A DNA stretch of 60,507 nt, the filler included, from a bacterium (GTDB lineage Bacteria; UBA9089; CG2-30-40-21; SBAY01), in NCBI GenBank assembly GCA_040757115.1. It is 3 parts of 3 records of this genome, joined end to end, with 100 filler letters (N's around TTAATTAATTAA, not from the genome) between each part and the next. Parts side by side here need not be neighbours in the genome. Positions count along the whole stretch, not along the records: positions 20,462 to 40,820 come from JBFLYA010000054.1; positions 40,921 to 60,507 come from JBFLYA010000056.1; 1 more part is not named here. One strand, written 5' to 3'. A model generated the notes under the pieces. The model saw only the letters and a program-made list of their open reading frames with translations. It had not been told where the DNA came from and did not search any database. The first letter of the stretch is position 1. Each line of letters opens with the position of its first letter. The translations under genes were made by a program, and so were the position numbers. Shown here in pieces: positions 1 to 60,507 of this stretch.

Positions 1-17
1 CTTTGTGAGCCGCAGGT

Positions 18-233
18 TCATGAGTGTTTCTCATCAAGTCCATATCTCTTATTAGCCCATTCCTGCTGGTCTTTATTTAGACAATCCCAGCAGGTAACGC
101 TAAGAGATAAGGTATGGTCTATTCCAAACAGTGCCCTTTCTACAAGTATCTTTCTCTTGCACTTAGGGCATTCTAAAATACTTCCCCTTACTGGAAACTC
201 CATATCTTCCTCTTTATTTTCTTTTCCCTCCAT
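18..233 (-). CDS. small hypothetical Zn-ribbon protein
   Basis: 71-aa ORF with CPKC...CWDC cysteine pairs. Confidence 0.5.
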   Translation of the reverse strand: MEGKENKEEDMEFPVRGSILECPKCKRKILVERALFGIDHTLSLSVTCWDCLNKDQQEWANKRYGLDEKHS

Positions 234-346
234 TTTATCACCACCAATGTAGCAAATTTATCAATTAGCTCATATCCACTCAAAACATTGTGGGAAAGCG
301 GTATTTCTTATCCACGGATTTCACAGATTATTTATTAAAGAATCGG

Positions 347-1210
347 CTAAAGCTTTCTTACATACTCAATAATCTCATTAGTTGCCATTATGTCCCCAAG
401 TGCCATAATATGAATACCAGATAGTCCCTCTGAGCCATAAATTTCTTTCACAGACTCTTTAGCTATCTCTACTCCCTTCACACCTGCTTTAAGTTTATCC
501 ATTACCTCTTCAGGTATATGAATGCCAGCTACTTTTTCATTCATATACTGAGCCATTTTCAAACCCTTTAGAGGCATAATACCTAAAAGAATAGGTACTC
601 CCAGATTTTTAGCTTTATTTAGAAATTCCTTAGCCTTTCCTACATCATATACTGGTTGGGTTTGAAAAAAATTTGCCCCTGCATCAATTTTTTGTTTCAT
701 TCTTTCAATTACCTGCTTCAGATTAAGAGCTTCAGGTGAAGCTACTGCGCTGATAAAGAATTCACTCTGACCTTTAATCGCTTCACCATTATAATCTAAT
801 CCTTGATTGAGGTTACTAATCATTTTAATCAACTCGATTGAGGTAAGGTTATATACCGCTTTAGAATCCTTATAAGGACCCTCTTTAGGGGGATCGCCAG
901 TAGTAGCTAAAATATATTTTATCCCCAGGCTGTATGCCCCTAAAAGGTCTGCCTGCATTCCCAAAATACTTCTGTCTCTACAAGTAAAATGAGGGATAAC
1001 ATCCAAATTGGGGAATTCTGATTGGATAAGATGAGCTAATGCAAAAGAATTGATTCTCAGGCGAGCTGAGGCACAATCGATAACATTCAAACCATCAATG
1101 GGCAGGTAAGATTTAACATCTTCTAACGATTTGGCTACATCTGTTCCATTGGTTCCCCCAAGTTCGGTGGTAACTACAAACTTCTTTCCTATCTTCTCCT
1201 TTAAATGCAT
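347..1210 (-). CDS. metF: methylenetetrahydrofolate reductase
   Basis: HFTCRDRS, TGDPP, KIDAGANFFQTQPVYD, GIMPL motifs; ATG at 1210 has a GGAGGTG RBS. Confidence 0.85.
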   Translation of the reverse strand: MHLKEKIGKKFVVTTELGGTNGTDVAKSLEDVKSYLPIDGLNVIDCASARLRINSFALAHLIQSEFPNLDVIPHFTCRDRSILGMQADLLGAYSLGIKYILATTGDPPKEGPYKDSKAVYNLTSIELIKMISNLNQGLDYNGEAIKGQSEFFISAVASPEALNLKQVIERMKQKIDAGANFFQTQPVYDVGKAKEFLNKAKNLGVPILLGIMPLKGLKMAQYMNEKVAGIHIPEEVMDKLKAGVKGVEIAKESVKEIYGSEGLSGIHIMALGDIMATNEIIEYVRKL

Positions 1211-1441
1211 TTGACACCTCCTTTTCTTCCAACCCAATCTTAATTAACCATTAACAATTAACCATTTTTCGTCAAATTCAAACATTAAAATTGCTAATTG
1301 TTAATTATTGTGGGTAACGATTAAGGTTAAATCAGGGGCTAACCTTAACCTTTTATCCAAGACCTTTCTATTTATTATTATACAAAGTAATCCAAGAAAA
1401 GGCAAGGTAAAATAAATGCCTCTTATAAGATAGTATCCATT

Positions 1442-2164
1442 TTAGCCAACTAACTCCATCAGTTCCTTTGCATTCTTAACCGCATAAGCATCAAAGTCAT
1501 TATTGAAATAGCAATACACATCCAGTTCTTGTTTCACAAAGTCCTTAATGCTTTCTGCAAAGTAGGCAAGCTCATCCTTTGAGTAATCATAACGATACCA
1601 ATCACTTATCCCATGAAAACGCAGATAAACAAAATCTGTGGTAGATTCTAAATGGGTGATAAGCTTTGGCGCACTAACAATGCAGTAAGCAATCCCATTT
1701 TTCCTTAGCAAATTAAAGGTTGCTTCATCTACCCAGGAATTATCCCGAAATTCTATAGCATAGCGAAAACCAGAGGGAAGTTGAGCGATAAATGCCTCTA
1801 ATCTTGGGATATCCTTCTTTAAAGAGGGTGGCAATTGATAAAGGATTACCCCTAATTTCTCAGAAAGCCCTTTAATTCGCTCTAAGAAGACCTTGAGGAA
1901 TTCCCTACAATCCACTAATTTTAGGAGATGGGTAATCCTTCTTGGTGCCTTTAGCGCAAACTGAAATCCGACTGGGCTCCTTTTATACCATCCTTTAATC
2001 ATTCCCTCAAATGGCAGGCGGTAAAAAGAGGCATTGACCTCTACAGTCTGAAATTTGCTGGCATAGAATGAAAACCTCTCTTTGGAAGGAAGCCCGGAAG
2101 GATAAAATCTTCCCTCCCAATGGTTATAACTCCATCCTGAAGTCCCAATAAAAACACAAGTCAT
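1442..2164 (-). CDS. DUF72 (YecE-like) protein
   Basis: IGTSGWSY, VEVNASFYR, LYQLPPS, YLRFHG, YFNND motifs. Confidence 0.88.
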   Translation of the reverse strand: MTCVFIGTSGWSYNHWEGRFYPSGLPSKERFSFYASKFQTVEVNASFYRLPFEGMIKGWYKRSPVGFQFALKAPRRITHLLKLVDCREFLKVFLERIKGLSEKLGVILYQLPPSLKKDIPRLEAFIAQLPSGFRYAIEFRDNSWVDEATFNLLRKNGIAYCIVSAPKLITHLESTTDFVYLRFHGISDWYRYDYSKDELAYFAESIKDFVKQELDVYCYFNNDFDAYAVKNAKELMELVG

Positions 2165-2323
2165 GGTTTAAATTAATCCTTTTTTAAAATCCTTTTCTGG
2201 TCAATAGTAGCCCATACTTTTTGCTTTCTTGTATGCCGACTGGGCAAGGAATTTGTACCTCCTGTAGGTTTCCCTGGGCTATCGTATTCGTATTATCTGT
2301 GCGTTGTTTTCATCCTTATACGC

Positions 2324-2746
2324 CTACCAGGTCAATCCTTCTAATTCTTTTATTCCTTTCAGCTCGGGGTATTTTTCGTAATCCGGTTCTTTCAAATCTT
2401 CTCTATTCAATTCCCCAGGGAGATAATAGCCTGGTTCTTCTTCCTCTTCTGAAGGTAGTCCCCACCAGCAGACATCATTGGTCAACATCACCTTACCATT
2501 TCCAAAAAATTCTTTCACCCTCACAAGATACTTGCGCAATGCCTCCCATCTTTCTCTTTCACCTTCTTCCTCTTTTACAAAAAATCTTGGTGGAGACGAC
2601 CATTTAGCATAATTCATCCCTTTATGTGTAAAGAGTGCCCACTCTGGATAGAATTTATCTATAAAATCTCCACCAAACTTTTTGTTTATCTCTTCTTGCG
2701 TTCTATTTGCTAAATTTTCTACCATAATTACAAAATTTACTCCCAT
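2324..2746 (-). CDS. hypothetical protein
   Basis: 140-aa ORF with GGAGG RBS; no recognised motif. Confidence 0.55.
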   Translation of the reverse strand: MGVNFVIMVENLANRTQEEINKKFGGDFIDKFYPEWALFTHKGMNYAKWSSPPRFFVKEEEGERERWEALRKYLVRVKEFFGNGKVMLTNDVCWWGLPSEEEEEPGYYLPGELNREDLKEPDYEKYPELKGIKELEGLTW

Positions 2747-2902
2747 TTTTAAATACCTCCCTATACTTTAGACTTCTACAAAATAAGAAAAATCGCCCTT
2801 TTACCTTTAAAATGTATTTCATTTACCACACTTTGGCATCCTTTTGTGAACAGATTCGGTTTATCAATAGCCACTTATATACCGGTTTTATCTCAAATTT
2901 TT

Positions 2903-4237
2903 TCATTCCCCTACACATAAGTTCTTTAATCGGTTATATCTTTCTCTGGATAAAAATGGTAAGGCAGAATTATTGTGGAGTAAAGGGTCTGCGATAGGGT
3001 CAAATCCAAATTCCCTTACCCCTTTCTCCCATTCCTTTGTGCCAGGGATAGGTGAATATTCTACTAACTTTATCTTAACCCCTAAGTTACGCAGAAAGAT
3101 AATTCCCGCTTCTACTTCATCTTCATCCTGACCAGGTAAACCACACATAATATACACACCTATATCTTTTTTATTATATCCTGCATTAAGGAGGTTAGTT
3201 ATTGCCTGCTTAAACTCTAAATTACTTACCTTTCCACCACTTATTTGTTGGCGTCTGGAATTTGTTGTTTCTAAACTTAGTCGAATAGTCTTGAAATTTG
3301 CCTTAAAGAGTAAATCTGCTACTTCCCAAGAGATAAATCTAATATGAAGTCCATTTGGGGTATGGAAAAAGCACTTTATTTCTCTTCTTATTATTTCTTC
3401 TAATATTAAACAAAGGTGATTTTCAGCATCTACCAGCAAGGCATTATCATAAAAGGCAAAATTCTTTACCCCAAATTTCTTATGCCAATAATTAATCTCT
3501 TCCACTACCCCTTGGGGTTGGCGTTGTAAAAATTTTGATTCCAGTAACCAACTGGCACAATAACTACACCTAAAAGGACATCCATAAGAAGTAAGCAGAC
3601 AAATATATCTTCTTTCCCTCAATAACTCATAAGCGGGATAAGGATATTCAAGGAAGGTTTGAGGGAATTGGCGATAATCACTTCTCTTATTTCCCACGAT
3701 TTCATCAACTAATCTTAATATTTCTCTCCCTTGTCCATAGCGAATAACATAATCTGCCTCTGAGTATTTTAAGGCATGTTCATAACAAAGGGTGGCATAT
3801 ATCCCTCCCAGGATTATGGGCACATCTTTAAAATAATCTCGTATGATTTCTATTGCCTTAAATACACCAGGATACCAATAGGTCATAATTGAGGTGATTA
3901 AGATAGCCTGGGGTGGTGATTTTAAGTTCTTAAGTTCTTTTTTAAACAGAGCAAGAGGGTATCCATATCTTTTGTATTTACGAGGAATATGTTTATAGAC
4001 TGGAGGTTTTTCTACATCTTCCCAATAGTAGTGTCCACAACCATATAGTTTCTTCTCGGGTTCCTCTGGTAGTTCCGGATGAAAGTGGTCTAAGCAATCA
4101 ATTAGCTTTACCTTGTAGCCAGCATTTTTAAAAAGGCTTCCTAAATAAAGAAGTCCTAATGGCTTACTCCATAAATCATAAGCAGAAAAATCGTATATCC
4201 AGGGATTAATTAACAAAACAACGGTTTCAGATTTCAT
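2903..4237 (-). CDS. B12-binding radical SAM protein
   Basis: N-terminal PLGLLYL...ILGGIYATL cobalamin-binding domain; GCPFRCSYC cluster motif. Confidence 0.85.
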   Translation of the reverse strand: MKSETVVLLINPWIYDFSAYDLWSKPLGLLYLGSLFKNAGYKVKLIDCLDHFHPELPEEPEKKLYGCGHYYWEDVEKPPVYKHIPRKYKRYGYPLALFKKELKNLKSPPQAILITSIMTYWYPGVFKAIEIIRDYFKDVPIILGGIYATLCYEHALKYSEADYVIRYGQGREILRLVDEIVGNKRSDYRQFPQTFLEYPYPAYELLRERRYICLLTSYGCPFRCSYCASWLLESKFLQRQPQGVVEEINYWHKKFGVKNFAFYDNALLVDAENHLCLILEEIIRREIKCFFHTPNGLHIRFISWEVADLLFKANFKTIRLSLETTNSRRQQISGGKVSNLEFKQAITNLLNAGYNKKDIGVYIMCGLPGQDEDEVEAGIIFLRNLGVKIKLVEYSPIPGTKEWEKGVREFGFDPIADPLLHNNSALPFLSRERYNRLKNLCVGE

Positions 4238-4395
4238 AATAATTTGCTAAACTCCTTAAAAAATTTAACCCATTTAAATTCTCTAAATTTCAATCAAATA
4301 TGCAGTAGAACATTACCTTTGCTTTTTCATAGGATGATTGAGCAAGGGATTTTGCCTGTTCTGGATTTCCTTAGGCTTTATTCGGAGTTTATCCT

Positions 4396-4914
4396 TTATC
4401 TTCTCAAGGAGTCGATAATACCTTTTATGGTTTTGAAGACTTCCCCTCTATTTTCTGAAGTTAACTCTAAGATTAAGACATCATCCCTCTTTTTAATTCT
4501 CTCCCAAAATGGAAGATTTGCCTTGGGGATTGTCCCCAGGAGAGATTTACCACTATCCAGGGCTTTAAGCACTACTTCTTTAAATCTCTCTGAGCATAAT
4601 TCCATTTTCCCAATCTCATCAATCACAATAATCTTTTTGTTCTCTATTGCTTCCTCTATTGCCGCTACACCAATCTCATCTAAGTTCGCTACATTTACTC
4701 CATAGCTTCCCAGCTTAAATGGTGACTTTAATCCTTTCCTGGCTAATAAACTCCTTCTTCCATCCAGGGTGATAATTTCAAAACCTAGGCGCTTATCTTG
4801 GTAAAGGACTTCCTGGGTATAAAATCCACCCCCATCTTTCAAATAAGGGATTAACTCTTTAAAAAGGGTGGTCTTACCTGATTTCGGTTTGCCGGTAATA
4901 AAGATGTGTTTCAT
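4396..4914 (-). CDS. THEP1/NTPase_1 family nucleoside triphosphatase
   Basis: ITGKPKSGKTT, GGFYT, VIDEIGKMEL. Confidence 0.88.
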   Translation of the reverse strand: MKHIFITGKPKSGKTTLFKELIPYLKDGGGFYTQEVLYQDKRLGFEIITLDGRRSLLARKGLKSPFKLGSYGVNVANLDEIGVAAIEEAIENKKIIVIDEIGKMELCSERFKEVVLKALDSGKSLLGTIPKANLPFWERIKKRDDVLILELTSENRGEVFKTIKGIIDSLRR

Positions 4915-4969
4915 GTACTTTTTTCTTCTCTATAGCATCTATTAACCAAAAGTCCTCAACAATTTGTTC

Positions 4970-5029
4970 TGTCATTCCGAACTCGTTTCGGAATCTCTGC
5001 AGGGATGCTGAAACAAGTTCAGCATGACA
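4970..5029. repeat. REP-like palindrome doublet, probably inside a small TIR element (~4936-5063)
   Basis: TGTCATTCCGAACTCGTTTCGGAATC and inverted GATGCTGAAACAAGTTCAGCATGACA; imperfect outer IR AACCAAAAGTCCTCA / TGAAAACTTTTGACT. Confidence 0.7.
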
Positions 5030-5063
5030 GCACCGCAGGATGAAAACTTTTGACTAAGAACCC

Positions 5064-8000
5064 CTATATATCTTTCTGATAAGGGTCTGTGGTTACATCC
5101 AGTTTGAGGTTTTCAAGATAGAGGTTATACTTAAATAAAATATTCTTCACTGAATTTAGTTCTGCCTCAAGCGAAGCCTTTAATAATTCCTCTATCTCTT
5201 GTGCCCGAGAAGTATTAGGTCTTACAATACTTAGGAAGATGGTCTTTTTGTTAGGCTCAATCTTTATGTCTTTTACTATTTCGTGCTTATAATACTCCTC
5301 CACATCTTTCTTACTAATCTTTTTGTTTTTCCGGATATATTCAGGTGGAATACGGTCTTTATCTGCATCTAAGGCATCTGCCAATCTTAAGATAGCTGCT
5401 AATAATTGGAGTCTTACCTTATAGGAATTACCCGCAAATGTATACTGGGCATCTTGTAGCTCATCCAGGGATTCTTTCTTAGGATGGGCACGACAAATTA
5501 TGGCAATTTGATTAGCCATAGACTCATCAGAAAGTCCAATTTCTCTCCACTCCTTCATTATCTTCTCATAACTTCTCCTGTTATGTTCTTTTCGCGCTTT
5601 TTGCGCTGTTTCTTTATTTTTATAATCCTCACCATTTTCAGGGACAAGTCCAATATCGTGGAGATAGGAAGCTGCCTTAAGTAAGAAGTATTCATATTCA
5701 TTCAAGAGGTTTTTGTCTTTTACCCCGCACCCCGTAATGCCTCGCCCTTCAGGGCGGGGATGTAGGGGTGCAATTGAAACATCATTAAGAATGCCTCGTC
5801 CTTTAGGACGGGGTGCGGGGTTTACTATTTCATCCATTAATTCTTTGACTTTAAGTGAGTGGCTCATCCCATGGCGGTTAAAGGTGCCAAAGTAGTCACA
5901 GCTTGCAGGTAAGTATTCCAGTTCTTTTGCAGAATAGCGCTCTATATTTTGTTGGATTTCGGTTAATAAATTGAGTATTGAGTCTTTTGAGATGGCTTCC
6001 TGAGGGAGTATAATTCTGCTTTCGCCTGGCTCCTTCTCTACTAATTTCTTAAGGGATTCGTAGGCAGAATTTTTTACATTGTTGTCTTTATCCTTGAGTG
6101 CCTCAAGGAGTGCATTGATGACCTTATCATCTGCACGACCTAAATTGCCCAGTGCCTCGGCTGCATTACTACGCACATACCAGTCTTTATCCTTGAGTGC
6201 CTCAAGGAGTGCATTGATAACCTTATCATCTGCACAACCTAAGTTGCCCAGTGCCTCGGCTGCATTACTACGCACAAACTCGTGTTTATCCTCTATTGCC
6301 TTAAGGAGTGCATTGATGACTTCATCATCTGCATGACCTAATCTGCCCAGTGCCTGGGCTACATTACCACGCACATTCTCTCTTTCATCCTCCAGTGCCT
6401 CAAGGAGAGCATTAATGACTTTATCATCTGCACGACCTAAGTTGCCCAGTGCCTTGGCTGCATAAAGACGCACAAGCTTGTATTTACCCTTAAGTACCTC
6501 AAGGAGAGCATTAATGACTTTATCATCTGCATGACCTAATCTGCCCAGTGCCTCGGCTGCGTTCTCACGCACATACCCTTCTTCATCCTTAAGTGCCTTA
6601 AGGAGTGCATTGATGACCTTTTCATCTACATAACCTAATCTGCCCAGTACCTTGGCTGCATTACTACGCACATGCCATTCTTTTTTATCCTTGAGTTCCT
6701 TAAGGTATGCATTGATGAGCTTTTTATCTACACAACCTAATCTCCCCAGTGCCTCAGCTGCATGAAGACGCACATCCGGGTCTTCATCCTTAAGTGCTTC
6801 AAGGAGTGCATTGATGAGCTTTTTATCTACACAACCTAATCTGCCCAGTGCCTCGGCTGCATCACTATGCACATTCCAGGCTCCACCTTTATCCTTGAGT
6901 GCTTCAAGGATGGCGTTGATAACTTTCTCATTTGCATGACCTAAGTTGCCCAGTGCCTTGACTGCCTCACGACGCACATACCAATCTATATCCTTATCCT
7001 TGAGTACCTCAAGGAGAGCATTGATGACTTCATCGTCTGCATGACCTAAGTTGCCCAATGCCTTGACTGCATGAAAATGCACAAACAACGGGTTTCTATC
7101 CTTGAGTGCCTCAAGGAAATTGTTAATTATCGCATCTGCCTTCTTTGTTCCAACTAAAGAAGCAAATACCCTCTCAATCTCATCATAGAGAGGGTAAAAT
7201 TCTGGCTCCTTCCACAACTCCCAAAGGTCATCCAGTATCTTCTTTTCTAACGAGGAATCTATCTCAGGAATATCAGAGAGGCAAAGACCTGCCAAAAGTA
7301 GGGGTTGGTGGAAAACATCATAATAGAGTGGTTTTTGTTCTAAGATGAATTCAATAAAATCCTTTGGCTCTTTAAGCTTACCAGCAATAAGTCTTATTAC
7401 CTCTCTAAACCTTGGATTAAAGAGTATAGGCTCAAGAAGCAAAGCCGGCTCTTCTTTTTCCCTTACAATCCAGCAAGCGGCTAAATATTCCTGAAAGGTA
7501 AGGTGGAGGAAGATATATTGCCCTTCGCCAAGTGAACATAAAAGACCACTCTTTTCTCTAATCTCTTTTAATACATCATCGGCATTGTAATCCTCTTTCT
7601 TATTCATTAGAAAGGTTTTTATAATCTCCCTTAAATCAGCCTCTTCAAATATCTCTTTTTTCTCAAGGAAATAAGAGGCTATCTTTTCTAACACACTTTC
7701 TTTAATAGAAAGGGGAATCTTGGGTTCTCTCAAATTCAGCAAATTATGGACTGCCTTTTTATATAACTCAATCCGGCCAGCAGGTAGCTTGAGGTTTTGT
7801 CTGTTAAAGACAAAGCAGAGTATCTGTAAAAGCAATGGGTTCTTAGAAAGGGGAATCATCTGGGGTGTCTTCTCTAAGGCAGAGAGAAAGCTAGATTCAT
7901 CCTTAAGATAATCCTCTGCATAAGAGGAGATATTTTCTTTATTTAAAGGCATTACCTCATAATGTTGCCAGCCTGACAATTCATTATTGTATCCGGCAAT

Positions 8001-8747
8001 TCGGGTGGTTACTAAAAGAGGGCAGTTTCTATACTCCCCAGAGCTTGTGTTTTGCAAGGCTTGGATGATAGATTGCCTATTCTGGGTTACCTCATCCAAG
8101 CCATCACAAAGGATGATACATCTACCCTTCTTAAGCCAATCTTTTATTAAGGATTCAATCTCCTCTTCAAAACCGCTGTTTTTTAAGGCATATTTCGCAT
8201 AATACCCAGGAAGGGAATCTCCTTTATCTGCCCAATCCTTCAAATCTATCAATAGAGGAATCAAATCCTGTTTTATTTTACGCTCTCTCTTGTTGGTGAC
8301 TAAAGAATAGGCGATATAGTGAGTAAGGGTAGTCTTTCCTGAGCCTGGGTCTCCCTTGACTACAATCTTCTTATTTTGGATGGCTTTCCAGATGTCTACG
8401 ACCACTAAAGAATGTCTTTCGGAAGAAGAGTGTATCTCTCGCCATACCTTGAAATCTACATCCTCGCCTAATTCTTTAGATTCTAATAGCTCTCTCTTGG
8501 TAGGCTTTTCTTCTCTTTCTTGGCCTAATTGGAGGGGGATATAATTCTCCATCGTCAAGCTGATATTTTCATCAAGGCAAGGTATAGTCTTGTATTTATC
8601 CCTGATGAACTGGCAATATCTGGGGGTTAATTTTTCCATTCTTTTAGATGGTTTTTTATCTTCTTTGTGAATATGCACATCCCTACCTGCCTGAATAACC
8701 TCAATATTCTGACTATGGCTAATTTCTATCTTTTGCTTTTTCATCAA
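5064..8747 (-). CDS. NACHT NTPase - HEAT repeats - C-terminal HD (HD-CE-like) domain
   Basis: GDPGSGKTT, CDGLDE, FLHLTFQEYLAA; about 11 HEAT units (VRxxAAEALGxLG); HGMSHS...YLHDIG...LRLADALD. Confidence 0.85.
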   Translation of the reverse strand: MMKKQKIEISHSQNIEVIQAGRDVHIHKEDKKPSKRMEKLTPRYCQFIRDKYKTIPCLDENISLTMENYIPLQLGQEREEKPTKRELLESKELGEDVDFKVWREIHSSSERHSLVVVDIWKAIQNKKIVVKGDPGSGKTTLTHYIAYSLVTNKRERKIKQDLIPLLIDLKDWADKGDSLPGYYAKYALKNSGFEEEIESLIKDWLKKGRCIILCDGLDEVTQNRQSIIQALQNTSSGEYRNCPLLVTTRIAGYNNELSGWQHYEVMPLNKENISSYAEDYLKDESSFLSALEKTPQMIPLSKNPLLLQILCFVFNRQNLKLPAGRIELYKKAVHNLLNLREPKIPLSIKESVLEKIASYFLEKKEIFEEADLREIIKTFLMNKKEDYNADDVLKEIREKSGLLCSLGEGQYIFLHLTFQEYLAACWIVREKEEPALLLEPILFNPRFREVIRLIAGKLKEPKDFIEFILEQKPLYYDVFHQPLLLAGLCLSDIPEIDSSLEKKILDDLWELWKEPEFYPLYDEIERVFASLVGTKKADAIINNFLEALKDRNPLFVHFHAVKALGNLGHADDEVINALLEVLKDKDIDWYVRREAVKALGNLGHANEKVINAILEALKDKGGAWNVHSDAAEALGRLGCVDKKLINALLEALKDEDPDVRLHAAEALGRLGCVDKKLINAYLKELKDKKEWHVRSNAAKVLGRLGYVDEKVINALLKALKDEEGYVRENAAEALGRLGHADDKVINALLEVLKGKYKLVRLYAAKALGNLGRADDKVINALLEALEDERENVRGNVAQALGRLGHADDEVINALLKAIEDKHEFVRSNAAEALGNLGCADDKVINALLEALKDKDWYVRSNAAEALGNLGRADDKVINALLEALKDKDNNVKNSAYESLKKLVEKEPGESRIILPQEAISKDSILNLLTEIQQNIERYSAKELEYLPASCDYFGTFNRHGMSHSLKVKELMDEIVNPAPRPKGRGILNDVSIAPLHPRPEGRGITGCGVKDKNLLNEYEYFLLKAASYLHDIGLVPENGEDYKNKETAQKARKEHNRRSYEKIMKEWREIGLSDESMANQIAIICRAHPKKESLDELQDAQYTFAGNSYKVRLQLLAAILRLADALDADKDRIPPEYIRKNKKISKKDVEEYYKHEIVKDIKIEPNKKTIFLSIVRPNTSRAQEIEELLKASLEAELNSVKNILFKYNLYLENLKLDVTTDPYQKDI
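5719..5825. mobile_element. 102-bp in-frame palindromic insertion (IS200/IS605-end-like) in the HD domain
   Basis: TTTAC direct repeat at 5719-23 and 5821-25; IR ACCCCGCACCCC/GGGGTGCGGGGT; two AATGCCTCGYCCTTYAGGRCGGGG hairpins; adds 34 codons. Confidence 0.8.
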
Positions 8748-8777
8748 ACCTTACCCTTGGTAAGAAAATCATCAATC

Positions 8778-10067
8778 TTATCCCATCAACCATTTTGTAA
8801 GGGGAATAAGGTTAATCCAAAAACCTTTAAATTCTTCTTTTGCCTCTACATCCCAGGTAATTACAGTTAAGTTTTTGCAATTTAATCTTTCAGCTCCCAG
8901 AATTAAAGATTTAAACTCCCTTTCTTTTGTTTTAATCTCTTCTATTTTATAACAGACCTGGATTAACTCTTCTATCTTTGTCTTTTCTTTTAGAACAAAA
9001 TCTATCTCTTTCCCCCTTGCATCTTTGTAATAATAGAACTCAATCAATGGTCTTTCATTCTGTCTTCTTAATAGCTCTAAAAACACACAATTTTCCATTA
9101 ATCTTCCGATGTCTTCCTGGAATCGGACAACCTTTGAGATGCCTGTGTCGCAGAGATAGACCTTTTTCGGCCAGGCTTCTTTCTCATATATCTTTTCTGA
9201 ATACCTCAAGAGAAAGAATACACTTACTGAATCTTGAATCTTTTCGCAATAATCATATAAGGTATTTTTTCCAATCCTCTTTCCTTGTGATTTTAAGAAG
9301 CTAAAGATTTTATTTATGCTGATTTCACAAGAAAGATTTTGGGCAAAGAATGAAAGGAGGAATCTTGCCAGAGCGATATTTTTTAATTTATGCCTTTCCA
9401 CCAGGTCACGGAAAAGGATGAGTTCATAAAACTCTTTTAATATCCGCTCCTTCTCTTTTTCTTTAATTATCTCTGGGAAACCTCCAAATTCTAAATATCT
9501 TCGCAATTTACCCCTTATTTCTGCTCTTTCCTCCTTTGAAAGAGAGCCTACTAAAGAAATTCCTTCTGCTCTTAAAAATTCAGAAAAACTAAAAGGAAGA
9601 AGCAAATATCTGAATGTCCTTCCCCTTAAAGAGGTAGCAATTTCATAAGCCAGTAGTTTTGAAGAAGAGCCGGTAATAAAGATTTTGTATCTTTGGGTAT
9701 CCAGGATTTCTCTTACCGCAAGTTCCCAATTTTGAATATTTTGAATCTCATCAAAGAATAAATACTTTGGTTCTCTTGCGGTAAGTTCTTTATAAGTTCT
9801 TATTAAATCCCTTATTTCCTTGAAATTGACATCTGTTAATCTTGTATCTTCAAAGTTTAGATAAAGGGCTTCTTCTTTCTTGTCTTTCATTAACTGATAG
9901 AAGTAATATGTTTTTCCTGCCCTTCTTGGTCCGATGATAGAGATTATTCTTTCTGTTTCTGTTATCATTAGCTCCCTTTCTATCAAAGGCGGAATAGGTC
10001 TTTTGGTATATTCTAAGATGTAATCTTCAACCAACTCCCGATTCATAGGCTCTCTCCTTAAAGACAA
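8778..10067 (-). CDS. AAA_14 ATPase + DUF4143 protein
   Basis: IGPRRAGKT, FFDEIQ, ITGSSSKLL, GGFPE, KKVYLCDTG, EIDFV...LIQVC. Confidence 0.88.
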   Translation of the reverse strand: MSLRREPMNRELVEDYILEYTKRPIPPLIERELMITETERIISIIGPRRAGKTYYFYQLMKDKKEEALYLNFEDTRLTDVNFKEIRDLIRTYKELTAREPKYLFFDEIQNIQNWELAVREILDTQRYKIFITGSSSKLLAYEIATSLRGRTFRYLLLPFSFSEFLRAEGISLVGSLSKEERAEIRGKLRRYLEFGGFPEIIKEKEKERILKEFYELILFRDLVERHKLKNIALARFLLSFFAQNLSCEISINKIFSFLKSQGKRIGKNTLYDYCEKIQDSVSVFFLLRYSEKIYEKEAWPKKVYLCDTGISKVVRFQEDIGRLMENCVFLELLRRQNERPLIEFYYYKDARGKEIDFVLKEKTKIEELIQVCYKIEEIKTKEREFKSLILGAERLNCKNLTVITWDVEAKEEFKGFWINLIPLTKWLMG

Positions 10068-10136
10068 TTTTGTATATTTTTTTCTTTCCTGTTGAGATAA
10101 TTTTAACAGAACTTGACAAAAAAGTCAAGGATTTTT

Positions 10137-10663
10137 CTAACCGTTCAGGCTATATATCAAAAGTGTAAGAAAGGGGATAAGGAGATAAGAGTGATATGGA
10201 GATAAGATAATAGAATATAGATTGAAATTTATAGAAATAGGTAGAAATTGATTGTGGAAAACAACAAATTTCCATAAATTTCTATTAGTTTCTATGTAAC
10301 TGCTCATCATCAAGTGGCAATCTGCACCTTACAGCTTCAACAGCCACATAATATCTAAAGAACCGTTTTTTATGGCGAAGGGCCACATGGACAACAAACT
10401 GTACTTGCCTTTCCAATCATTTCTGCCAAGGAGGGCAGCCTGTATTCTCCAGAAAGTCTATTAATTTCAATTTTTTTAATAATATCTCCCTATCTCCTTA
10501 ATCTCCACATCTCCTTTTGTTACACCACCTGAACGCTTACAAGTCCAGATATAGGAAAGTATAACATACCACGAATTTCACGAATTGGACGAATAAAAAT
10601 GTGTCTAAGTGTCTGGTAGTCTGTAACCCAGACACCCAGATATCAGCCTACCTGAACGGTTAC
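10137..10663. mobile_element. composite IS66-end-like MITEs (family A copy 10137-10540 with internal insert, plus an extra right end)
   Basis: (C)TAACCGTTCAGG...CCTGAACGCTTAC near-identical to 48244-48480; ~160-bp insert starting GTAACTGCTCA; second end CCTGAACGGTTAC at 10663. Confidence 0.75.
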
Positions 10664-10682
10664 TCATTTTGACATTAGCTTG

Positions 10683-10751
10683 GTAGCCCAGGATTCTATC
10701 CTGGGTTGTCCATCCCCCATTTCTATCCGCCAACATAGAATGTTGGGCTAC
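10683..10751. repeat. GTAG-type REP doublet
   Basis: GTAGCCCAGGATTCTATCCTGG ... CCAACATAGAATGTTGGGCTAC. Confidence 0.65.
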
Positions 10752-10771
10752 ACTTTTTCTATTCCCACAAA

Positions 10772-13270
10772 TCAACACGGATTCAGATTTCGCAGTAGTT
10801 GCTCAGCCTCAACCCTGGGCCAGTGGTAGTGCATCTGGCTGGCTTTTTGGTAAGTGGATTGGGCGAAAATTTTGGTCTGGTCAAGATCATTTAACCCCAG
10901 ATATGCCTTAGCTAAGATTAGCTCTGCATCGGGTTCGTAGAGTAAAAAGCCTGTGCGAGCACATAGCTTCAGGACTTGGTTTGCCTGAGAGATAGCCTCT
11001 TTATATCTTTTCATATCCAACCACAACCTGCTCAACTCAAGCAAGGTTTCGATTTCAAGAAAAGGCATGCCAACCTTTCTTGCAATCTCAAGGGCTTGCT
11101 GAAGATGGACCTCAGCATCCTTGCGGTTTCCCTTTATCCTTTCAATGGTACCAAGGCAGCGGTGACATTGCGATATCTGAGCCGGCCAATTATTCCTCTG
11201 GCAGACCTCAAGGTTTGCTTTGGTAAGTTCAAAAGCCTCATCAATCTGCTTGATTGAGATTAGAAAATCAGCATAGAAAATTCCCCATCCACTGTAAAGC
11301 CGATACCCACTGAGCTTTCCTTCAAGCTCATCTGCCTGCCAAAACCCCTTTTCTGCTTCCTCATTCTTGCCCGCAAGATGGAGTATCCAGGCAAGATAGG
11401 CTTTTGAAACCACAATATACTGCTCAGAACCGGCCTTCTCTGCTGCATCATGTGCCTTTTTGGCACTCTCATCTGCCTCCTTGAGCCTGCCTACTCGAAA
11501 CTGGAGGTCAGCCAAGTTTCGATAACCTGTAGAGGCGTTTTTCCAGTCTTTGTCTTCGATTTGCATATTTGTCTTTCGAACGAAAAGCTCCTCTGCCTCT
11601 TTTGGCCGGCCTGTAGCAAGAAGAGATAGTCCGGCTTCATTGAACAGCCAGCCTTGGTCGCTCTTCTTGCTTACCAGCGGCATCTGTGAAAGGTTTCCGT
11701 CCGGAAAGAAAGTTCTGGCAAGGAATAGATTGGTTTCCCAGGCGCCAAGTTTATGGATAATAAATAGTTCCTCCCTTCTGTATATTTTCTCCCAATAGAC
11801 ATCTTTCCGCACCTCATCATAAAACCTGGCAGAACATCCATGATATACCTGCTCAAACAATGGCTGCATTTCTTCTAAGGTTTCTGGCTTATCTTTTGCT
11901 ATTTTTCCAAAGTATTCATAGATTGCTTTGTGGGTTAGCTTCTTTTCCTTTTCATCAAATATCGCCTCAAAGTAGCCCTTAATCAAAGGATGGGTAGTAT
12001 AGGTATTATCAGAGCCTTTGGTAATAAGCCTTCTTTGGCAAAGGTTATCTACCATTCTCTGGAAATAAAAATCTACCCTGGTTTGGAATATCTCCTTAAA
12101 CTCCCTTTCCGAGACTGCACCCCTAAACAGGGAGAATATCTTCATAAATCTCCTTTGTTCTTCATTTAATTGCTTATCATACCACCGCAGGATTCTATGT
12201 GCCTTACCCCCTGCCTCCTGGTCTGAATAGAAGGGCGGTATTTCCTTTGCTCTCTTAATATCACCCCCAGGGCCTAAATAATTTGCCAGGAGAACAAGGC
12301 TCAGGGTATGGCCCTTAAATTCTTTCCAGATGTCATCTATCTCATCCTCTGTTCCTCTTACCCCAATTCTTTGAAACAATAGCCGGGTATCCTCTTTTGA
12401 TAATTCCTCTATCTCAAGCCTTTGATAACTTGGGTAATTCTTGATGTCAGTCAAAGGGAACCTTGTAGTTATCAGGCACAAGCCTCTAAAATCTGCATCA
12501 GCAATGTATTTGAGTAAGTCAGTAAACTCTGGGTGTTGCAGATTACCAAATTCTTCGCCGGTTTGTGATTTTTGCATCTCCTCCAGACCATCCAGGATAA
12601 TGAGATATTCCCTTTCCAAAAGAAGCTCTTTTATTTTATCGGTCTTCTGCCAGGAGGTCTTGTAGTCATCAAGCTTAAATCTATCCTGGGAGAGATAGGT
12701 AAATAATGCGCTAAGAAAACGCTCAAGATAAGGGTTGCGATAAAACCCCCACCAGAATATGCCATCAGGCTGGATGTTGTTTTCTTTCAGGGAATCAAAC
12801 CATTTTCTTACCAATGCCGATTTTCCTACCCCACCCCAGCCGACTAATGCCCCAATCTTTACATCCGGTGATTTATACCATTTTGTAATGGTTGTAAGCA
12901 TCTTTTTCCTACCCACAAAATTCGGCTCGGGTGGGATTTGATTGTGCAGGCTGAGTAGGAGTATTCCAGGCGCTTTCCTTATCCGTTCTTCAAGTGGCAG
13001 CCCCTGAGCACAAAGATTAACCCATCTCTCCTTATACATTTTAAGCTGTCTGGGTGTATACATCGTTCGTATCCGATGTATTTTTGCATGGCAGGTTGGG
13101 CAGACGACCATAAGGTTCTCTTCGGTGTTGGGTCCTTTTTCACTTATGGGCACAATGTGGTGAATATCGGTAAGATTCTCATGTTGAGGACAGAGACAGC
13201 AGCGGTGCATTGCCTCAACCGATAGCCTATCTTTTATATCTTCAGGAATAGCTTTGCGTTGGTGTGCCAT
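10772..13270 (-). CDS. HNH endonuclease - STAND ATPase - TPR protein (Avs-like)
   Basis: CCLC...IHHIVP...NLMVVCPTCH; GWGGVGKS; IILDGLE; HPLIKGYF; C-terminal TPR helices. Confidence 0.85.
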   Translation of the reverse strand: MAHQRKAIPEDIKDRLSVEAMHRCCLCPQHENLTDIHHIVPISEKGPNTEENLMVVCPTCHAKIHRIRTMYTPRQLKMYKERWVNLCAQGLPLEERIRKAPGILLLSLHNQIPPEPNFVGRKKMLTTITKWYKSPDVKIGALVGWGGVGKSALVRKWFDSLKENNIQPDGIFWWGFYRNPYLERFLSALFTYLSQDRFKLDDYKTSWQKTDKIKELLLEREYLIILDGLEEMQKSQTGEEFGNLQHPEFTDLLKYIADADFRGLCLITTRFPLTDIKNYPSYQRLEIEELSKEDTRLLFQRIGVRGTEDEIDDIWKEFKGHTLSLVLLANYLGPGGDIKRAKEIPPFYSDQEAGGKAHRILRWYDKQLNEEQRRFMKIFSLFRGAVSEREFKEIFQTRVDFYFQRMVDNLCQRRLITKGSDNTYTTHPLIKGYFEAIFDEKEKKLTHKAIYEYFGKIAKDKPETLEEMQPLFEQVYHGCSARFYDEVRKDVYWEKIYRREELFIIHKLGAWETNLFLARTFFPDGNLSQMPLVSKKSDQGWLFNEAGLSLLATGRPKEAEELFVRKTNMQIEDKDWKNASTGYRNLADLQFRVGRLKEADESAKKAHDAAEKAGSEQYIVVSKAYLAWILHLAGKNEEAEKGFWQADELEGKLSGYRLYSGWGIFYADFLISIKQIDEAFELTKANLEVCQRNNWPAQISQCHRCLGTIERIKGNRKDAEVHLQQALEIARKVGMPFLEIETLLELSRLWLDMKRYKEAISQANQVLKLCARTGFLLYEPDAELILAKAYLGLNDLDQTKIFAQSTYQKASQMHYHWPRVEAEQLLRNLNPC

Positions 13271-13279
13271 CTTATATCA

Positions 13280-14593
13280 TTAACTCTCCTCTAAAAGCCA
13301 TTTCCATAATGGAATATAGTTTATTTTTTTATCCTCAACATCCTCTTCTGCCTCATAATCTTCTGTGATAACGAAGCCTTGTTTGAGATTCAACTCCTTC
13401 ATAGCCTTAAGCAGTGCTGAAACCTCCCTCTTTCTTGTCCTGGGGCTGTTCACATCCCAGCAGACCTAAATGAGCTCTTTTGGCTTAAAATCCTCCTTCA
13501 CCACAAAATCCACTTCCCTGTGATGCACATCCTTCCAGTAATAAAGCTCTAAGTTAGGCTTTGCACATCTCCTTCTTTCTAACTCCAAAAAGACAAGATT
13601 CTCTGCAAGCCTGCCTAAGTTTTCTGAGAATCTGAAGCCGATGGTGTTGGCAAGACCTATATCTATGGCATAGACCTTCCTGGGGCTCTTCTCCTGCTCT
13701 TTAACCCTGAAGGAGAACCTTTTGAGGAAATACAGGATATAGGCCTCTCTCAAATAACCAGAGAATCTCTCAATGGTGTCTGCTGATACTTTTAAGAATT
13801 TTTCTAAGGAACTAAAGGTTGTAAGGGAAGATATGTTGCTCAGGTAGAACCTGGTGAGGCTCATCAGCTCCTCTCCCTTCCTTATCCTGAACCTCTTTAT
13901 GATATCCCTGTTTAATATATCCTCAAAAAGCTTAAGCAGAATCTCTCTTCTTTCTTTGGCAAGGACCACCTCAGGGAATGAGCCAGACTCTAAGCACTCC
14001 CTTTGTAATCTCTTTATGTTGGTCTCTTGATTTATGAGGTCAAGTCTGTCTTTGAGATTGATACCGCAAAATGTAAGATACTCTCTGAAGGAGAGAGGAA
14101 ATAATGTGAGGTCCAGATGCCTTCCAGTGAGTAGAGTAGCCAATTCTGTACTCAGCAGTTTTGCGTTTGAGCCTGATATGATAAGTTGTGCTTTATTCAA
14201 CTCATGAACTGTTCTCACCCACTTTTCCCATTCCTTTGCCTCCTGAACCTCATCTAAGAAGAGATAGGGTCTCTGCTTTGGGTTTAGGAACTCCAAATAG
14301 ACTTCGTATATCTTCTGCAAGTTTTTGGCATCCAACCCAGTGAATCTTGGGTCTTCAAGGTTGACAAATAGTATCCTGTTCTTCTCCACACCCTCTTTGA
14401 TCAAGGACTTGGCCAATTGCCTCATCATAAAAGACTTTCCACTCCTCCTTGCACCAGTAATCACGATGATATGGGAGGTGGTGAGGAAGCCTTTGAGCCT
14501 GTTGAGGTAGTGAGGCCTTTCGTATCCTGTGGCTAAATCCTTCTTCCAGAAGTTCCAGTCTTCTAATACCCTGATTATCTCATTTTTCTCCAT
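13280..14593 (-). pseudogene. AAA_14/DUF4143 ATPase with a premature TAG
   Basis: Paralog of 8778-10067; ...KELI*VCWD... where the paralog has LIQVC; frame stays open 62 more codons to IPLWKWLLEES*. Confidence 0.8.
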
Positions 14594-14685
14594 TTTGTTT
14601 TCCTTTATCTGGTAAAATTGATAAATTTTACCTAATATATTATAGCATAACCTCGATTTTGTGTCAAGACCTTCTACTTCCTTAT

Positions 14686-14792
14686 CTATGATTCAGACAC
14701 TGGACATCAGACACAAGACTATAGATTCTATTTATGCAGGAAATTAGTGACATTTGGGAAACCATCCTCAAAACTTCACTCCCTGAATTTTT
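14686..14792. mobile_element. truncated MITE (CTGTGATTCAGACA-ended family)
   Basis: Near-identical to the left part of 56817-57028; a third stub lies at ~59674-59705. Confidence 0.7.
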
Positions 14793-14892
14793 CCACCTGT
14801 GCGGTTAGATTAACCTCCCTCACATCTTTTAAAACCACGAACGACCCACAAGTGGGTACCCCGGAAGGGGATGAAGAATTATAAACCAAATC

Positions 14893-15180
14893 GTAACTAT
14901 TCAGCCACAGATGGACACGGATGAAACACGGAAAAATCTGTGAGGCGTGTCCGAGATCCGTGTCTGTAATTAGGCTGAAGGGTTTTTCTCCTCTATCCTT
15001 CTTGATTTTCTGCCAGTGTAGGGAATTTCCACCCCCTAACCCCCGCCAGCGGGGGACAACCCACCCCCTATCCCGCCAACGGGGGACAACCCGCCTCTAA
15101 CCTCTGTCTTCTGTCCTCTGCCTTCTGTCCTCTGCTATTTATCTGTGCCAATCCGTGTTAATCAGTGGCTGAATAGTTAC
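14893..15180. mobile_element. IS66-end-like MITE (family B)
   Basis: GTAACTATTCAGCC...GGCTGAATAGTTAC; inverted homolog of 49654-49920; no target duplication seen here. Confidence 0.75.
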
Positions 15181-17915
15181 TATTTTTTTATCTTTTCTCT
15201 TGCCTCTTTGAGCCAATCTTTGCCGTATTTAGCCTCAAACAATTTTTCTATTAGCTTTCTTTCTACCGCCTCAAGCCGTTCAAGTCTTTTTAGTGCTTTC
15301 AATGGCTCGTCTCTTTCTAAATATCCTCCTATTTCATTTGCCACAAAGAAGATGTTAAGCCTCATCCAGAGCTTTTCCCAATTTAGCTCCTTAAGCATAT
15401 CTTTCAATATAATAGCCTCTTCATATCGGCTTTTAGAAAACAGGTCTTTAAGAAGAAGGATGAATGCCTCATCTATGTCATCGGAAGGTATCTCCATAGC
15501 CCTTATCTCTCCTAATCTCTTCTTTACTAAACCATAATTCTTACTCTCAAGTTGAAACTCTATGGAATAGAAAGATTTCTGAGGTTTCAGCCTTATTCCT
15601 TCTTTATAAGCCGCAAAGCCTTCTTCATAACGACCAAGCTTATCAAGTATCTCTCCTTTGTTATACCACGCTACAGCATCATCAGGCTTTAATTCTATTG
15701 CCTTCTCAAAGGCGGCAAGTGCTTCTTCATAACGACCAAGCTTATCAAGTATACATCCTTTGTTATACCACGCTATAGCCTCATCAGGCTCTAATTCTAT
15801 TGCCTTCTCATAGGCGGCAAGTGCTTCTTCATAACGACCAAGTTCACCAAGTGCATATCCTTTCCTCCACCACGCCAAGGCATCATCAGGTTTTAATTCT
15901 ATTGCCTTCTCAATTGCTACAAGTGCTTCTTCATAACGACCAAGTTCACCAAGTGCATATCCTTTCCTACGCCACGCCAAGACATCATCAGGCTTTAATT
16001 CTATTGCCTTTTCAAAGGCTACAAGTGCTTCTTCATAACGACCAAGTTCACCAAGTATCCATCCTTTGTTATACCACATCCAGGCACAATCAGACTTTAA
16101 TTTTATTGCCTTCTCAATTGCTACAAATGCTTCTTCATAACGACCAAGATTACCAAGTATACATCCCTTGTTATTCCACGCGAAGGCATCATCAGGCTTT
16201 AATTCTATTGCCTTCTCATAGGCTGCAAGTTCTTCTTCATAACGACCAAGTTTACCAAGTATCCATCCTTTGTTATTCCACGCTTCAGCCATATCAGGTT
16301 TTAATTCTATTGCCTTCTCAGTTGCTACCAATGCTTCTTCATAACGACCAAGTTCACCAAGTGCATATCCTTTCCCACGCCACGCCCAGGCATCATCAGG
16401 CTCTAATTCTATTGCCTTCTCATAGGCGGTAAGTGCTTCTTCATAACGACCAAGTGTACCAAGTTCAACTCCCTTATCAACCCATTCCTTAGCCAAATCA
16501 GGTCTTTCCTTATCTCGCTCAATTTCATAAGAAAGAGGTTCAAGAAATGGCTTTTCAATAATAAACCTCTCCTTTAATCTGATTGCTTGCTCATAAAGCC
16601 CTACCAGTTCACCTGGCACCTTTTTCTTAAGCCCAATTAATTCATCATGACTAAAGATATGGGCAAATAAAGGGATGACAAATGACCATTTCTCTTGCCA
16701 GGAGCCACCCTTTCTCCATTTATACCAGATAGAAAAAAGTGGTTCAGAGAGGATATAGAATCTTTCCTTCCCTGTGCTTTCTGTAGCACTCCTTAGCCAA
16801 CCCTTCTTTATCAGCCGCAAGATGTAAGTGGAAACCTCGGCTAAACTAAAGGAGGTCTTCTCTTCAATCTCTTTAGGTTGCAAGGATTGCTCGGATTCGG
16901 CAAATAACTCTATTATCTTTCTTTCCTTTGGAGGTAAAATCCACAAAGCCTCTCTGTAGATTAAGGTGAGCTTCTCAAATATCTCCTGCATAAATCCAAA
17001 AGAAGACCGCCATCTAATCTCTGCGGATTTTTCATCATCTATCCTTCCACATTCAGAGAGAACAATCTCAAAGAGGGGAAAGATCATTCTTGGCAGTCCT
17101 CCTGAAAGATAAGAGATTGCCTGGAAGATTCTTATTCTTCTCTCACCCTGGGGAGAACGAAGATATTTAATTAGCCGGGGAGACTCTTTGGCATAAAACT
17201 CTTGAATCCTTGAGATGAGCTCAAAAGACTCACTATCGCTGAACCTACTAATCTCATGTTTTTTAAAATAGCCATAAATAGAAGAATCCCTTTTGCCAAG
17301 AATTTCAATAAAGGTTGCTGATGTAGCCAATAGTTTAAGGCTCTTTGAACGGGGCAGGAGAGAAAGGAAGTTATCTACCTCGTTTTTTTCAAAGGAGTCA
17401 ATCAACCGATCAAGATTCTCTACCATTATTATCGTTCTTTTCCTGAATCTATCTCTTATCTCCTCAAATACACTTTTTGCTCGATTGAATCGCTTATCTT
17501 TATTCTCACCCTCTTCAACCCATTTAATCTTACTATTGACAAATTCGTGAATTTTTTCATCTTGTATCGTCCTTCCGGGTATATTGATAATCACCTCAAG
17601 GGCTCTTTGGAGTATTTCCGCCACATTTCTTGCGCCAAAGAGCTCCTCTGGAAGCAGGATAGGGAAATAGTGTTTTGAGAGGGATGTATCTTCTTTTATC
17701 CGATGAAAGATTATAGAAAGGAGGAAGGTTTTTCCTATCCCGGCTGGACCATAAAAGAGGTGGGACTGAAGGTATCTATCCGACTCTATCTCCTCTTTTA
17801 ATTCTTTGATTATATCCTCTACATAATCCTTTCTTTCTCTTCCTACAAAGATAGACTCTAAATCTTCGGCTCGTTCAACCGCAGGATGAAAGCGACTTAT
17901 CAAGATCTCGCTCAT
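15180..17915 (-). CDS. STAND-type ATPase - wHTH - TPR protein
   Basis: YGPAGIGKT, IMVENLD, SGGLPR; about 9 near-identical 34-aa TPRs (LGRYEEALxAxEKAIELKPD). Confidence 0.85.
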   Translation of the reverse strand: MSEILISRFHPAVERAEDLESIFVGRERKDYVEDIIKELKEEIESDRYLQSHLFYGPAGIGKTFLLSIIFHRIKEDTSLSKHYFPILLPEELFGARNVAEILQRALEVIINIPGRTIQDEKIHEFVNSKIKWVEEGENKDKRFNRAKSVFEEIRDRFRKRTIIMVENLDRLIDSFEKNEVDNFLSLLPRSKSLKLLATSATFIEILGKRDSSIYGYFKKHEISRFSDSESFELISRIQEFYAKESPRLIKYLRSPQGERRIRIFQAISYLSGGLPRMIFPLFEIVLSECGRIDDEKSAEIRWRSSFGFMQEIFEKLTLIYREALWILPPKERKIIELFAESEQSLQPKEIEEKTSFSLAEVSTYILRLIKKGWLRSATESTGKERFYILSEPLFSIWYKWRKGGSWQEKWSFVIPLFAHIFSHDELIGLKKKVPGELVGLYEQAIRLKERFIIEKPFLEPLSYEIERDKERPDLAKEWVDKGVELGTLGRYEEALTAYEKAIELEPDDAWAWRGKGYALGELGRYEEALVATEKAIELKPDMAEAWNNKGWILGKLGRYEEELAAYEKAIELKPDDAFAWNNKGCILGNLGRYEEAFVAIEKAIKLKSDCAWMWYNKGWILGELGRYEEALVAFEKAIELKPDDVLAWRRKGYALGELGRYEEALVAIEKAIELKPDDALAWWRKGYALGELGRYEEALAAYEKAIELEPDEAIAWYNKGCILDKLGRYEEALAAFEKAIELKPDDAVAWYNKGEILDKLGRYEEGFAAYKEGIRLKPQKSFYSIEFQLESKNYGLVKKRLGEIRAMEIPSDDIDEAFILLLKDLFSKSRYEEAIILKDMLKELNWEKLWMRLNIFFVANEIGGYLERDEPLKALKRLERLEAVERKLIEKLFEAKYGKDWLKEAREKIKK

Positions 17916-19243
17916 TTTGCAGGAAACCTCCTCCAGAAGTCCCTTAATAATTTTGATTTAAAAGAGTATTTGCCATTTTTCTCTTCTATCAAGAGGTCAT
18001 CTATAAGCCATTGAATCATATTTTCAAACTCCTCTTGTTCAAGACCAGTCTTTTCTTTAAAAATCTTCTTTGCCATCCCTTTTTCTATCTCTTCTTTAGC
18101 CATTTCAGAAAGCATAGCATAACCTGCCGATGACAATCTTCCAGGATACCTTCTGGGTAAATCCTGAAAGTCTCTTAAAAGATTCCAGCCCTCTTTACCT
18201 ATTAACCTTTCATATATCTCTTCAGGGCATACATCTTTTTTCTCTCTATATACCTCATTCCACACATAGACAAAGATATGAATAAAGTAAGGCACATAGG
18301 TTTCAAGGAGATTACATATTTCTTCAATCTCTCCCTTTTTTGGGATTATCTGTGAATTGTAAGCAAGTTCTTCAAGGAGTAGATTTGCATCCTGTCTTTC
18401 AAGCAAAGGAAGATCAATCTTTTCAAAATTAGAAAGGGTTTGCCCAGCAATTCTATCCTCTGCTTCACTACTTGCCGTAATGAATCTTATATTAGAAAGA
18501 TTAAAGAACCGGTCAAAATTTAGAGGTTCATTATTATTTTTAAGATTTCTTAAGAATTCAGCAAACTCGTCAACCAGGAGTAAGTAGTGTTTATCTTGAG
18601 GGAAAAGAGAAGGTAGTATACTCTCTAACCCCTCTTTTGATGTCTTTTCAATTTCTTCCCTTTGTTTTTGACGTTCAAGGGAATTGCCCTTTTTTATTTC
18701 GTATCCAATTGCCCCTAAGAATGCTCTCACATCTTGCAGATTTCTTGCCTGGATGAAGAGGGGTTGATAAGGTTGGGGTGGTCTTTCAAAGATGGCATTA
18801 AGTATTGAGGTCTTTCCATAACACCTTGGAGCACGGAGAGAAATATGCCTTTCTTTAAGCAATTCCAATATTTCCAAAATCAAATTTTCCCTGCCTACAA
18901 GTTCATCAAAGGGAAGAAGGGTTCTTAGGCGAATAAGGAAGGTAGGAATTCTATTCTTTGTAAAGAGCCATTCAAGATGCCTTCTAAATCTCTCTTCATT
19001 AAAACTTCCATCTTTATAGGCATATTCTACAATATCTTTTACCTCTTGAGCCTCCTTACTGGTAGATGAGGTGGTAGTAAGTTCTAAAGAATGCTTTTGG
19101 GCAAGTTCCTTAGCCGTATTAAGGAGAAGAAAGTAAAGGTCTAAAATTTTTGTGTCGTTGACTTCCTTTCTTTCATTTATAATTCCCAAAGAGAATCCTT
19201 TGTCTTTGTTTGAGAATTCAAGAAGATATTTATAAGTTTTCAT
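17912..19243 (-). CDS. P-loop ATPase (archaeal ATPase_2/STAND-like)
   Basis: LVGRE, APRCYGKTS, LLVDEF, PYFIH, LLRDFW; ATGA overlap with the downstream gene. Confidence 0.8.
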   Translation of the reverse strand: MKTYKYLLEFSNKDKGFSLGIINERKEVNDTKILDLYFLLLNTAKELAQKHSLELTTTSSTSKEAQEVKDIVEYAYKDGSFNEERFRRHLEWLFTKNRIPTFLIRLRTLLPFDELVGRENLILEILELLKERHISLRAPRCYGKTSILNAIFERPPQPYQPLFIQARNLQDVRAFLGAIGYEIKKGNSLERQKQREEIEKTSKEGLESILPSLFPQDKHYLLLVDEFAEFLRNLKNNNEPLNFDRFFNLSNIRFITASSEAEDRIAGQTLSNFEKIDLPLLERQDANLLLEELAYNSQIIPKKGEIEEICNLLETYVPYFIHIFVYVWNEVYREKKDVCPEEIYERLIGKEGWNLLRDFQDLPRRYPGRLSSAGYAMLSEMAKEEIEKGMAKKIFKEKTGLEQEEFENMIQWLIDDLLIEEKNGKYSFKSKLLRDFWRRFPAK

Positions 19244-19949
19244 GTTGGTTTTGTTCCTTTATGTACTTCTTCCAGGTCTTATCAGCAAATTCGTCAGCAA
19301 TCATCAGTAATCCGCTTAAGGCATGAAAACGGTCCTGGATGGATTTAATCTCTGGGTGGTTTACATTTTTCCTTATTTCTTCATAAATTATGTGCTGTTT
19401 AATATCCCACGCCTCTTGCAGTGAAGTCATAATCTGGACCTCAAGATAATACACCTTTTCATCCCTTTTCATCTTAAAATACTCATGGATAGCCCGATGT
19501 GCCCCTTTTTCAAAACTCAAACCTGCTTCAATTCTTTTATCTTTTCTCTTATCTTCACAGTATTCAAAAGGGACAGGGTCAAAATCAGACTTATTCTTTA
19601 ACTTTTCATCTATTTTCTCCATATCCGAGTTATAATTACATAGAATACGGCAGCGGGCAATATCGTCAAGCTTTAAGATACAATCTTCGATAAATCCTTT
19701 TAGATTTGATGCAGAAGGCTTTTTCTTTATAGTTTTATTAATCTTTTCAACAATAGAGGAAGAGGATTTAAGCCTATTTTTATTCTCTATATCTATCCAA
19801 TAGGCTTTTCTTCCATATTGAAAAAAGATTTTGTCATTCTCTTGGGTTATAAAATCAAAAAGTTTTTTTATAAAATTGTCATAGAAGATTTCCCAGGTAC
19901 TTCTTAAATCCTGAATAATTTTAATAGTGTCGTTGTTTAGTTCAGGCAT
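19230..19949 (-). CDS. RelA/SpoT-domain small alarmone synthetase-like protein
   Basis: RLKSSSSIVEK, DDIARCRILC, HRAIH, LEVQIMTSLQEAW...H; no hydrolase domain. Confidence 0.75.
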   Translation of the reverse strand: MPELNNDTIKIIQDLRSTWEIFYDNFIKKLFDFITQENDKIFFQYGRKAYWIDIENKNRLKSSSSIVEKINKTIKKKPSASNLKGFIEDCILKLDDIARCRILCNYNSDMEKIDEKLKNKSDFDPVPFEYCEDKRKDKRIEAGLSFEKGAHRAIHEYFKMKRDEKVYYLEVQIMTSLQEAWDIKQHIIYEEIRKNVNHPEIKSIQDRFHALSGLLMIADEFADKTWKKYIKEQNQHENL

Positions 19950-19971
19950 TTTTGTTTCCTATATAATTAGA

Positions 19972-20060
19972 ATTATACCACAGTATTAAATTTTTGTCAA
20001 CTAAAATTTTAATCAACAAATTTGTTAGTCAACAAATTTGTTAGTTAACAAATTTGTTAA
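19972..20060 (-). promoter_or_regulatory. sigma70 promoter plus three tandem palindromic operator-like repeats
   Basis: Minus strand TTGACA-17-(TGG)TATAAT at 20000-19972; three 16-bp units containing AACAAATTTGTT at 20013-20060. Confidence 0.7.
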
Positions 20061-20234
20061 GAATGAACTGTTCTCCCCTCCCTCTTGATAGCCTTTCAAA
20101 AAGGTTCTGCTGTTGGAGAGTCAAAAAGAGTAGCTATCTCTTGAGAAGGAAGTTACAGAGGATGAAGAGAGGTGGTGTCGAATTTCAATAAAGATCAGGA
20201 AACCCCAACAAGTTGATCAAGATGAGAATAATGT

Positions 20235-20361
20235 GTAACCGTTCAGCCACAGAGGCACAGAGTTCACAGAGAATTAGAGAAATTAGCCACAAATGGACAC
20301 GAATTAACCTGTGACATTCGATAAATGTAGTGCGAACCTTATGGTTTTTGCAAAATTAACT
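20235..20361. mobile_element. IS66-end-like MITE truncated at contig end
   Basis: GTAACCGTTCAGCCACAGAGGCACAGAG... Confidence 0.65.
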
Positions 20362-20461
20362 NNNNNNNNNNNNNNNNNNNNNNNNNNNNNNNNNNNNNNN
20401 NNNNNTTAATTAATTAANNNNNNNNNNNNNNNNNNNNNNNNNNNNNNNNNNNNNNNNNNNN
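20362..20461. other. artificial contig linker
   Basis: N-run with a TTAATTAATTAA six-frame stop. Confidence 0.95.
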
Positions 20462-20559
20462 CCTTTTTGAGGTTAATTATAACAGATATTAATGTCAAAG
20501 AGCTAAATAAAGGTGCACGATGTCCTGCTACAAAATAGAGGATTAGGAGTGCACGATGT

Positions 20560-21228
20560 TCAGGTGCACGATGTGCTGCTAGTTATCACATAGAGTTTAT
20601 CATCCCTAGAGCCTACATAGACTGTTCCATCAAATCCTATAGCCGGGGAAGAGACAATTTCATCTCCGGTAATAAATTCCCATTTTTCTGTTCCATCGGG
20701 CCTTATAGCGTAAAGTTTGTGATCTCTTGATCCTACATAAATTGTTCCGTCAGTTCCTATTACTGGAGAAGAGTTGATCCAATAACCCGTGGGAAACTCC
20801 CATTTCTTTGTCCCGTCAGGGTTTATGGCATAGACTTTATGATCCCAAGATCCCATATAAATTGTTCCATCAGACCCTATAGCTGGAGAAGGATAGGCAA
20901 TATCTCCAGTAATAAACTCCCATTTTTTTATTCCATCGGGGTTTATAGCGTAGAATTTATGATCCTTGGATCCTACATAAATTGTTCCATCGGTTCCTAT
21001 AGCTGGAGAAGATTCAATAATACCTCCGGTAGTAAATTCCCATTTTTTGATAGGAGTTGTTGGTCCATTATAAGAACTTCTACCTGTATGTGTTGGGTCA
21101 TGGTGAAACATTGGCCAGGGGCTATCAGCTAATCCTTGTGCCTGCAACTCCTCTGGAGTTAATGATGACAAAATTCCAATCAAACTCAGCCCTAAAATCC
21201 CCAAAACGATTAAATTCTTTTTAAACAT
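20560..21228 (-). CDS. secreted PQQ-like beta-propeller repeat protein (possibly C-terminally truncated)
   Basis: Signal peptide; WPMFHHD...TG; repeats SSPAIGxDGTIYVGSxDxKxYAIxPDGTxKWEF. Confidence 0.8.
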   Translation of the reverse strand: MFKKNLIVLGILGLSLIGILSSLTPEELQAQGLADSPWPMFHHDPTHTGRSSYNGPTTPIKKWEFTTGGIIESSPAIGTDGTIYVGSKDHKFYAINPDGIKKWEFITGDIAYPSPAIGSDGTIYMGSWDHKVYAINPDGTKKWEFPTGYWINSSPVIGTDGTIYVGSRDHKLYAIRPDGTEKWEFITGDEIVSSPAIGFDGTVYVGSRDDKLYVITSSTSCT

Positions 21229-21391
21229 TTTTTCATCAACTCCTTTTTAATTTTTTTGTAAGCGGATTAAACGGATTGATCGGATATGTTTTTTTATCTT
21301 TTTATTTATCCGTTTTATCCGCTAAATCCGATTACTAATTTTTTTTCCCTCCATAAATCTGTCTCAGAAATGTTTTAGAAATGTTTCTGAC

Positions 21392-21420
21392 TTGACAAAC
21401 ATCTCTTTTTATGATAATAT
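21392..21420 (+). promoter_or_regulatory. sigma70 promoter of the tRNA-like gene
   Basis: TTGACA-17-TAATAT with extended TG. Confidence 0.65.
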
Positions 21421-21429
21421 TTAACATGT

Positions 21430-21503
21430 GCCCTGCTATCTCAAACGGAGAGAGAGCTCGACTGCTAATCGGGAGGTTCCGGGTTCGATCCCCGGGCAGG
21501 GCA
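21430..21503 (+). tRNA. tRNA with anticodon GCT, short variable loop, Arg-like body
   Basis: Acceptor GCCCTGC/GCAGGGC; D stem TCTC/GAGA with GG; anticodon arm CTCGA-CTGCTAA-TCGGG; variable loop AGGTT; T arm CCGGG-TTCGATC-CCCGG; A73; no encoded CCA. Confidence 0.8.
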
Positions 21504-21594
21504 CAACAGAGGAACGGAACCTGAAGCAGTCATTCCTCTTAAAAAAATTATAAAAAATACTTGACAAATTGAAATAATTATGTTATATTTAGAA

Positions 21595-21668
21595 TAGCAG
21601 TCGGGTTCAACTATCTCCAGTTGAGATAGTAGTAGAAAAGCAGGAAGAAAATTTCTTTCTGCTTTTTG
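21595..21668 (+). ncRNA. candidate ~75-nt small RNA
   Basis: TTGACA-17-(TG)TATATT at 21561-89; hairpin ACTATCTC/GAGATAGT; terminator-like stem AAAAGCAGGAAGAAA/TTTCTTTCTGCTTTT. Confidence 0.45.
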
Positions 21669-21690
21669 CTTTTTATAACCAATCAAGCCA

Positions 21691-21851
21691 ATCAAGATTC
21701 ACCCTAAAAATCCCCAAAATAATCAAATTCTTTTTACTCATTTTTTCATCAACTCCTTTTTAATTTTTTTGTAAGCGGATTAAACGGATTGCTCGGATAT
21801 GTTTTTTATCTTTTTATTTATCCGTTTTATCCGCTAAATCCGATTACTAAT
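21691..21851 (-). repeat. duplicate of the 5' end and upstream region of the propeller gene (21178-21339)
   Basis: MSKKNLIILGI vs MFKKNLIVLGI, with the same upstream GTAAGCGGATT...ATCCGATTAC element. Confidence 0.75.
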
Positions 21852-21945
21852 AAGAAAAGAAAAACATCCGCTTGCTTTAAAAAACTGCACCCCACATTCT
21901 GCCTCCCACATCCTTTTTTTATCTGCCATCTGGCAATCTGATTTT

Positions 21946-22239
21946 GTAACCGTTCACCGCAGAGAACAGAGACGCAGAGAAAAACACACCCCTAACCCCT
22001 CTCAAGAGGGGAAAATCTATGGACGAGACGCTTAACATTCCTGATTTTCATCAGGGCAAGCTCTTAAGTACAACAACATTAAAATTGATTAACAAATCTG
22101 GCTTGCCTGCTGAACATTCGGTAAGCAGGTCCTATGTATTTCCATGTCTGCATCAATAATCTTTTATGTTATCTGATTTATTTCTATATTTTCTCTGTTC
22201 CTCTGCGTCTCTGCGGTAAATTACCACCTGAACGGTTAC
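21946..22239. mobile_element. IS66-end-like MITE (family C) carrying an internally deleted GxxExxY gene
   Basis: GTAACCGTTCA...TGAACGGTTAC; 8-bp duplication CTGATTTT; minus strand IEINQIT*KIIDADMEIHR ... DLLINFNVVVLK ... VKRLVH. Confidence 0.85.
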
Positions 22240-22349
22240 CTGATTTTTTCCCTTCCTATAGATCTGTCTCAGAAATGTTTCTGAGTTAAAATTTTAATTG
22301 ACAAAGAGTGATACTTATGGTATTATTATCTTCAGACGAGGTAATTATC

Positions 22350-22553
22350 ATGCAATCTGCTTTAAATCTATCTAAAGAAATTATCAATTTAAGCAAAAGA
22401 ACCAGGATAATAACTTTTGAGACAGTTAGGGATAATAATTTCGATCCGGTAGAGGATATGATTGGGAGTATTACCCTTAACCATCCTATTGATGTCGAGT
22501 CGCTATTAAAAGAAGGAAGTTTTTACGGTGTCAGCAAGGATTTTGAAATTTGA
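22350..22553 (+). CDS. putative antitoxin
   Basis: Short ORF with GAGG RBS overlapping a PIN-like ORF. Confidence 0.45.
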   Translation: MQSALNLSKEIINLSKRTRIITFETVRDNNFDPVEDMIGSITLNHPIDVESLLKEGSFYGVSKDFEI

Positions 22554-22794
22554 TGCTTCGCTCCCTAATGTTATCTTCTGGGATGCAAATTTTGTTATTA
22601 ACTCTTGCGTTACTGAGGCTAAATACTTCTCAGAATGCAGTAATCTTCTTCGGAAAATAGCAAAAAGAAAGATTACTTCAGTCATTTCTACTTTAATTCT
22701 GGAAGAATCCTGGTACGGTCTATTAAGAATCAAACTAATTAAAGAGTATCAGGACAAATGGCTCGACAAACTCAGAATGGTATTATTAGATTGA
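22528..22794 (+). pseudogene. truncated PIN-domain toxin
   Basis: IFWDANFVIN...ISTLILEE N-terminal PIN half only. Confidence 0.55.
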
Positions 22795-22827
22795 AAGAAA
22801 AAAATATTAATTTCAAGGAGAACAAAC

Positions 22828-23025
22828 ATGAAAGCAAAAGAGTCATTAACCGATTATTTAGATTATCTCCAAACTGACAATATTATAGAAGCCACTCAAC
22901 AAGCACGTAAAAAGAGCATGCATCTTTTACAAGACCAGGGTATTGCTGTTATGGCTCTTTTAATCTCTAACTTCATTACAGAAGCAATTGACCATCCTGA
23001 ATTATTATTAGAGAAGGCATCATGA
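22828..23025 (+). CDS. putative antitoxin
   Basis: 65 aa, AGGAG RBS, ATGA overlap with the PIN gene. Confidence 0.5.
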   Translation: MKAKESLTDYLDYLQTDNIIEATQQARKKSMHLLQDQGIAVMALLISNFITEAIDHPELLLEKAS

Positions 23026-23489
23026 AATGTGTTTATATTGATACCTCCGTAGTGAATATCAATCTGTTTGGTACAAAGAAAGAACCAGAGCGATATTCTA
23101 TAGTAATGAATTTCTTTAATCGACTTAATAGTCAAGAATTTGAAGGATTAATCTCCCTATATACCCTTCAGGAAATATATGCCTTTTGTGAAGATAACTT
23201 TCCATTAAACTATGTAAGAAAAGTAGTTAAATTGTCCTTTCAAGAATTACTAAAGAGTGAATTGCAAATAATTCCTTTATTAAAAAGATCCGAACGATTA
23301 GTTCACCAAAGAAAATTTCCGATCTCAGATTTATCTGACCAACCTCATGCAATTTTAGCCTATCTGAATGGGTGTGATGCTATTATTACTTATGATGACC
23401 ACTTTAGAGATATCGGATCTATCATTAAAGTTTTTACGCCAGAAGAATTCTTGGATATACTTGACAACAAACTTTTGCAGGAAATTTAA
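23022..23489 (+). CDS. PIN-domain (VapC-like) toxin
   Basis: VYIDTSV, ISLYTLQE, DQPHAILA, IITYDDHF. Confidence 0.8.
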   Translation: MKCVYIDTSVVNINLFGTKKEPERYSIVMNFFNRLNSQEFEGLISLYTLQEIYAFCEDNFPLNYVRKVVKLSFQELLKSELQIIPLLKRSERLVHQRKFPISDLSDQPHAILAYLNGCDAIITYDDHFRDIGSIIKVFTPEEFLDILDNKLLQEI

Positions 23490-23694
23490 TAAAGCTACAG
23501 ATTAACACAGAAAAACACAGAAAATAAAATAATTTATATCCTTTTTTGTCTCGCCAGGGCGCAAAGAGCACAAAGGTAATTTTTCCCTTATTTCCCTTTG
23601 CGTTCTTTGCGTGCTTGGTGTGAAACTTCCTTTCTCCTGAAAATAATGTCAGTGTCTATAGTCAGTAACAATAATCTATTGACTACTGACACTG

Positions 23695-26103
23695 TCACTG
23701 GTTTTCATCCTCTTTTGTACGCCACTGGCTCATGGCCGCTTTATCTAACCTCTCCTCATCCAAAGAAAGACCTTCTGACTTTTCTATTTCTAATTGACGC
23801 TCTATTTGCCTTTTTAACCTATCCTTAATGTTAGCGGTCAATGATGTCTCATCCCCTAATTGAATATCTATTTTAGTGTCTTCATCTTCAATAATTACCA
23901 TAAAAAGAGAACTTAATACAAGTCCCTCTGGATCCTTTTTATCAAGTTTAGTTTTAGAGAATTTCATTACCTTATCAGTCCATTCTTCAATTAATTCTTT
24001 AAAGAATGGCATATTAATCAACTTATCAAATAAAGAGGACTTATCATCAGATTCTCTTATCTCTCTAAGTAAAGTTATTAAAGTAGATTCTTCCGGTGTT
24101 TCCTCCTCATGCTTAAGTTCTTTTATCCTCTTCTCGACTTCTTCTTTCTTCTTCTCCAAATCTTCTAATTCTTTATTCAACCTATCTCTTTCTATTCCAA
24201 TAACTGTCCAATACTGCTCTTTCCATTCTTTACCATCAAGGTAAGAAATACTTTTCATATAAGATTTAATCTTAGCCAGTATCAGTTTAAAACAATCCTC
24301 ATAATCAGTTATTGTTCCCTTATTCATTTTACACAACAGCCAATATCCCTCAATATTCGCCGGGTCAAGTTCTATTGCCTTTTTAACCTTAGCCTCTGCT
24401 TGAGCAGGTAGGTTTTTATCTATATCCTCATTTGCCTTCTTTATTATTTGCTCTGCTTCCAAGATATTGCATTCATAATCATCTTTTTTAAGTTTAAATT
24501 GGTAATAACCCTTACCGAGTGTCCCTTTACGAGTAGATTCAATAATCCTTCTTTTAAAAGGTTCATTTAAATTAGTTACTTGTATTCTAAAAGCTCCTGC
24601 AGGGTCTTTGGGGCTCTCAATATTCCAATTATCAAAAATACCATATCCTGATGTCCAATGAAGAATCTGTTTTCTAATAAAATGTTGTAGTAATATAAAT
24701 CGAGGTTCATCTTTTTTGATTGATTTATCTCCTATACGAATTTCTTTAAGCCTAAAGTCTATTTTTATAGGCTCTATTGGAGTAGTCTTTAGTATTATCG
24801 CTTCAAGTTTACTCCTTAAATCTTCTATCACACTCAGTAATTTAGTCTTTTCAAAGGCATAACTTTGTAAACTTATAGCTAAATGACTAAATAGAATAAC
24901 CGAACCAGGTGCTACTTGCTCCAGCCAGAGTTGATGAATCCTGAATAAGTAAATAGAAATTGAAAGATAACTACATAAAAACACTAAAGAGAATAATCCT
25001 TGTTTTAATGCAGTTAATCTTGGTAGGAGTAATCCTATCATTAATCCTATCATTATCAAAAGTATACTATTTAATCCTTTGCTTAGACGAGTTAAGAATT
25101 GTTGATTAAGAATATTATCAATTGCGGTAGCAAATATCCCTACCCCCGGGTATTGAGCTGAAATAGGTGTAGTACATATATCTCCCTGACCAGTAGCAAT
25201 AGAGCCAATTAGCACAACCTTGTCTTTATAATCCTTAAGCGAAATTATAGGTTTTTCCCTTCCTTCAATCTGTTTAGCTGATTGTAAAACCTCTATAAAT
25301 GAATTAGTTTTTAAATCTGAGGTTGTAAAATTCAATAGCATCTGGCATTGTTTATCTATAGGGATTTTGATTCTATCCAGGATGATATATTTGCCTGGGA
25401 TTATTTCTATATCCTCCTGGGAAATATTTAAGTAATCGCAAGCCAGTAAAAGAGCTAAGTTTGGATATAATTTATCCTTATATTTAATAACTAATGGAAT
25501 TTTTCTTATTACTCCATCAGTATCGTGGAATACATTGGTATGACCAATACCTTTTGCACCTTTAAGCAGGCAAGGAAGTGAAGAAGTAAAACTTACAGCA
25601 GTTTTGATATGGGAGGCGGGAAGGTTTTCACTATACATCCTGCCTCCAATACATGAACTTTCAAGCAATTGCTCAACTTCCTCATCTACATCTTCTGAAG
25701 TAGAAAAATGAAAGATATAGGAATGATAGACATTTTTAGCTAATGTAGTACAATCTGATAATAAGTCATCATATTTTGGATTTGGGCTTTTTTCTGAAAA
25801 TAGAATATCAAAACCAATTTGCTTAGGTCTATACTCATCTTTAGTTAATGTATGTATAAGAAGTGCTTGTAAGTCTCTTGGAAATGGGAATTGGTTTATC
25901 TGGCTAAATGTATAATCATCAATAAGTATAAGTTTTATTCGTGAGTCTAATGGTTTATTTAGTGAAAATAGTCGAAATCTATAGTCTAATGATTTTAATT
26001 CAAATGGCTCAAATATTCCACACCAGGATAGCAAAGTTATAATCAGACTGACCAATAATCCTAATATTACTCCTTGTTGGATATTGGTTTTATATACCTG
26101 CAT
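23695..26103 (-). CDS. CHASE2 membrane sensor with atypical wHTH/TPR-like cytoplasmic output
   Basis: ELKSLDYRF, FPFPR, IGFDILFSE, DTDGVIRKIPL, YPGVGIFATAIDNIL; three TM helices; C-terminus lacks cyclase or kinase motifs. Confidence 0.8.
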   Translation of the reverse strand: MQVYKTNIQQGVILGLLVSLIITLLSWCGIFEPFELKSLDYRFRLFSLNKPLDSRIKLILIDDYTFSQINQFPFPRDLQALLIHTLTKDEYRPKQIGFDILFSEKSPNPKYDDLLSDCTTLAKNVYHSYIFHFSTSEDVDEEVEQLLESSCIGGRMYSENLPASHIKTAVSFTSSLPCLLKGAKGIGHTNVFHDTDGVIRKIPLVIKYKDKLYPNLALLLACDYLNISQEDIEIIPGKYIILDRIKIPIDKQCQMLLNFTTSDLKTNSFIEVLQSAKQIEGREKPIISLKDYKDKVVLIGSIATGQGDICTTPISAQYPGVGIFATAIDNILNQQFLTRLSKGLNSILLIMIGLMIGLLLPRLTALKQGLFSLVFLCSYLSISIYLFRIHQLWLEQVAPGSVILFSHLAISLQSYAFEKTKLLSVIEDLRSKLEAIILKTTPIEPIKIDFRLKEIRIGDKSIKKDEPRFILLQHFIRKQILHWTSGYGIFDNWNIESPKDPAGAFRIQVTNLNEPFKRRIIESTRKGTLGKGYYQFKLKKDDYECNILEAEQIIKKANEDIDKNLPAQAEAKVKKAIELDPANIEGYWLLCKMNKGTITDYEDCFKLILAKIKSYMKSISYLDGKEWKEQYWTVIGIERDRLNKELEDLEKKKEEVEKRIKELKHEEETPEESTLITLLREIRESDDKSSLFDKLINMPFFKELIEEWTDKVMKFSKTKLDKKDPEGLVLSSLFMVIIEDEDTKIDIQLGDETSLTANIKDRLKRQIERQLEIEKSEGLSLDEERLDKAAMSQWRTKEDENQ

Positions 26104-26175
26104 AAGTCTAAACCTCCAAAATATATGGGATGCGGGAGGCGGGAAGCGGGGAAGTAATGTTGCCTTCTGCTTCCA

Positions 26176-26818
26176 CTATTCTTTGCTGATTTTATCTAAA
26201 TATCTAACTAACCCATTAAGTAAGCGTCCTACACTTTCTATAGCAGTTATTAACTGGAAGTTTACATAGGATAATACCCATAAATAAGGCATGAGAATAA
26301 TCGTTCCGTTAGGAACATAATATCGGTAGGAATAGATAGACAAATCAATCAGTTCCGTAGGAACGATATATTGGTAGAAAATTTATGGAAAGCCATTTAC
26401 CGATATATTGTCCCTACGGGACATTATTTGTGTGATATTTATTTCTACCGATATGTTGTCCCTATGGGACATTATTTGTATTTCTAAGTAAAGTTTTGAA
26501 TAATAACTGCTATATCATTTGTTTTATTTCATGGTACACTTCATTATTAACCATTTTCAACTTATAGCTAAGTATCCATAAACTTTCTACTTCATTTAAT
26601 GACCCCATAGCTATCTCGACAAAATATTTGTATTCTTTTTTAGATGACCTTCCAGAACCCTCTGCAATATTACTTGAGATAGATATAGTAGCTCGTCTTA
26701 TCTGGGATGTGAGCCCGTACATTTCTTCTTTTGGAAAATCCTTAGTTACTTTATAAATTTTAACTGCTAAATCAATCGCTAATTGCCATACTTCAAGAGT
26801 TTCATATACTTTTGCCAT
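26176..26818 (-). pseudogene. four-helix-bundle (23S IVS/Avd-like) protein interrupted by a MITE
   Basis: LEVWQ...[16 protein letters not shown]...SNIAEG; removing the MITE restores QMIESVGRLLNGLVRYL; flanked by inverted GGGAAGC heptamer arms. Confidence 0.85.
26241..26512. mobile_element. 272-bp TA-duplicating MITE (IS630-like) carrying REP hairpins
   Basis: TA|TAGCAGTTATT...AATAACTGCTA|TA; near-identical to 55187-55458; four GTYCC..AGGRAC-type hairpins. Confidence 0.85.
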
Positions 26819-26890
26819 TTAATATTTTCCTCCTTCCTGCTTCCCATCTCCCACTTCCCGTTTCCTGCTTCCCGTCTCCCGCTTCCCAAG

Positions 26891-29050
26891 TTATTCTTTC
26901 CAATAAAGAATTTTCCCAACAAGATTTTCTCCTTCTTCCAATATATTTCTCATGCGAGTTATCTGGGCAGAGGTAGGTTCGGGTATATGTAGTTTTACTT
27001 TTTCTTTTTCAACCTTTACTTTCTTTTTTGCCTTTTCTAACAACTCTTTAATTTCGGGTATCGAAAGTTTTAATAGAGGAATTTGTTCTGCCTTTTCAAT
27101 AGCTTCTTTATCCAGGCCAAGGGTCTGATATGCCGCTTCATAGTTAGGAAATAATCTTAATGCCTCAATAAACATCTCTAATGCTATATTTTTTTCTTTT
27201 AATAGCGTGTATAATACCCCTAAATTAAGGTATATTCCACCGTCAGTTGTATCTTTTTTTATGGCTTCTTCATAGTACTTACAGGCAAGTTTTAACTCTC
27301 CATTTAAGCAATAAATATTAGCCAGATTATTATAAGCAGGAGAATATTCTGTATCAATCTCATTGATTATTTTACTAAATTCGTTTATTGCCTCCTCATA
27401 CCTTCCGTCCTTAGCATAAAATATCCCTTTTTGATTATGCTCCATAGAAAGTCTACTTTTTTTTCGGTATTCTTTAAATTCATTAATGTACTGTTTAACT
27501 TTAATATTTATTTCTTCTTGTGCCGGAATTTTAGGTAGCCAGTTTTCTTGAGGGAGGGTTGGTGGATTAAGAGGAGGATAATTTTTCCAACATTTATGTG
27601 TCTCCAATACTTTCAATTTACCCTCATTATTCCATTCCTTATACTCTCTTATACCATACTGCCAGGCATCTATAAATGATTTTTGTAGATGAATGGGGTC
27701 TATTGGTAGCCAGACATGGTCTTGCAGGATAATATATGAGTCCTTATCAAAACTAATTAAATCGGCATTTTTAGAATGGATACCTGTATCAAATAGTATA
27801 AATATATGTTCTGGGACTAATACAAATGCTGTGTGAATACCGACACTTTCTAAGCAAGTGGCATACAAGATACTTAAATCATCACAATCGCCTTTAGTAA
27901 AGAATAAACTTTGACGGGCATATTGAATTATCTCAAACGGCTCATGCGAGTAGCCAATAGGGTATACAGATAATCCTACAAATATCTCCATTGCCTGTAA
28001 TAATCTTTCATTTAATTCTCTTGGTTTAAAAGCACTAATTATATGTCGGGTAAAGAATTTTATAAGTGGGTCATCTGGGGTTACAAATTTACTGATTTTC
28101 TCCCAATCAATAGCCTCTTCCTTTTTAGGAAATTGTACAGATAGGCTAAGTCGATGTGTACTACCAATATCATCATAAGGTAAGAAACAATAGTCAAATA
28201 GCGTATGATTTCTTTTTAGCCCTAATCCAAAAGAGTATTTACCTAAATCTTTACTATGAGAATTTAGGCTTTGAGAGTATCCTCCTTGCAATGTTAAGTT
28301 ATCTAAAAGTCTATACTCTATACCAAGATGTAGTTTAGAATTAGACTCCTTCAGAAATTTATCTATATCAACTGCAAAAATTAAGTCATCTCTTAATTTA
28401 TAAGTAATACCTGTTTTGATGTTTAAAGGGAGTGGATAGCTTTGCTTGATAAATTTTACCTTCTTGCCAATGTTTTGTAAGTTTACACCAATATTTAAAT
28501 CTCCTCTTTTATACAATCCACCTAAGTCAGCAGCAAAGGTAGTAGCCTTTTCATCCTCAAGTTTTTCTTGAATAAATTTACCAGTAATACCGATAGAAAG
28601 GTCATGGGTTAGCCCTCTGGCATATCCTAAACTAATGTTTAAATCCGAAGTATCAAAGCTACCAATAGGTGCATCAGTAGGTCCTGTTCTTTTTTCTATT
28701 TTATCTGAATTAAGATAGTTTATACTTGCTCCAATGGATTGATTTGATGATAAAGGTTGGGCATAACTAAGGAATTCTTGTGTAGTATGAAGGGAGAGTT
28801 GGTTATGAGAGAATAAAAGTTTCCTTTGCTTGATTTGATTTAGCCCGGCAGGATTCCAATAAATAGCAGTGGGGTCATCAGCTAGACCAACAAATGCACT
28901 ACCCATGCCTAAAGCCCGTGCTCCGATACCTATCTTCAAGAAAGAATAGGGGGTTTTACCTGCCTTAGCTTCTACTTCTTGTACACTGAGTAAGCCAAGA
29001 AGTATTAGAAATGTTATCTTAAATTTTAACACACTTTCCTTCCTACACAT
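26891..29050 (-). CDS. PorV/PorQ-like beta-barrel - transglutaminase-like - TPR protein
   Basis: GARALGMGSAF...AIYWNPAGL; GDCDDLSILYATCLESVGI...HIFILFD; TPRs. Confidence 0.8.
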   Translation of the reverse strand: MCRKESVLKFKITFLILLGLLSVQEVEAKAGKTPYSFLKIGIGARALGMGSAFVGLADDPTAIYWNPAGLNQIKQRKLLFSHNQLSLHTTQEFLSYAQPLSSNQSIGASINYLNSDKIEKRTGPTDAPIGSFDTSDLNISLGYARGLTHDLSIGITGKFIQEKLEDEKATTFAADLGGLYKRGDLNIGVNLQNIGKKVKFIKQSYPLPLNIKTGITYKLRDDLIFAVDIDKFLKESNSKLHLGIEYRLLDNLTLQGGYSQSLNSHSKDLGKYSFGLGLKRNHTLFDYCFLPYDDIGSTHRLSLSVQFPKKEEAIDWEKISKFVTPDDPLIKFFTRHIISAFKPRELNERLLQAMEIFVGLSVYPIGYSHEPFEIIQYARQSLFFTKGDCDDLSILYATCLESVGIHTAFVLVPEHIFILFDTGIHSKNADLISFDKDSYIILQDHVWLPIDPIHLQKSFIDAWQYGIREYKEWNNEGKLKVLETHKCWKNYPPLNPPTLPQENWLPKIPAQEEINIKVKQYINEFKEYRKKSRLSMEHNQKGIFYAKDGRYEEAINEFSKIINEIDTEYSPAYNNLANIYCLNGELKLACKYYEEAIKKDTTDGGIYLNLGVLYTLLKEKNIALEMFIEALRLFPNYEAAYQTLGLDKEAIEKAEQIPLLKLSIPEIKELLEKAKKKVKVEKEKVKLHIPEPTSAQITRMRNILEEGENLVGKILYWKE

Positions 29051-29105
29051 AAATAGAGTTCAGCGGCGGTGGGCTTGCCCACCGTCCACTGTAATAACTT
29101 GATAA
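29048..29105 (-). mobile_element. degenerate attC-like site
   Basis: Minus strand ATCAAGTTATTACAGTGGACGGTGGGCAAGCCCACCGCCGCTGAACTC resembles attC L-box arms; the core boxes are eroded. Confidence 0.35.
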
Positions 29106-29108
29106 TTC

Positions 29109-29400
29109 GTAACTATTTAGCCAAGTGAAGTGAAAGGTAAGGAGAGGTGGAGAAAGGAGAGAATTGGAGAAAAGTACAAAATCCCACATCCCAAATTATA
29201 AATCACAAACAAATTCCAAATTCAAAATCTATTTGTTTCCCCTGTAGATAATATCAACGGGGTTTAGAGTTTTGGTCATTGGATTTTAGAGTTTGTTTGA
29301 TTTTTGGTGCTTGTGATTTGGTACTTCTTTTTATTCTCTCCATTTCCCCATCTTCTCCCTTTCTCCTTACTTACACAACTTCAGATGTCTAAAGTGTTAC
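29109..29400. mobile_element. IS66-end-like MITE with GGAGA and heptamer arms
   Basis: GTAACTATTTAG...CTAAAGTGTTAC; 8-bp duplication GATAATTC. Confidence 0.8.
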
Positions 29401-29406
29401 GATAAT

Positions 29407-30288
29407 TCAAGTTGTAATTTTTTGCTCAAATTGCTTAAACTTTTCTCGACACTTTCTCAACGCCAACCTGCGTAGTTTCTTTACACGCTCTTCAAGGTAT
29501 TCAAGTTCACGCTTGGTAATTTTATATGATTTCTTGTATCGTGCACCAATATATGCTTCCTTCAGAAGCTCAAACAGATGTTTTTCTTTGCCTTTTTCCC
29601 GTGGGAAAATCTCGGCGAAATCCGTATCAATTTTTTCCATTCGCTCTGTTAGTTTCTCTAAATCGTGTGTTCTTGGTTTGTAGCTGGTAAGTACGAGAGA
29701 AGCACCAGTGTATAGGTGTTCGGTGGTCTGGTGGAGATGGAAAGCAGCCTCATTATTCCAGCCTTTCTTAAAACTAGATTCATAATACCAAAAAAATTTC
29801 TTCGCCTTCGGAAACCAGATTTTATAATCCTCCTTTGCCAGTGCCCTTTTTATTCCTGGGGTAAGCTTCCTTGCTCGTACCAGTTGGAATCGTCTTGAGT
29901 CATAAAGGAGTATGCCTTCCTTTTTGACATCAGCATAGAAGTATCTGCCAACTGAGAGTTGTTCATTGACATGCTCAATATCTTCCCTAATAAGTTTTAC
30001 TGGTGTATGAATCTTACGTCTGATTTGATTTTCAACTTTATTCCAAATCTTATAATCATCTACTATCTTCTCCTCCTGCACAATCACCATAATGTCAAAG
30101 TCACTTTCATAATTCGTGAAATGTTCCTCTTCAGCATCATATCGAAAATCGCGCTCCACGAAGTCTCCACGAGCATAACTGCCAAACAGAATAATCATCT
30201 CGACTTTTGCTGCTGCACGAATGATTCCAACGATATCTTCGAGTTCCTCTCGTTTATACTCCGGAAGATGGTTTATGCTTGTTTTCAT
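29407..30288 (-). CDS. nucleotidyltransferase (MNT) - HEPN fusion
   Basis: ILFGSYARG, SDFDIMVI; AAFHLHQ, PRTHDL, AYIGARY. Confidence 0.88.
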   Translation of the reverse strand: MKTSINHLPEYKREELEDIVGIIRAAAKVEMIILFGSYARGDFVERDFRYDAEEEHFTNYESDFDIMVIVQEEKIVDDYKIWNKVENQIRRKIHTPVKLIREDIEHVNEQLSVGRYFYADVKKEGILLYDSRRFQLVRARKLTPGIKRALAKEDYKIWFPKAKKFFWYYESSFKKGWNNEAAFHLHQTTEHLYTGASLVLTSYKPRTHDLEKLTERMEKIDTDFAEIFPREKGKEKHLFELLKEAYIGARYKKSYKITKRELEYLEERVKKLRRLALRKCREKFKQFEQKITT

Positions 30289-30343
30289 AATTAATCCTCA
30301 ATAATTCAGTGGTTGTCCGTTACTGGAGTAACCAATCAAGATT

Positions 30344-30369
30344 CGGACAGAGACAAGCCCTGTCCCTAC
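30344..30369 (-). repeat. GTAG-type REP
   Basis: GTAGGGACAGGGCTTGTCTCTGTCCG. Confidence 0.6.
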
Positions 30370-30392
30370 ATATAGCATCCATCATTTTTAAG

Positions 30393-30515
30393 TTTAAAAT
30401 AGAACTCTGAAAGAGCAGTGCCACCAGTTAGATAGAATCTATCTGTGATTTGTTTTTCTTTGTTGCTAAGTTCCAAAAAGTCAAGTTGTTTGGAAGTGAG
30501 TATAGTTTTCCCCAT
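30393..30515 (-). pseudogene. AbiEii-type nucleotidyltransferase toxin, N-terminal stub
   Basis: MGKTILTSKQLDFLEL...FYLTGGTALSEFYF, then truncated. Confidence 0.7.
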
Positions 30516-30709
30516 AGTAAATACTCCAAAAAGCGCCTTTTATAAGGGTCAATATGGGATTTTATCCTCTCCCAGGATTCTATTACTTCTGTCCGATTAA
30601 GTTTTTCCCCATCCAATCCATAATTTATTAATTGAGTTAGCTTCCACAGTCTAAATTCTTCTGGTTTTTCCTTCATAAACTTAGCTTCATCTATCACCCA
30701 GTTATACAT
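30428..30709 (-). CDS. putative antitoxin partner of the AbiEii stub
   Basis: MYNW...LWKLTQLINYGLDGEKL; GGAGG RBS; overlaps the AbiEii start. Confidence 0.65.
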   Translation of the reverse strand: MYNWVIDEAKFMKEKPEEFRLWKLTQLINYGLDGEKLNRTEVIESWERIKSHIDPYKRRFLEYLLWGKLYSLPNNLTFWNLATKKNKSQIDSI

Positions 30710-30742
30710 AGTTTTATTCCTCCAGAATGCCTAAGAGATGCT

Positions 30743-30920
30743 CTAATGCTTTAGTTCTAATACTCTTTGATAAACCTCATCTCCAATATAAAATTTCTTC
30801 TTACGGAGTTCATCTATATAAACCTTAAGGTCTTTTTCTATTAATCCCAATTCTTTACCATAAGCAAGTACGCCTACTTCTCCTATTACTTCTAATCCTA
30901 ATTGTATAGCCTTAGTTCTC
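30743..30920 (-). pseudogene. DUF3368/PIN C-terminal fragment
   Basis: AIQLGLEVIGEVGVL...GLI...ELRKKKFYI. Confidence 0.6.
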
Positions 30921-30959
30921 AATTCGAGGTCTGACCCCCAATCCCCCTTTTGCCTTTCC

Positions 30960-31178
30960 TTCGTCCTGTACAATCACCATAATGTCAAAGTCACTTTCAT
31001 AATTCGTGAAATGTTCCTCTTCAGCATTATATCGAAAATCGCGCTCCACGAAGTCTCCACGGGCATAACTGCCAAACAGAATAATCATCTCGACTTTTGC
31101 TGCTACACGAATGATTCCAACGATATCTTCGAGTTCCTCTCGTTTATACTCCGGAAGATGGTTTATGCTTGCTTTCAT
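30960..31178 (-). pseudogene. truncated duplicate of the MNT-HEPN gene
   Basis: First ~72 codons near-identical to 30288 onward, then joined to a GGGGTCAGACCTCGAAT repeat. Confidence 0.85.
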
Positions 31179-31183
31179 AATTA

Positions 31184-31396
31184 TAGCAGTTATTATTCAA
31201 AATTTTACTTAGAAATGCCGATAAGTATAGTAAGTATTAACCAAAACTTCACATTAGTATTGTTGATGGTTGATAGTTGATAGTCTATGAAACTATAAAC
31301 TATCAACTATCAACCATCAACCCTGTTGCTATATCTGTTCTATGAGAAATTTTCGTTAATAACTACTATATGTCAAATTTTGATTAATAAGTGCTA
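31184..31396. mobile_element. TA-duplicating MITE with a nested second TA-MITE (31228-31368)
   Basis: TAGCAGTTATT...AATAAGTGCTA; the empty site CATAATTAATCCTCAATAATTCAGT is visible at 30286-30310; inner element has GTTGATA/TATCAAC arms. Confidence 0.85.
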
Positions 31397-31477
31397 TAAT
31401 CCTCAATAATTCAGTTAATAACTTCATGTCAATATTTTCACCAAAAACTCTAACAACTTCAACTCTCCACTTTTTTC

Positions 31478-31780
31478 TCATCTTACCTTCCCTTCAATTT
31501 CTTCATTAGTTAAATTAATTATTGGAATACCTTCTTCTTCTAATATTTTTTGAGTTTCCCAGTAGTTCAAACCAAGTAATTCTGCTGTCTCTCTTAAAGT
31601 TATCTTCCTATTCTTGTAAGCAGTAATAACTTCTTGCTTCATTATAGACCCTAATCCCATTGCTATCAATTGTCGTATAGCTGTTGAGACATCCTCATAG
31701 TGTCTTTTTGCGTAATAATTAACTTTCTGTAACAGGTCATCATTTAAAACTGTTCTTACTTCTATCATCTTTTGTTCCAT
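31478..31780 (-). CDS. UPF0175-family antitoxin
   Basis: STAIRQLI...ITLRETAELLGL...GIP. Confidence 0.75.
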   Translation of the reverse strand: MEQKMIEVRTVLNDDLLQKVNYYAKRHYEDVSTAIRQLIAMGLGSIMKQEVITAYKNRKITLRETAELLGLNYWETQKILEEEGIPIINLTNEEIEGKVR

Positions 31781-32284
31781 TTATCCTTCCTCCATTATTA
31801 AAGATTTATACTTCTCTAAGTTACTCTTAGAAAGCCTCTTATAATAATATAAGTTTTGTAGGTAGGTAACATATTCATCTCTACTCAAAATCTCCTTTTT
31901 TACTCTCTCAAATAAGAACTCAGGAGAATTCATTACTCTGAATCCTTCAAGTTTTGCTTTTCTATATAATTCAGTATCGTCAACAAATACATAATGAGCA
32001 TTTTTATCTTTAGCTAATAAAACTACTTGAGTATCAACTTTTGCAATATTATGAAATTCTTTTTCACTTTCTTTCTTAATTATCTTTTGATCAAACACTC
32101 TTTTAATAATTATAGCATCAGAATAACCAGAGATAATACCATCCTCTACACATTCTCTATAAACTCCTTCTGGACAGATTATCTTTCCTTCTATTTCCGT
32201 TAGCCACTCAATTACTCCAATTTTTGATAAAGATATCAACATTGAAGTATCAATAACTATTTTCTTCATTAAGTCACCTTTCAA
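31781..32284 (-). CDS. PIN/DUF3368-type toxin
   Basis: IVIDTSMLISL, PEGVYRE, FVDD. Confidence 0.7.
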   Translation of the reverse strand: MKGDLMKKIVIDTSMLISLSKIGVIEWLTEIEGKIICPEGVYRECVEDGIISGYSDAIIIKRVFDQKIIKKESEKEFHNIAKVDTQVVLLAKDKNAHYVFVDDTELYRKAKLEGFRVMNSPEFLFERVKKEILSRDEYVTYLQNLYYYKRLSKSNLEKYKSLIMEEG

Positions 32285-32473
32285 TTATACTCCTGCTAAT
32301 GCACAGGATGGAGTAATAACTTCTACTTTAGTATCTACTAATAGCCCAAGAAATATACTTACTATAAAACTGACAAAGTAACAAGGTAATAAATTGACAA
32401 ATGTAACAAGTTAGCCTTATATTATATTACCATAAGTGGGAAGAACTGTCAATTAAAAACAGAAAATGGCAAA

Positions 32474-34072
32474 TTATTTAATTATTACTAATCTCTTCAC
32501 AATGGTCTTAGTAGTCCCATCAACAAAATCTACCTTAAAGATATAGACATAAAGGCCACTGGCAATATCTAACATATTCCATTCAAGTTCACTATATCTT
32601 CCCTCATCCCCCTTTCCTTTTAGAGTTGTTACCCAATCATAGCTAATATCGTAGATGTCTATGGTTATATCTGCATCCTTTGGTAGATGGTATCTAAAAG
32701 TAACTTTATCAACATTTTTAGCCGGATTAGGGTAGCTATAAACAATTATGTCTGAAGTTGGGGTATAAATTTCCTTTGTGGCTTTTAATAGATACAATTT
32801 ATCAGATAAAACTAAAATATCATTAACTCCGTCTTTATCTACCTCTGAGGTGATTAAATGGGCTATTTTATTATTCGGTAGAGTATAATTCCATAGTTTA
32901 TTAAGTTCATCATCTAAAACAATAATCTGGCCATCCTGAGTATAAGTAATTATCTCTAAGTGTCCATCACCACTAAGATCATTAATACAGCCGGTTGCAA
33001 TTCCTGTGGTATGGTTAAATTGAGCAAGTGGATTAAGGTTACAATCAAGCATCATAACCTTACCAATATTACTGCCGACAACTATTTCCTTTTTACCATC
33101 ATAATTAAAATCTGCCACAGCCATTCCTTTTAATCCATAAGTTGTCAGGAATTGATGGATAATGTCACCATTTGCAGGATTAAGGATATACACTCCACCC
33201 CAATCATTATTATCATTTAAAATCCAAACGATGATTTCTTCCTCACCATTTCCATCCATATCAGCAATAGCTACATTCGTGCTAGTAGATACAGAACCAA
33301 TTTTTTTAACCCATTTCTCATTACATGAGTCATCCAGACAAATTACATAACTATACCAATCACTTGTGCCATTATAGGTGCCAGGCTCAAGGCTAATTTT
33401 AGAGGCATAGGATTGAATGGCAACAAAAGAGTCATTAAGAGCACCAATTTCAGCGTCTGCACCTAAGGAGTATGTCCCTATTTCTTTAATTTTTTCAGTG
33501 ATGATACCATCTACATACTTTATTCTGGACATAACTACCTTACGGATGGTGACACTACCTACCTCACCTACCTTCCCAAGTTGGGTAATAATGGTATTGG
33601 GGCCTAATAAAGATATATTCTTTATCTCATTGCCAAAGTCAAATAATGAATAGACCTGCTTGTTCTTACAATCAATAATCCCAAGTACACCTTTTTTATT
33701 AGCAAATATAATTTCTAATGAGCCATTATTATCCAAATCTATCAGACAGATACTGGTCAGCGTCCCCCCTAAATCAGAAGAAAATAACTCATCTCCATTA
33801 GCCCCACAGACTATAACCCTATTTACAACTGGAGTGATAATTTCTAACTCTCCATCACCATTGACATCACCTGTTAGAACCAATTGGTTAGCTTGTTTAG
33901 TCCAGTCGACTTCAAAAGGCAATTTGGGATGAATCTTTTTAGTAGAGGCAAATGGATAATAAAAGGTACTTGCGGGACTATATCCATTAAACTTCCAGCC
34001 TATTGTTTCAGTTGCTGATACTTTGTTAGTCCAACTGATAAGACACATTAAAATGACAAAAAGTATTCTCAT
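32474..34072 (-). CDS. secreted FG-GAP/VCBS propeller protein with C-terminal YPNP (T9SS/FlgD-like) sorting domain
   Basis: Signal peptide from ATG 34072; GDVNGDGELEII-type repeats; YSYPNP...ASGLYVY...KRLVIIK. Confidence 0.8.
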   Translation of the reverse strand: MRILFVILMCLISWTNKVSATETIGWKFNGYSPASTFYYPFASTKKIHPKLPFEVDWTKQANQLVLTGDVNGDGELEIITPVVNRVIVCGANGDELFSSDLGGTLTSICLIDLDNNGSLEIIFANKKGVLGIIDCKNKQVYSLFDFGNEIKNISLLGPNTIITQLGKVGEVGSVTIRKVVMSRIKYVDGIITEKIKEIGTYSLGADAEIGALNDSFVAIQSYASKISLEPGTYNGTSDWYSYVICLDDSCNEKWVKKIGSVSTSTNVAIADMDGNGEEEIIVWILNDNNDWGGVYILNPANGDIIHQFLTTYGLKGMAVADFNYDGKKEIVVGSNIGKVMMLDCNLNPLAQFNHTTGIATGCINDLSGDGHLEIITYTQDGQIIVLDDELNKLWNYTLPNNKIAHLITSEVDKDGVNDILVLSDKLYLLKATKEIYTPTSDIIVYSYPNPAKNVDKVTFRYHLPKDADITIDIYDISYDWVTTLKGKGDEGRYSELEWNMLDIASGLYVYIFKVDFVDGTTKTIVKRLVIIK

Positions 34073-34124
34073 CTTATTTTTCCTTCGTGTTCTTCGTGCT
34101 CTTCGTGGTGAATAGTTACAATAA

Positions 34125-34490
34125 TTACAGTAATTCATTTATTTTTGATAATAATTCTGCATCATCAAAAGGCTTGGTAATATAGGCATCTGCCCCTACT
34201 TTTTCACCCCATTCCTTATCACTCTTTTGTCCCTTAGCCGTTAACATGATAATAAGAATGTGTTTGTATTGGTCATCTGATTTTAGAATCTGGCAGACCT
34301 GGTAGCCACTTTTTTTAGGCATCATCACATCAAGAACAATCAAATCAGGATTCTCTCCCTGTGCCTTATCCAATCCCTCTACGCCATCGGACGCAGTAAT
34401 GACATCATAACCTACATTTTCTAATCTAATCTTCAATGCCATGACTAAGTAAGGTTCATCATCTATTACCAATATCTTTCTTTTAGACAT
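34125..34490 (-). CDS. single-domain response regulator
   Basis: ILVIDDE, LDVMMP, MLTAKG, YITKPF. Confidence 0.9.
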   Translation of the reverse strand: MSKRKILVIDDEPYLVMALKIRLENVGYDVITASDGVEGLDKAQGENPDLIVLDVMMPKKSGYQVCQILKSDDQYKHILIIMLTAKGQKSDKEWGEKVGADAYITKPFDDAELLSKINELL

Positions 34491-34854
34491 CTTTTAACAC
34501 CTCTTTTATCGTCTTAATCAATTCTTCTGATTCAAATGGCTTGGTGATGTAACCATCAGCCTTTAGCACTTGAATCCCTATTAACCTATTACTCAATTCT
34601 GTCCGGGCAGTAAGAAAGATAACTTTAATCGCCTTAAGGGAGGCATCTTCTTTAATCTTTCGGCAGACTTCCCAGCCATTCATCTTTGGTAACCAGGCAT
34701 CCAAAAGGACTAAATCAGGTGTTTCTTTATATACCTTATCCAATGCCTCTAAGCCATTAAATGCCGTAATTACTTTATAATTATTTACTTCTAATCTAAT
34801 TTTAACTGCCTCTACAAGTTGTGGGTCATCATCAACCACTAATATTTTGAACAT
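34483..34854 (-). CDS. single-domain response regulator
   Basis: ILVVDDD, LDAWLP, FLTAR, YITKPF. Confidence 0.88.
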   Translation of the reverse strand: MFKILVVDDDPQLVEAVKIRLEVNNYKVITAFNGLEALDKVYKETPDLVLLDAWLPKMNGWEVCRKIKEDASLKAIKVIFLTARTELSNRLIGIQVLKADGYITKPFESEELIKTIKEVLKDV

Positions 34855-36603
34855 AGTGTTTTTTACTCCCCTTTGTTTCTTCTTCTGCCTTACTAAGTAA
34901 TTCATCCTGGGTCGTGGCATCATCAGGATAAGTGGCTGTCCCTAATCTTATTATTACCTCTATTGCTCTACCTTCTTGAGTTAAAAATTTATATGAGACC
35001 AGAGCATTTAATACCCTATCTCTCAAGGAAAAGGCATCTTTTCTGTTTATCTCCGAAAGAATAGCAATCGATTTATTCTTTTTAATCCCTGTCACAACAT
35101 CACTTTCTCTTCGAACTATCTCCTTGCATACCTTTTCTACCTCATAAAGCATTTTATCGGCAATACCTTCTTCCAAATTATCTATTTTAACTATAAGCAA
35201 GGACAAAAACAACCGATTTTGCAAGGCAAAGGAGAATTTCCTCTTTAAAACATCTTTAAAATATATATCTTCTTCATATTCAGGTAAAGAGAAGGTGAAA
35301 TTACTTCCTTTTTCCAGTTCGCTTTCTACCCTGATTTTACCATGATGTATTTCAACAATTGCTTTAGAAATACTCAATCCTAAACCTGTCCCTCGAACTT
35401 TTTGGTTAGTAGGAAGTTCAAGCCGGTGGAATTTATCGAATATCAAAGGAAAATCCTCTTTGGCTATACCTATTCCAGTATCGATGATACTAATCTCGAC
35501 CTGGTTATTTACTTTTTTACCTTTGATAGTTACCGTGCCAGATTCTTTAGTAAATTTAATTGCATTATCTATAAGATTTGTCAATACTTGTGAGATTTTA
35601 TCTACATCAGCATAGACAGTTGGTAAATCCTGAGGCAATAAGTTTTTTATGGAAATATCTTTTTCTGCCGCCTGAGTCTGAAATAATTTAATTATATCTT
35701 CGGCGACACTATTTATATTCATCTCTTGACAATTTAACTCCATTCTACCAGATTCTATCCGTGTTATATCCAACATATTGTTAATCAATCGAGTTAAACG
35801 ATTGATATTCTCATTAATAATAGTCAGAAACTCAGTTTGTGTTTTATTGATTTTACCTGGAATCTCATCTAAGATAAGTGATACAAATTCTTTCATTGTC
35901 GTCAGTGGGCTTCGAATTTCATGGGAAACAATCGAGACAAACTCTGATTTCATTTGATTCAATTCTGCAAGTTCTTAATTAGCCTTCTCCAATCTTTTGG
36001 ATTTGAGGGTTGATTCCATTAATTCTTCGGTCCTCTGATGAATAATATCTGCCAGATGTCCAGCGATAATTGCAATCCAGAAGAAAAATACTACTCGCAC
36101 AATCACCGATGTTATTAAATATTCTACATTCTCATGCAAAAGAATTTTAAATTCTGAAAGAGGTGCTGATGGTAAAATTTCGAAGAACTCAAAACTAATA
36201 ATAGTCGTATATAAAATACTGCTTAGAGCGGCAAAGAGAATACTTGCCCGTAATGAGAGCAGGGCACGGGCGGCGATAATGATAATAAAATAAATGAATA
36301 TATCAAACTTCCTAACCCACCAGTAAAATGGACACCTAAAGTAATAAAGAATAAATCTACGATTAATTGAAAATAGGCAATAAATCGTAGACATTTTCTT
36401 AACCGAATCATGATGAGATAGAATATATTAAGGACATACTCAATAAAAGGTAAAATTTCAGGAAAACCAATTTTTATCTCACCTTGCTGGCTGGCTAAAA
36501 TACATATAAGATATGGAAAAGTAGCGGCTATCCATCTTATATTTATCAACCATTTTATCCGTTTAGCCAATTCCTCTTTTTCTACCAGATCAATTTTTTC
36601 CAT
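34832..36603 (-). pseudogene. membrane histidine kinase with degenerate GGDEF domain, disrupted
   Basis: Paralog of 57155-58924; frameshift near 36308 (GGLGS|FDIF) and AAA>TAA nonsense at 35975-77. Confidence 0.85.
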
Positions 36604-36707
36604 AAGTAACTAAATTATATTACTTATTTCTAACTTTGTCAATAATTTTCTACTACTAAATAATTTTTCTTTACAATTTTCCCTGAATATGATATTATAA
36701 AAATATA

Positions 36708-36959
36708 ATGGGTAATGAAGACCTATCGTCAGGAAAATCTGATTTGCTCTCCGAGATGTGGCATGAGGTAAGAAATCCTTTAACCACAATCAAGGCATTT
36801 ACTCAACTGTTATTATCTGCCCCTGATGGAGAAATTAAATCACGAGTAGAATATTTAAAGATAATTAATAGTGAAATTGATAGATTAACGGGATTGATTG
36901 ATGAACTGTCAGATACGGCAAAACTGACTAAGGAATCCCAAACTTGTTTGGGGAAATAG
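36708..36959 (+). CDS. HisKA-only protein or truncated kinase
   Basis: HEVRNPLTTIKAFTQLLLS...EIDRL, homologous to the N-terminus of 47461-48222; no HATPase domain. Confidence 0.7.
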   Translation: MGNEDLSSGKSDLLSEMWHEVRNPLTTIKAFTQLLLSAPDGEIKSRVEYLKIINSEIDRLTGLIDELSDTAKLTKESQTCLGK

Positions 36960-36996
36960 GATATCCTATAATTTTATACGAGGAGATGAAGGTAAA

Positions 36997-37356
36997 ATGA
37001 AAAAAATATTAATTGGAGAGGACAATAAGCTCATCAGGGTGGCATTGATACAGACCCTTAAGCGTGAAGACTTCGAATTTTTAGAGGTAGAAGACGGTAA
37101 GCAGGTATTACAAAAGTTTGAAGAATATCAACCTGATTTGCTTATCCTGGATATAAAAATGCCCGAGATAGATGGAATAGAAGTGTTAAAGAAGATACGA
37201 GCGGTAAATCAACAATTACCAATAATGATAATTACTGCCTACAAAGGTTTAGAAAAAGACCCGGAGATAGTCTTAGGTAACATCTCTGCATTTTTAATCA
37301 AACCAATTGATATTGAGGTATTAAAGGCAAAAGTAATGGAGATATTAGTCCAGTAA
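36997..37356 (+). CDS. single-domain response regulator
   Basis: ILIGED, LDIKMP, ITAY, KPID. Confidence 0.88.
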   Translation: MKKILIGEDNKLIRVALIQTLKREDFEFLEVEDGKQVLQKFEEYQPDLLILDIKMPEIDGIEVLKKIRAVNQQLPIMIITAYKGLEKDPEIVLGNISAFLIKPIDIEVLKAKVMEILVQ

Positions 37357-37517
37357 CGCTGATGAACAAATCTATCGTACCTGTTTAGCGTGGTCAGAGA
37401 GCACAAATGAATGGTATTGACTTAGTGCGAAACCGCTTCAAACACAACAAGTGGTGTAACACAAAATCAAAAATTAAATATTAAAATGCAAAATGACCTA
37501 TCAAATATCAAAAATCG

Positions 37518-37813
37518 GTAACCGTTCACCGCACAGACACAGAGACGCAGAGAAAAACACACCCCTAACCCCTCTCAAGAGGGGAAAATCTATGGACGAG
37601 ACGCTTAACATCCCTGATTTTCATCAGGGCAATCTCTTGAGTACAACAACATTAAAATTGATTAACAAATCTGGCTTGCCTCCTGAACATTCGGTAAGCA
37701 GGTCATAAGTATTTCCATATCTGCATCAATGAATTTTTTATGTGTTCTAATTTATTTCTATGTCTTCTCTGTTCCTCTGCGTCTCTGTGGTAAATTACCA
37801 CCTGAACGGTTAC
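37518..37813. mobile_element. IS66-end-like MITE (family C) with GxxExxY remnant
   Basis: Close copy of 21946-22239; flanks are not duplicated. Confidence 0.85.
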
Positions 37814-37942
37814 CGAATTTCCAATTTTAACTTCATTTTCTAACCGCAAGATTTCAAACAAAAGTGAACCGTCCCGAAAATCCGTGAATCGTGTCCCGTA
37901 TCCGTATCCGTAGTTAGGCTGACGGTTTTTCCTCCTGTTGTC

Positions 37943-38096
37943 CTCTGCCTTCTGCCCTCTGCCCTCTGCCTTCTGCCCTCTGCCTTCTGCCTTCTGCCTT
38001 CTGCCCTCTGCCCTCTGCCTTCTGCCCTCTGCCTTCTGCCTTCTGCCTTCTGCCCTCTGCCTTCTGCCCTCTGCCTTCTGCCTTCTGCCCTCTGCT
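37943..38096. repeat. heptamer tandem repeat (YTCTGCC) x ~22
   Basis: Read directly; the same unit occurs inside family B MITEs. Confidence 0.9.
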
Positions 38097-38105
38097 TTTC
38101 CTTTC

Positions 38106-40517
38106 CTATAACATTCCAATCGGGTCAACATCTACATTTATCTTCAAATACCCCGGTATAGTTATTTGGTCTAATGCTGATTTCACTAATTCCCGAAGGG
38201 GTTTAGGATTACCTTTAAGAAGTATTTGCCAGCGATATTCTTCCTTTATCTTAGTTAAAGGGCAAGGGGCTGGACCTAAAATAATCACCGTTTTATCCTG
38301 GTTATTACTTCGGAGAATACTACCGAGCGTCTGGGCTAATTTAATCGTTTCCTCACCATTTTTACCTTTGATGATAATATTAAGTAAATGGGTAAAAGGT
38401 GGGTAATTAAGTTCTTTTCTAAATGTAATCTCTTGAGAATAAAAGGTGGCATAGTCCTGTATCTTAGCCGACTGAATAGTAGAATGTTCAGGATTATAGG
38501 TTTGAATAATAACTAATCCGGGATTTTGCCCTCTTCCGGCGCGACCAGCAACTTGCGTCAGTAATCCAAATGTCCGTTCTGCGGCACGAAAATCAGGCAG
38601 ATTTAACCCCACATCTGCTGAAACTACCCCAACTAAGGTTACATTGGGAAAATCTAATCCCTTAGCAATCATTTGTGTGCCAACTAAAATATCTATTCCG
38701 CCTGATTTAAAAGAAGAAAGAATATTATCATGAGCCATTTTAGGTGTAGTTGTATCTAAATCCATTCTTGAAATTCTTGAATGTGGGAATAATTTTTGTA
38801 ATTCATCCTCAACCTTCTGCGTTCCTGTGCCAGAATACCGAATTTGTGTCCCCTGACACTTAGGGCAGAATGCGGGTGCTATTTTTTGAAAATTACAATA
38901 ATGGCATTTGAGCATTTTGTCTGCAAAATGATAGGTTAAAGTAATCTCACAATGCGGACATCTCATCGTCATCCCACAATCACGACATTGAATAAAGGTG
39001 GCAAATCCTCGCCGATTTAAGAAAATAATGACTTGCTGTTGTTTGTTTAGTCTGTCCAATATTGCCTCTTTTAATTTTAGGCTAAAAATACTCCGATTAC
39101 CCATTTTGAGCTCTTCTTTCATATCGATTATTTCTACCTCTGCTAAAGGTCTATGGTCAATTCGAGATGGGAGATGGAGATAGTAAAATTTACCAATGGA
39201 TGTGTTGTAATATGCCTCTACGGATGGGGTGGCAGAACCTAAAATTACCACAGCATCAGTAAACTTTGCTCGCATAATCGCTACATCTCGAGCATGGTAG
39301 CGTGGGACAGAATCATATTGTTTATAAGTAGTTTCGTGTTCTTCATCAATAACAATCAGACCTAAATTTTTCATAGGGGCAAAGATAGCCGAACGAGCAC
39401 CAATAACGATTTCTGCTCCACCTTCCTGTATCCTTCGCCATTGGTCATAGCGTTCGCCTGGAGATAATTTACTGTGTAAAATGGCTACTTTTCCGCCAAA
39501 GCGGGCTTTAAATCGCTCAACTGTCTGCGGAGTAAGTGATATTTCTGGCACTAAAACAATCACCCCTTTTCCTATCTTCAAAACCTCATCTATGGCTTGA
39601 AGATAAACCTCTGTTTTACCACTCCCGGTTATGCCATGCAATAAAAATACCTTAAACTCACCTTTTTTAATATATTCTTTGATAGCATTTAAACTCTCAG
39701 TTTGCTCTTTGGTCAATCTTAGAGGGTAAGAAGGTTTAAAATATCTATCTTTGTAAGGTTCCCTATCTATTTGCTTTGAACAAACCATAAGAAAATTTTT
39801 ATTTATAAGATTATTAATCGGGGTGAGGCTTGTTTGTGCTTTTTGGGCTAATTTATCTGGCTCAAGAGCCCCATTTTGATGCAGGATTTCAATAATCGAA
39901 CGCTGTCTTTGAGTCAGTGTTTGCGCCAATATTCTTTCCTTAGGCAGGGCTAATTTGATTACCTTTATCTCTTTGGGTTTTAAAGCAGGCTTTTTAACAC
40001 GCTCGATCTCTATCAACTCTTTCTGGATAAGACTGTTTATCGCTGAATAAATAGGTCTTTTCTTTAAAATGTTTAATAACTTAGCTAAACTTATCTCTTT
40101 TTCTTTTTTTATTAACTCCAGAATCTTAAATTGTAGAGGTGCCTTTTTATCCAGACCCGGCATATCTTTCAGGTATTTAATTCTGGTTTTTGTGTTGATA
40201 TTAATACCCGGTGGTAGAGTCGATTCAATTACCTCGCCCCAGGAGCAAAGGTAGTATGTGGCTATCCATTGGGTTAGTTTTAACATCTCATCAGATAGAA
40301 CAGGCGTGCTATCCAGAACATCTAAAATATCTTTTATTTCATAGTCAGCACAGATAGGACTGGTAAGGACATTAACGATATATCCAGTCAGGTGGCGCCG
40401 ATGGCCAAAAGGAACTAAGACCCGTTTCCCAATGGCTATATCTTTTTCTAATTCCTTTGGAACCGCATAGGTAAAAGTTTTATCAATAGATAAACCCGAA
40501 ACTATTTCGATGAACAT
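38106..40517 (-). CDS. priA: primosomal protein N'
   Basis: [67 protein letters not shown]. Confidence 0.97.
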
Positions 40518-40574
40518 ATTGCTCCTGAAAAATGGTTTTCTCCCCGCAGAGTCGCAGAGCTCTGTGGTGAACGA

Positions 40575-40698
40575 TTACAATGTGTTAATCTCATCCGAGC
40601 TCCTTATAATTTTATCCTTTGTTATAATACTTGCTGAATAAAACTTTGCACAAGCAACAATAATTCTATCATGGATTTCAGGGATAGTCTTTAATTTC
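40575..40698 (-). pseudogene. PIN toxin C-terminal fragment cut by a MITE at the contig end
   Basis: IPEIHDRIIVACAK...IITKD. Confidence 0.6.
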
Positions 40699-40820
40699 GT
40701 AACCGTTCAGGCTATATATCAAAAGTGTAAGAAAGGGGATAAGGAGATAAGAGTGATATGGAGATAAGATAATAGAAATAGATTGAAATTTATAGAAATA
40801 GGTAGAAATTGATTGTGGAA
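40699..40820. mobile_element. family A MITE truncated at contig end
   Basis: Matches the start of 10137 and 48244. Confidence 0.8.
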
Positions 40821-40920
40821 NNNNNNNNNNNNNNNNNNNNNNNNNNNNNNNNNNNNNNNNNNNNTTAATTAATTAANNNNNNNNNNNNNNNNNNNNNNNN
40901 NNNNNNNNNNNNNNNNNNNN
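40821..40920. other. artificial contig linker
   Basis: N-run with TTAATTAATTAA. Confidence 0.95.
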
Positions 40921-41112
40921 TAAAGAAGTAATCATAATTGGTCTCCTTTTTATGTTAACTTTAGTGGTATCAACCACTTAGATAAAGTATAGCATAGAAG
41001 GAGGCCAATGTCAATCATTTTTGTTAAAAAATCTACAGATTTTTTAATAGATTAACTACTGATATATCAAGGGGTTAACGCTATTCTGGTTAGCTCACTT
41101 GCCGATTGCAGG
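40921..41112 (-). mobile_element. probable IS left end interrupting the permease gene
   Basis: Terminus CCTGCAATCGGCAAGT; ATG with AGGAG RBS paired in a hairpin, running into the gap; permease frame stops abruptly here. Confidence 0.5.
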
Positions 41113-41742
41113 TATAAATCTACCATAAGTGTAGGTGAAGGAGGTCTAGCTTATTTACCTTTTACCACCTTTCAGAAAATATTCAAGACATTGTCACCCC
41201 AGATGATTTATGCTCAAGCAATAAACTCATCTTCTATAGAAGAGGCTTGTGCTCAAACTAAAAGGGTATTAATGTTTAGACATAAACAAAAAGGGGTAGA
41301 ATTTGTTGCCCATTCGTTGGTAGAAACACTTCAGGCTACTCAACGACTAATCAGATTAGCTACCTTAGTAATTGGCGGAATTGCGGCTATATCTTTGATA
41401 GTTGGAGGAATTGGAATAATGAACATAATGTTAGTTTCGGTTACAGAGAGGACTAAAGAGATAGGCATAAGATTAGCCATTGGAGCCAGAAAGAGGGATA
41501 TTTTATGTCAATTTTTAATTGAGGCAGTAGTATTAAGTGTAAGTGGTGGGGTAATTGGAATTATGGTAGGAATAATCATTGATTATTTCGTCGCACCATT
41601 ATTTAACGTGCCTATAATATTCCCACTCTGGGCAATAATAGTAGGTTTTATATTTGCGGTCATTATTGGAATACTATCAGGATTTTACCCGGCTAAAAAG
41701 GCAGCAAACCTTACTCCGATTGAGGCATTGAGATATGAGTAA
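41113..41742 (+). CDS. MacB/FtsX-type ABC permease, C-terminal part (5' end missing)
   Basis: VGGIGIMNIMLVSVTERTKEIGIRLAIGA, QFLIEA, YPAKKAA...EALRYE. Confidence 0.85.
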   Translation, partial: YKSTISVGEGGLAYLPFTTFQKIFKTLSPQMIYAQAINSSSIEEACAQTKRVLMFRHKQKGVEFVAHSLVETLQATQRLIRLATLVIGGIAAISLIVGGIGIMNIMLVSVTERTKEIGIRLAIGARKRDILCQFLIEAVVLSVSGGVIGIMVGIIIDYFVAPLFNVPIIFPLWAIIVGFIFAVIIGILSGFYPAKKAANLTPIEALRYE

Positions 41743-41785
41743 TCTGGAGACTGAATAACCAAAGAACTAAAGGATTGAAGAACAA

Positions 41786-42472
41786 ATGGATAAAGTAATC
41801 ATCAGTTTAGAAAACATATCAAAGATTTATAAATTAGGTAACAATGTCTATGTAGAGGCATTAAAGGATGTATCTGTAGAGATTAAAAAGGGTGAATTTG
41901 TGGCTATTATGGGTCCATCAGGTTCAGGTAAATCTACTCTCCTTAACATTATTGGTTGTCTGGATAGACCAACTCAAGGGGTTTACTTGTTAGAAGGAAC
42001 AAATGTGTCTAAACTTTCAGACAATCAACTTGCAGAGATAAGATTAAAGAAAATAGGTTTTGTCTTTCAAACATTCAATTTACTCAATAGATTTACTGCC
42101 TTACGAAATGTAGAATTACCTCTTATTTATACCGGTATTGACCGTAGAGATAGACAAAACCAGGCATTAAAATTATTAGAAAAAGTTGACCTGAAGATAA
42201 GGACAAATCATAAACCGACAGAATTATCAGGTGGAGAGGCACAACGAGTCGCAATTGCCAGGGCATTGGTTAATAACCCAGGGATTATATTAGCGGATGA
42301 ACCAACCGGGAATTTAGATACTAAAACCTCTACGGAAATTATGCAAATTTTTCAAAGACTTAACCAGGAAGGAATTACTATCCTTTTAATTACCCATAAT
42401 GAACTAATTGCTAATTTTGCTCATAGGAAAATATCTCTTTTAGATGGTGAGATAAGTAAAGGACAAGCGTAG
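41786..42472 (+). CDS. ABC transporter ATP-binding protein (LolD/MacB-like)
   Basis: [34 protein letters not shown]. Confidence 0.95.
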
Positions 42473-42603
42473 TAAGTAGAGAAGGTAAGTAATAGCGAGT
42501 CTTTTTGTGTTTTCTTAAACTGATAGGAATTTGATAATATGTAAAGATGGGCATCCTTTAATAGATTGACAGGTATGTTATACTGATATAACAAAATCTA
42601 AAA

Positions 42604-42900
42604 GGTAATGTCAAAAACTTTTACCTAAATTCCTTTTAACTCTCTATATTTTTAGACAGTTATGTAAATTGGGCTTGCCTCCCCCCATTTTTTGTGATAT
42701 AATGGGAAAAAATATATGTGTCTGGTTTCTCTCAAAACCACTAAAAGAGCAAGACAGCAGAATATTGTCTCTGGCATCATCGTTACAAAGAGAAAAACCT
42801 AATAAAAGTTTCCCAAAACATATACCTTAATCTGTCAAAAAGCAACTTTTATCCATTTCCGATTTTTTCATAATTCTTTCATGTTATTTTTGACACTACC
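42604..42900. mobile_element. MITE or IS remnant with GGTARTGTCAAAAA ends
   Basis: GGTAATGTCAAAAA...TTTTTGACACTACC; no clear target duplication. Confidence 0.5.
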
Positions 42901-42929
42901 TTATGTCAACAGCCTGTCAAGGTTTGACT

Positions 42930-44249
42930 CTAAGCCACTAAGCCATATTCTTTTATTTTCTTCTGTAGGGTTTTACGGTCTACTCCAATGGCTTTGGCGG
43001 CTTTTGTCCGATTACCGCCAACTTCCTGTAGGACTTTAATCAACAATTCCCGCTCAAGTTGTGCCTTTGCTTGATATACTGACTCTTTAAATGATAGATT
43101 CTTCTCTTTTGCCTTAATTATATTATTTGGAATATCCTCAATATCTATTTTATCACCTTTAGCCAACACTACCATTCTTTCAACTACATTCTCAAGTTCT
43201 CGAATATTTCCAAACCAATCATATGAAGTCAATAATTCTTGTGCCTCTTTTGTAATCCCAAGTATATTTTTATTAGTCCGAAGATTAAATATCTTTAAAA
43301 AATGCTCTAATAAAATAGGAATGTCATCCTTTCTTTCTCGCAAAGGAGGTAAAAATATTGGGACAACATTTAGTCGATAGAACAATTCTTCTCTATATTT
43401 TCCTTCTTTAACCGCCTTTTCTAAATCACGATTAGTAGCGGCAATAACCTTGACATCTACTTTGATAGTTTTAGTGCCTCCAACTCGTTCAAACTCCCTT
43501 TCTTGCAACACACGCAGTAACTTAATCTGCATAGGTATATCCATCTCTCCCACCTCATCTAAAAATATAGTTCCTGTATTAGCCAGTTCAAATCTACCCA
43601 GTCGTTGGTTTATTGCCCCTGTAAATGCACCCTTTTCATGTCCAAATAATTCACTCTCTAATAGATTTTCTGGTAATGCCACACAATTAACTGGTATAAA
43701 AGGTTTATCTTGCCGCAGACTTAATCGATGTATTGCCTTTGCCACTAACTCTTTACCTGTCCCGGTCTCGCCTCTAATCAGAACAGTAGTATCGGTTTTA
43801 GCTACCTGGTTAATTAATTCATGTATCTCTTTTATCTTTTGACTTTTGCCAATAATCTCGTCAAACTTTGCCTCTTTTTTTATTTCTTTATGTAGTTGAA
43901 GTGCCTTTGAAACAACTATGGTTATCTCATCTAATTCAAAAGGTTTGGTGATATAATCATAAGCCCCTTGTTTCATTGCCTCAATTGCTGTCTTAAGAGT
44001 TCCAAAGGCAGTAATCATAATCACAATTACATCCGGGGAGATTTTCTTAGCCCTTTTTAAAAGCTCTAATCCGTCCATCTGAGGCATCTTTAAATCAGTA
44101 ATTATTAATGAGAACTCCTGTATTGGTTTATTTAGTGCCTCTTGCCCATTCTTGGCAGTAGTTACTAAGTAACCTTCTTTAGTAAGAATAGTAACTAATG
44201 CATTGCGAATTTTTTCCTCATCCTCTACTACTAAAATCTTTTTCTTCAT
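42930..44249 (-). CDS. sigma-54-dependent response regulator (NtrC/AtoC family)
   Basis: REC domain; GETGTGKE, ESELFGHEKGAFTGA, GNIRELEN; HTH. Confidence 0.95.
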   Translation of the reverse strand: MKKKILVVEDEEKIRNALVTILTKEGYLVTTAKNGQEALNKPIQEFSLIITDLKMPQMDGLELLKRAKKISPDVIVIMITAFGTLKTAIEAMKQGAYDYITKPFELDEITIVVSKALQLHKEIKKEAKFDEIIGKSQKIKEIHELINQVAKTDTTVLIRGETGTGKELVAKAIHRLSLRQDKPFIPVNCVALPENLLESELFGHEKGAFTGAINQRLGRFELANTGTIFLDEVGEMDIPMQIKLLRVLQEREFERVGGTKTIKVDVKVIAATNRDLEKAVKEGKYREELFYRLNVVPIFLPPLRERKDDIPILLEHFLKIFNLRTNKNILGITKEAQELLTSYDWFGNIRELENVVERMVVLAKGDKIDIEDIPNNIIKAKEKNLSFKESVYQAKAQLERELLIKVLQEVGGNRTKAAKAIGVDRKTLQKKIKEYGLVA

Positions 44250-44315
44250 CCTGGATTATCCTTAAAAAATTAGTAATTATTCAGGTGTAAGCAAGGAAAA
44301 ATGGAAAAGTTGGAA

Positions 44316-44744
44316 GTAACTATTCACCACGAAGAGCACGAAGGACACGAAGATTGGACAGAACAAATCTCTTTATGCCTTCTTTCAATCTTTCCACATT
44401 GAAATTTATCAATAGATCAACCTTGATATTTGCCAATTTCATATATGGTAATGGGTCAGTGAAATGGGGGATTCTCCTGAAAGTAGGAAGTAGGAGAGTA
44501 GGAAAGTAGGAAAGGGGGAGACATTACCCCCAGAAGAGGAATACCGGGCACATCCTTTAGCCCTTTCCTACTTACCTACTACCTACTTGCCTACTATTTT
44601 CATTGCTCTGTCCTCCGCAGGTTAATGTTCATTCCCCCAAATAACTGACTTATTACCATATATGTCAATATTTGAGCTTCATGAATTCGATAATTCATCA
44701 AATTTCACTTCGTGCTCTCCGTGCCCTTCGTGGTGAATAGTTAC
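44316..44744. mobile_element. IS66-end-like MITE carrying a deleted GxxExxY gene, with nested MITE 44448-44656
   Basis: GTAACTATTCACCACGAAG...CTTCGTGGTGAATAGTTAC; VKFDELSN joined to HEAQILTYMKLANIKVDLLINFNVERLKEGIKRFVL; inner GTAATGGGTCAG...CTGACTTATTAC with CATATATG duplication. Confidence 0.85.
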
Positions 44745-44745
44745 A

Positions 44746-44877
44746 CTACCTTTAACAGTAATCGGTTTTCTTCATATCCTTTTACCACAAGATGGCTATC
44801 GTGAAATACTTTGATGGTCTCTTATTCACGAAATCAAACCCTAAATCTCCACTTTCATCAAGATATAAGTATAGCAT
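44746..44877 (-). pseudogene. DUF3800 N-terminal fragment
   Basis: MLYLYLDESGDLGFDF..., frameshifted and truncated by the MITE. Confidence 0.65.
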
Positions 44878-45114
44878 CTATACCTTCCTTACCTTTCTCT
44901 TTATAGGACGCAGATGACCGCAGATTGTCAGGATAAAGAGGATGATGTCAAGCAATTCAATTTCGGCTCTCTTATGAGCCTGTGCCTCTTTGACCTGAAC
45001 GAATCAATAAATTCAAGAACGCCTCCTTAAATCCCCCTTTATCTTCTCCTTTCCCTTCGCTTATCTCCCTTCCTTAAGAGTTGAATAATATGGCGATGGG
45101 ACGGTGGGATATAC

Positions 45115-45178
45115 TCTGTTCTTTGAGATAGTTTGCTGTTGTCTGTTGCACCAGTGTGTCTTCATTTAAAGAAGTCAT
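45115..45178 (-). pseudogene. type I restriction HsdR N-terminal stub
   Basis: MTSLNEDTLVQQTTANYLKEQ, ATGA-coupled to rhuM. Confidence 0.5.
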
Positions 45179-46221
45179 AGTTTTTCCCTTTTAGTTTCAA
45201 GTAATTTTTTAACCTCTCGGTCAAAGTCGGATTCAAAGAGCCGATCTTGAACAATCCTATATTTTTCGTATTCGCTTTCCGCTAAAGCAAGGGCTACTTC
45301 ATGGCTGATTTTACCGCTATCTTGTAAAATTTCCTTTTCATTGAATTGCAAGAAAGCATCCAGCTTTTCCACCCAATCTTTCATATACATAACAATGCCT
45401 TTTTGCGCCTGCATTTCAGCATAGTCCAGATACATCGTTACAATACGGTTAAGGCTGTCTAACTCCTTTTCGTTTAAATAATTTTTGGCTATGCCTACAT
45501 CCATTTTGCGGATTGCTCCTTTGGGGCTGTTTTTCCAGGAGGTTAACCCCATATTAGGCTTTTTGCTGTCAACTCTCTGGTAAATAATTTCCGCAGCAGT
45601 CTGGCCGCTTATCGCAAAGTGTAATTTATTCTGCACCGTGGCAAAAAACTGTTTGGTTATATCGGTATTGGGATCATAATCAGCGCTGCATTGAGCGTAA
45701 ATATCCGTGATCTTTTGATAGAACCTCCGCTCGCTGCTGCGGATATTTCTGATGCGTGCCAGTTGTTCTTCAAAATAATCCTGTCCAAAAATATTGTTTG
45801 GATTTTTCAACCGCTCATCATCCATAGCAAAGCCTTTAATGATGTATTCCTTGAGCACCTGCGTCGCCCATTTCCTAAAATGCGTTGCTCTTAGCGAATT
45901 GACCCGATAACCTATGGATATAATTGCGTCAAGGTTATAAAACTCTACTTTTCTTGATACTTGTCTTTGACCCTCTTTTTGAACTTGTGCAATTTTTACA
46001 CAAGTTGAATCTTTATTCAGTTCGCCTTCAGAAAAAATGTTTAGAAGATGTTTGGTAACCACACTTCTGTCCACATCAAAAAGCTCGGCAATCTTTGCCT
46101 GTGTGAGCCACACGGTTTCATCGCGTAAGAATATCTCCACCTTTACCTTACCGTTTGGCGCGGTGTAGAGCAAAAATTCCGTGAAGCTGTTTTGTGGAAC
46201 AATCTGCTTGTTTCTTCCCAT
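45175..46221 (-). CDS. RhuM-family protein
   Basis: WLTQAKIAELF, YNLDAIISIGYRVNS, IRSSERRFYQKITD, QNKLHFA, AKNYL. Confidence 0.9.
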   Translation of the reverse strand: MGRNKQIVPQNSFTEFLLYTAPNGKVKVEIFLRDETVWLTQAKIAELFDVDRSVVTKHLLNIFSEGELNKDSTCVKIAQVQKEGQRQVSRKVEFYNLDAIISIGYRVNSLRATHFRKWATQVLKEYIIKGFAMDDERLKNPNNIFGQDYFEEQLARIRNIRSSERRFYQKITDIYAQCSADYDPNTDITKQFFATVQNKLHFAISGQTAAEIIYQRVDSKKPNMGLTSWKNSPKGAIRKMDVGIAKNYLNEKELDSLNRIVTMYLDYAEMQAQKGIVMYMKDWVEKLDAFLQFNEKEILQDSGKISHEVALALAESEYEKYRIVQDRLFESDFDREVKKLLETKREKL

Positions 46222-46224
46222 TCT

Positions 46225-46370
46225 TTACACCTCGATTTCTCCACTCATCAGCCGCGGCAGGAGCAAATCGCGGGCTTGAGCGAGTTTTTGGTTTTGGTCA
46301 AACAAAGTCAGAATTTCATCGATCATGGGTTCAACAATTGCGCCGAATTTATCGATTGGGATAATTATCA
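46225..46370 (-). pseudogene. type I HsdS C-terminal fragment
   Basis: ...VEPMIDEILTLFDQNQKLAQARDLLLPRLMSGEIEV*. Confidence 0.75.
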
Positions 46371-46486
46371 CTATATTTGGCTCACGGTCATCTTGAACCT
46401 TTAAAATATGTTTGTAACCGTTCAGGGCTATACATTAGAAGTGTAAACAAGGAGAAATGGGGAAAAGGGAGAACTGGAGAAATGGC

Positions 46487-47052
46487 TCAAACTTTTTCTT
46501 GCTCCACCCTTCGGACATCAATCCTGGAATCTGCGAAATTTACCAGTAACCCTATTTCTTTATCCACTGCTCTAATGTATAATCTAACCTGATTATAATA
46601 CTTCCCACTTATCTCCTCAACAGTTTTAATCTCTACCACAATCTCATCTTCAACAAAAAGATCAAGTCTATGAATCCCAACCTCAACACCTTGATAGAAT
46701 ATCTTGACTTCTTTTTCTGATTCAAAGATGATGTTGTGTCTTGCAAACTCAACCTTCAAAGCATTGTGATAGATGCTCTCCAGAAAACCAGGTCCTAATG
46801 TCGTGTTGAACAAATAACGCACGGAATTCGATTCTGGTAACTGGTGATTGGTAACTGGTAATTAAATACCGTTGGGCTGAGCTCAGGACGAAACTATTTA
46901 ACCAATTACCAATTACCAGTTACCAATTATCCGTTTGCAGGTTACGAAACCTGATGATGCCCCGTGCAAAACTTACTCAACACGACACTAACTTTTTATG
47001 GACATTAATACAGGCATTAATAATCCTATCAGTTAACTCTTCTTTTCTCCAT
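46487..47052 (-). pseudogene. GxxExxY (PD-(D/E)XK-like) protein
   Basis: EELTDRIINACINVHKKL|GPGFLESIYHNAL...DLFVEDEIVVEIK...GLLVNF; +1 frameshift after the ATG and a 189-bp insertion. Confidence 0.85.
46799..46987. mobile_element. MITE with TGTCGTGTTGA ends and heptamer arms
   Basis: TIR TGTCGTGTTGA/TCAACACGACA; CTAA (or TA) duplicated; TAACTGG/CCAATTA arms. Confidence 0.8.
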
Positions 47053-47111
47053 TTCTCCATCTTCTCCCTTTCTCCTTATTTTTATCCTACCTGAACCCTT
47101 ACAAAAAATTG

Positions 47112-47326
47112 GTAACTATTCACCATTCACAATTTCTTCCCTAAATTTCCTTAATAATGGTGAATTGTGAATTGTCAATTGTGAATGGTGAATTATCACT
47201 CTTCACGGTGTTAAGCAAACCTGGTCCAAGAGTTCGATGCACCGCTATAGCGCATCCAATGACTCTATTCGATAATTCATCAAATTTCACTTCGTGCTCT
47301 CCGTGTCCTTCGTGGTGAATAATTAC
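47112..47326. mobile_element. IS66-end-like MITE with GxxExxY N-terminus
   Basis: GTAACTATTCACC...GGTGAATAATTAC; VKFDELSNRVIGCAIAVHRTLGPGLL. Confidence 0.75.
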
Positions 47327-47460
47327 CAAAAATTATAAATATCAATTTTGGAGTGCGAGAGTAGGAGAGATATTATCTACTTGCTCTATCTTTGGCAGAC
47401 CAAAGCCTTACTTCTGCGGTAACCCTCAAAGCGGTGGCAAGCCACAGCACTCCATAAACC

Positions 47461-48222
47461 TTAACCGCTTATAACTCTTGTCCCTTTGGATATTGGTAAT
47501 GTAAAATAAAATGTACTGCCTTTATTTAACTCACTCTCTACCCAAATCTTGCCTTTGTAGTGCATTACAATCTCTTTACATAAAGCTAATCCCAATCCTG
47601 CTCCTTGATATTCTGAGGGAAGAATATTATCCTCTACCTTTTTAAACTTCTCAAATATTACCTCAAAATTTTGTGTGGCAATCCCGATACCCGTATCTTT
47701 TACGCTAATTTGAATCGCTTCTTTAGGTTCTTTTAGTAGTACTGCTTTAATTTCTACTAATCCGCTATCTTTATTAAATTTAATCGCATTGTTTAACAAA
47801 TGGGTCATTAGTAGAGTAAGTTTTTCCTCATCTGCGATTAAAGCAGGTAATTTTTCTTCTAAATCGGTTTTTATCTCAATATTTCTTTCCCTGGCAAATG
47901 AATTAACTGCATCAATTGCAGATTTTACAATCTCCTCGATTATTAACTCCTTTTCCTCAAATTCCATTTTACCCGCTTCCATCATTGTCAAGTCCAACAG
48001 GTCATTAATCAATGCAGTTAACCTATCAATTTCACTATTGATTATATTCAAATATTCTACTCGTGTTTTAAGATTTCCATCAAGGTCAGATAATAATAAT
48101 TGAGTGAATGCCTTGATAGATGTTAAAGGTGTCCTTAACTCATGCGAAATAGTGGATAAAAAATCAGACTTTGCTAATAATAGTTCTTTGTTTTTATTAG
48201 TCAATGTATCTTCTGTTTGCAT
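47461..48222 (-). CDS. sensor-less histidine kinase (HisKA-HATPase)
   Basis: SHELRTPL, NAIKF, DTGIGI, GAGLGL; the longer ORF start at 48381 lies inside a MITE. Confidence 0.88.
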   Translation of the reverse strand: MQTEDTLTNKNKELLLAKSDFLSTISHELRTPLTSIKAFTQLLLSDLDGNLKTRVEYLNIINSEIDRLTALINDLLDLTMMEAGKMEFEEKELIIEEIVKSAIDAVNSFARERNIEIKTDLEEKLPALIADEEKLTLLMTHLLNNAIKFNKDSGLVEIKAVLLKEPKEAIQISVKDTGIGIATQNFEVIFEKFKKVEDNILPSEYQGAGLGLALCKEIVMHYKGKIWVESELNKGSTFYFTLPISKGTRVISG

Positions 48223-48243
48223 CTCTTCATTCCTTAATTTATT

Positions 48244-48480
48244 GTAACCGTTCAGGCTATATATCAAAAGTGTAAGAAAGGGGATAAGGAGATAAGGACG
48301 ATATGGAGATAAGATAATAGAAATAGATTGAAATTTATAGAAATAGGTAGAAATTGATTGTGGGAAACAACAAATTTCCATAAATTTCTATTAGTTTCTA
48401 CTAATTTCAATTTTTTTAATAATATCCCCTTATCTCCTTTATCTCCATATCTCCTTTTCTTACACCACCTGAACGCTTAC
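48244..48480. mobile_element. IS66-end-like MITE (family A, complete)
   Basis: GTAACCGTTCAGG...CCTGAACGCTTAC; 8-bp duplication AATTTATT. Confidence 0.88.
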
Positions 48481-48491
48481 AATTTATTTTA

Positions 48492-48595
48492 TAATCCTTC
48501 TTCACTTAACTTTATTTTATAATAGCATATTTTATTGGAATTGTAAAGAAAAATTAAAAAATTATTGACAATAACATAATTAATGGATATAATTT
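48492..48595. promoter_or_regulatory. bidirectional sigma70 promoter segment, copy 1 of a 104-bp direct repeat
   Basis: Plus strand TTGACA-17-TATAAT; minus strand TTTACA-17-TATTAT; repeated at 57030-57133. Confidence 0.8.
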
Positions 48596-48617
48596 TTAGT
48601 TAGAATAATAAAAAATA

Positions 48618-48706
48618 ATCACACAAAGAACACAAAGATGGAATATCAAGAATAGTCAATGGAGAAATAGAATAAATCTTTGTGTGCTTTGAGGCTTTGT
48701 GTGAGA
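48618..48706 (+). repeat. minimal GxxExxY relic between inverted arms
   Basis: CACACAAAGAACACAAAG - DGISRIVNGEIE* - CTTTGTGTGCTTTGAGGCTTTGTGTG. Confidence 0.55.
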
Positions 48707-48720
48707 AAATAAAAGAAAAA

Positions 48721-48782
48721 TTATAACCAATCGCTGCACTTGACCCTCGCTTCGCTCGGGCAGGTGAGCTTGGTTGTTATCT
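48721..48782 (+). mobile_element. integron attC site
   Basis: TTATAAC ... GCTGCACTTGACC / GGCAGGTGAGC ... GTTATCT with extrahelical bases. Confidence 0.8.
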
Positions 48783-48802
48783 GTCATGAGGATGTGAGAT
48801 AG

Positions 48803-49231
48803 ATGAAAAGTTTGAAGATAGCTCTCTGGATTTGTGGCATAGGGTGTTTGACTGCTATTCCATTTATGGTATTGCCATGGGCAATGATAGAAAATATCTA
48901 TCGGTGGTTTGGCTACGAACCAATTCCTGATGTCCCATCGGCAATGTACCTTTTTAGAATTGCTTGTGGGGTCTTTGGATTGATTGGTGTATATTTCATA
49001 ATCCTTGCTCGAAATCCTCTGCGGTATGGTCCAATGCTGATTTTGAGTGCATATGGTCTGATATTCTTTGGCTTGTTGTGCTTGATTGTTGGGCTGACTC
49101 TGGGAATGTCTCCTATGTTTTATATTGGAGATGTACTATTTACCTTAGTGCTTGGGATTATAATTGCTATCCTTTCTTCTAAGGCACAAAGGATTTCGGG
49201 AGTAGAGGAAGAAACGGGCACCAGCAGATAA
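48803..49231 (+). CDS. integron-cassette membrane protein (about 4 TM)
   Basis: Hydrophobic 142-aa ORF bounded by GTTATCTG and its complement CAGATAAC. Confidence 0.8.
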   Translation: MKSLKIALWICGIGCLTAIPFMVLPWAMIENIYRWFGYEPIPDVPSAMYLFRIACGVFGLIGVYFIILARNPLRYGPMLILSAYGLIFFGLLCLIVGLTLGMSPMFYIGDVLFTLVLGIIIAILSSKAQRISGVEEETGTSR

Positions 49232-49282
49232 CGAATTAAGAATTTGTGTGGAGCAACGCCGACACACAATTCTGGGTTGAAC
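49225..49282 (+). mobile_element. integron attC site
   Basis: CAGATAAC ... AGAATTTGTGTG / CACACAATTCT ... GTTGAAC. Confidence 0.65.
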
Positions 49283-49514
49283 TAACGCAATGGAGTATTA
49301 TTTGGAATTTGAATAAAAGGCTATTTTGTATTTGGCGGGTTTAGTTGTCTATTTTTGAGACTTCTATAGTCCGCTTTAATCCAGGTGTGAATGATTTTAA
49401 TCAGCATAAATGGCAAAATCCCCTTGAAAAATCTATAAACTAACCACAAGTCCCAAATTGTGAACGCTCTCTAACTAACGCATTACCACAATACTAAATT
49501 TTAAGTTGACAGAA

Positions 49515-50130
49515 TGTGTTGGTTTTGGCAGCGGTGAGGTGTGTAGAATTAAATCCAGTCAGGGCGAAGGTGGTAGAATCAGCGTGGGAATATAAGTGGT
49601 CAAGTGCTGGTGCCCATGTAAGAGGTAAAGACGATAAGTTAGTAAAGGCAGGAGTAACTATTCAGCCACTGATTAACACGGATTAGCACGGATAAATACA
49701 GAGGGCAGAAGGCAGAGGAGGGCAGAGCCGGGGTGTCCCCCGCTGGCGGGGGTTAGGGGGTGGAAATTTCCTCTACTGGCAGAGAATCAAGAAGGATAGA
49801 AGATAAAAGTCAGAAGGAGAAAAACCCTTCAGTCTTCAGCCTGATTACGGACACGGAAAACGGACACGATTCACGAATTTTCTGTGTTTCATCCGTGTTC
49901 ATCCGTGGCTGAACAATTACAGGCAGGAAGGCTATTAGAGGTAATAAGTGATTGGAGTGGATTTTTGGGGAATGGATTAAAAGAGGAGGAGATGGAAGTT
50001 ATGCGTAGTCACAGATGCACCGGCAGAGTGCTTGGTAGTGAGGAATTTATAAGACAGGTAGAGGTGGATATAGGACTGGTCTTATGTCCATTGAAACGGT
50101 GACCAAAGGGTCTATGGAAGAATAAATAAT
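49515..50130 (+). pseudogene. RAYT/Y1 transposase C-terminal remnant
   Basis: VELNPVRAKVVESAWEYKWSSAGAH...TGRVLGSEEFI; split by a MITE; followed by a TGTCCCCGAAATT repeat. Confidence 0.75.
49654..49920. mobile_element. IS66-end-like MITE (family B)
   Basis: GTAACTATTCAGCC...GGCTGAACAATTAC; 8-bp duplication AGGCAGGA. Confidence 0.88.
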
Positions 50131-50182
50131 TTAGTATTGTGTCCCCGAAATTCCCCAGAGGAACAAAGAGGAGGAACTTATT

Positions 50183-50614
50183 ATGCCTGAAAAAGAAATT
50201 CAAGCAACACCTGCACCACCAGATACTAAAACCTGGCTTGAATATTCATGGAAATTACAACAGGATATTCCCAACCGTTTTGAAGATGCCGCCAAATTCT
50301 TAGCCACTATTATCTCTCTTTCCTTAACCATTATTATTACCGCCATTGACAAACTCAAACTCATCCTCATCCATCCTATCTGGCTCTTTGTGGTGCTTGT
50401 ATTCTGGCTTAGCTCACTAATATTTGCTTTCTTGGTGCTATTTCCTGAAAAATATAGGTTCCATTCCCAATCTGTGGACAGTATTAAATCTGTCCAGGCA
50501 AAAATTGTCCAAACAAAGCAGCGCCGATTCATCATCTCTACGGTGCTCTATTTTATCCCGCTTGTGCTCCTGACATTTTTATATCTCATCTCTATTATGG
50601 AGGGTAAACCATGA
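50183..50614 (+). CDS. 3-TM membrane protein
   Basis: GGAGG RBS; three hydrophobic segments; ATGA-coupled to the next gene. Confidence 0.75.
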   Translation: MPEKEIQATPAPPDTKTWLEYSWKLQQDIPNRFEDAAKFLATIISLSLTIIITAIDKLKLILIHPIWLFVVLVFWLSSLIFAFLVLFPEKYRFHSQSVDSIKSVQAKIVQTKQRRFIISTVLYFIPLVLLTFLYLISIMEGKP

Positions 50615-50817
50615 AAAAGGTAACTCATACCGTAGTCTGTCCATACAACAAAGACCACAAATTCCCTGTTGTCCTGGAATTAAAGGATGAATCAAAGGGC
50701 ACTAAAAGCTCTATAGACACATTCTGCCCTTTTTGTGATAAGATTGTTCGGGTAGAGATTGAGGGGGAATTATCACCTGATACTGTGATTATGCGCGGCA
50801 AGGAGGAGTACCTATGA
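50611..50817 (+). CDS. small Zn-ribbon-like protein
   Basis: CPYNKDH...CPFC; ATGA overlaps on both sides. Confidence 0.7.
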   Translation: MKKVTHTVVCPYNKDHKFPVVLELKDESKGTKSSIDTFCPFCDKIVRVEIEGELSPDTVIMRGKEEYL

Positions 50818-53800
50818 TATTTAAGCGGATTGAGCTGAAGCTGTCAGATACTGAAACTAAAGCCCTGAAGGCAAGTTTTGGCAAAGCAATTGCTTCCATA
50901 GAAAGTGCCGGTCGGCTGCATAAAGGCAGCTCTCTGGATATCAGCATGTTGGATGAACTTCGCACAAGCCTTTCCAGCATCGTTAAAAAGACCCCACCTC
51001 TTGTTTCTATCCTTGAAGACATCTCAAAAAGCAATAATTTTTACCACATCAATCTATACCACCTTGATACAGAGATTCTGAATATACCCTGGGGAATAGC
51101 TATTGACCCTGTGTCTGACCGGCCACTTAACCAAAATCCTCAGCTCTTTATAAGCAAAAACACACTCCTGGCTGAGCCGAGACCTAAACCACCAACCCCC
51201 GGCCCACTTAAAATCCTGATCATGCTCTCTTCTCCCAAAGATATAACTATTGAAGGTCGGCTGAATTATGAAGAGGAAGAGCGGCTGATTCTAAGTGCCT
51301 TTGAGCCACTGTTTACAAGTGGCCAGGTGCAGGTGGACTTTACTGATGATGGTTCTCTTTCCTCACTTAAACGCAAGATTGATAAGAATAACTACCATAT
51401 CCTGCATTTTAGCGGCCACGGTATCTTTGATGAGGAAAAGGGGGAAGCCCGCTTGCTGCTGGAAGATGCCTTGAGCCTGAAGGCAGAATATGCTAAGCCT
51501 CTGGAATTTGCCGAGGCGATTCTTAAAGATGACCATACCATTCCCCTGGTTTTCCTCTCTTCCTGCCAGAGTGCCCAGGCAAAGTTTGAAAAAGGTATGG
51601 CTGGGCTCACTGGCACATTATTGCAAAAGGGCATCACGGCAGTGGTCTCCATGGGTATGTCCATTTCCGACCAATATGCCACTCTGTTTGCTTACCATTT
51701 TTATCAGAAAATAGCTGATAAAAAGACCCTGACCCTGCCTGAGGCATTTGCCTATGCCCAGAACGAGATAAGAAATGCAGAAGCCAATGAAATTATTCGC
51801 CAGGGGAATTGGCAGCGACAGCCAGCCCAGTGGATAATCCCCAACCTATACCTCAGTTGTGACACCCAAATTGTTGACTGGGACAATAAAGACTTTGAGC
51901 CACTGGTGCCGGATGATACAAACATCATCTTTGCCAATACTACTATGGGAAAAACAGGTATAGAAAAAGACCAGTTTGTTGGCCGCCGGGAAGACCTTGC
52001 CCGGATTATGCCTGTTTTGTATGAGAAAAAGCATGTTCTCCTCAATGGCCAGGGAGGTATTGGCAAGACAACTATGGCCCGTAAGCTTATCCTGAGGCTT
52101 ATTGCCTTTCAACCTGATCTAACTCCCTTTATCTTTAACCAGGAAGGTACAGAGTTTGCCTTAAGCACTGTCCTTGACCAACTTAAAAGATTCTGCCTAC
52201 GAAAGGACAAAATACAATGGGTGGATGCCCTGGTGCATCTTAAGGATAATCTCATAGAACAGATCAACTTCTTGCTGGACAGGATAGGCAGGGAATTTAA
52301 GGTTGTCCTGCTCTTTGATAATGTGGAATCATTCCAGGATGAGCGAACCGGGGAGTTTCTCTCAGACCATGAGCCAACCCTCTCAGTAATGGCCTATGCC
52401 GCCAAACACCCAAAGATTTTCACCATCTTTACCTGCCGCTATCCGATAAAGGAATTAGAAGAAGCCCTGATATCCTTTGATTTAAACGATATTGAGCTTA
52501 ACGACTTTATCCGCAAATGCTATAACCTTGAGCTAAAGCTTGACCAGAACCAGATGGAATTCTTATACCAGGCCATTGGTGGTAATTTCCGCTATATCGA
52601 GTTTTTCCATAAGGCATTTTCTAAGGCAGATAAGGAAATGGACAAGACCCTTGAGGAGTTTGAAGAAAAGGACAGAGAAGTGACTAAGGAGGTCTTACAG
52701 AAGATGGCTGAGAATCTGATCTTTGATAGACTCTGGGAAAAGACATGCCCGAAAGAGAAAGAGCTGGCTAACCTCCTGTATCACTTTAGCCTGCCTGTGA
52801 TTGAAACAGCCTTTCACCTGCAAGGTTATCCTGCTGATGCCTTGAAAGCACCCCTTGAGCACCTTAAAGACCTCACCCTTATTCAGGTCTATCTGGACCG
52901 GGAGCTAAGTCTTGTCTATTACTTTATGCCGCCCTTAGTCAAAAACCTTCTGAAGCGTATCAAGGTAATAGAAAAGATGCCTGCCCAGTTTCACGAAAAT
53001 GCCGGCAGATACCATTATTACATGCTCTCCGAAGTCCAGCATGGTAACATAAACGAGCTTGAAGCAGCCTTCTGGCAGTTTTATCATGCCAGGAACAAGG
53101 AGCGGATGGATGAACCTGGCGATCGCCTGGCCTGGTTTTACTATAGCCGCTCATTCTACGAAAACTCATTAAAGGTCTGCCAGGCAGTTTATGAGTTGTT
53201 TGGAGAAGATATGCCCTGGTGGTGTGGGAATAGAATGGGAACTATTTTTTTAAGCACCGGGCAATATGACCAGGCTCTACCATTTTACGATAAAGCCCTT
53301 AAGGCATTTGATACCCTGCCCACCCTTACTGATGAAGACAAAGAGAATAAAGGGGCAACCCTGAACAATATCAGTCAGATTTGCTCTGCAAGAGGAGATT
53401 ACGATACCGCTCTTGACTATCTTAACCGCTCATTAAAGATATTCAAGGAAGGTGGGAATAAATATGAAGAAGGGGCAACCCTGAACAATATCAGTAGTAT
53501 TTATTATGCAAGAGGAGATTACGATACCGCTCTTGACTATCTTAACCGCTCATTAAAGATTCGCCAGGAAATCGGGGGTAAAAGTGGTGAAGGCACAACC
53601 CTGTCAAATATGGGCAGCATTTCTTATGGCCGAGGAGATTATGATACCGCTCTTGACTATCTTAACCGCTCATTAAAGATTCGCCAGGAAATCGGGGATA
53701 AAAGTGGGGAAGGCACAACCCTGGCAAATATTGGTAATATTTTCTATGCAAGAGGAGATTACGATACTGCCCTTGACTATCTTAACCGCTCATTAAAGAT

Positions 53801-54227
53801 TCGCCAGGAAATCGGGGATAAAAGTGGTGAAGGGACAACACTGAACAATATTTGTGCGATTTATCATGCCCGAGGAGATTACGATACCGCTCTTGACTAT
53901 CTTCACCGCTCATTAAAGATTAGCCAGGAAATCGGGGATAAAAGTGGACAGATTCCAACGCTTCACAATATCGCTATGATTGAGGCTGAAAGGGAAAATA
54001 TGGAAGCGGTATTAGAACTGGAGATGGAGGCTTACCGACTGGCTGTGGAAACAAACGATGCCATGGGGTTGTTTCAGGTAGGGCAGGTATTTGGGCAACT
54101 GTTGGTTGGTATAGGCCAAAGAGAAGAAGGCACAGCCATTCTGCAGCGGGCGTTTGAGATTGGCCAGGCAGCCGGACTGCCTGGTACGGAACAAATCAGG
54201 GATATTTTAGCCCAGCCTGGTGTGTAG
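50814..54227 (+). CDS. CHAT (caspase-like) protease - STAND ATPase - TPR protein
   Basis: HFSGHG and LSSCQS dyad; GQGGIGKT, LLFDNVE; 40-aa repeats GDYDTALDYLNRSLKI. Confidence 0.88.
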   Translation: MIFKRIELKLSDTETKALKASFGKAIASIESAGRLHKGSSLDISMLDELRTSLSSIVKKTPPLVSILEDISKSNNFYHINLYHLDTEILNIPWGIAIDPVSDRPLNQNPQLFISKNTLLAEPRPKPPTPGPLKILIMLSSPKDITIEGRLNYEEEERLILSAFEPLFTSGQVQVDFTDDGSLSSLKRKIDKNNYHILHFSGHGIFDEEKGEARLLLEDALSLKAEYAKPLEFAEAILKDDHTIPLVFLSSCQSAQAKFEKGMAGLTGTLLQKGITAVVSMGMSISDQYATLFAYHFYQKIADKKTLTLPEAFAYAQNEIRNAEANEIIRQGNWQRQPAQWIIPNLYLSCDTQIVDWDNKDFEPLVPDDTNIIFANTTMGKTGIEKDQFVGRREDLARIMPVLYEKKHVLLNGQGGIGKTTMARKLILRLIAFQPDLTPFIFNQEGTEFALSTVLDQLKRFCLRKDKIQWVDALVHLKDNLIEQINFLLDRIGREFKVVLLFDNVESFQDERTGEFLSDHEPTLSVMAYAAKHPKIFTIFTCRYPIKELEEALISFDLNDIELNDFIRKCYNLELKLDQNQMEFLYQAIGGNFRYIEFFHKAFSKADKEMDKTLEEFEEKDREVTKEVLQKMAENLIFDRLWEKTCPKEKELANLLYHFSLPVIETAFHLQGYPADALKAPLEHLKDLTLIQVYLDRELSLVYYFMPPLVKNLLKRIKVIEKMPAQFHENAGRYHYYMLSEVQHGNINELEAAFWQFYHARNKERMDEPGDRLAWFYYSRSFYENSLKVCQAVYELFGEDMPWWCGNRMGTIFLSTGQYDQALPFYDKALKAFDTLPTLTDEDKENKGATLNNISQICSARGDYDTALDYLNRSLKIFKEGGNKYEEGATLNNISSIYYARGDYDTALDYLNRSLKIRQEIGGKSGEGTTLSNMGSISYGRGDYDTALDYLNRSLKIRQEIGDKSGEGTTLANIGNIFYARGDYDTALDYLNRSLKIRQEIGDKSGEGTTLNNICAIYHARGDYDTALDYLHRSLKISQEIGDKSGQIPTLHNIAMIEAERENMEAVLELEMEAYRLAVETNDAMGLFQVGQVFGQLLVGIGQREEGTAILQRAFEIGQAAGLPGTEQIRDILAQPGV

Positions 54228-54432
54228 GTTAAGCAAGTCGGAGTGAAGAAATGCCAGCTATCACGGATGAGCAGCCCGGTGTGGGTATGTACGCTTAAAA
54301 CGGAAGAACGCCGTACCAGATCTCAACATTTATCAATGATTTTTTGCTTGACTTAGCCATTTCTATAGGCTATAATATAGAACTGGTGGAGGGAAGAATT
54401 TTTGTAGGGATGAGAGGAGGTATAACAGCAAT

Positions 54433-54729
54433 ATGACTTTACAGGAGATTATGGCTGATATTCACGCACTTCATGAAGATTTGGAAGCATACGAGCGCAA
54501 GTATGGAGTGCTTTCGGAAACATTCTATGAATCCTACACCAGCGGGGAAGAGCCAGAGGATGATGACTGGGTGTTAGATTGGGCTGACTGGGCTGGGGCA
54601 TACAAAATCATGCTCCGGCGCCGAGAACAATATTATCGGGCTATTCAGGACTTGCGAAAACAGTCACAAAGTCTGGTTAATGTTATTGAAAGGACGCTCC
54701 GTCATGAACCCATTCCAATCGCTTCATGA
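54433..54729 (+). CDS. putative antitoxin (TumA-like)
   Basis: LEAYERKYGVLSETFY...DWA; overlaps a DUF6516-like gene. Confidence 0.6.
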   Translation: MTLQEIMADIHALHEDLEAYERKYGVLSETFYESYTSGEEPEDDDWVLDWADWAGAYKIMLRRREQYYRAIQDLRKQSQSLVNVIERTLRHEPIPIAS

Positions 54730-55117
54730 CTATGAAGAATTCATTTATACCCTTAGACAATGCTTCCCTTCTGTTCAGAGGTCTACTCTAATAATTGTGC
54801 AACATGGTAAAAGGACAGCCACTCTACAGGGGGAGATTGCCTTTACCCAGGGATATCGGATCACGCTTAAAGAGCGCCTGTCATTTGACGAAGGGCCTGT
54901 TGTGATTGAAGATTATGGGTATGAATTATGGAATAAAGGGGACAAAATAGCCTGGTATGATGCACAACCGCATCCTGACGACTCAACCCTTGCCAGGACT
55001 TATCCTCACCATAAGTATATCCTTCCTGATATTAAGCATCATCGCATCCCTGCATCAAATATGAGCTTCTCGCACCCCAATTTGCCAGCTCTTATTCAAG
55101 AAATTGAAAAATTGTGA
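54704..55117 (+). CDS. DUF6516 (TumE-like) toxin-family protein
   Basis: YGYE...WYDAQPHP...TYPHHK. Confidence 0.65.
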   Translation: MNPFQSLHDYEEFIYTLRQCFPSVQRSTLIIVQHGKRTATLQGEIAFTQGYRITLKERLSFDEGPVVIEDYGYELWNKGDKIAWYDAQPHPDDSTLARTYPHHKYILPDIKHHRIPASNMSFSHPNLPALIQEIEKL

Positions 55118-55186
55118 CCTGTGCAGTTAAGATAAACCACGAAGGGCACGAAGACCACGAAGAAAAAATATCCACCTGTGCGGTTA

Positions 55187-55458
55187 TAGCAGTTATTAAC
55201 TGGAAGTTTACATAGGATAATATCCATAAATAAGGCATGAGAATAATCGTTCCGTTAGGAACATAATATCGGTAGGAATAGATAGACAAATCAATCAGTT
55301 CCGTAGGAACGATATATTGGTAGAAAATTTATGGAAAGCCATTTACCGATATATTGTCCCTACGGGACATTATTTGTGTGATATTTATTTCTACCGATAT
55401 GTTGTCCCTATGGGACATTATTTGTATTTCTAAGTAAAGTTTTGAATAATAACTGCTA
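55187..55458. mobile_element. 272-bp TA-duplicating MITE, copy 2
   Basis: Near-identical to 26241-26512, TA on both sides. Confidence 0.88.
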
Positions 55459-55466
55459 TAGGTGCT

Positions 55467-56702
55467 TTATTCATCCCAAATTGGATACTGTTGTGGGGGG
55501 CTACCATGAGATTCAAGAATAATGGGGCTCTTGATTTTAGGGTCTACCGGGTCGATACGCTCTAATTTTACATCAAATTTCCAATTATCACCAAAATCAT
55601 ACAGGTAGGTCATAGTTGTACCAGGCTTAATGTCTAAATCACCAATAATCACTTCATCAGCCAATAATGGTTCCTCTTCCATATACGGATGATTTACATT
55701 GATAGAGACACCAAAACGATTTCTGTAGGTGAAACAGTAGAGGTGATCGAAGTCAAAATTAAAGGTTTTCAGAATAATGTTACTTAGACTTTGTAAGTCA
55801 TTTTCGCCTGGTATGGCAATAAGTCGCCATACATTTCTCAGGGATACCTTAAAAATATAGATACCATCTTGAAACTCAGGCTTTGGAAGACTTAGATTCT
55901 TACGCCACTGTGGGAAAAAAGGCTGGATAATCGGTTGCAATTCCCCAAAACAAACATCCATTTCGCTTTCCTTGTAAAAATATTTCGGATGATTTAGCAC
56001 ATTACCGAGTAACTGCAAAAGTGCATCTCCAAATGGTGTTCGATGCACCATAGCAATACGCCATCCTTTTCCCTTTTCAGGTTTACCGTGCTGCACAGAT
56101 ATGCACCCAAACAGCTCTAACAGGGCAACAGTATATAATCCTATAATGTAACTTATAAACTCCTCTTTATCTTTATTTCCTACAAGTTTTAGTCCTTGAG
56201 CCGGTATCTCCTTGAAGAAACTTAACCACTTAAAGATAGGAATATCGAATGAGGTGCTGTGCTCTCCGAGAACTTCTGGATTTACTTTGAGTAGCCATGT
56301 CTCCAGCAGAGTAAAATACCGCTCTGTTGAGTTAAGTTTTTGCCACTCTTGAAGTACTGGCTCATTCAAAACTAAAACCTGTTCTGTCTTAGCTACTTCT
56401 ATATATGCCAGCCTGGTAGTCCGTAACAAAAGGTACAGTCCATTTATATAAGGATATGACTTTTGAAGTGGACGGTCAAGACCAATCTCAATTGGATGGG
56501 TGAGTTGTGCATTGAGTTGACTTAGTAAGTCCATTGGCAAAAGATTATTTTTACTGCTAACCTGGCACCTCTTTGACCCTATAAAACCCAGTAGTATCTC
56601 AAAATCACGCAAAACAGTCCCCGGACCATTCTCATCAATAACCTGATTGCGAAGAATCTGTTTGTTTTCAGACGATAAAGAATGTATTTTGGGATTGTTC
56701 AT
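55467..56702 (-). CDS. pRiA4b ORF-3-like domain protein
   Basis: C-terminal VWRLIAI...FDFDHLYCF...YLYDFGDNW. Confidence 0.8.
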   Translation of the reverse strand: MNNPKIHSLSSENKQILRNQVIDENGPGTVLRDFEILLGFIGSKRCQVSSKNNLLPMDLLSQLNAQLTHPIEIGLDRPLQKSYPYINGLYLLLRTTRLAYIEVAKTEQVLVLNEPVLQEWQKLNSTERYFTLLETWLLKVNPEVLGEHSTSFDIPIFKWLSFFKEIPAQGLKLVGNKDKEEFISYIIGLYTVALLELFGCISVQHGKPEKGKGWRIAMVHRTPFGDALLQLLGNVLNHPKYFYKESEMDVCFGELQPIIQPFFPQWRKNLSLPKPEFQDGIYIFKVSLRNVWRLIAIPGENDLQSLSNIILKTFNFDFDHLYCFTYRNRFGVSINVNHPYMEEEPLLADEVIIGDLDIKPGTTMTYLYDFGDNWKFDVKLERIDPVDPKIKSPIILESHGSPPQQYPIWDE

Positions 56703-56816
56703 CTTTATTACCCCCTTTTATCTATAAAAAATATTTCGACCTGTGAAATAGATCAACATGGGAAAACAAAATTATACCACACTACCTGGTGTCCGAAAAG
56801 GAGATAGGGAGATTAA

Positions 56817-57028
56817 CTGTGATTCAGACATTGGACATCAGACACAAGACTATAGACTCTATTTATGCAGGAAATTAGCGACATTTGGGAAACCATCCTT
56901 AAAACCTCACTCCCTGAATTTTTTCCTAAGCAGAAGTATAGGCAGGTCTCCCAAGCCTTCATTCTTCTGCAATTTCTGCCCGCTTTAGTCTGATGTCTGA
57001 TGTCTATAGTCTACTGTTTGAATCACAG
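56817..57028. mobile_element. MITE with CTGTGATTCA ends
   Basis: CTGTGATTCAGACA...TGTTTGAATCACAG; inner CATCAGA/TCTGATG arms. Confidence 0.75.
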
Positions 57029-57029
57029 G

Positions 57030-57133
57030 TAATCCTTCTTCACTTAACTTTATTTTATAATAGCATATTTTATAGGAATTGTAAAGAAAAATTAAAAATT
57101 TATTGACAATAACATAATTAATGGATATAATTT
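57030..57133. promoter_or_regulatory. bidirectional promoter segment, copy 2
   Basis: Direct repeat of 48492-48595 with a few mismatches; upstream of the kinase operon. Confidence 0.8.
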
Positions 57134-57154
57134 AATCAAAAGGAGTAATACTTA

Positions 57155-58924
57155 ATGGAAGAGCTTAATCAGATAGAAAAAGAAGAGTTAGCTAAACGGA
57201 TAAAATGGCTGATAAATATCAGATGGGTAGCCGCTACATTCCCATATTTTATATTTGTTTTATCTGCACAGCGTGGCGAGGTACAAATTGGCTTTCCTGA
57301 AATTTTTCCTTTAGTTGAATATGCACTTAATATATTTTATATCATAATGGTTCGATTAAAAAAATGTTTACGATTTATTGCCTATTTCCAATTAATTGTA
57401 GACTTACTTCTTATTACCGCAGGGGTACATTTTACAGGTGGCCTGGGCAGTTGGTTTGATATATTTATCTATTTTATAATCATTATTGCTGCCCGGGCTC
57501 TACTATCATTACGAGCAAGTATTATCTTTGCAGGTCTGAGCAGTATTTTATACACCACTATTATTAGTCTTGAATTCCTCGATATTTTACCACCAATATC
57601 TATCTTAGCATTTAAAACTCCTTTACCTGAAGATGTTGAATATTTTATCACCTCGGTAATTGTGCGGGTAGTATTTTTCTTCTGGATTGCTATCATAGCA
57701 GGACATCTGGCAGATATTATTCGCAAAAGGAGTGAAGAATTAATGGAGTCAAACATCAGGTCTGAAAGATTAGAAAGAACTAATAAAGAACTTGAAGAAC
57801 TAAATAGAATGAAATCAGAATTTGTCTCTATTGTCTCGCATGAACTTCGGACACCTCTTACTACTATGAAAGAATTTGTCTCACTTATCTTAGATGAAAT
57901 TCCAGGTAAGATTAATAAAGAACAAAATGAGTTTTTATCTATTATTAATGAGAACATTAATCGTTTAGCTCGATTAATTAACAATATGTTGGACCTATCA
58001 AGGATAGAATCTGGCAGGATGGAATTAAATCGTAAGGAAATTGATATAACTACTGTTGCAGAACAAGTAATTAAATTCCTACATGCTCAAGCAAAAGAGA
58101 AAAACATTTTAATAGAAAATTTATTACCTGCGGATTTATCTGTATATGCGGATATGGATAAAACCTCACAAATATTGACAAATCTTGTAGATAATGCTAT
58201 TAAATTTACTCAAAAAGGTGGTAAGGTAACTATAGAAGGTAAAAGGGTAAATAATCAGGTACAAATTAGTATAATCGATACCGGGATAGGTATAGCAAAA
58301 GAGAGTATTCCCCAGATATTTGAGAGATTTCAACGGATTGAGCTTCTTGCTGACCAACAAGCACGAGGTACTGGTTTGGGACTAAGTATTTGTAAAGCAC
58401 TTATTGAAATGCATCATGGTAAAATATGGGTAGAAAGTGAAGTAGGCAAAGGAAGTAATTTTACCTTTTCTTTACCTGAATTTGATGAAGATATATTCTT
58501 TAAAAATGCTTTGACGCAAAAATTTAACCGTGCTTTGCGAAATCAATTGTTTTTATCATTATTTATAGTAAGTATAGAGAGTGAATCTGGGGCGATTGAT
58601 GGAATATTACAAGATGTAGAAAATGTAGTCAAAGAGATATTACGAGGGGAAACAGATGTAATTATAGGAATAAAAAAGAATAAATCGGTTCTCATTCTGT
58701 CAGAAGTAAACAGTAAAGATGCCTTGTCAATAAAAAATAGAATATTAAATGCATTAGTAGAACATGAATTTTTAACTCAAGAAGGTAAACATATCGATGT
58801 AACTATAAACTTAGGAATAGCTACTTATCCTGATGATGCGACTACTAAAGATGAATTGATGGCTAAAGCAAAAGAAGATTCGAAAAGGAGAAAACACCAT
58901 GTCCAAAATATTAGTTGTAGATGA
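57155..58924 (+). CDS. membrane histidine kinase with degenerate C-terminal GGDEF-like domain
   Basis: TM region (HFTGG); SHELRTPL, NAIKF, GTGLGL; tail GIATYPDDA lacks GGDEF. Confidence 0.9.
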   Translation: MEELNQIEKEELAKRIKWLINIRWVAATFPYFIFVLSAQRGEVQIGFPEIFPLVEYALNIFYIIMVRLKKCLRFIAYFQLIVDLLLITAGVHFTGGLGSWFDIFIYFIIIIAARALLSLRASIIFAGLSSILYTTIISLEFLDILPPISILAFKTPLPEDVEYFITSVIVRVVFFFWIAIIAGHLADIIRKRSEELMESNIRSERLERTNKELEELNRMKSEFVSIVSHELRTPLTTMKEFVSLILDEIPGKINKEQNEFLSIINENINRLARLINNMLDLSRIESGRMELNRKEIDITTVAEQVIKFLHAQAKEKNILIENLLPADLSVYADMDKTSQILTNLVDNAIKFTQKGGKVTIEGKRVNNQVQISIIDTGIGIAKESIPQIFERFQRIELLADQQARGTGLGLSICKALIEMHHGKIWVESEVGKGSNFTFSLPEFDEDIFFKNALTQKFNRALRNQLFLSLFIVSIESESGAIDGILQDVENVVKEILRGETDVIIGIKKNKSVLILSEVNSKDALSIKNRILNALVEHEFLTQEGKHIDVTINLGIATYPDDATTKDELMAKAKEDSKRRKHHVQNISCR

Positions 58925-59297
58925 TGACACAGAGCTTGTTGAAGCACTTAAGATTAGATTAGAAGTAAATAATTATAAAGTAATGACTGCGTTAAATGGG
59001 ATAGAGGCATTAGATAAGGTATATAAAGAAATGCCTGATCTGGTACTTTTAGATGCCTGGCTGCCTAAGATGAGTGGGTGGGAGGTCTGCCGTAAGATTA
59101 AAGAAAGTGAAGAACTTAATTCTATTAAAGTGATTTTTCTTACTGCTCGGACAGAACTGAGTAATAGATTAATAGCCACTCAAATACTAAAGGCTGATGG
59201 TTATATCACTAAACCATTTAAATCAGAAAAGTTAATTGCTACAATAAAGGAAGTGTTAGAGGAAAATGTCAAAGAAAAAGGTATTAGTAATAGATGA
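58899..59297 (+). CDS. single-domain response regulator
   Basis: REC motifs; paralog of 34483-34854. Confidence 0.9.
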   Translation: MSKILVVDDDTELVEALKIRLEVNNYKVMTALNGIEALDKVYKEMPDLVLLDAWLPKMSGWEVCRKIKESEELNSIKVIFLTARTELSNRLIATQILKADGYITKPFKSEKLIATIKEVLEENVKEKGISNR

Positions 59298-59637
59298 TGA
59301 GCCTTTCCTGGTTAAGGCATTAAAAATCAGACTGGAAATGTCAGGATATGAGGTAATTACTGCATACGATGGATTAGATGGATTGAATAAGGCAATAGAA
59401 GAAAGGCCTGATTTGATTCTCCTTGATGTGATGCTGCCTAAAAAAAATGGCTATCAGATATGTCAACGCCTAAAATCTGATGAACAATACAAACATATTC
59501 CTATTGTTATGTTAACTGCTAAGGGACAGAAGAGTGATAAAGAATGGGGAGAGCGCACAGGGGCAGATGTCTATATTACGAAGCCTTTTGATGATAAAGA
59601 ATTATTAGCAAAAATAAAGGAATTATTGGGAGAATAG
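59266..59637 (+). CDS. single-domain response regulator
   Basis: REC motifs; paralog of 34125-34490. Confidence 0.9.
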   Translation: MSKKKVLVIDDEPFLVKALKIRLEMSGYEVITAYDGLDGLNKAIEERPDLILLDVMLPKKNGYQICQRLKSDEQYKHIPIVMLTAKGQKSDKEWGERTGADVYITKPFDDKELLAKIKELLGE

Positions 59638-59765
59638 ATGAGGTAAAGTCAAAAATCATAATGAATATATTGCTGTGATTCAGACACTGGACATCAGACA
59701 CCACTGAAATTTGCAGGAATATGGGATTATGGAATGGGCTATCAATATTTAATTGGAGTAGTTCA

Positions 59766-60068
59766 ATGAATACAACTCAAATTCAAACTAATTCTTTACA
59801 ACAGACAATTGTTATTAAAAATAAGTTAGGGTTACATGCGCGAGCTGCGGCTGCTTTTGTTAAGATAGCACACGAGTTTCAATCAAAAATTCACCTTAAA
59901 AAAAATACTAATCCAGGTTGGGTGGATGGTAAAAGTGTTTTAAGTATCATGACATTAGAGGCATCATCTGGTAGTCAAATAATAATCAGTGCACAAGGAC
60001 CTGATGCCAAACAGGCTTTAAATAAATTAATACAATTAATAAATGATAAATTTGGAGAGAAAGAATGA
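59766..60068 (+). CDS. ptsH: phosphocarrier protein HPr
   Basis: NKLGLHARAAA, VDGKSVLSIMTL, KFGE. Confidence 0.9.
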   Translation: MNTTQIQTNSLQQTIVIKNKLGLHARAAAAFVKIAHEFQSKIHLKKNTNPGWVDGKSVLSIMTLEASSGSQIIISAQGPDAKQALNKLIQLINDKFGEKE

Positions 60069-60258
60069 CTTCTTCTATGGTAAAACTTAAAGGTGTAATT
60101 GCTTCACCAGGAGTAGTAATTGGTAAAGCTTATTTATTAGATATGGCTAATCTGCATGTAACTCGTAAAAGAATTCCTCCTGAGGAAATAGATAAACAAT
60201 TAAGAATTTTATAGAGGCTGTCTCACGCACCGAAAAGGAGATTATGAAGGTAAATTAA
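60065..60258 (+). pseudogene. ptsI: PTS enzyme I N-terminal fragment (frameshifted, interrupted)
   Basis: LKGVIASPGVVIGKAY... directly after ptsH; frameshift near 60205, then repeat elements. Confidence 0.65.
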
Positions 60259-60381
60259 TAAACTATATAGAATGAAAAAAAATAGGGCTTCACGAAATTC
60301 CCTCACCCAAATATTATAGTTAATTGACAATTATCAATTAGCCATTATCAATTCACAATTAATATTTGATGTTGACAAAAT

Positions 60382-60507
60382 GTAAGCGTTCAGGTGGTGT
60401 AACAAAAGGAGATGTGGAGATTAAGGAGATAGGGAGATATTATTAAAAAATTGAAATTAATAGAAACTAATAGAAATTTATGGAAATTTGTTGTTTTCCA
60501 CAATCAA
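60382..60507. mobile_element. family A MITE (reverse orientation, runs off the window)
   Basis: GTAAGCGTTCAGGTGGTGTAA..., reverse complement of the 10540 end. Confidence 0.8.

What the first reader, a model, noticed from the sequence alone, without database searches (positions are those of the whole stretch)
15180..20060. Candidate defence operon: RelA/SpoT synthetase + ATPase + STAND-TPR sensor
Seen: three overlapping co-oriented genes (14-bp and ATGA overlaps) behind a perfect sigma70 promoter. The synthetase is stand-alone with altered motifs (HRAIH, EVQIMT). Both ATPases keep Walker A/B-type motifs, and the last carries about 9 TPRs. Known: toxic small alarmone synthetases and STAND-TPR (Avs) proteins each act in anti-phage defence. 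Inference: this is a split NLR in which TPR sensing, via an ATPase pair, activates an alarmone or tRNA-pyrophosphorylating effector. I do not recognise this combination as a named system.
Basis: partly seen in the sequence, partly recalled or inferred. Interest (0 to 1): 0.7.

Follow-up and report, generated by a model that had tools for sequence, protein, structure and literature searches.

The report
Paired NLR-like ATPases with rewired synthetase
Three linked bacterial genes (an alarmone-synthetase-like enzyme with a remodelled substrate pocket, a helper ATPase and a repeat-bearing sensor ATPase) travel together as a self-contained, probably self-regulated cassette that most likely acts as an untested anti-virus suicide switch with unknown chemistry.

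Summary
The genome holds three diverged copies in the same order. In metagenomes, 40 of 41 readable synthetase loci are followed by the same ATPase with a ~100-residue N-terminal domain, and 24 of 24 that extend further by the STAND-repeat gene. A two-gene ATPase + STAND-repeat version lacks both the synthetase and that domain (0 of 30). Natural synthetase-ATPase fusions exist. The synthetase is a distinct subfamily: ATP and Mg ligands are kept, but the G-loop Tyr that binds the acceptor base is absent (0 of 91; canonical control 53 of 61). So ordinary alarmone synthesis is unlikely and the acceptor is open. The N-terminal domain weakly resembles the toxSAS antitoxin ATfaRel2 (Z 4.0, not significant alone). 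A 16-bp-period palindrome array sits at the promoter of trios (37 of 41) and pairs (26 of 32). Best reading (0.55): a sensor/helper NLR pair gates a toxic pyrophosphotransferase. Against it: no defence-island enrichment shown, effector-less pairs are common, and nothing is tested at the bench. Not found in PADLOC or in ten literature searches.

The parts
20015..20058 (.). Operator-like array: three AACAAATTTGTT palindromes at 16-bp period (20015, 20031, 20047), just upstream of the -35 box
   Evidence: Matches in 37 of 41 trio and 26 of 32 pair loci. In this genome, clustered hits occur only at two of the trio promoters. Binding by the operon's own winged helix is inferred.
19972..20000 (-). 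Sigma70-type promoter consensus TTGACA-17-TATAAT with extended TG
   Evidence: 12 of 12. Consensus match only; no RNA data.
19230..19949 (-). RelA/SpoT-fold enzyme, 239 aa, of a distinct subfamily (DxxRxR, no G-loop Tyr, ExQxM, WDxKxH). Donor-ATP and Mg ligands K61, S65, K69, D96, R101, E170, Q172 are kept
18944..19243 (-). N-terminal domain of the middle ATPase (residues 1-100; beta-beta-alpha-beta-beta-alpha), seen only with the synthetase; candidate antitoxin or dock
   Evidence: (pLDDT 89.9). No Pfam family. Weak fold match to ATfaRel2: Z 4.0, rmsd 3.3, 64 aligned of 75.
17912..19243 (-). Helper STAND-type ATPase, 443 aa: N-terminal domain, NTPase with intact Walker A/B, helical domain and winged helix; no sensor repeats
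   Evidence: (best folds SSO1545 2fna E 2.6e-10 and paby2304 2qen E 3.7e-10)
15180..17915 (-). Sensor STAND protein, 911 aa: NTPase with Walker B hhhh[DE]N, DNA-binding-type winged helix (about residues 325-400), nine TPRs (475-780) and a helical C-terminal cap
   Evidence: HTH_24, MarR_2 and LexA-type hits in homologues; none at E 0.001 for the window protein itself

Best explanation
A self-contained abortive-defence cassette built like a sensor/helper NLR pair. At rest the helper ATPase's N-terminal domain holds the RelA/SpoT-fold enzyme inactive, and the ATPase pair binds the palindrome array through the sensor's winged helix to set its own expression. An invader molecule bound by the variable TPR array makes the sensor nucleate a mixed oligomer with the helper. 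This frees the enzyme, which uses ATP as pyrophosphate donor. Because the acceptor pocket is rebuilt, the acceptor is probably not GDP/GTP or ADP/ATP. My split: an RNA 3' end 0.35, a protein 0.3, water (ATP drain) 0.2, a nucleotide after all 0.15. Shown: gene linkage, domain co-occurrence, fusions, motif pattern, conserved DNA element. Inferred: toxicity, antitoxin role, oligomer, DNA binding, phage trigger.
For: Linkage: 3 copies in one genome. 40 of 41 readable synthetase-first metagenome loci have the N-domain next, and 24 of 24 long enough have the STAND gene. Asymmetry: pairs without synthetase exist and lack the N-domain (0 of 30). In decayed loci the synthetase is broken whenever the N-domain is lost (L084, L130) and can break alone (L018, L110). 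Fusions P0128, P0136 and P0168 join synthetase, a ~100-aa spacer and the ATPase. Donor-site residues are kept: K 87 of 89, D 95 of 95, R 95 of 95, E 90 of 90, Q 89 of 90. The N-domain aligns end to end with ATfaRel2, first of 105 chains in the second look. Repeat arrays vary in length and type (TPR hits in 17 of 20 scanned). Distribution is patchy: 6 of 25 genomes of the phylum, 4 of 401 in another phylum. STAND-TPR proteins and toxSAS are established defence parts (PMC13581612, PMC11782079).
Against: Synthetase-less pairs are widespread, with no enzyme domain seen by eye in their C-terminal tails and no conserved neighbour, so the pair may have an output of its own. Loss of the G-loop Tyr abolishes toxicity in four toxSAS. 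Defence context is weak: of 124 neighbours from 27 loci, 11 hit PADLOC at 1e-10, most as generic kinases, ABC ATPases or PDC singletons, with one type IV restriction enzyme; no background control was run. The ATfaRel2 match is at noise level: T4 Soc scores 3.9, and it ranks 38 in the wide search. No YXXY motif is conserved. The fusion spacer matches the N-domain only weakly (E 0.15 and 0.004). P0089 keeps the catalytic motifs without the N-domain, though it lacks the enzyme's C-terminal helices. No family member was found in IMG/VR, phage or plasmid collections.
Confidence: 0.55

Rival explanations
1. The ATPase pair is itself the working unit (for example an ORC/Cdc6-like DNA clamp or an ATP sink), and the synthetase is an optional regulator that modifies or docks on the helper's N-terminal domain, which is then its substrate rather than its antitoxin.
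For: Synthetase-less pairs keep the operator (26 of 32) and the winged helix and span Acidobacteria, Planctomycetes and methanogens. In the quick tree they form one nested clade (98) that lost enzyme and N-domain together. The acceptor pocket is rebuilt: Glu at the Tyr position pairs with Lys in 31 of 32 cases.
Against: Fusions place the enzyme where NLR effectors sit. Pair-only loci could use an effector encoded elsewhere, which was not tested.
Confidence: 0.2
2. Not defence: a ligand-responsive transcription or stress-signalling cassette (MalT-like logic) in which the TPRs sense a host cue and the enzyme makes a mild signal.
For: DNA-binding-type winged helix and a conserved operator. Insertion among housekeeping genes. 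Weak defence context. LypABC shows that NLR-like trios can serve other ends (PMC13236601).
Against: Clustered operator hits occur only at the operon's own promoters in this genome, so there is no regulon. Patchy presence, three divergent copies per genome and variable repeats are typical of conflict genes.
Confidence: 0.15
3. The synthetase is a pseudoenzyme that binds ATP (or reports nucleotide levels) and controls the ATPases allosterically.
For: G-loop Tyr 0 of 91 and ExQxRT Arg 0 of 90; the beta1 adenine-stacking Arg is kept in only 4 of 88.
Against: The Mg-binding Asp and the Glu are invariant. The invariant Gly-to-Arg change on the neighbouring strand may replace the lost stacking Arg (inference).
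Confidence: 0.1

Closest known systems
toxSAS toxin-antitoxin modules (FaRel2/ATfaRel2, CapRel, PhRel, PhRel2, FaRel; PMC7229694, PMC11782079)
   Same: Stand-alone RelA/SpoT synthetase domain with donor-ATP ligands, an obligate adjacent partner, overlapping genes, and a partner domain of similar topology to ATfaRel2 (weak).
   Different: No G-loop Tyr; invariant DxxRxR. The partner domain is fused to a STAND ATPase and followed by a second STAND-TPR gene. No YXXY motif. Six family motifs found no member in the RSH alignment of PMC7229694.
Avs / bNACHT bacterial NLR-like proteins (PMC13581612; bioRxiv 10.1101/2022.07.19.500537)
   Same: STAND NTPase plus winged helix plus variable TPR sensor. 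The fused forms give effector-STAND chains.
   Different: Two paralogous STANDs of the archaeal SSO1545/paby2304 type, one without a sensor and one without the Walker B Glu. The effector is usually a separate gene. No PADLOC Avs or NACHT-system hit. RelA/SpoT does not occur in the 7 supplements of PMC13581612.
CARD-NLR systems and LypABC (PMC10312443, PMC13236601)
   Same: Three-gene layout with an ATPase-TPR protein, a second ATPase-bearing protein with an N-terminal adaptor domain, and a separate effector.
   Different: No CARD (the N-domain is alpha/beta), no trypsin-like protease; here the TPR-bearing ATPase is the degenerate one; the effector is RSH-fold.
PANGU type I (bioRxiv 10.64898/2026.04.06.716658) and ParA-Tox-RelA pairs (bioRxiv 10.64898/2026.10.19.760177)
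   Same: A synthetase controlled by a separate sensor or NTPase gene.
   Different: PANGU keeps the Tyr (Y129) and makes pppGpp, and its sensor is a nucleoid protein. ParA is a SIMIBI NTPase, not a STAND.
MNS-clade STAND NTPases, including the Npun2340/2341 family (named in PMC8195603; its paired-gene layout is recalled from Leipe et al. 2004, not read)
   Same: Fold nearest to archaeal SSO1545 and paby2304; two adjacent paralogous NTPases.
   Different: Membership not tested. No synthetase or operator link is known to me.

Membership tests
RelA/SpoT synthetase (SAS) superfamily | Pfam RelA_SpoT above cut-off and similarity to solved SAS | tested here: met
   31.2 vs 27 bits; profile hits RelP, RelQ and CapRel at E 5e-12 to 4e-7
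RelA/SpoT synthetase (SAS) superfamily | Donor-ATP and Mg ligands (FaRel2 K66, S70, K74, D90, R95, E145, Q147) | tested here: met
   87/89, 62/90, 88/90, 95/95, 95/95, 90/90, 89/90. Columns were mapped by motif spacing. The R64 equivalent is kept in only 4/88, and G93 is always R.
toxSAS (alarmone- or tRNA-pyrophosphorylating) | G-loop tyrosine that stacks the acceptor base | tested here: not met
   0 of 91 (His 50, Glu 32) against 53 of 61 in canonical SAS from the same search
toxSAS (alarmone- or tRNA-pyrophosphorylating) | Toxicity neutralised by a neighbouring gene | not testable with these tools
   Needs a toxicity-neutralisation assay
pZFD/ATfaRel2/PAD1 antitoxin fold | Same beta/alpha topology | tested here: inconclusive
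   Z 4.0, rmsd 3.3, 64 of 75 aligned; Z 3.8, rank 38 of 48,161; Foldseek E 2.6
pZFD/ATfaRel2/PAD1 antitoxin fold | YXXY motif after beta3 | tested here: not met
   No conserved YXXY in the 32-row alignment; only scattered aromatics
STAND NTPases | AAA+ core followed by helical domain and winged helix | tested here: met
   Model and Foldseek for the middle ATPase; profile match between the two ATPases through the winged helix, probability 96.9
Avs / bNACHT | One chain with effector, NTPase and sensor | tested here: not met
   Split over three genes. The fusions found join effector and helper only.
Avs / bNACHT | Match to curated system profiles | tested here: inconclusive
   PADLOC 2.0 gives only PDC-S33 (E 3.7e-7) and generic TPR hits; DefenseFinder not available
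Avs / bNACHT | Phage-triggered oligomerisation and protection | not testable with these tools
   Needs phage assays
CARD-NLR | CARD-like domain and trypsin-like protease | tested here: not met
   The N-domain model is alpha/beta; no protease family hit in the trio and no conserved fourth gene
MNS clade, Npun2340/2341 family | Placement in the clade by phylogeny with reference members | not tested
   No reference sequences were fetched

The most novel reading that the evidence does not exclude
A new class of RelA/SpoT-fold enzyme that pyrophosphorylates a non-nucleotide target such as a protein, held by an antitoxin domain grafted onto a helper STAND ATPase and released by a paralogous sensor STAND: a bacterial sensor/helper NLR pair wired to a toxin-antitoxin switch and autoregulated through an operator shared by bacteria and archaea.
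Probability: 0.2. Interest if true: 0.9.

Novelty: new variant of a known kind. Interest (0 to 1): 0.72.

Why it matters
It gives a testable case of a paired sensor/helper NLR architecture in prokaryotes with a separable effector. It also defines an RSH subfamily (95 domain hits among the top 150 clusters at 50% identity) whose conserved, rebuilt acceptor pocket points to chemistry outside alarmones and tRNA-CCA. The synthetase-less pair and the shared operator are a second unexplained, widespread module.

Tried and rejected
Complex prediction of the helper ATPase with the synthetase gave no answer (score 0.00); this is no evidence either way. No RNA holder was listed. The DUF6718 lead from the Atlas was dropped: the one confident locus has no synthetase beside it. 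An attempt to collect toxSAS antitoxins for a profile comparison failed: five phage hits were RelQ-like or SAS with other C-terminal domains, and two viral scans found nothing. The N-domain has no Pfam, PDB-sequence or Atlas-feature match; its best wide-search Z is 4.7, which shows neither a new fold nor a known one. The search for longer forms with the search for homologous proteins found none, but the exhaustive search did. The careful tree did not finish; the quick tree has long-branch warnings and no tested root. Literature searches returned nothing; others returned mostly unrelated papers. Earlier-finding look-ups by sequence were blank. Chance adjacency and a chimeric window were rejected: the trio lies wholly on one contig and recurs.
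Full report
OBSERVATION. The three genes, overlaps, promoter, motifs and nine TPRs are as described. They lie wholly on contig C412; the window's first assembly gap is at 20362. One correction: the last gene's Walker B is ENLD, and that position is N or S in 72 of 72 homologues, synthetase-linked or not. A conserved acidic patch after strand 2 (LPEE/FAEE) could supply a catalytic Glu, so the protein need not be dead (inference).

THE TRIO IS A CONSERVED UNIT. The same genome has two more copies in the same order, at 27-37% identity for the first two genes. Three end at the contig edge. Of the other 41, 40 are followed by the helper's N-terminal domain and one (L084) by a deleted helper. In 24 of 24 that extend far enough the STAND gene follows. 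The N-domain profile was built from synthetase-linked rows and kin are not independent, but the length difference is visible directly. In the window's phylum 6 of 25 genomes carry the helper, and the same six carry the synthetase. In a second phylum 4 of 401 genomes matched, and all five matches are followed by the helper; L148 has a ~130-aa gap but no N-domain hit (L146 matches the L004 copy). No conserved fourth gene exists.

FUSIONS AND DECAY. The exhaustive profile search returned P0128 (734 aa) and P0136 (768 aa), with cluster mate P0168. Each is synthetase, a ~100-aa spacer and a complete helper ATPase in one chain. Their gene context could not be fetched. The spacer matches the N-domain only weakly (E 0.15 overall, 0.004 to one subgroup; single-sequence scores within the shuffles). 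In L130 and L084 the synthetase and N-domain are lost together; in L018 and L110 the synthetase is broken while the N-domain remains. These are few cases and could be assembly errors. P0089 joins the enzyme core to the helper's C-terminal part without the N-domain, and lacks the enzyme's last helices.

THE ENZYME. Among the top 150 clusters, 95 domain hits carry DxxRxR and 61 are canonical (fragments lacking this column were not counted). Using FaRel2 numbering from PMC11782079 (parts 1-4 of 8 read), the donor-side ligands are kept. The beta1 stacking Arg is lost (4 of 88 vs 44 of 61) while G93 becomes an invariant Arg, possibly a swap (inference). On the acceptor side the Tyr is never present (0 of 91 vs 53 of 61, plus one Phe) and the ExQxRT Arg is never present (0 of 90 vs 45 of 61). 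That this Arg faces the acceptor is recalled. Glu at the Tyr position goes with Lys four residues on in 31 of 32 cases, as if the pocket were filled. The window's subgroup has His, which could still stack a base. PMC7229694 (passages) reports Tyr-to-Ala mutants of four toxSAS as non-toxic, but FaRel Y175A keeps residual activity. Six family motifs found no member in that paper's RSH alignment; its appendix and Dataset S1 could not be read.

THE ATPASES. The helper models well (pLDDT 91) and is nearest to archaeal SSO1545 and paby2304, then Orc1/Cdc6, resistosomes and Avs3/4. The two ATPases are paralogues. The sensor's winged helix has a basic wing and hits DNA-binding HTH families in 4 of 4 homologues scanned, not in the window's own protein at E 0.001. 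Its repeats range widely in number and type and end in a shared helical cap. The N-domain (pLDDT 90) has no sequence family. Its fold aligns end to end with ATfaRel2 (Z 4.0, rmsd 3.3, 64 of 75), first among 105 Foldseek candidates but tied with T4 Soc, and 38th in the wide search. This is a lead that gains weight only from context. PMC10440598 (passages) and PMC11782079 describe this fold as the recurrent antitoxin of tRNA-targeting toxSAS.

THE OPERATOR. An array of alternating GTTG/CAAC half-sites with 16-bp period overlaps or flanks the promoter. At 11 or more of 14 positions it is found in 37 of 41 trio loci, 26 of 32 pair loci and 3 of 21 lone ATPases; shuffles give 13 of 205, 4 of 160 and 2 of 105. 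The template came from trio loci, so the pair count is the independent one. Three edge-truncated trio loci were misfiled as pair or single (L091, L106, L109), and the three lone positives may be truncated pairs. In this genome clustered hits occur only at C412 and C166; the C46 copy scores 11 and two isolated high hits lie elsewhere. With no regulator gene nearby, autoregulation by the sensor's winged helix is the simplest reading (inference).

EVOLUTION. In a quick tree of 87 helper cores, synthetase-less pairs form one clade (98) nested among synthetase-linked ones. This suggests that the trio is older and the pair derived, but the root is untested and long branches meet.

DEFENCE? The indirect signs are patchy presence, multiple diverged copies, variable repeats, and parts known from defence. 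In the window the trio is followed by two PDC-S01 ATPases, an HNH-NB-ARC-TPR gene and a NACHT-HEAT-HD-CE gene. Elsewhere the context is weak: 11 of 124 neighbours hit PADLOC, mostly generically, and most copies sit among housekeeping genes. No family member was found in viral, phage or plasmid collections.

KNOWN? PADLOC and NCBIfam name no such system. Ten paper searches did not surface it. PMC13581612 (part 1 of 13, passages and 7 supplements) has no RelA/SpoT effector. Seen as passages only: 10.1101/2022.07.19.500537 (32), 10.64898/2026.10.19.760177 (33), PMC12691689, PMC8195603, PMC7159879, PMC11559606, PMC10312443, PMC13236601, 10.64898/2026.04.06.716658 (131). The library lacks most subscription papers, bioRxiv supplements were closed, and DefenseFinder could not be run. 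An earlier unchecked note (e1-018396) describes a NACHT plus RelA/SpoT pair in E. coli, a parallel design.

VERDICT. A real, apparently undescribed three-gene module. It works like a sensor/helper NLR controlling a toxSAS-like enzyme (0.55), but it fails membership of toxSAS, Avs/bNACHT and CARD-NLR on tested features. New variant of a known kind; interest 0.72.

Noticed in passing
L007-L065 (for example L017, L032, L045, L046, L064): A widespread two-gene ATPase + STAND-wHTH-repeat cassette without synthetase, in Acidobacteria, Planctomycetes, Chloroflexota and methanogens. It has the same operator (GTTATATAAC variant in archaea), TPR or HEAT arrays and no evident effector. L064 holds two in tandem.
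   Followed up: partly
window 10772-13270 (-): HNH nuclease + NB-ARC + TPR gene (832 aa), a one-chain NLR-like candidate next to the trio.
   Followed up: no
window 5064-8747 (-): NACHT + HEAT repeats + HD-CE gene (1227 aa), another NLR-like candidate.
   Followed up: no
window 13466-14593 and 8778-10067 (-): Two AAA_14 + DUF4143 ATPases (PADLOC PDC-S01). The first has a perfect promoter at 14667-14639 and is about 50 aa shorter than the second.
   Followed up: no
window 20362-20461 and 40821-40920: N gaps with a short linker: the window is stitched from separate contigs, so genes beyond 20361 are not true neighbours of the trio.
   Followed up: yes
P0128, P0136, P0168: Synthetase-helper ATPase fusions in which the enzyme's C-terminal SELLYVAD helix motif has diverged; gene context not fetched.
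   Followed up: partly
P0113, P0115, P0120 and others: Many 410-460 aa proteins with two tandem canonical SAS domains.
   Followed up: no
P0097, P0104, P0119, P0137, P0138, P0140: Outlying synthetases with mixed motifs (no Tyr and ExQxM, some with DxxAxR); possible intermediates, neighbours unknown.
   Followed up: no
L093 4575-6272; L143 1008-3194: A type IV restriction-enzyme-like gene lies just upstream of one trio. A second trio copy in G232 lies beside what looks like the end of a restriction-modification gene (resemblance recalled, not tested).
   Followed up: no
window 29407-30288 (-) and 23022-23489 (+): Fused Pol-beta nucleotidyltransferase-HEPN gene and a PIN-domain gene on the neighbouring contig piece.
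   Followed up: no
L131 2898-4460; L133 2285-4183: Canonical SAS domains fused behind long N-terminal regions in relatives of this genome.
   Followed up: no

Follow-up and report, generated by a model that had tools for sequence, protein, structure and literature searches.

Mobile insertion cassettes (MICs), such as those of IS231, are derived from an insertion sequence. In the single-ORF (ISBst12-like) group of the IS66 family, an 8-bp target duplication is typical (ISfinder). Nezha is a cyanobacterial MITE (PMC3184786). As far as the available part of that source goes, MITEs and MICs, Nezha included, resemble the elements described here in their IS-type terminal inverted repeats, target duplications, lack of a transposase, many copies, presumed mobilization in trans, larger forms with passenger genes, and sites that are filled in one relative but empty in another. 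Unlike them, the present elements have an IS66-family donor, their passengers, from two gene families, are themselves selfish cassettes bounded by repeats, and one genome holds the complete series of decay stages between cassette and MITE. Our literature search found no published description of IS66-derived elements with GxxExxY or four-helix-bundle cargo.

The 23S rRNA intervening sequences of Coxiella and Leptospira hold an S23p four-helix-bundle ORF in the loop of a terminal-repeat stem; variable-number tandem heptamers adjoin the ORF, which decays, and the sections of the source at hand describe a selfish element of unknown origin (PMC4990558). The small ORF in a long stem, the adjoining heptameric repeats and the ORF decay recur here. 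In contrast to the intervening sequences, our elements are intergenic, many carry a GxxExxY PD-(D/E)XK gene instead, their repeat units vary by copy and many lie within IS ends. Inverted pairs of heptameric arrays, GGGAATC in Xanthomonas and GGGGATT in Nostoc, are treated in the accessible portion of PMC4692102 as G-quadruplex-forming simple repeats and are not tied there to mobility or to any gene that they enclose. Like our arms they are tandem repeats of ~7 nt in convergent pairs, intergenic and variable in length, and we infer that they are linked to armed cassettes. PDDEXK_3/GxxExxY (PF13366, TIGR04256) is listed as a family without known function that has crossed between bacteria and archaea multiple times; the family listing, in its available part, covers these same proteins and mentions no flanking arms, cassettes or IS ends (PMC3424549).

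GxxExxY-carrying elements in the window

The window is the whole stretch of DNA analysed, 60,507 nucleotides long. An earlier note had described five GTAA...TTAC elements in it that hold GxxExxY sequence between inverted short-repeat arms, and their ends, arms and content are confirmed. On reading the sequence, 5/5 have the left end GTAAC[CT][GA]TTCA, its complement on the right (GTAAGGGTTCA for 46414-47102, GTAATTATTCA for 47112-47326) and arms just inside. The arms are built of 5-7-nt cores at a spacing of 7-12 nt and are not strict heptamers. The features of the window are as follows.

10137-10663: cluster of IS66-ended pieces; GGAGATA-type ends at 10137 and 10540, GGTGTCT-arm end at 10663
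14893-15180: IS66-ended MITE, 288 bp, CACGGAT arms; no duplication
20235-20361: left end of an IS66-ended MITE, CACAGAG arms, cut by a scaffold gap
21946-22239: IS66-ended non-autonomous element, 294 bp, GCAGAGA-type arms; N-plus-C GxxExxY remnant, minus strand; duplication CTGATTTT
26510-26818, minus strand: four-helix-bundle (TIGR02436) gene with one in-frame TAG, the second cargo family; no clear arms on this copy
29109-29400: GTAA...TTAC element, 292 bp, variant ends GTAACTATTTAG / GTAACACTTTAG, GGAGAAA-like arms; duplication GATAATTC
37518-37813: sister of 21946-22239, 296 bp, identical N-plus-C fusion type; flanks AAAAATCG / CGAATTTC, no duplication
40699-40820: left end of a GGAGATA-arm MITE, cut by a scaffold gap
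44316-44744: IS66-ended element, CACGAAG arms; first few GxxExxY codons plus C-terminus, minus strand; no duplication
44448-44656: GTAA...TTAC element nested in 44316-44744, GTAGGAA arms; duplication CATATATG
46414-47102: IS66-ended element, 689 bp, GGAGAAA arms; full-length interrupted GxxExxY gene
46487-47075, minus strand: GxxExxY gene (PD-(D/E)XK, TIGR04256 / PF13366), split by a nested insertion; profile match plus N-terminal piece at 46977-47075
46799-46988: nested 190-bp inverted-repeat element, ends TGTCGTGTTGA, GGTAACT-type arms; duplication of about 4 bp, CTAA; breaks the GxxExxY gene
47112-47326: IS66-ended element, 215 bp; CACGAAG arm and GxxExxY N-terminus (minus strand) on one side, ATTCACA-arm hairpin on the other
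48244-48480: IS66-ended MITE, 237 bp, GGAGATA arms; duplication AATTTATT, no coding trace
48618-48706: arm-only hairpin, CACAAAG arms, no IS (GTAA) ends, as the earlier note had it
49654-49920: IS66-ended MITE, 267 bp, CACGGAT arms; duplication AGGCAGGA
60382-60507: end of a GGAGATA-arm MITE, cut by the window end

The four-helix-bundle gene corresponds to C413:6043-6330, contig C413 being equal to window positions 20462-40820. Within 2 mismatches, GTAACCGTTCA occurs 33 times in the window, compared to 8.4 (sd 3.0, maximum 17) in 100 shuffles. Every GTAA...TTAC pair spaced 60-1500 bp (n=2060) was scanned for exact 8-bp flanking duplications, with five shifted controls. Five pairs have them, precisely those listed before, and the controls gave 0, 0, 0, 0 and 1.

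The coding remnants agree with their earlier description as one full-length but broken gene, three N-plus-C-terminal fusions and one N-terminal piece. A TIGR04256 search of eight window ORF queries gave three matches, all on the minus strand: 46487-46861 (E 2.4e-30, 105 bits, cut-off 35), 47141-47332 (profile positions 1-25, E 2.5e-4), the latter N-terminal only, and 44320-44523 (positions 88-116, E 1.1e-4). It found nothing for the 21946-22239 ORFs (3/8 queries, 23-26 aa), nor for two other short ORFs. As DNA, however, 21946-22239 aligns with a full-length genomic copy at CDS 1-47 (85%) and 297-334 (82%), and is thus an N-plus-C fusion. For 37518-37813 BLAST gave the C-part only, but a single copy in the congener G001 is matched by both elements at 95-96%. 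The gene in 46414-47102 is split by the nested 46799-46988 element: a contig joint runs from 46794 to 46988 with 4 shared letters, and the two CDS matches overlap by 3 nt. Uninterrupted, duplication-flanked sisters of the whole element lie at C68:24650-25145 and C430:14892-15402. The parent form of 44316-44744 lacking its insert is likewise found in contigs of runs X1 and X2, where 44439 and 44657 are joined across 8 shared letters. Genome-wide, GxxExxY remnants detected by DNA comprise 8 full, 9 N+C, 60 N and 25 C copies. A confident model predicts a PD-(D/E)XK fold for the protein, and across 78 sequences D67 and K79 never vary, with E77 conserved in at least 90%.

A matching IS66 element and the genome-wide swarm

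The ends of these elements are IS66 ends. At C198:3061-4623 lies a 1563-bp single-ORF IS66-family element (PF03050, E 1.9e-39) with GTAACCGTTCAGGTA at both ends, an identical 15-nt inverted repeat in which 15/15 terminal letters are common to the non-autonomous elements. It resembles the ISBst12-like group in its GTAA-initiated terminal repeats, 8-bp duplications and DDE_Tnp_IS66 domain (PF03050 and NF033517 above cut-offs); in contrast to the group, tnpA and tnpB are missing here, the genome copy is a pseudogene and its ends are common to hundreds of non-autonomous elements. The earlier note had suggested looking for an intact IS66 transposase with these ends. The source assembly has none, its only copy having two stop codons in the transposase frame, but in L019, a relative 97% identical to the C198 element, the transposase of 472 aa is intact (NF033517, 293 bits, cut-off 180), and L019 also has the right end of the C198-type IS. 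In G001, only ends of the IS were found. Present-day activity in this genome is therefore unproven.

The proposed scan for paired ends returned 446 IS66-ended elements, a number subject to imperfect pairing because repeats break this fragmented assembly (462 contigs). Among 442 testable pairs, 142 have exact 8-bp duplications, 20 have one mismatch and 280 lack them. End motifs number 601 for GTAACCGTTCA (1.8 expected), 415 for GTAACTATTCA, 241 for GTAAGCGTTCA and 105 for GTAACTGTTCA. A sibling at ≥99% identity exists for 98/331 elements, and the 421 paired copies of ≤800 bp make up 2.6% of the genome. The 48244-48480 family is the largest (62 copies), and that of 47112-47326 has 20, with exact duplications in 14/19 testable. 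The 11-mer is also enriched in 22/26 related genomes (674 in G001, 504 in G012; reversed controls 0-6).

The earlier note's proposal of spread in trans gains from these data: ORF-less copies too carry duplications, and so does C51:2539-3242 (AATTTTTT), with the same nested insertion as the broken gene of 46414-47102. Moreover, in the suggested comparison of filled and empty sites, the G001 site orthologous to 21946-22239 has a single CTGATTTT and no element, although about 90 further bases differ beside it. From the shared ends, the acting enzyme would be an IS66 transposase. That the GxxExxY nuclease itself makes the GTAA...TTAC ends and 8-bp duplications, with the likeness to IS66 a coincidence or convergence, is very improbable. 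Its catalytic D...ExK residues are kept in the 78 sequences, and the repeat overlaps with the cassette terminus (A)TTCACC in its last four letters, but the same duplications flank ORF-less, broken-gene and four-helix-bundle-cargo elements (C450:4964-5430, C407:15465-15948, C11:1404-1949), all 15 terminal letters are those of an element encoding an IS66 transposase, and GTAA ends and duplications are both missing from the cassettes of other phyla. In G012, with its 504 ends, no TIGR04256 match reaches E 1e-20.

GxxExxY is not the sole cargo. Its traces occur in 131/446 paired elements (union of DNA and HMM) and four-helix-bundle traces in 19/446, while 298/446 have no cargo trace. Together with G012, this means that a large part of the swarm may have lacked cassettes from the start.

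Armed cassettes outside IS66 ends

The arms-plus-gene unit is independent of IS66, as the earlier note suggested in calling it a mobile unit in itself. Inverted arms accompany 15/16 near-full-length GxxExxY genes, and 9/16 have arms and no IS66 end pair. Short-tandem-repeat arms, each with its own unit, adjoin 14/17 four-helix-bundle genes, only 2/17 of which lie between IS66 ends. A second shell, with TTCGACCTGTG ends, also surrounds cassettes: clade-B cassettes with the common inner boundary GTGTAAGAA occur both in IS66 ends and in TTCGACCTGTGAAATAGG ends, the latter being found on a 1660-bp element with an ISKra4/ISLre2-like gene as well. The MITE 48244-48480 has the arms and GTGTAAGAA inner ends of the clade-B GxxExxY cassette. 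At about window position 57145, where the window site is empty, G001 has an armed cassette of 570 bp that lacks GTAA ends, and elsewhere copies of it at 96%, 92% and 80% and an N+C derivative; an imperfect 11-nt repeat flanks this polymorphism, whose direction may be gain or loss.

In other phyla, 58/80 GxxExxY loci have at least three inverted CRCNNAR units on each side and no GTAA ends; such cassettes, with the same arms, span dozens of phyla, archaea included, and no target duplication was found at them. Inverted heptamer arms also flank 26/51 four-helix-bundle loci of other phyla (direct-orientation control, 4). GGGGATT-type units are arms of four-helix-bundle cassettes among these loci. 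The RNA fold of a full element has a 37-bp terminal stem (z = -6.6).

Could the arms be normal host repeats with a regulatory or structural role, for instance terminators or arrays of simple sequence, that lie near small genes by chance, so that there are no cassettes? The inverted heptamer-array pairs of Xanthomonas, which have no assigned role in the available part of PMC4692102, offer a precedent, but we consider this highly unlikely: the major unit is identical in both arms at 41/58 loci versus 11.0 by permutation (maximum 19 in 2000), the arms move together with the gene across contexts and genomes, and repeat structure is present in 303/418 elements versus 74/2000 random genome segments.

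A less remote, though still unlikely, alternative is a single uptake of GxxExxY by an IS66-derived mobile insertion cassette, after which arms and gene diversified in place; cassettes without IS66 ends would then be old copies with eroded ends and no mobility of their own. Ends do erode readily (C334 and L240 have degenerate GTAA-like ends), related arms sit on related protein clades, as co-descent predicts, and in several lineages IS66 ends directly abut the arms. Yet the arm architecture is common to two unrelated gene families, armed cassettes without GTAA ends are found in those dozens of phyla, one clade-B cassette type has two IS shells with an identical inner boundary, and the text available of PMC4990558 describes heptamer-repeat stems with a four-helix-bundle ORF outside IS66. 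Junctions of at least three types, cargo from two unrelated families and ends of two IS types point instead to repeated packaging, as claimed earlier, with cassettes probably captured at least three times; an exact count of captures is impossible because the copies are kin.

A probable two-layer system of selfish DNA

We favor, at a probability of about 0.72, a reading in which two layers of selfish DNA are stacked, an armed cassette within IS66 ends that decays to MITEs. Direct observation covers the anatomy and the matching IS, duplications and near-identical copies, a single empty site in a congener, and cassettes outside IS66 ends in this genome and in other phyla. The two-tier system of the earlier note is supported because the arms-plus-gene unit is independent of IS66, but GxxExxY as its only cargo is not. 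The first layer would be an old, widespread cassette in which two inverted arms enclose a gene of ~125 codons for either the GxxExxY PD-(D/E)XK nuclease or a four-helix-bundle (23S-IVS/Avd-like) protein. The arms consist of 3-5 copies each of a 5-7-nt core and pair into a stem of ~30-40 bp, an architecture that is also that of ORF-bearing 23S rRNA intervening sequences. The second layer would be the single-ORF IS66-family insertion sequence, between whose terminal repeats (GTAAC[CT][GA]TTCA) several cassette lineages now lie, some being instead between the ends of the second, ISKra4/ISLre2-like element. A cassette within IS ends would become a mobile unit without a transposase; the IS66 transposase, acting in trans, would move such elements and make the 8-bp target duplications. 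Interior deletion would then lead from the full gene to the N-plus-C fusion, to N- or C-only forms and to arms only, and with the insertion of other small elements into copies could yield a swarm of 150-300-bp MITEs. This single genome would thus preserve the whole decay series from cassette to MITE, with hundreds of gene-less miniature elements as probable decay products of a unit that is also present in many other phyla.

GxxExxY elements in the window

Read directly from the sequence, all five GxxExxY elements of the window (21946-22239, 37518-37813, 44316-44744, 46414-47102 and 47112-47326) begin with GTAAC[CT][GA]TTCA and end with its complement, the right ends of 46414-47102 and 47112-47326 having one or two substitutions relative to this motif. 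Directly inside the ends lie inverted arms built from three to five copies of a short core (GCAGAGA, CACGAAG or GGAGAAA). At two or fewer mismatches the end motif occurs 33 times in the window, compared to 8.4 (maximum 17) across 100 shuffles. Exactly five of the 2060 GTAA...TTAC pairs in the window are flanked by 8-bp duplications, and shifted controls gave 0, 0, 0, 0 and 1; this exhaustive scan returned the same five duplications that the earlier note had listed. The GxxExxY sequence that the note had placed inside the named elements is recovered there on the minus strand, both with the TIGR04256 HMM and by DNA comparison.

GxxExxY features of the window matched by the TIGR04256 profile
46487-46861, minus strand: E-value 2.4e-30 (105 bits, cut-off 35)
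47141-47332, minus strand: N-terminal part (first 25 profile positions)
44320-44523, minus strand: C-terminal part (last 29 profile positions)

The short remnants score 21-22 bits, which is under the TIGR04256 cut-off, and five other short window ORFs, three of them from 21946-22239, have no match to this profile. By DNA, 21946-22239 aligns to bases 1-47 and 297-334 of a full-length genomic CDS and is therefore an N-plus-C fusion, of which 37518-37813 is a sister copy. A nested inverted-repeat element of 190 bp (46799-46988) interrupts the gene in 46414-47102, which is otherwise full length. Contigs of three public runs contain copies of the parent elements without this insertion and without the one nested in 44316-44744 (44448-44656).

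In line with the spread of these elements proposed in the earlier note, 21946-22239 is a filled site in the window and an empty one in the congener G001. The orthologous site in G001 has a single CTGATTTT and no element, between flanking genes that are ~97% identical; it also lacks ~90 bases adjoining the empty site. The window corresponds to contigs C412, C413 and C415 of the genome. Both scaffold gaps (20362-20461 and 40821-40920) and the window end fall in IS66-ended MITE copies (from 20235, 40699 and 60382), which implies that the assembly was broken by such repeats.

Genome-wide spread, cargo and the IS66 transposase

The end 11-mers are present in large excess over expectation from base composition.

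End 11-mers in the genome and number expected from base composition
GTAACCGTTCA: 601, expected 1.8
GTAACTATTCA: 415, expected 5.3
GTAAGCGTTCA: 241, expected 1.8
GTAACTGTTCA: 105

Left (769) and right (802) ends were matched with a stack into 446 elements, a pairing that rests on a fragmented assembly broken by repeats. Element length has its mode at 200-250 bp and a second peak at 450-500 bp. The 8-bp duplications noted earlier in the window recur throughout the genome, where 142 of 442 testable pairs have an exact duplication, 20 have one with a single mismatch and 280 have none. Pairs of up to 800 bp number 421 and make up 2.64% of the genome. Clustering of the elements between 120 and 800 bp (401 in all) gave 122 groups, the largest consisting of 62 copies with GGAGATA arms and the second of 60 copies with GCAGAGA arms and a GxxExxY N-terminal remnant. 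A near-full-length sibling at ≥99% identity was found for 98 of 331 elements. Enrichment of the 11-mer extends to 22 of the 26 relatives searched and reaches other families of the phylum, with reversed-pattern controls at 0-6.

Detection of GxxExxY remnants with the HMM on stop-to-stop ORFs (61 of 446 elements) misses short remnants, and we added DNA comparison, which identified 103 of 446.

GxxExxY content of the 446 elements, by DNA comparison
Full CDS: 8 elements
N+C fusion: 9 elements
N-terminal part only: 60 elements
C-terminal part only: 25 elements
Other: 1 element

DNA and HMM combined, 131 of the 446 are derived from GxxExxY. A second, unrelated cargo consists of four-helix-bundle genes (TIGR02436/PF05635), which belong to the 23S intervening-sequence family and are related to the Avd protein of DGRs. 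Their IS66-ended elements are 461-546 bp long, with exact duplications in three, and traces of them occur in 19 of 446 elements; 298 of 446 have no trace of either cargo by DNA or HMM. The window has a four-helix-bundle gene (TIGR02436) at 26510-26818 on the minus strand; a TAG interrupts its frame once, and it has no clear arms. A third passenger, an Rpn/YhgA-type PD-(D/E)XK gene (TIGR01784, PF04754), is found in an element of 1942 bp that has IS66-type ends and is flanked by an exact 8-bp duplication (G000:C444:4176-6117, where G000 is the genome of the window). In the relative G012, which has 504 IS66-type ends, TIGR04256 gives no match with an E-value of 1e-20 or lower.

Spread in trans calls for an IS66 transposase with matching ends, and such a gene was found in a broken copy here and in an intact one elsewhere. 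PF03050 has six matches in the genome, the best (E 1.9e-39) lying within a 1563-bp element at C198:3061-4623. Its two ends are identical across 15 letters, GTAACCGTTCAGGTA, of which the window elements have 11-13 in common. It has one long frame, an IS66 transposase with two in-frame stops, and no flanking duplication. A single transposase frame in 1563 bp differs from the canonical three-gene IS66 layout (tnpA, tnpB, tnpC), and we take the element to belong to the single-ORF group of the IS66 family. On a contig of another MAG (L019), a gene 97% identical to the C198 transposase is open over 472 codons and matches NF033517 at 293 bits (cut-off 180) and PF03050 at E 3.2e-41. The same IS66 end lies downstream of this gene, and an IS630-like gene has displaced the left end. 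Such a gene (helix-turn-helix plus DDE) directly adjoins the IS66 copy both here (L001:470-760, minus strand) and in L019 (275-1380). A tblastn search with the intact L019 protein found only the broken C198 copy and one 35%-identical fragment in this assembly, thus no intact matching transposase. In G001, the IS DNA matches at the IS ends only.

The elements have the GTAA ends, 8-bp duplications and DDE_Tnp_IS66 partner expected of IS66-family non-autonomous elements (MITE/MIC). The copy at C51:2539-3242 has the nested insertion seen in window 46414-47102 together with an exact duplication, and broken-gene copies have therefore still moved. The empty site in G001, the siblings at ≥99% identity and the duplications on ORF-less and broken copies point indirectly to mobilisation of these non-autonomous elements in trans by an IS66-type transposase.

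The armed cassette and its shells

The full GxxExxY copy L020 scores 162.6 bits with TIGR04256 and 158 bits with PF13366. Among 78 sequences, no substitution occurs in the GxxExxY motif (G24, E27, Y30) or at two of the PD-(D/E)XK catalytic residues (D67 and K79), and the third, E77, is present in at least 90%. The AlphaFold model is confident, with a pLDDT of 95.9 and a pTM of 0.89. No solved structure of a relative was found by sequence search, and Foldseek with the model gave nothing at E 0.001 or better. The best matches from an exhaustive structural aligner are restriction-endonuclease-like folds with Z-scores of 8.1-6.3, in the middling range. The model supports membership of the PD-(D/E)XK superfamily, nothing finer, with a predicted nuclease activity. 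Assignment to a specific nuclease subclass was rejected: the Holliday-junction resolvase, for example, reaches a Z of only 6.3, and the matches are generic PD-(D/E)XK folds (Z ≤8.1). The four-helix-bundle protein (PF05635 1.4e-26, TIGR02436 1e-23) has 27 matches in the genome. Folded as RNA, a full element forms a 37-bp terminal stem (z = -6.6).

Both genes occur as armed cassettes, that is, between inverted short-repeat arms. When the flanks of all near-full-length genes were aligned pairwise in inverted orientation, arms were found around 15 of 16 GxxExxY genes; among the 17 four-helix-bundle genes, 14 are flanked by arms of short tandem repeats. The unit differs in nearly every cassette (CGGGACT, GTGTCGG, ATAGTTT, GCAGAGA, GAATTAG, AAAGTCA, GGTGTCT, ATTCACA, AAATTCC, GTAGTCA and others). 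Only 7 of the 16 and 2 of the 17, respectively, lie between IS66 ends. In a strict period-7 test, both arms exceeded the threshold in 0 of 418 elements; the arms consist of cores with spacers of 1-3 nt. A spaced-core test on elements of at least 150 bp found at least three core copies in one or both arms of 303 of 418, compared to 74 of 2000 random segments, and the core is common to both arms in 93 of the 96 elements where both qualify.

Four full-length cassettes of the GxxExxY lineage with GGAGATA arms (clade B) are enclosed by a second shell, a different pair of IS ends, TTCGACCTGTGAAATAGG. This second-shell family, with TTCGACCTGTG ends, has 126 motif copies; these form 22 pairs, 157-2249 bp in length, and 8-bp duplications flank some of them. 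One member (G000:C137:1160-2819, 1660 bp) contains a frameshifted ISKra4/ISLre2-like transposase gene at 79.5 bits, below the cut-off of 205. The motif is also present at window positions 55116 and 56738. The cassette has GTGTAAGAA as its inner boundary both in the second shell and in IS66-ended MITEs with GGAGATA arms, for example window 48244-48480.

A polymorphic bare cassette accounts for 570 extra bases in G001 at the site equivalent to window ~57145, a difference that may be a gain or a loss. The insert has ACACAGAT-type arms and an intact GxxExxY gene, lacks GTAA ends and is bounded by an imperfect 11-nt direct repeat. G001 holds further copies at 96%, 92% and 80% identity and an N+C deletion derivative, and no close copy is present in the genome of the window. 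Elsewhere in this region, window 54220-55460 (~1.2 kb) corresponds to 93 bp in the congener (G001:C568:3540-3633), and part of what the window has in addition is a 278-bp repeat (55184-55460) with many copies in G001. The ORF at 50814-54227 (1137 codons) contains ~120-bp tandem repeats at about 53350-53950, according to evenly spaced motif hits and self-similar BLAST matches.

Armed cassettes across phyla and their possible nature

Relatives of the GxxExxY alignment number 584 at one genome per species, and the best 80 of these 584 loci, which span many bacterial phyla and include two archaeal MAGs, were analysed. Inverted arms scoring at least 36 were found in 44 of 79 testable loci, compared to 13 loci in the direct-orientation control; the average score in shuffles is ~17. 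The arms have a sharp start, (T)T(C/A)ACC, after which come three CRCNNAR units; among these 80 loci GTAA ends are absent and no duplication is evident. At least three units on both sides in the expected orientation occur in 58 of 80 loci, with 10 and 18 for the opposite strands, and in 41 of these 58 the major unit variant is common to both arms (11.0 by permutation, maximum 19 in 2000). Stops interrupt 8 of 77 of the genes. The family-level relative G003 has four full-length GxxExxY genes with inverted flank alignments scoring 20-45; repeat arms are clear in two of the four (CACGAAT, GGGAAAA), and canonical IS66 ends surround none of them (0/4). For the four-helix-bundle protein, a single-protein query, which reaches close relatives only, found inverted heptamer arms with many different units in 26 of 51 full-length loci (direct-orientation control, 4). 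Several of these cassettes (L158-L237) have arms of the GGGGATT or GGGATTG type. Enrichment of this G-rich heptamer has been reported for Nostoc and Xanthomonas, whose arrays may thus represent cassette arms or their relics.

In Coxiella, the 23S intervening sequence has been described as a selfish element that contains an S23p ORF and tandem heptamers of variable number, forms a terminal stem of 28 bp and is excised by RNase III (PMC4990558). The four-helix-bundle cassettes share the IVP ORF with such sequences, whereas the GxxExxY cassettes share the architecture only. Long-stem terminal inverted repeats with tandem heptamer-like repeats are common to both systems, but 23S intervening sequences are located at helix 45 and the elements here are intergenic or nested in one another. 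The window contains no rRNA gene, its sole Rfam match at gathering thresholds being a tRNA gene (21430-21503) ~440 bp upstream of element 21946-22239. MITEs of a related kind are described in cyanobacteria and elsewhere (PMC3184786, PMC3542288), inverted heptamer arrays in Xanthomonas are given no known role (PMC4692102) and PF13366 is listed with unknown function (PMC3424549). In the full texts searched, few of them from subscription journals, no link between GxxExxY or PF13366 and flanking arms, MITEs or IS66 was found.

The picture that best fits these results is the two-tier one of the earlier note, in which the GxxExxY gene with its arms would itself be a mobile unit, repeatedly packaged between IS66 ends. 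At its end, the IS66 repeat overlaps the cassette terminus TTCACC by four letters, which suggests from sequence how the two may have become fused. The junctions are of at least three types (TTCA|CC-arms, TTCAGG…GTGTAA-arms and those of the four-helix-bundle elements), which, with the two families of cargo and the two shells, argue for several capture events, their number being inexact given the kinship of the copies.

We also put forward, tentatively and at a probability of about 0.3, that the armed cassette represents a pan-prokaryotic, undescribed class of autonomous selfish element, which transposons, of the IS66 type or others, would carry only occasionally. Its protein (the GxxExxY nuclease or, in a sister class, the Avd-like four-helix-bundle protein) would recognise the repeat units of its own arms, and such recognition would account for the joint change of unit and protein and for the retention of one unit in both arms. 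Acting on the stem or cruciform of the arms, the protein would excise, copy or home the cassette. Such a class would take in, as members or fossils, the 23S rRNA intervening sequences that bear an ORF, the Xanthomonas and cyanobacterial arrays of inverted heptamers and a large share of the STRR-type repeats in cyanobacteria.

The findings join four subjects that have been treated separately: GxxExxY, an uncharacterised nuclease family with large paralogous expansions; the four-helix-bundle proteins of 23S intervening sequences; the unexplained inverted heptamer-like arrays of bacterial genomes; and IS-derived MITE swarms. One genome keeps all stages from intact cassette to arm-only relic, and one cassette type is seen within IS66 ends, within the ends of a second IS type and without IS ends, so that the origin of the MITE swarm becomes readable. 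At least 2.6% of the genome consists of these elements, which constrain assembly of the lineage, and the question of what the small genes and their repeat arms do becomes testable.
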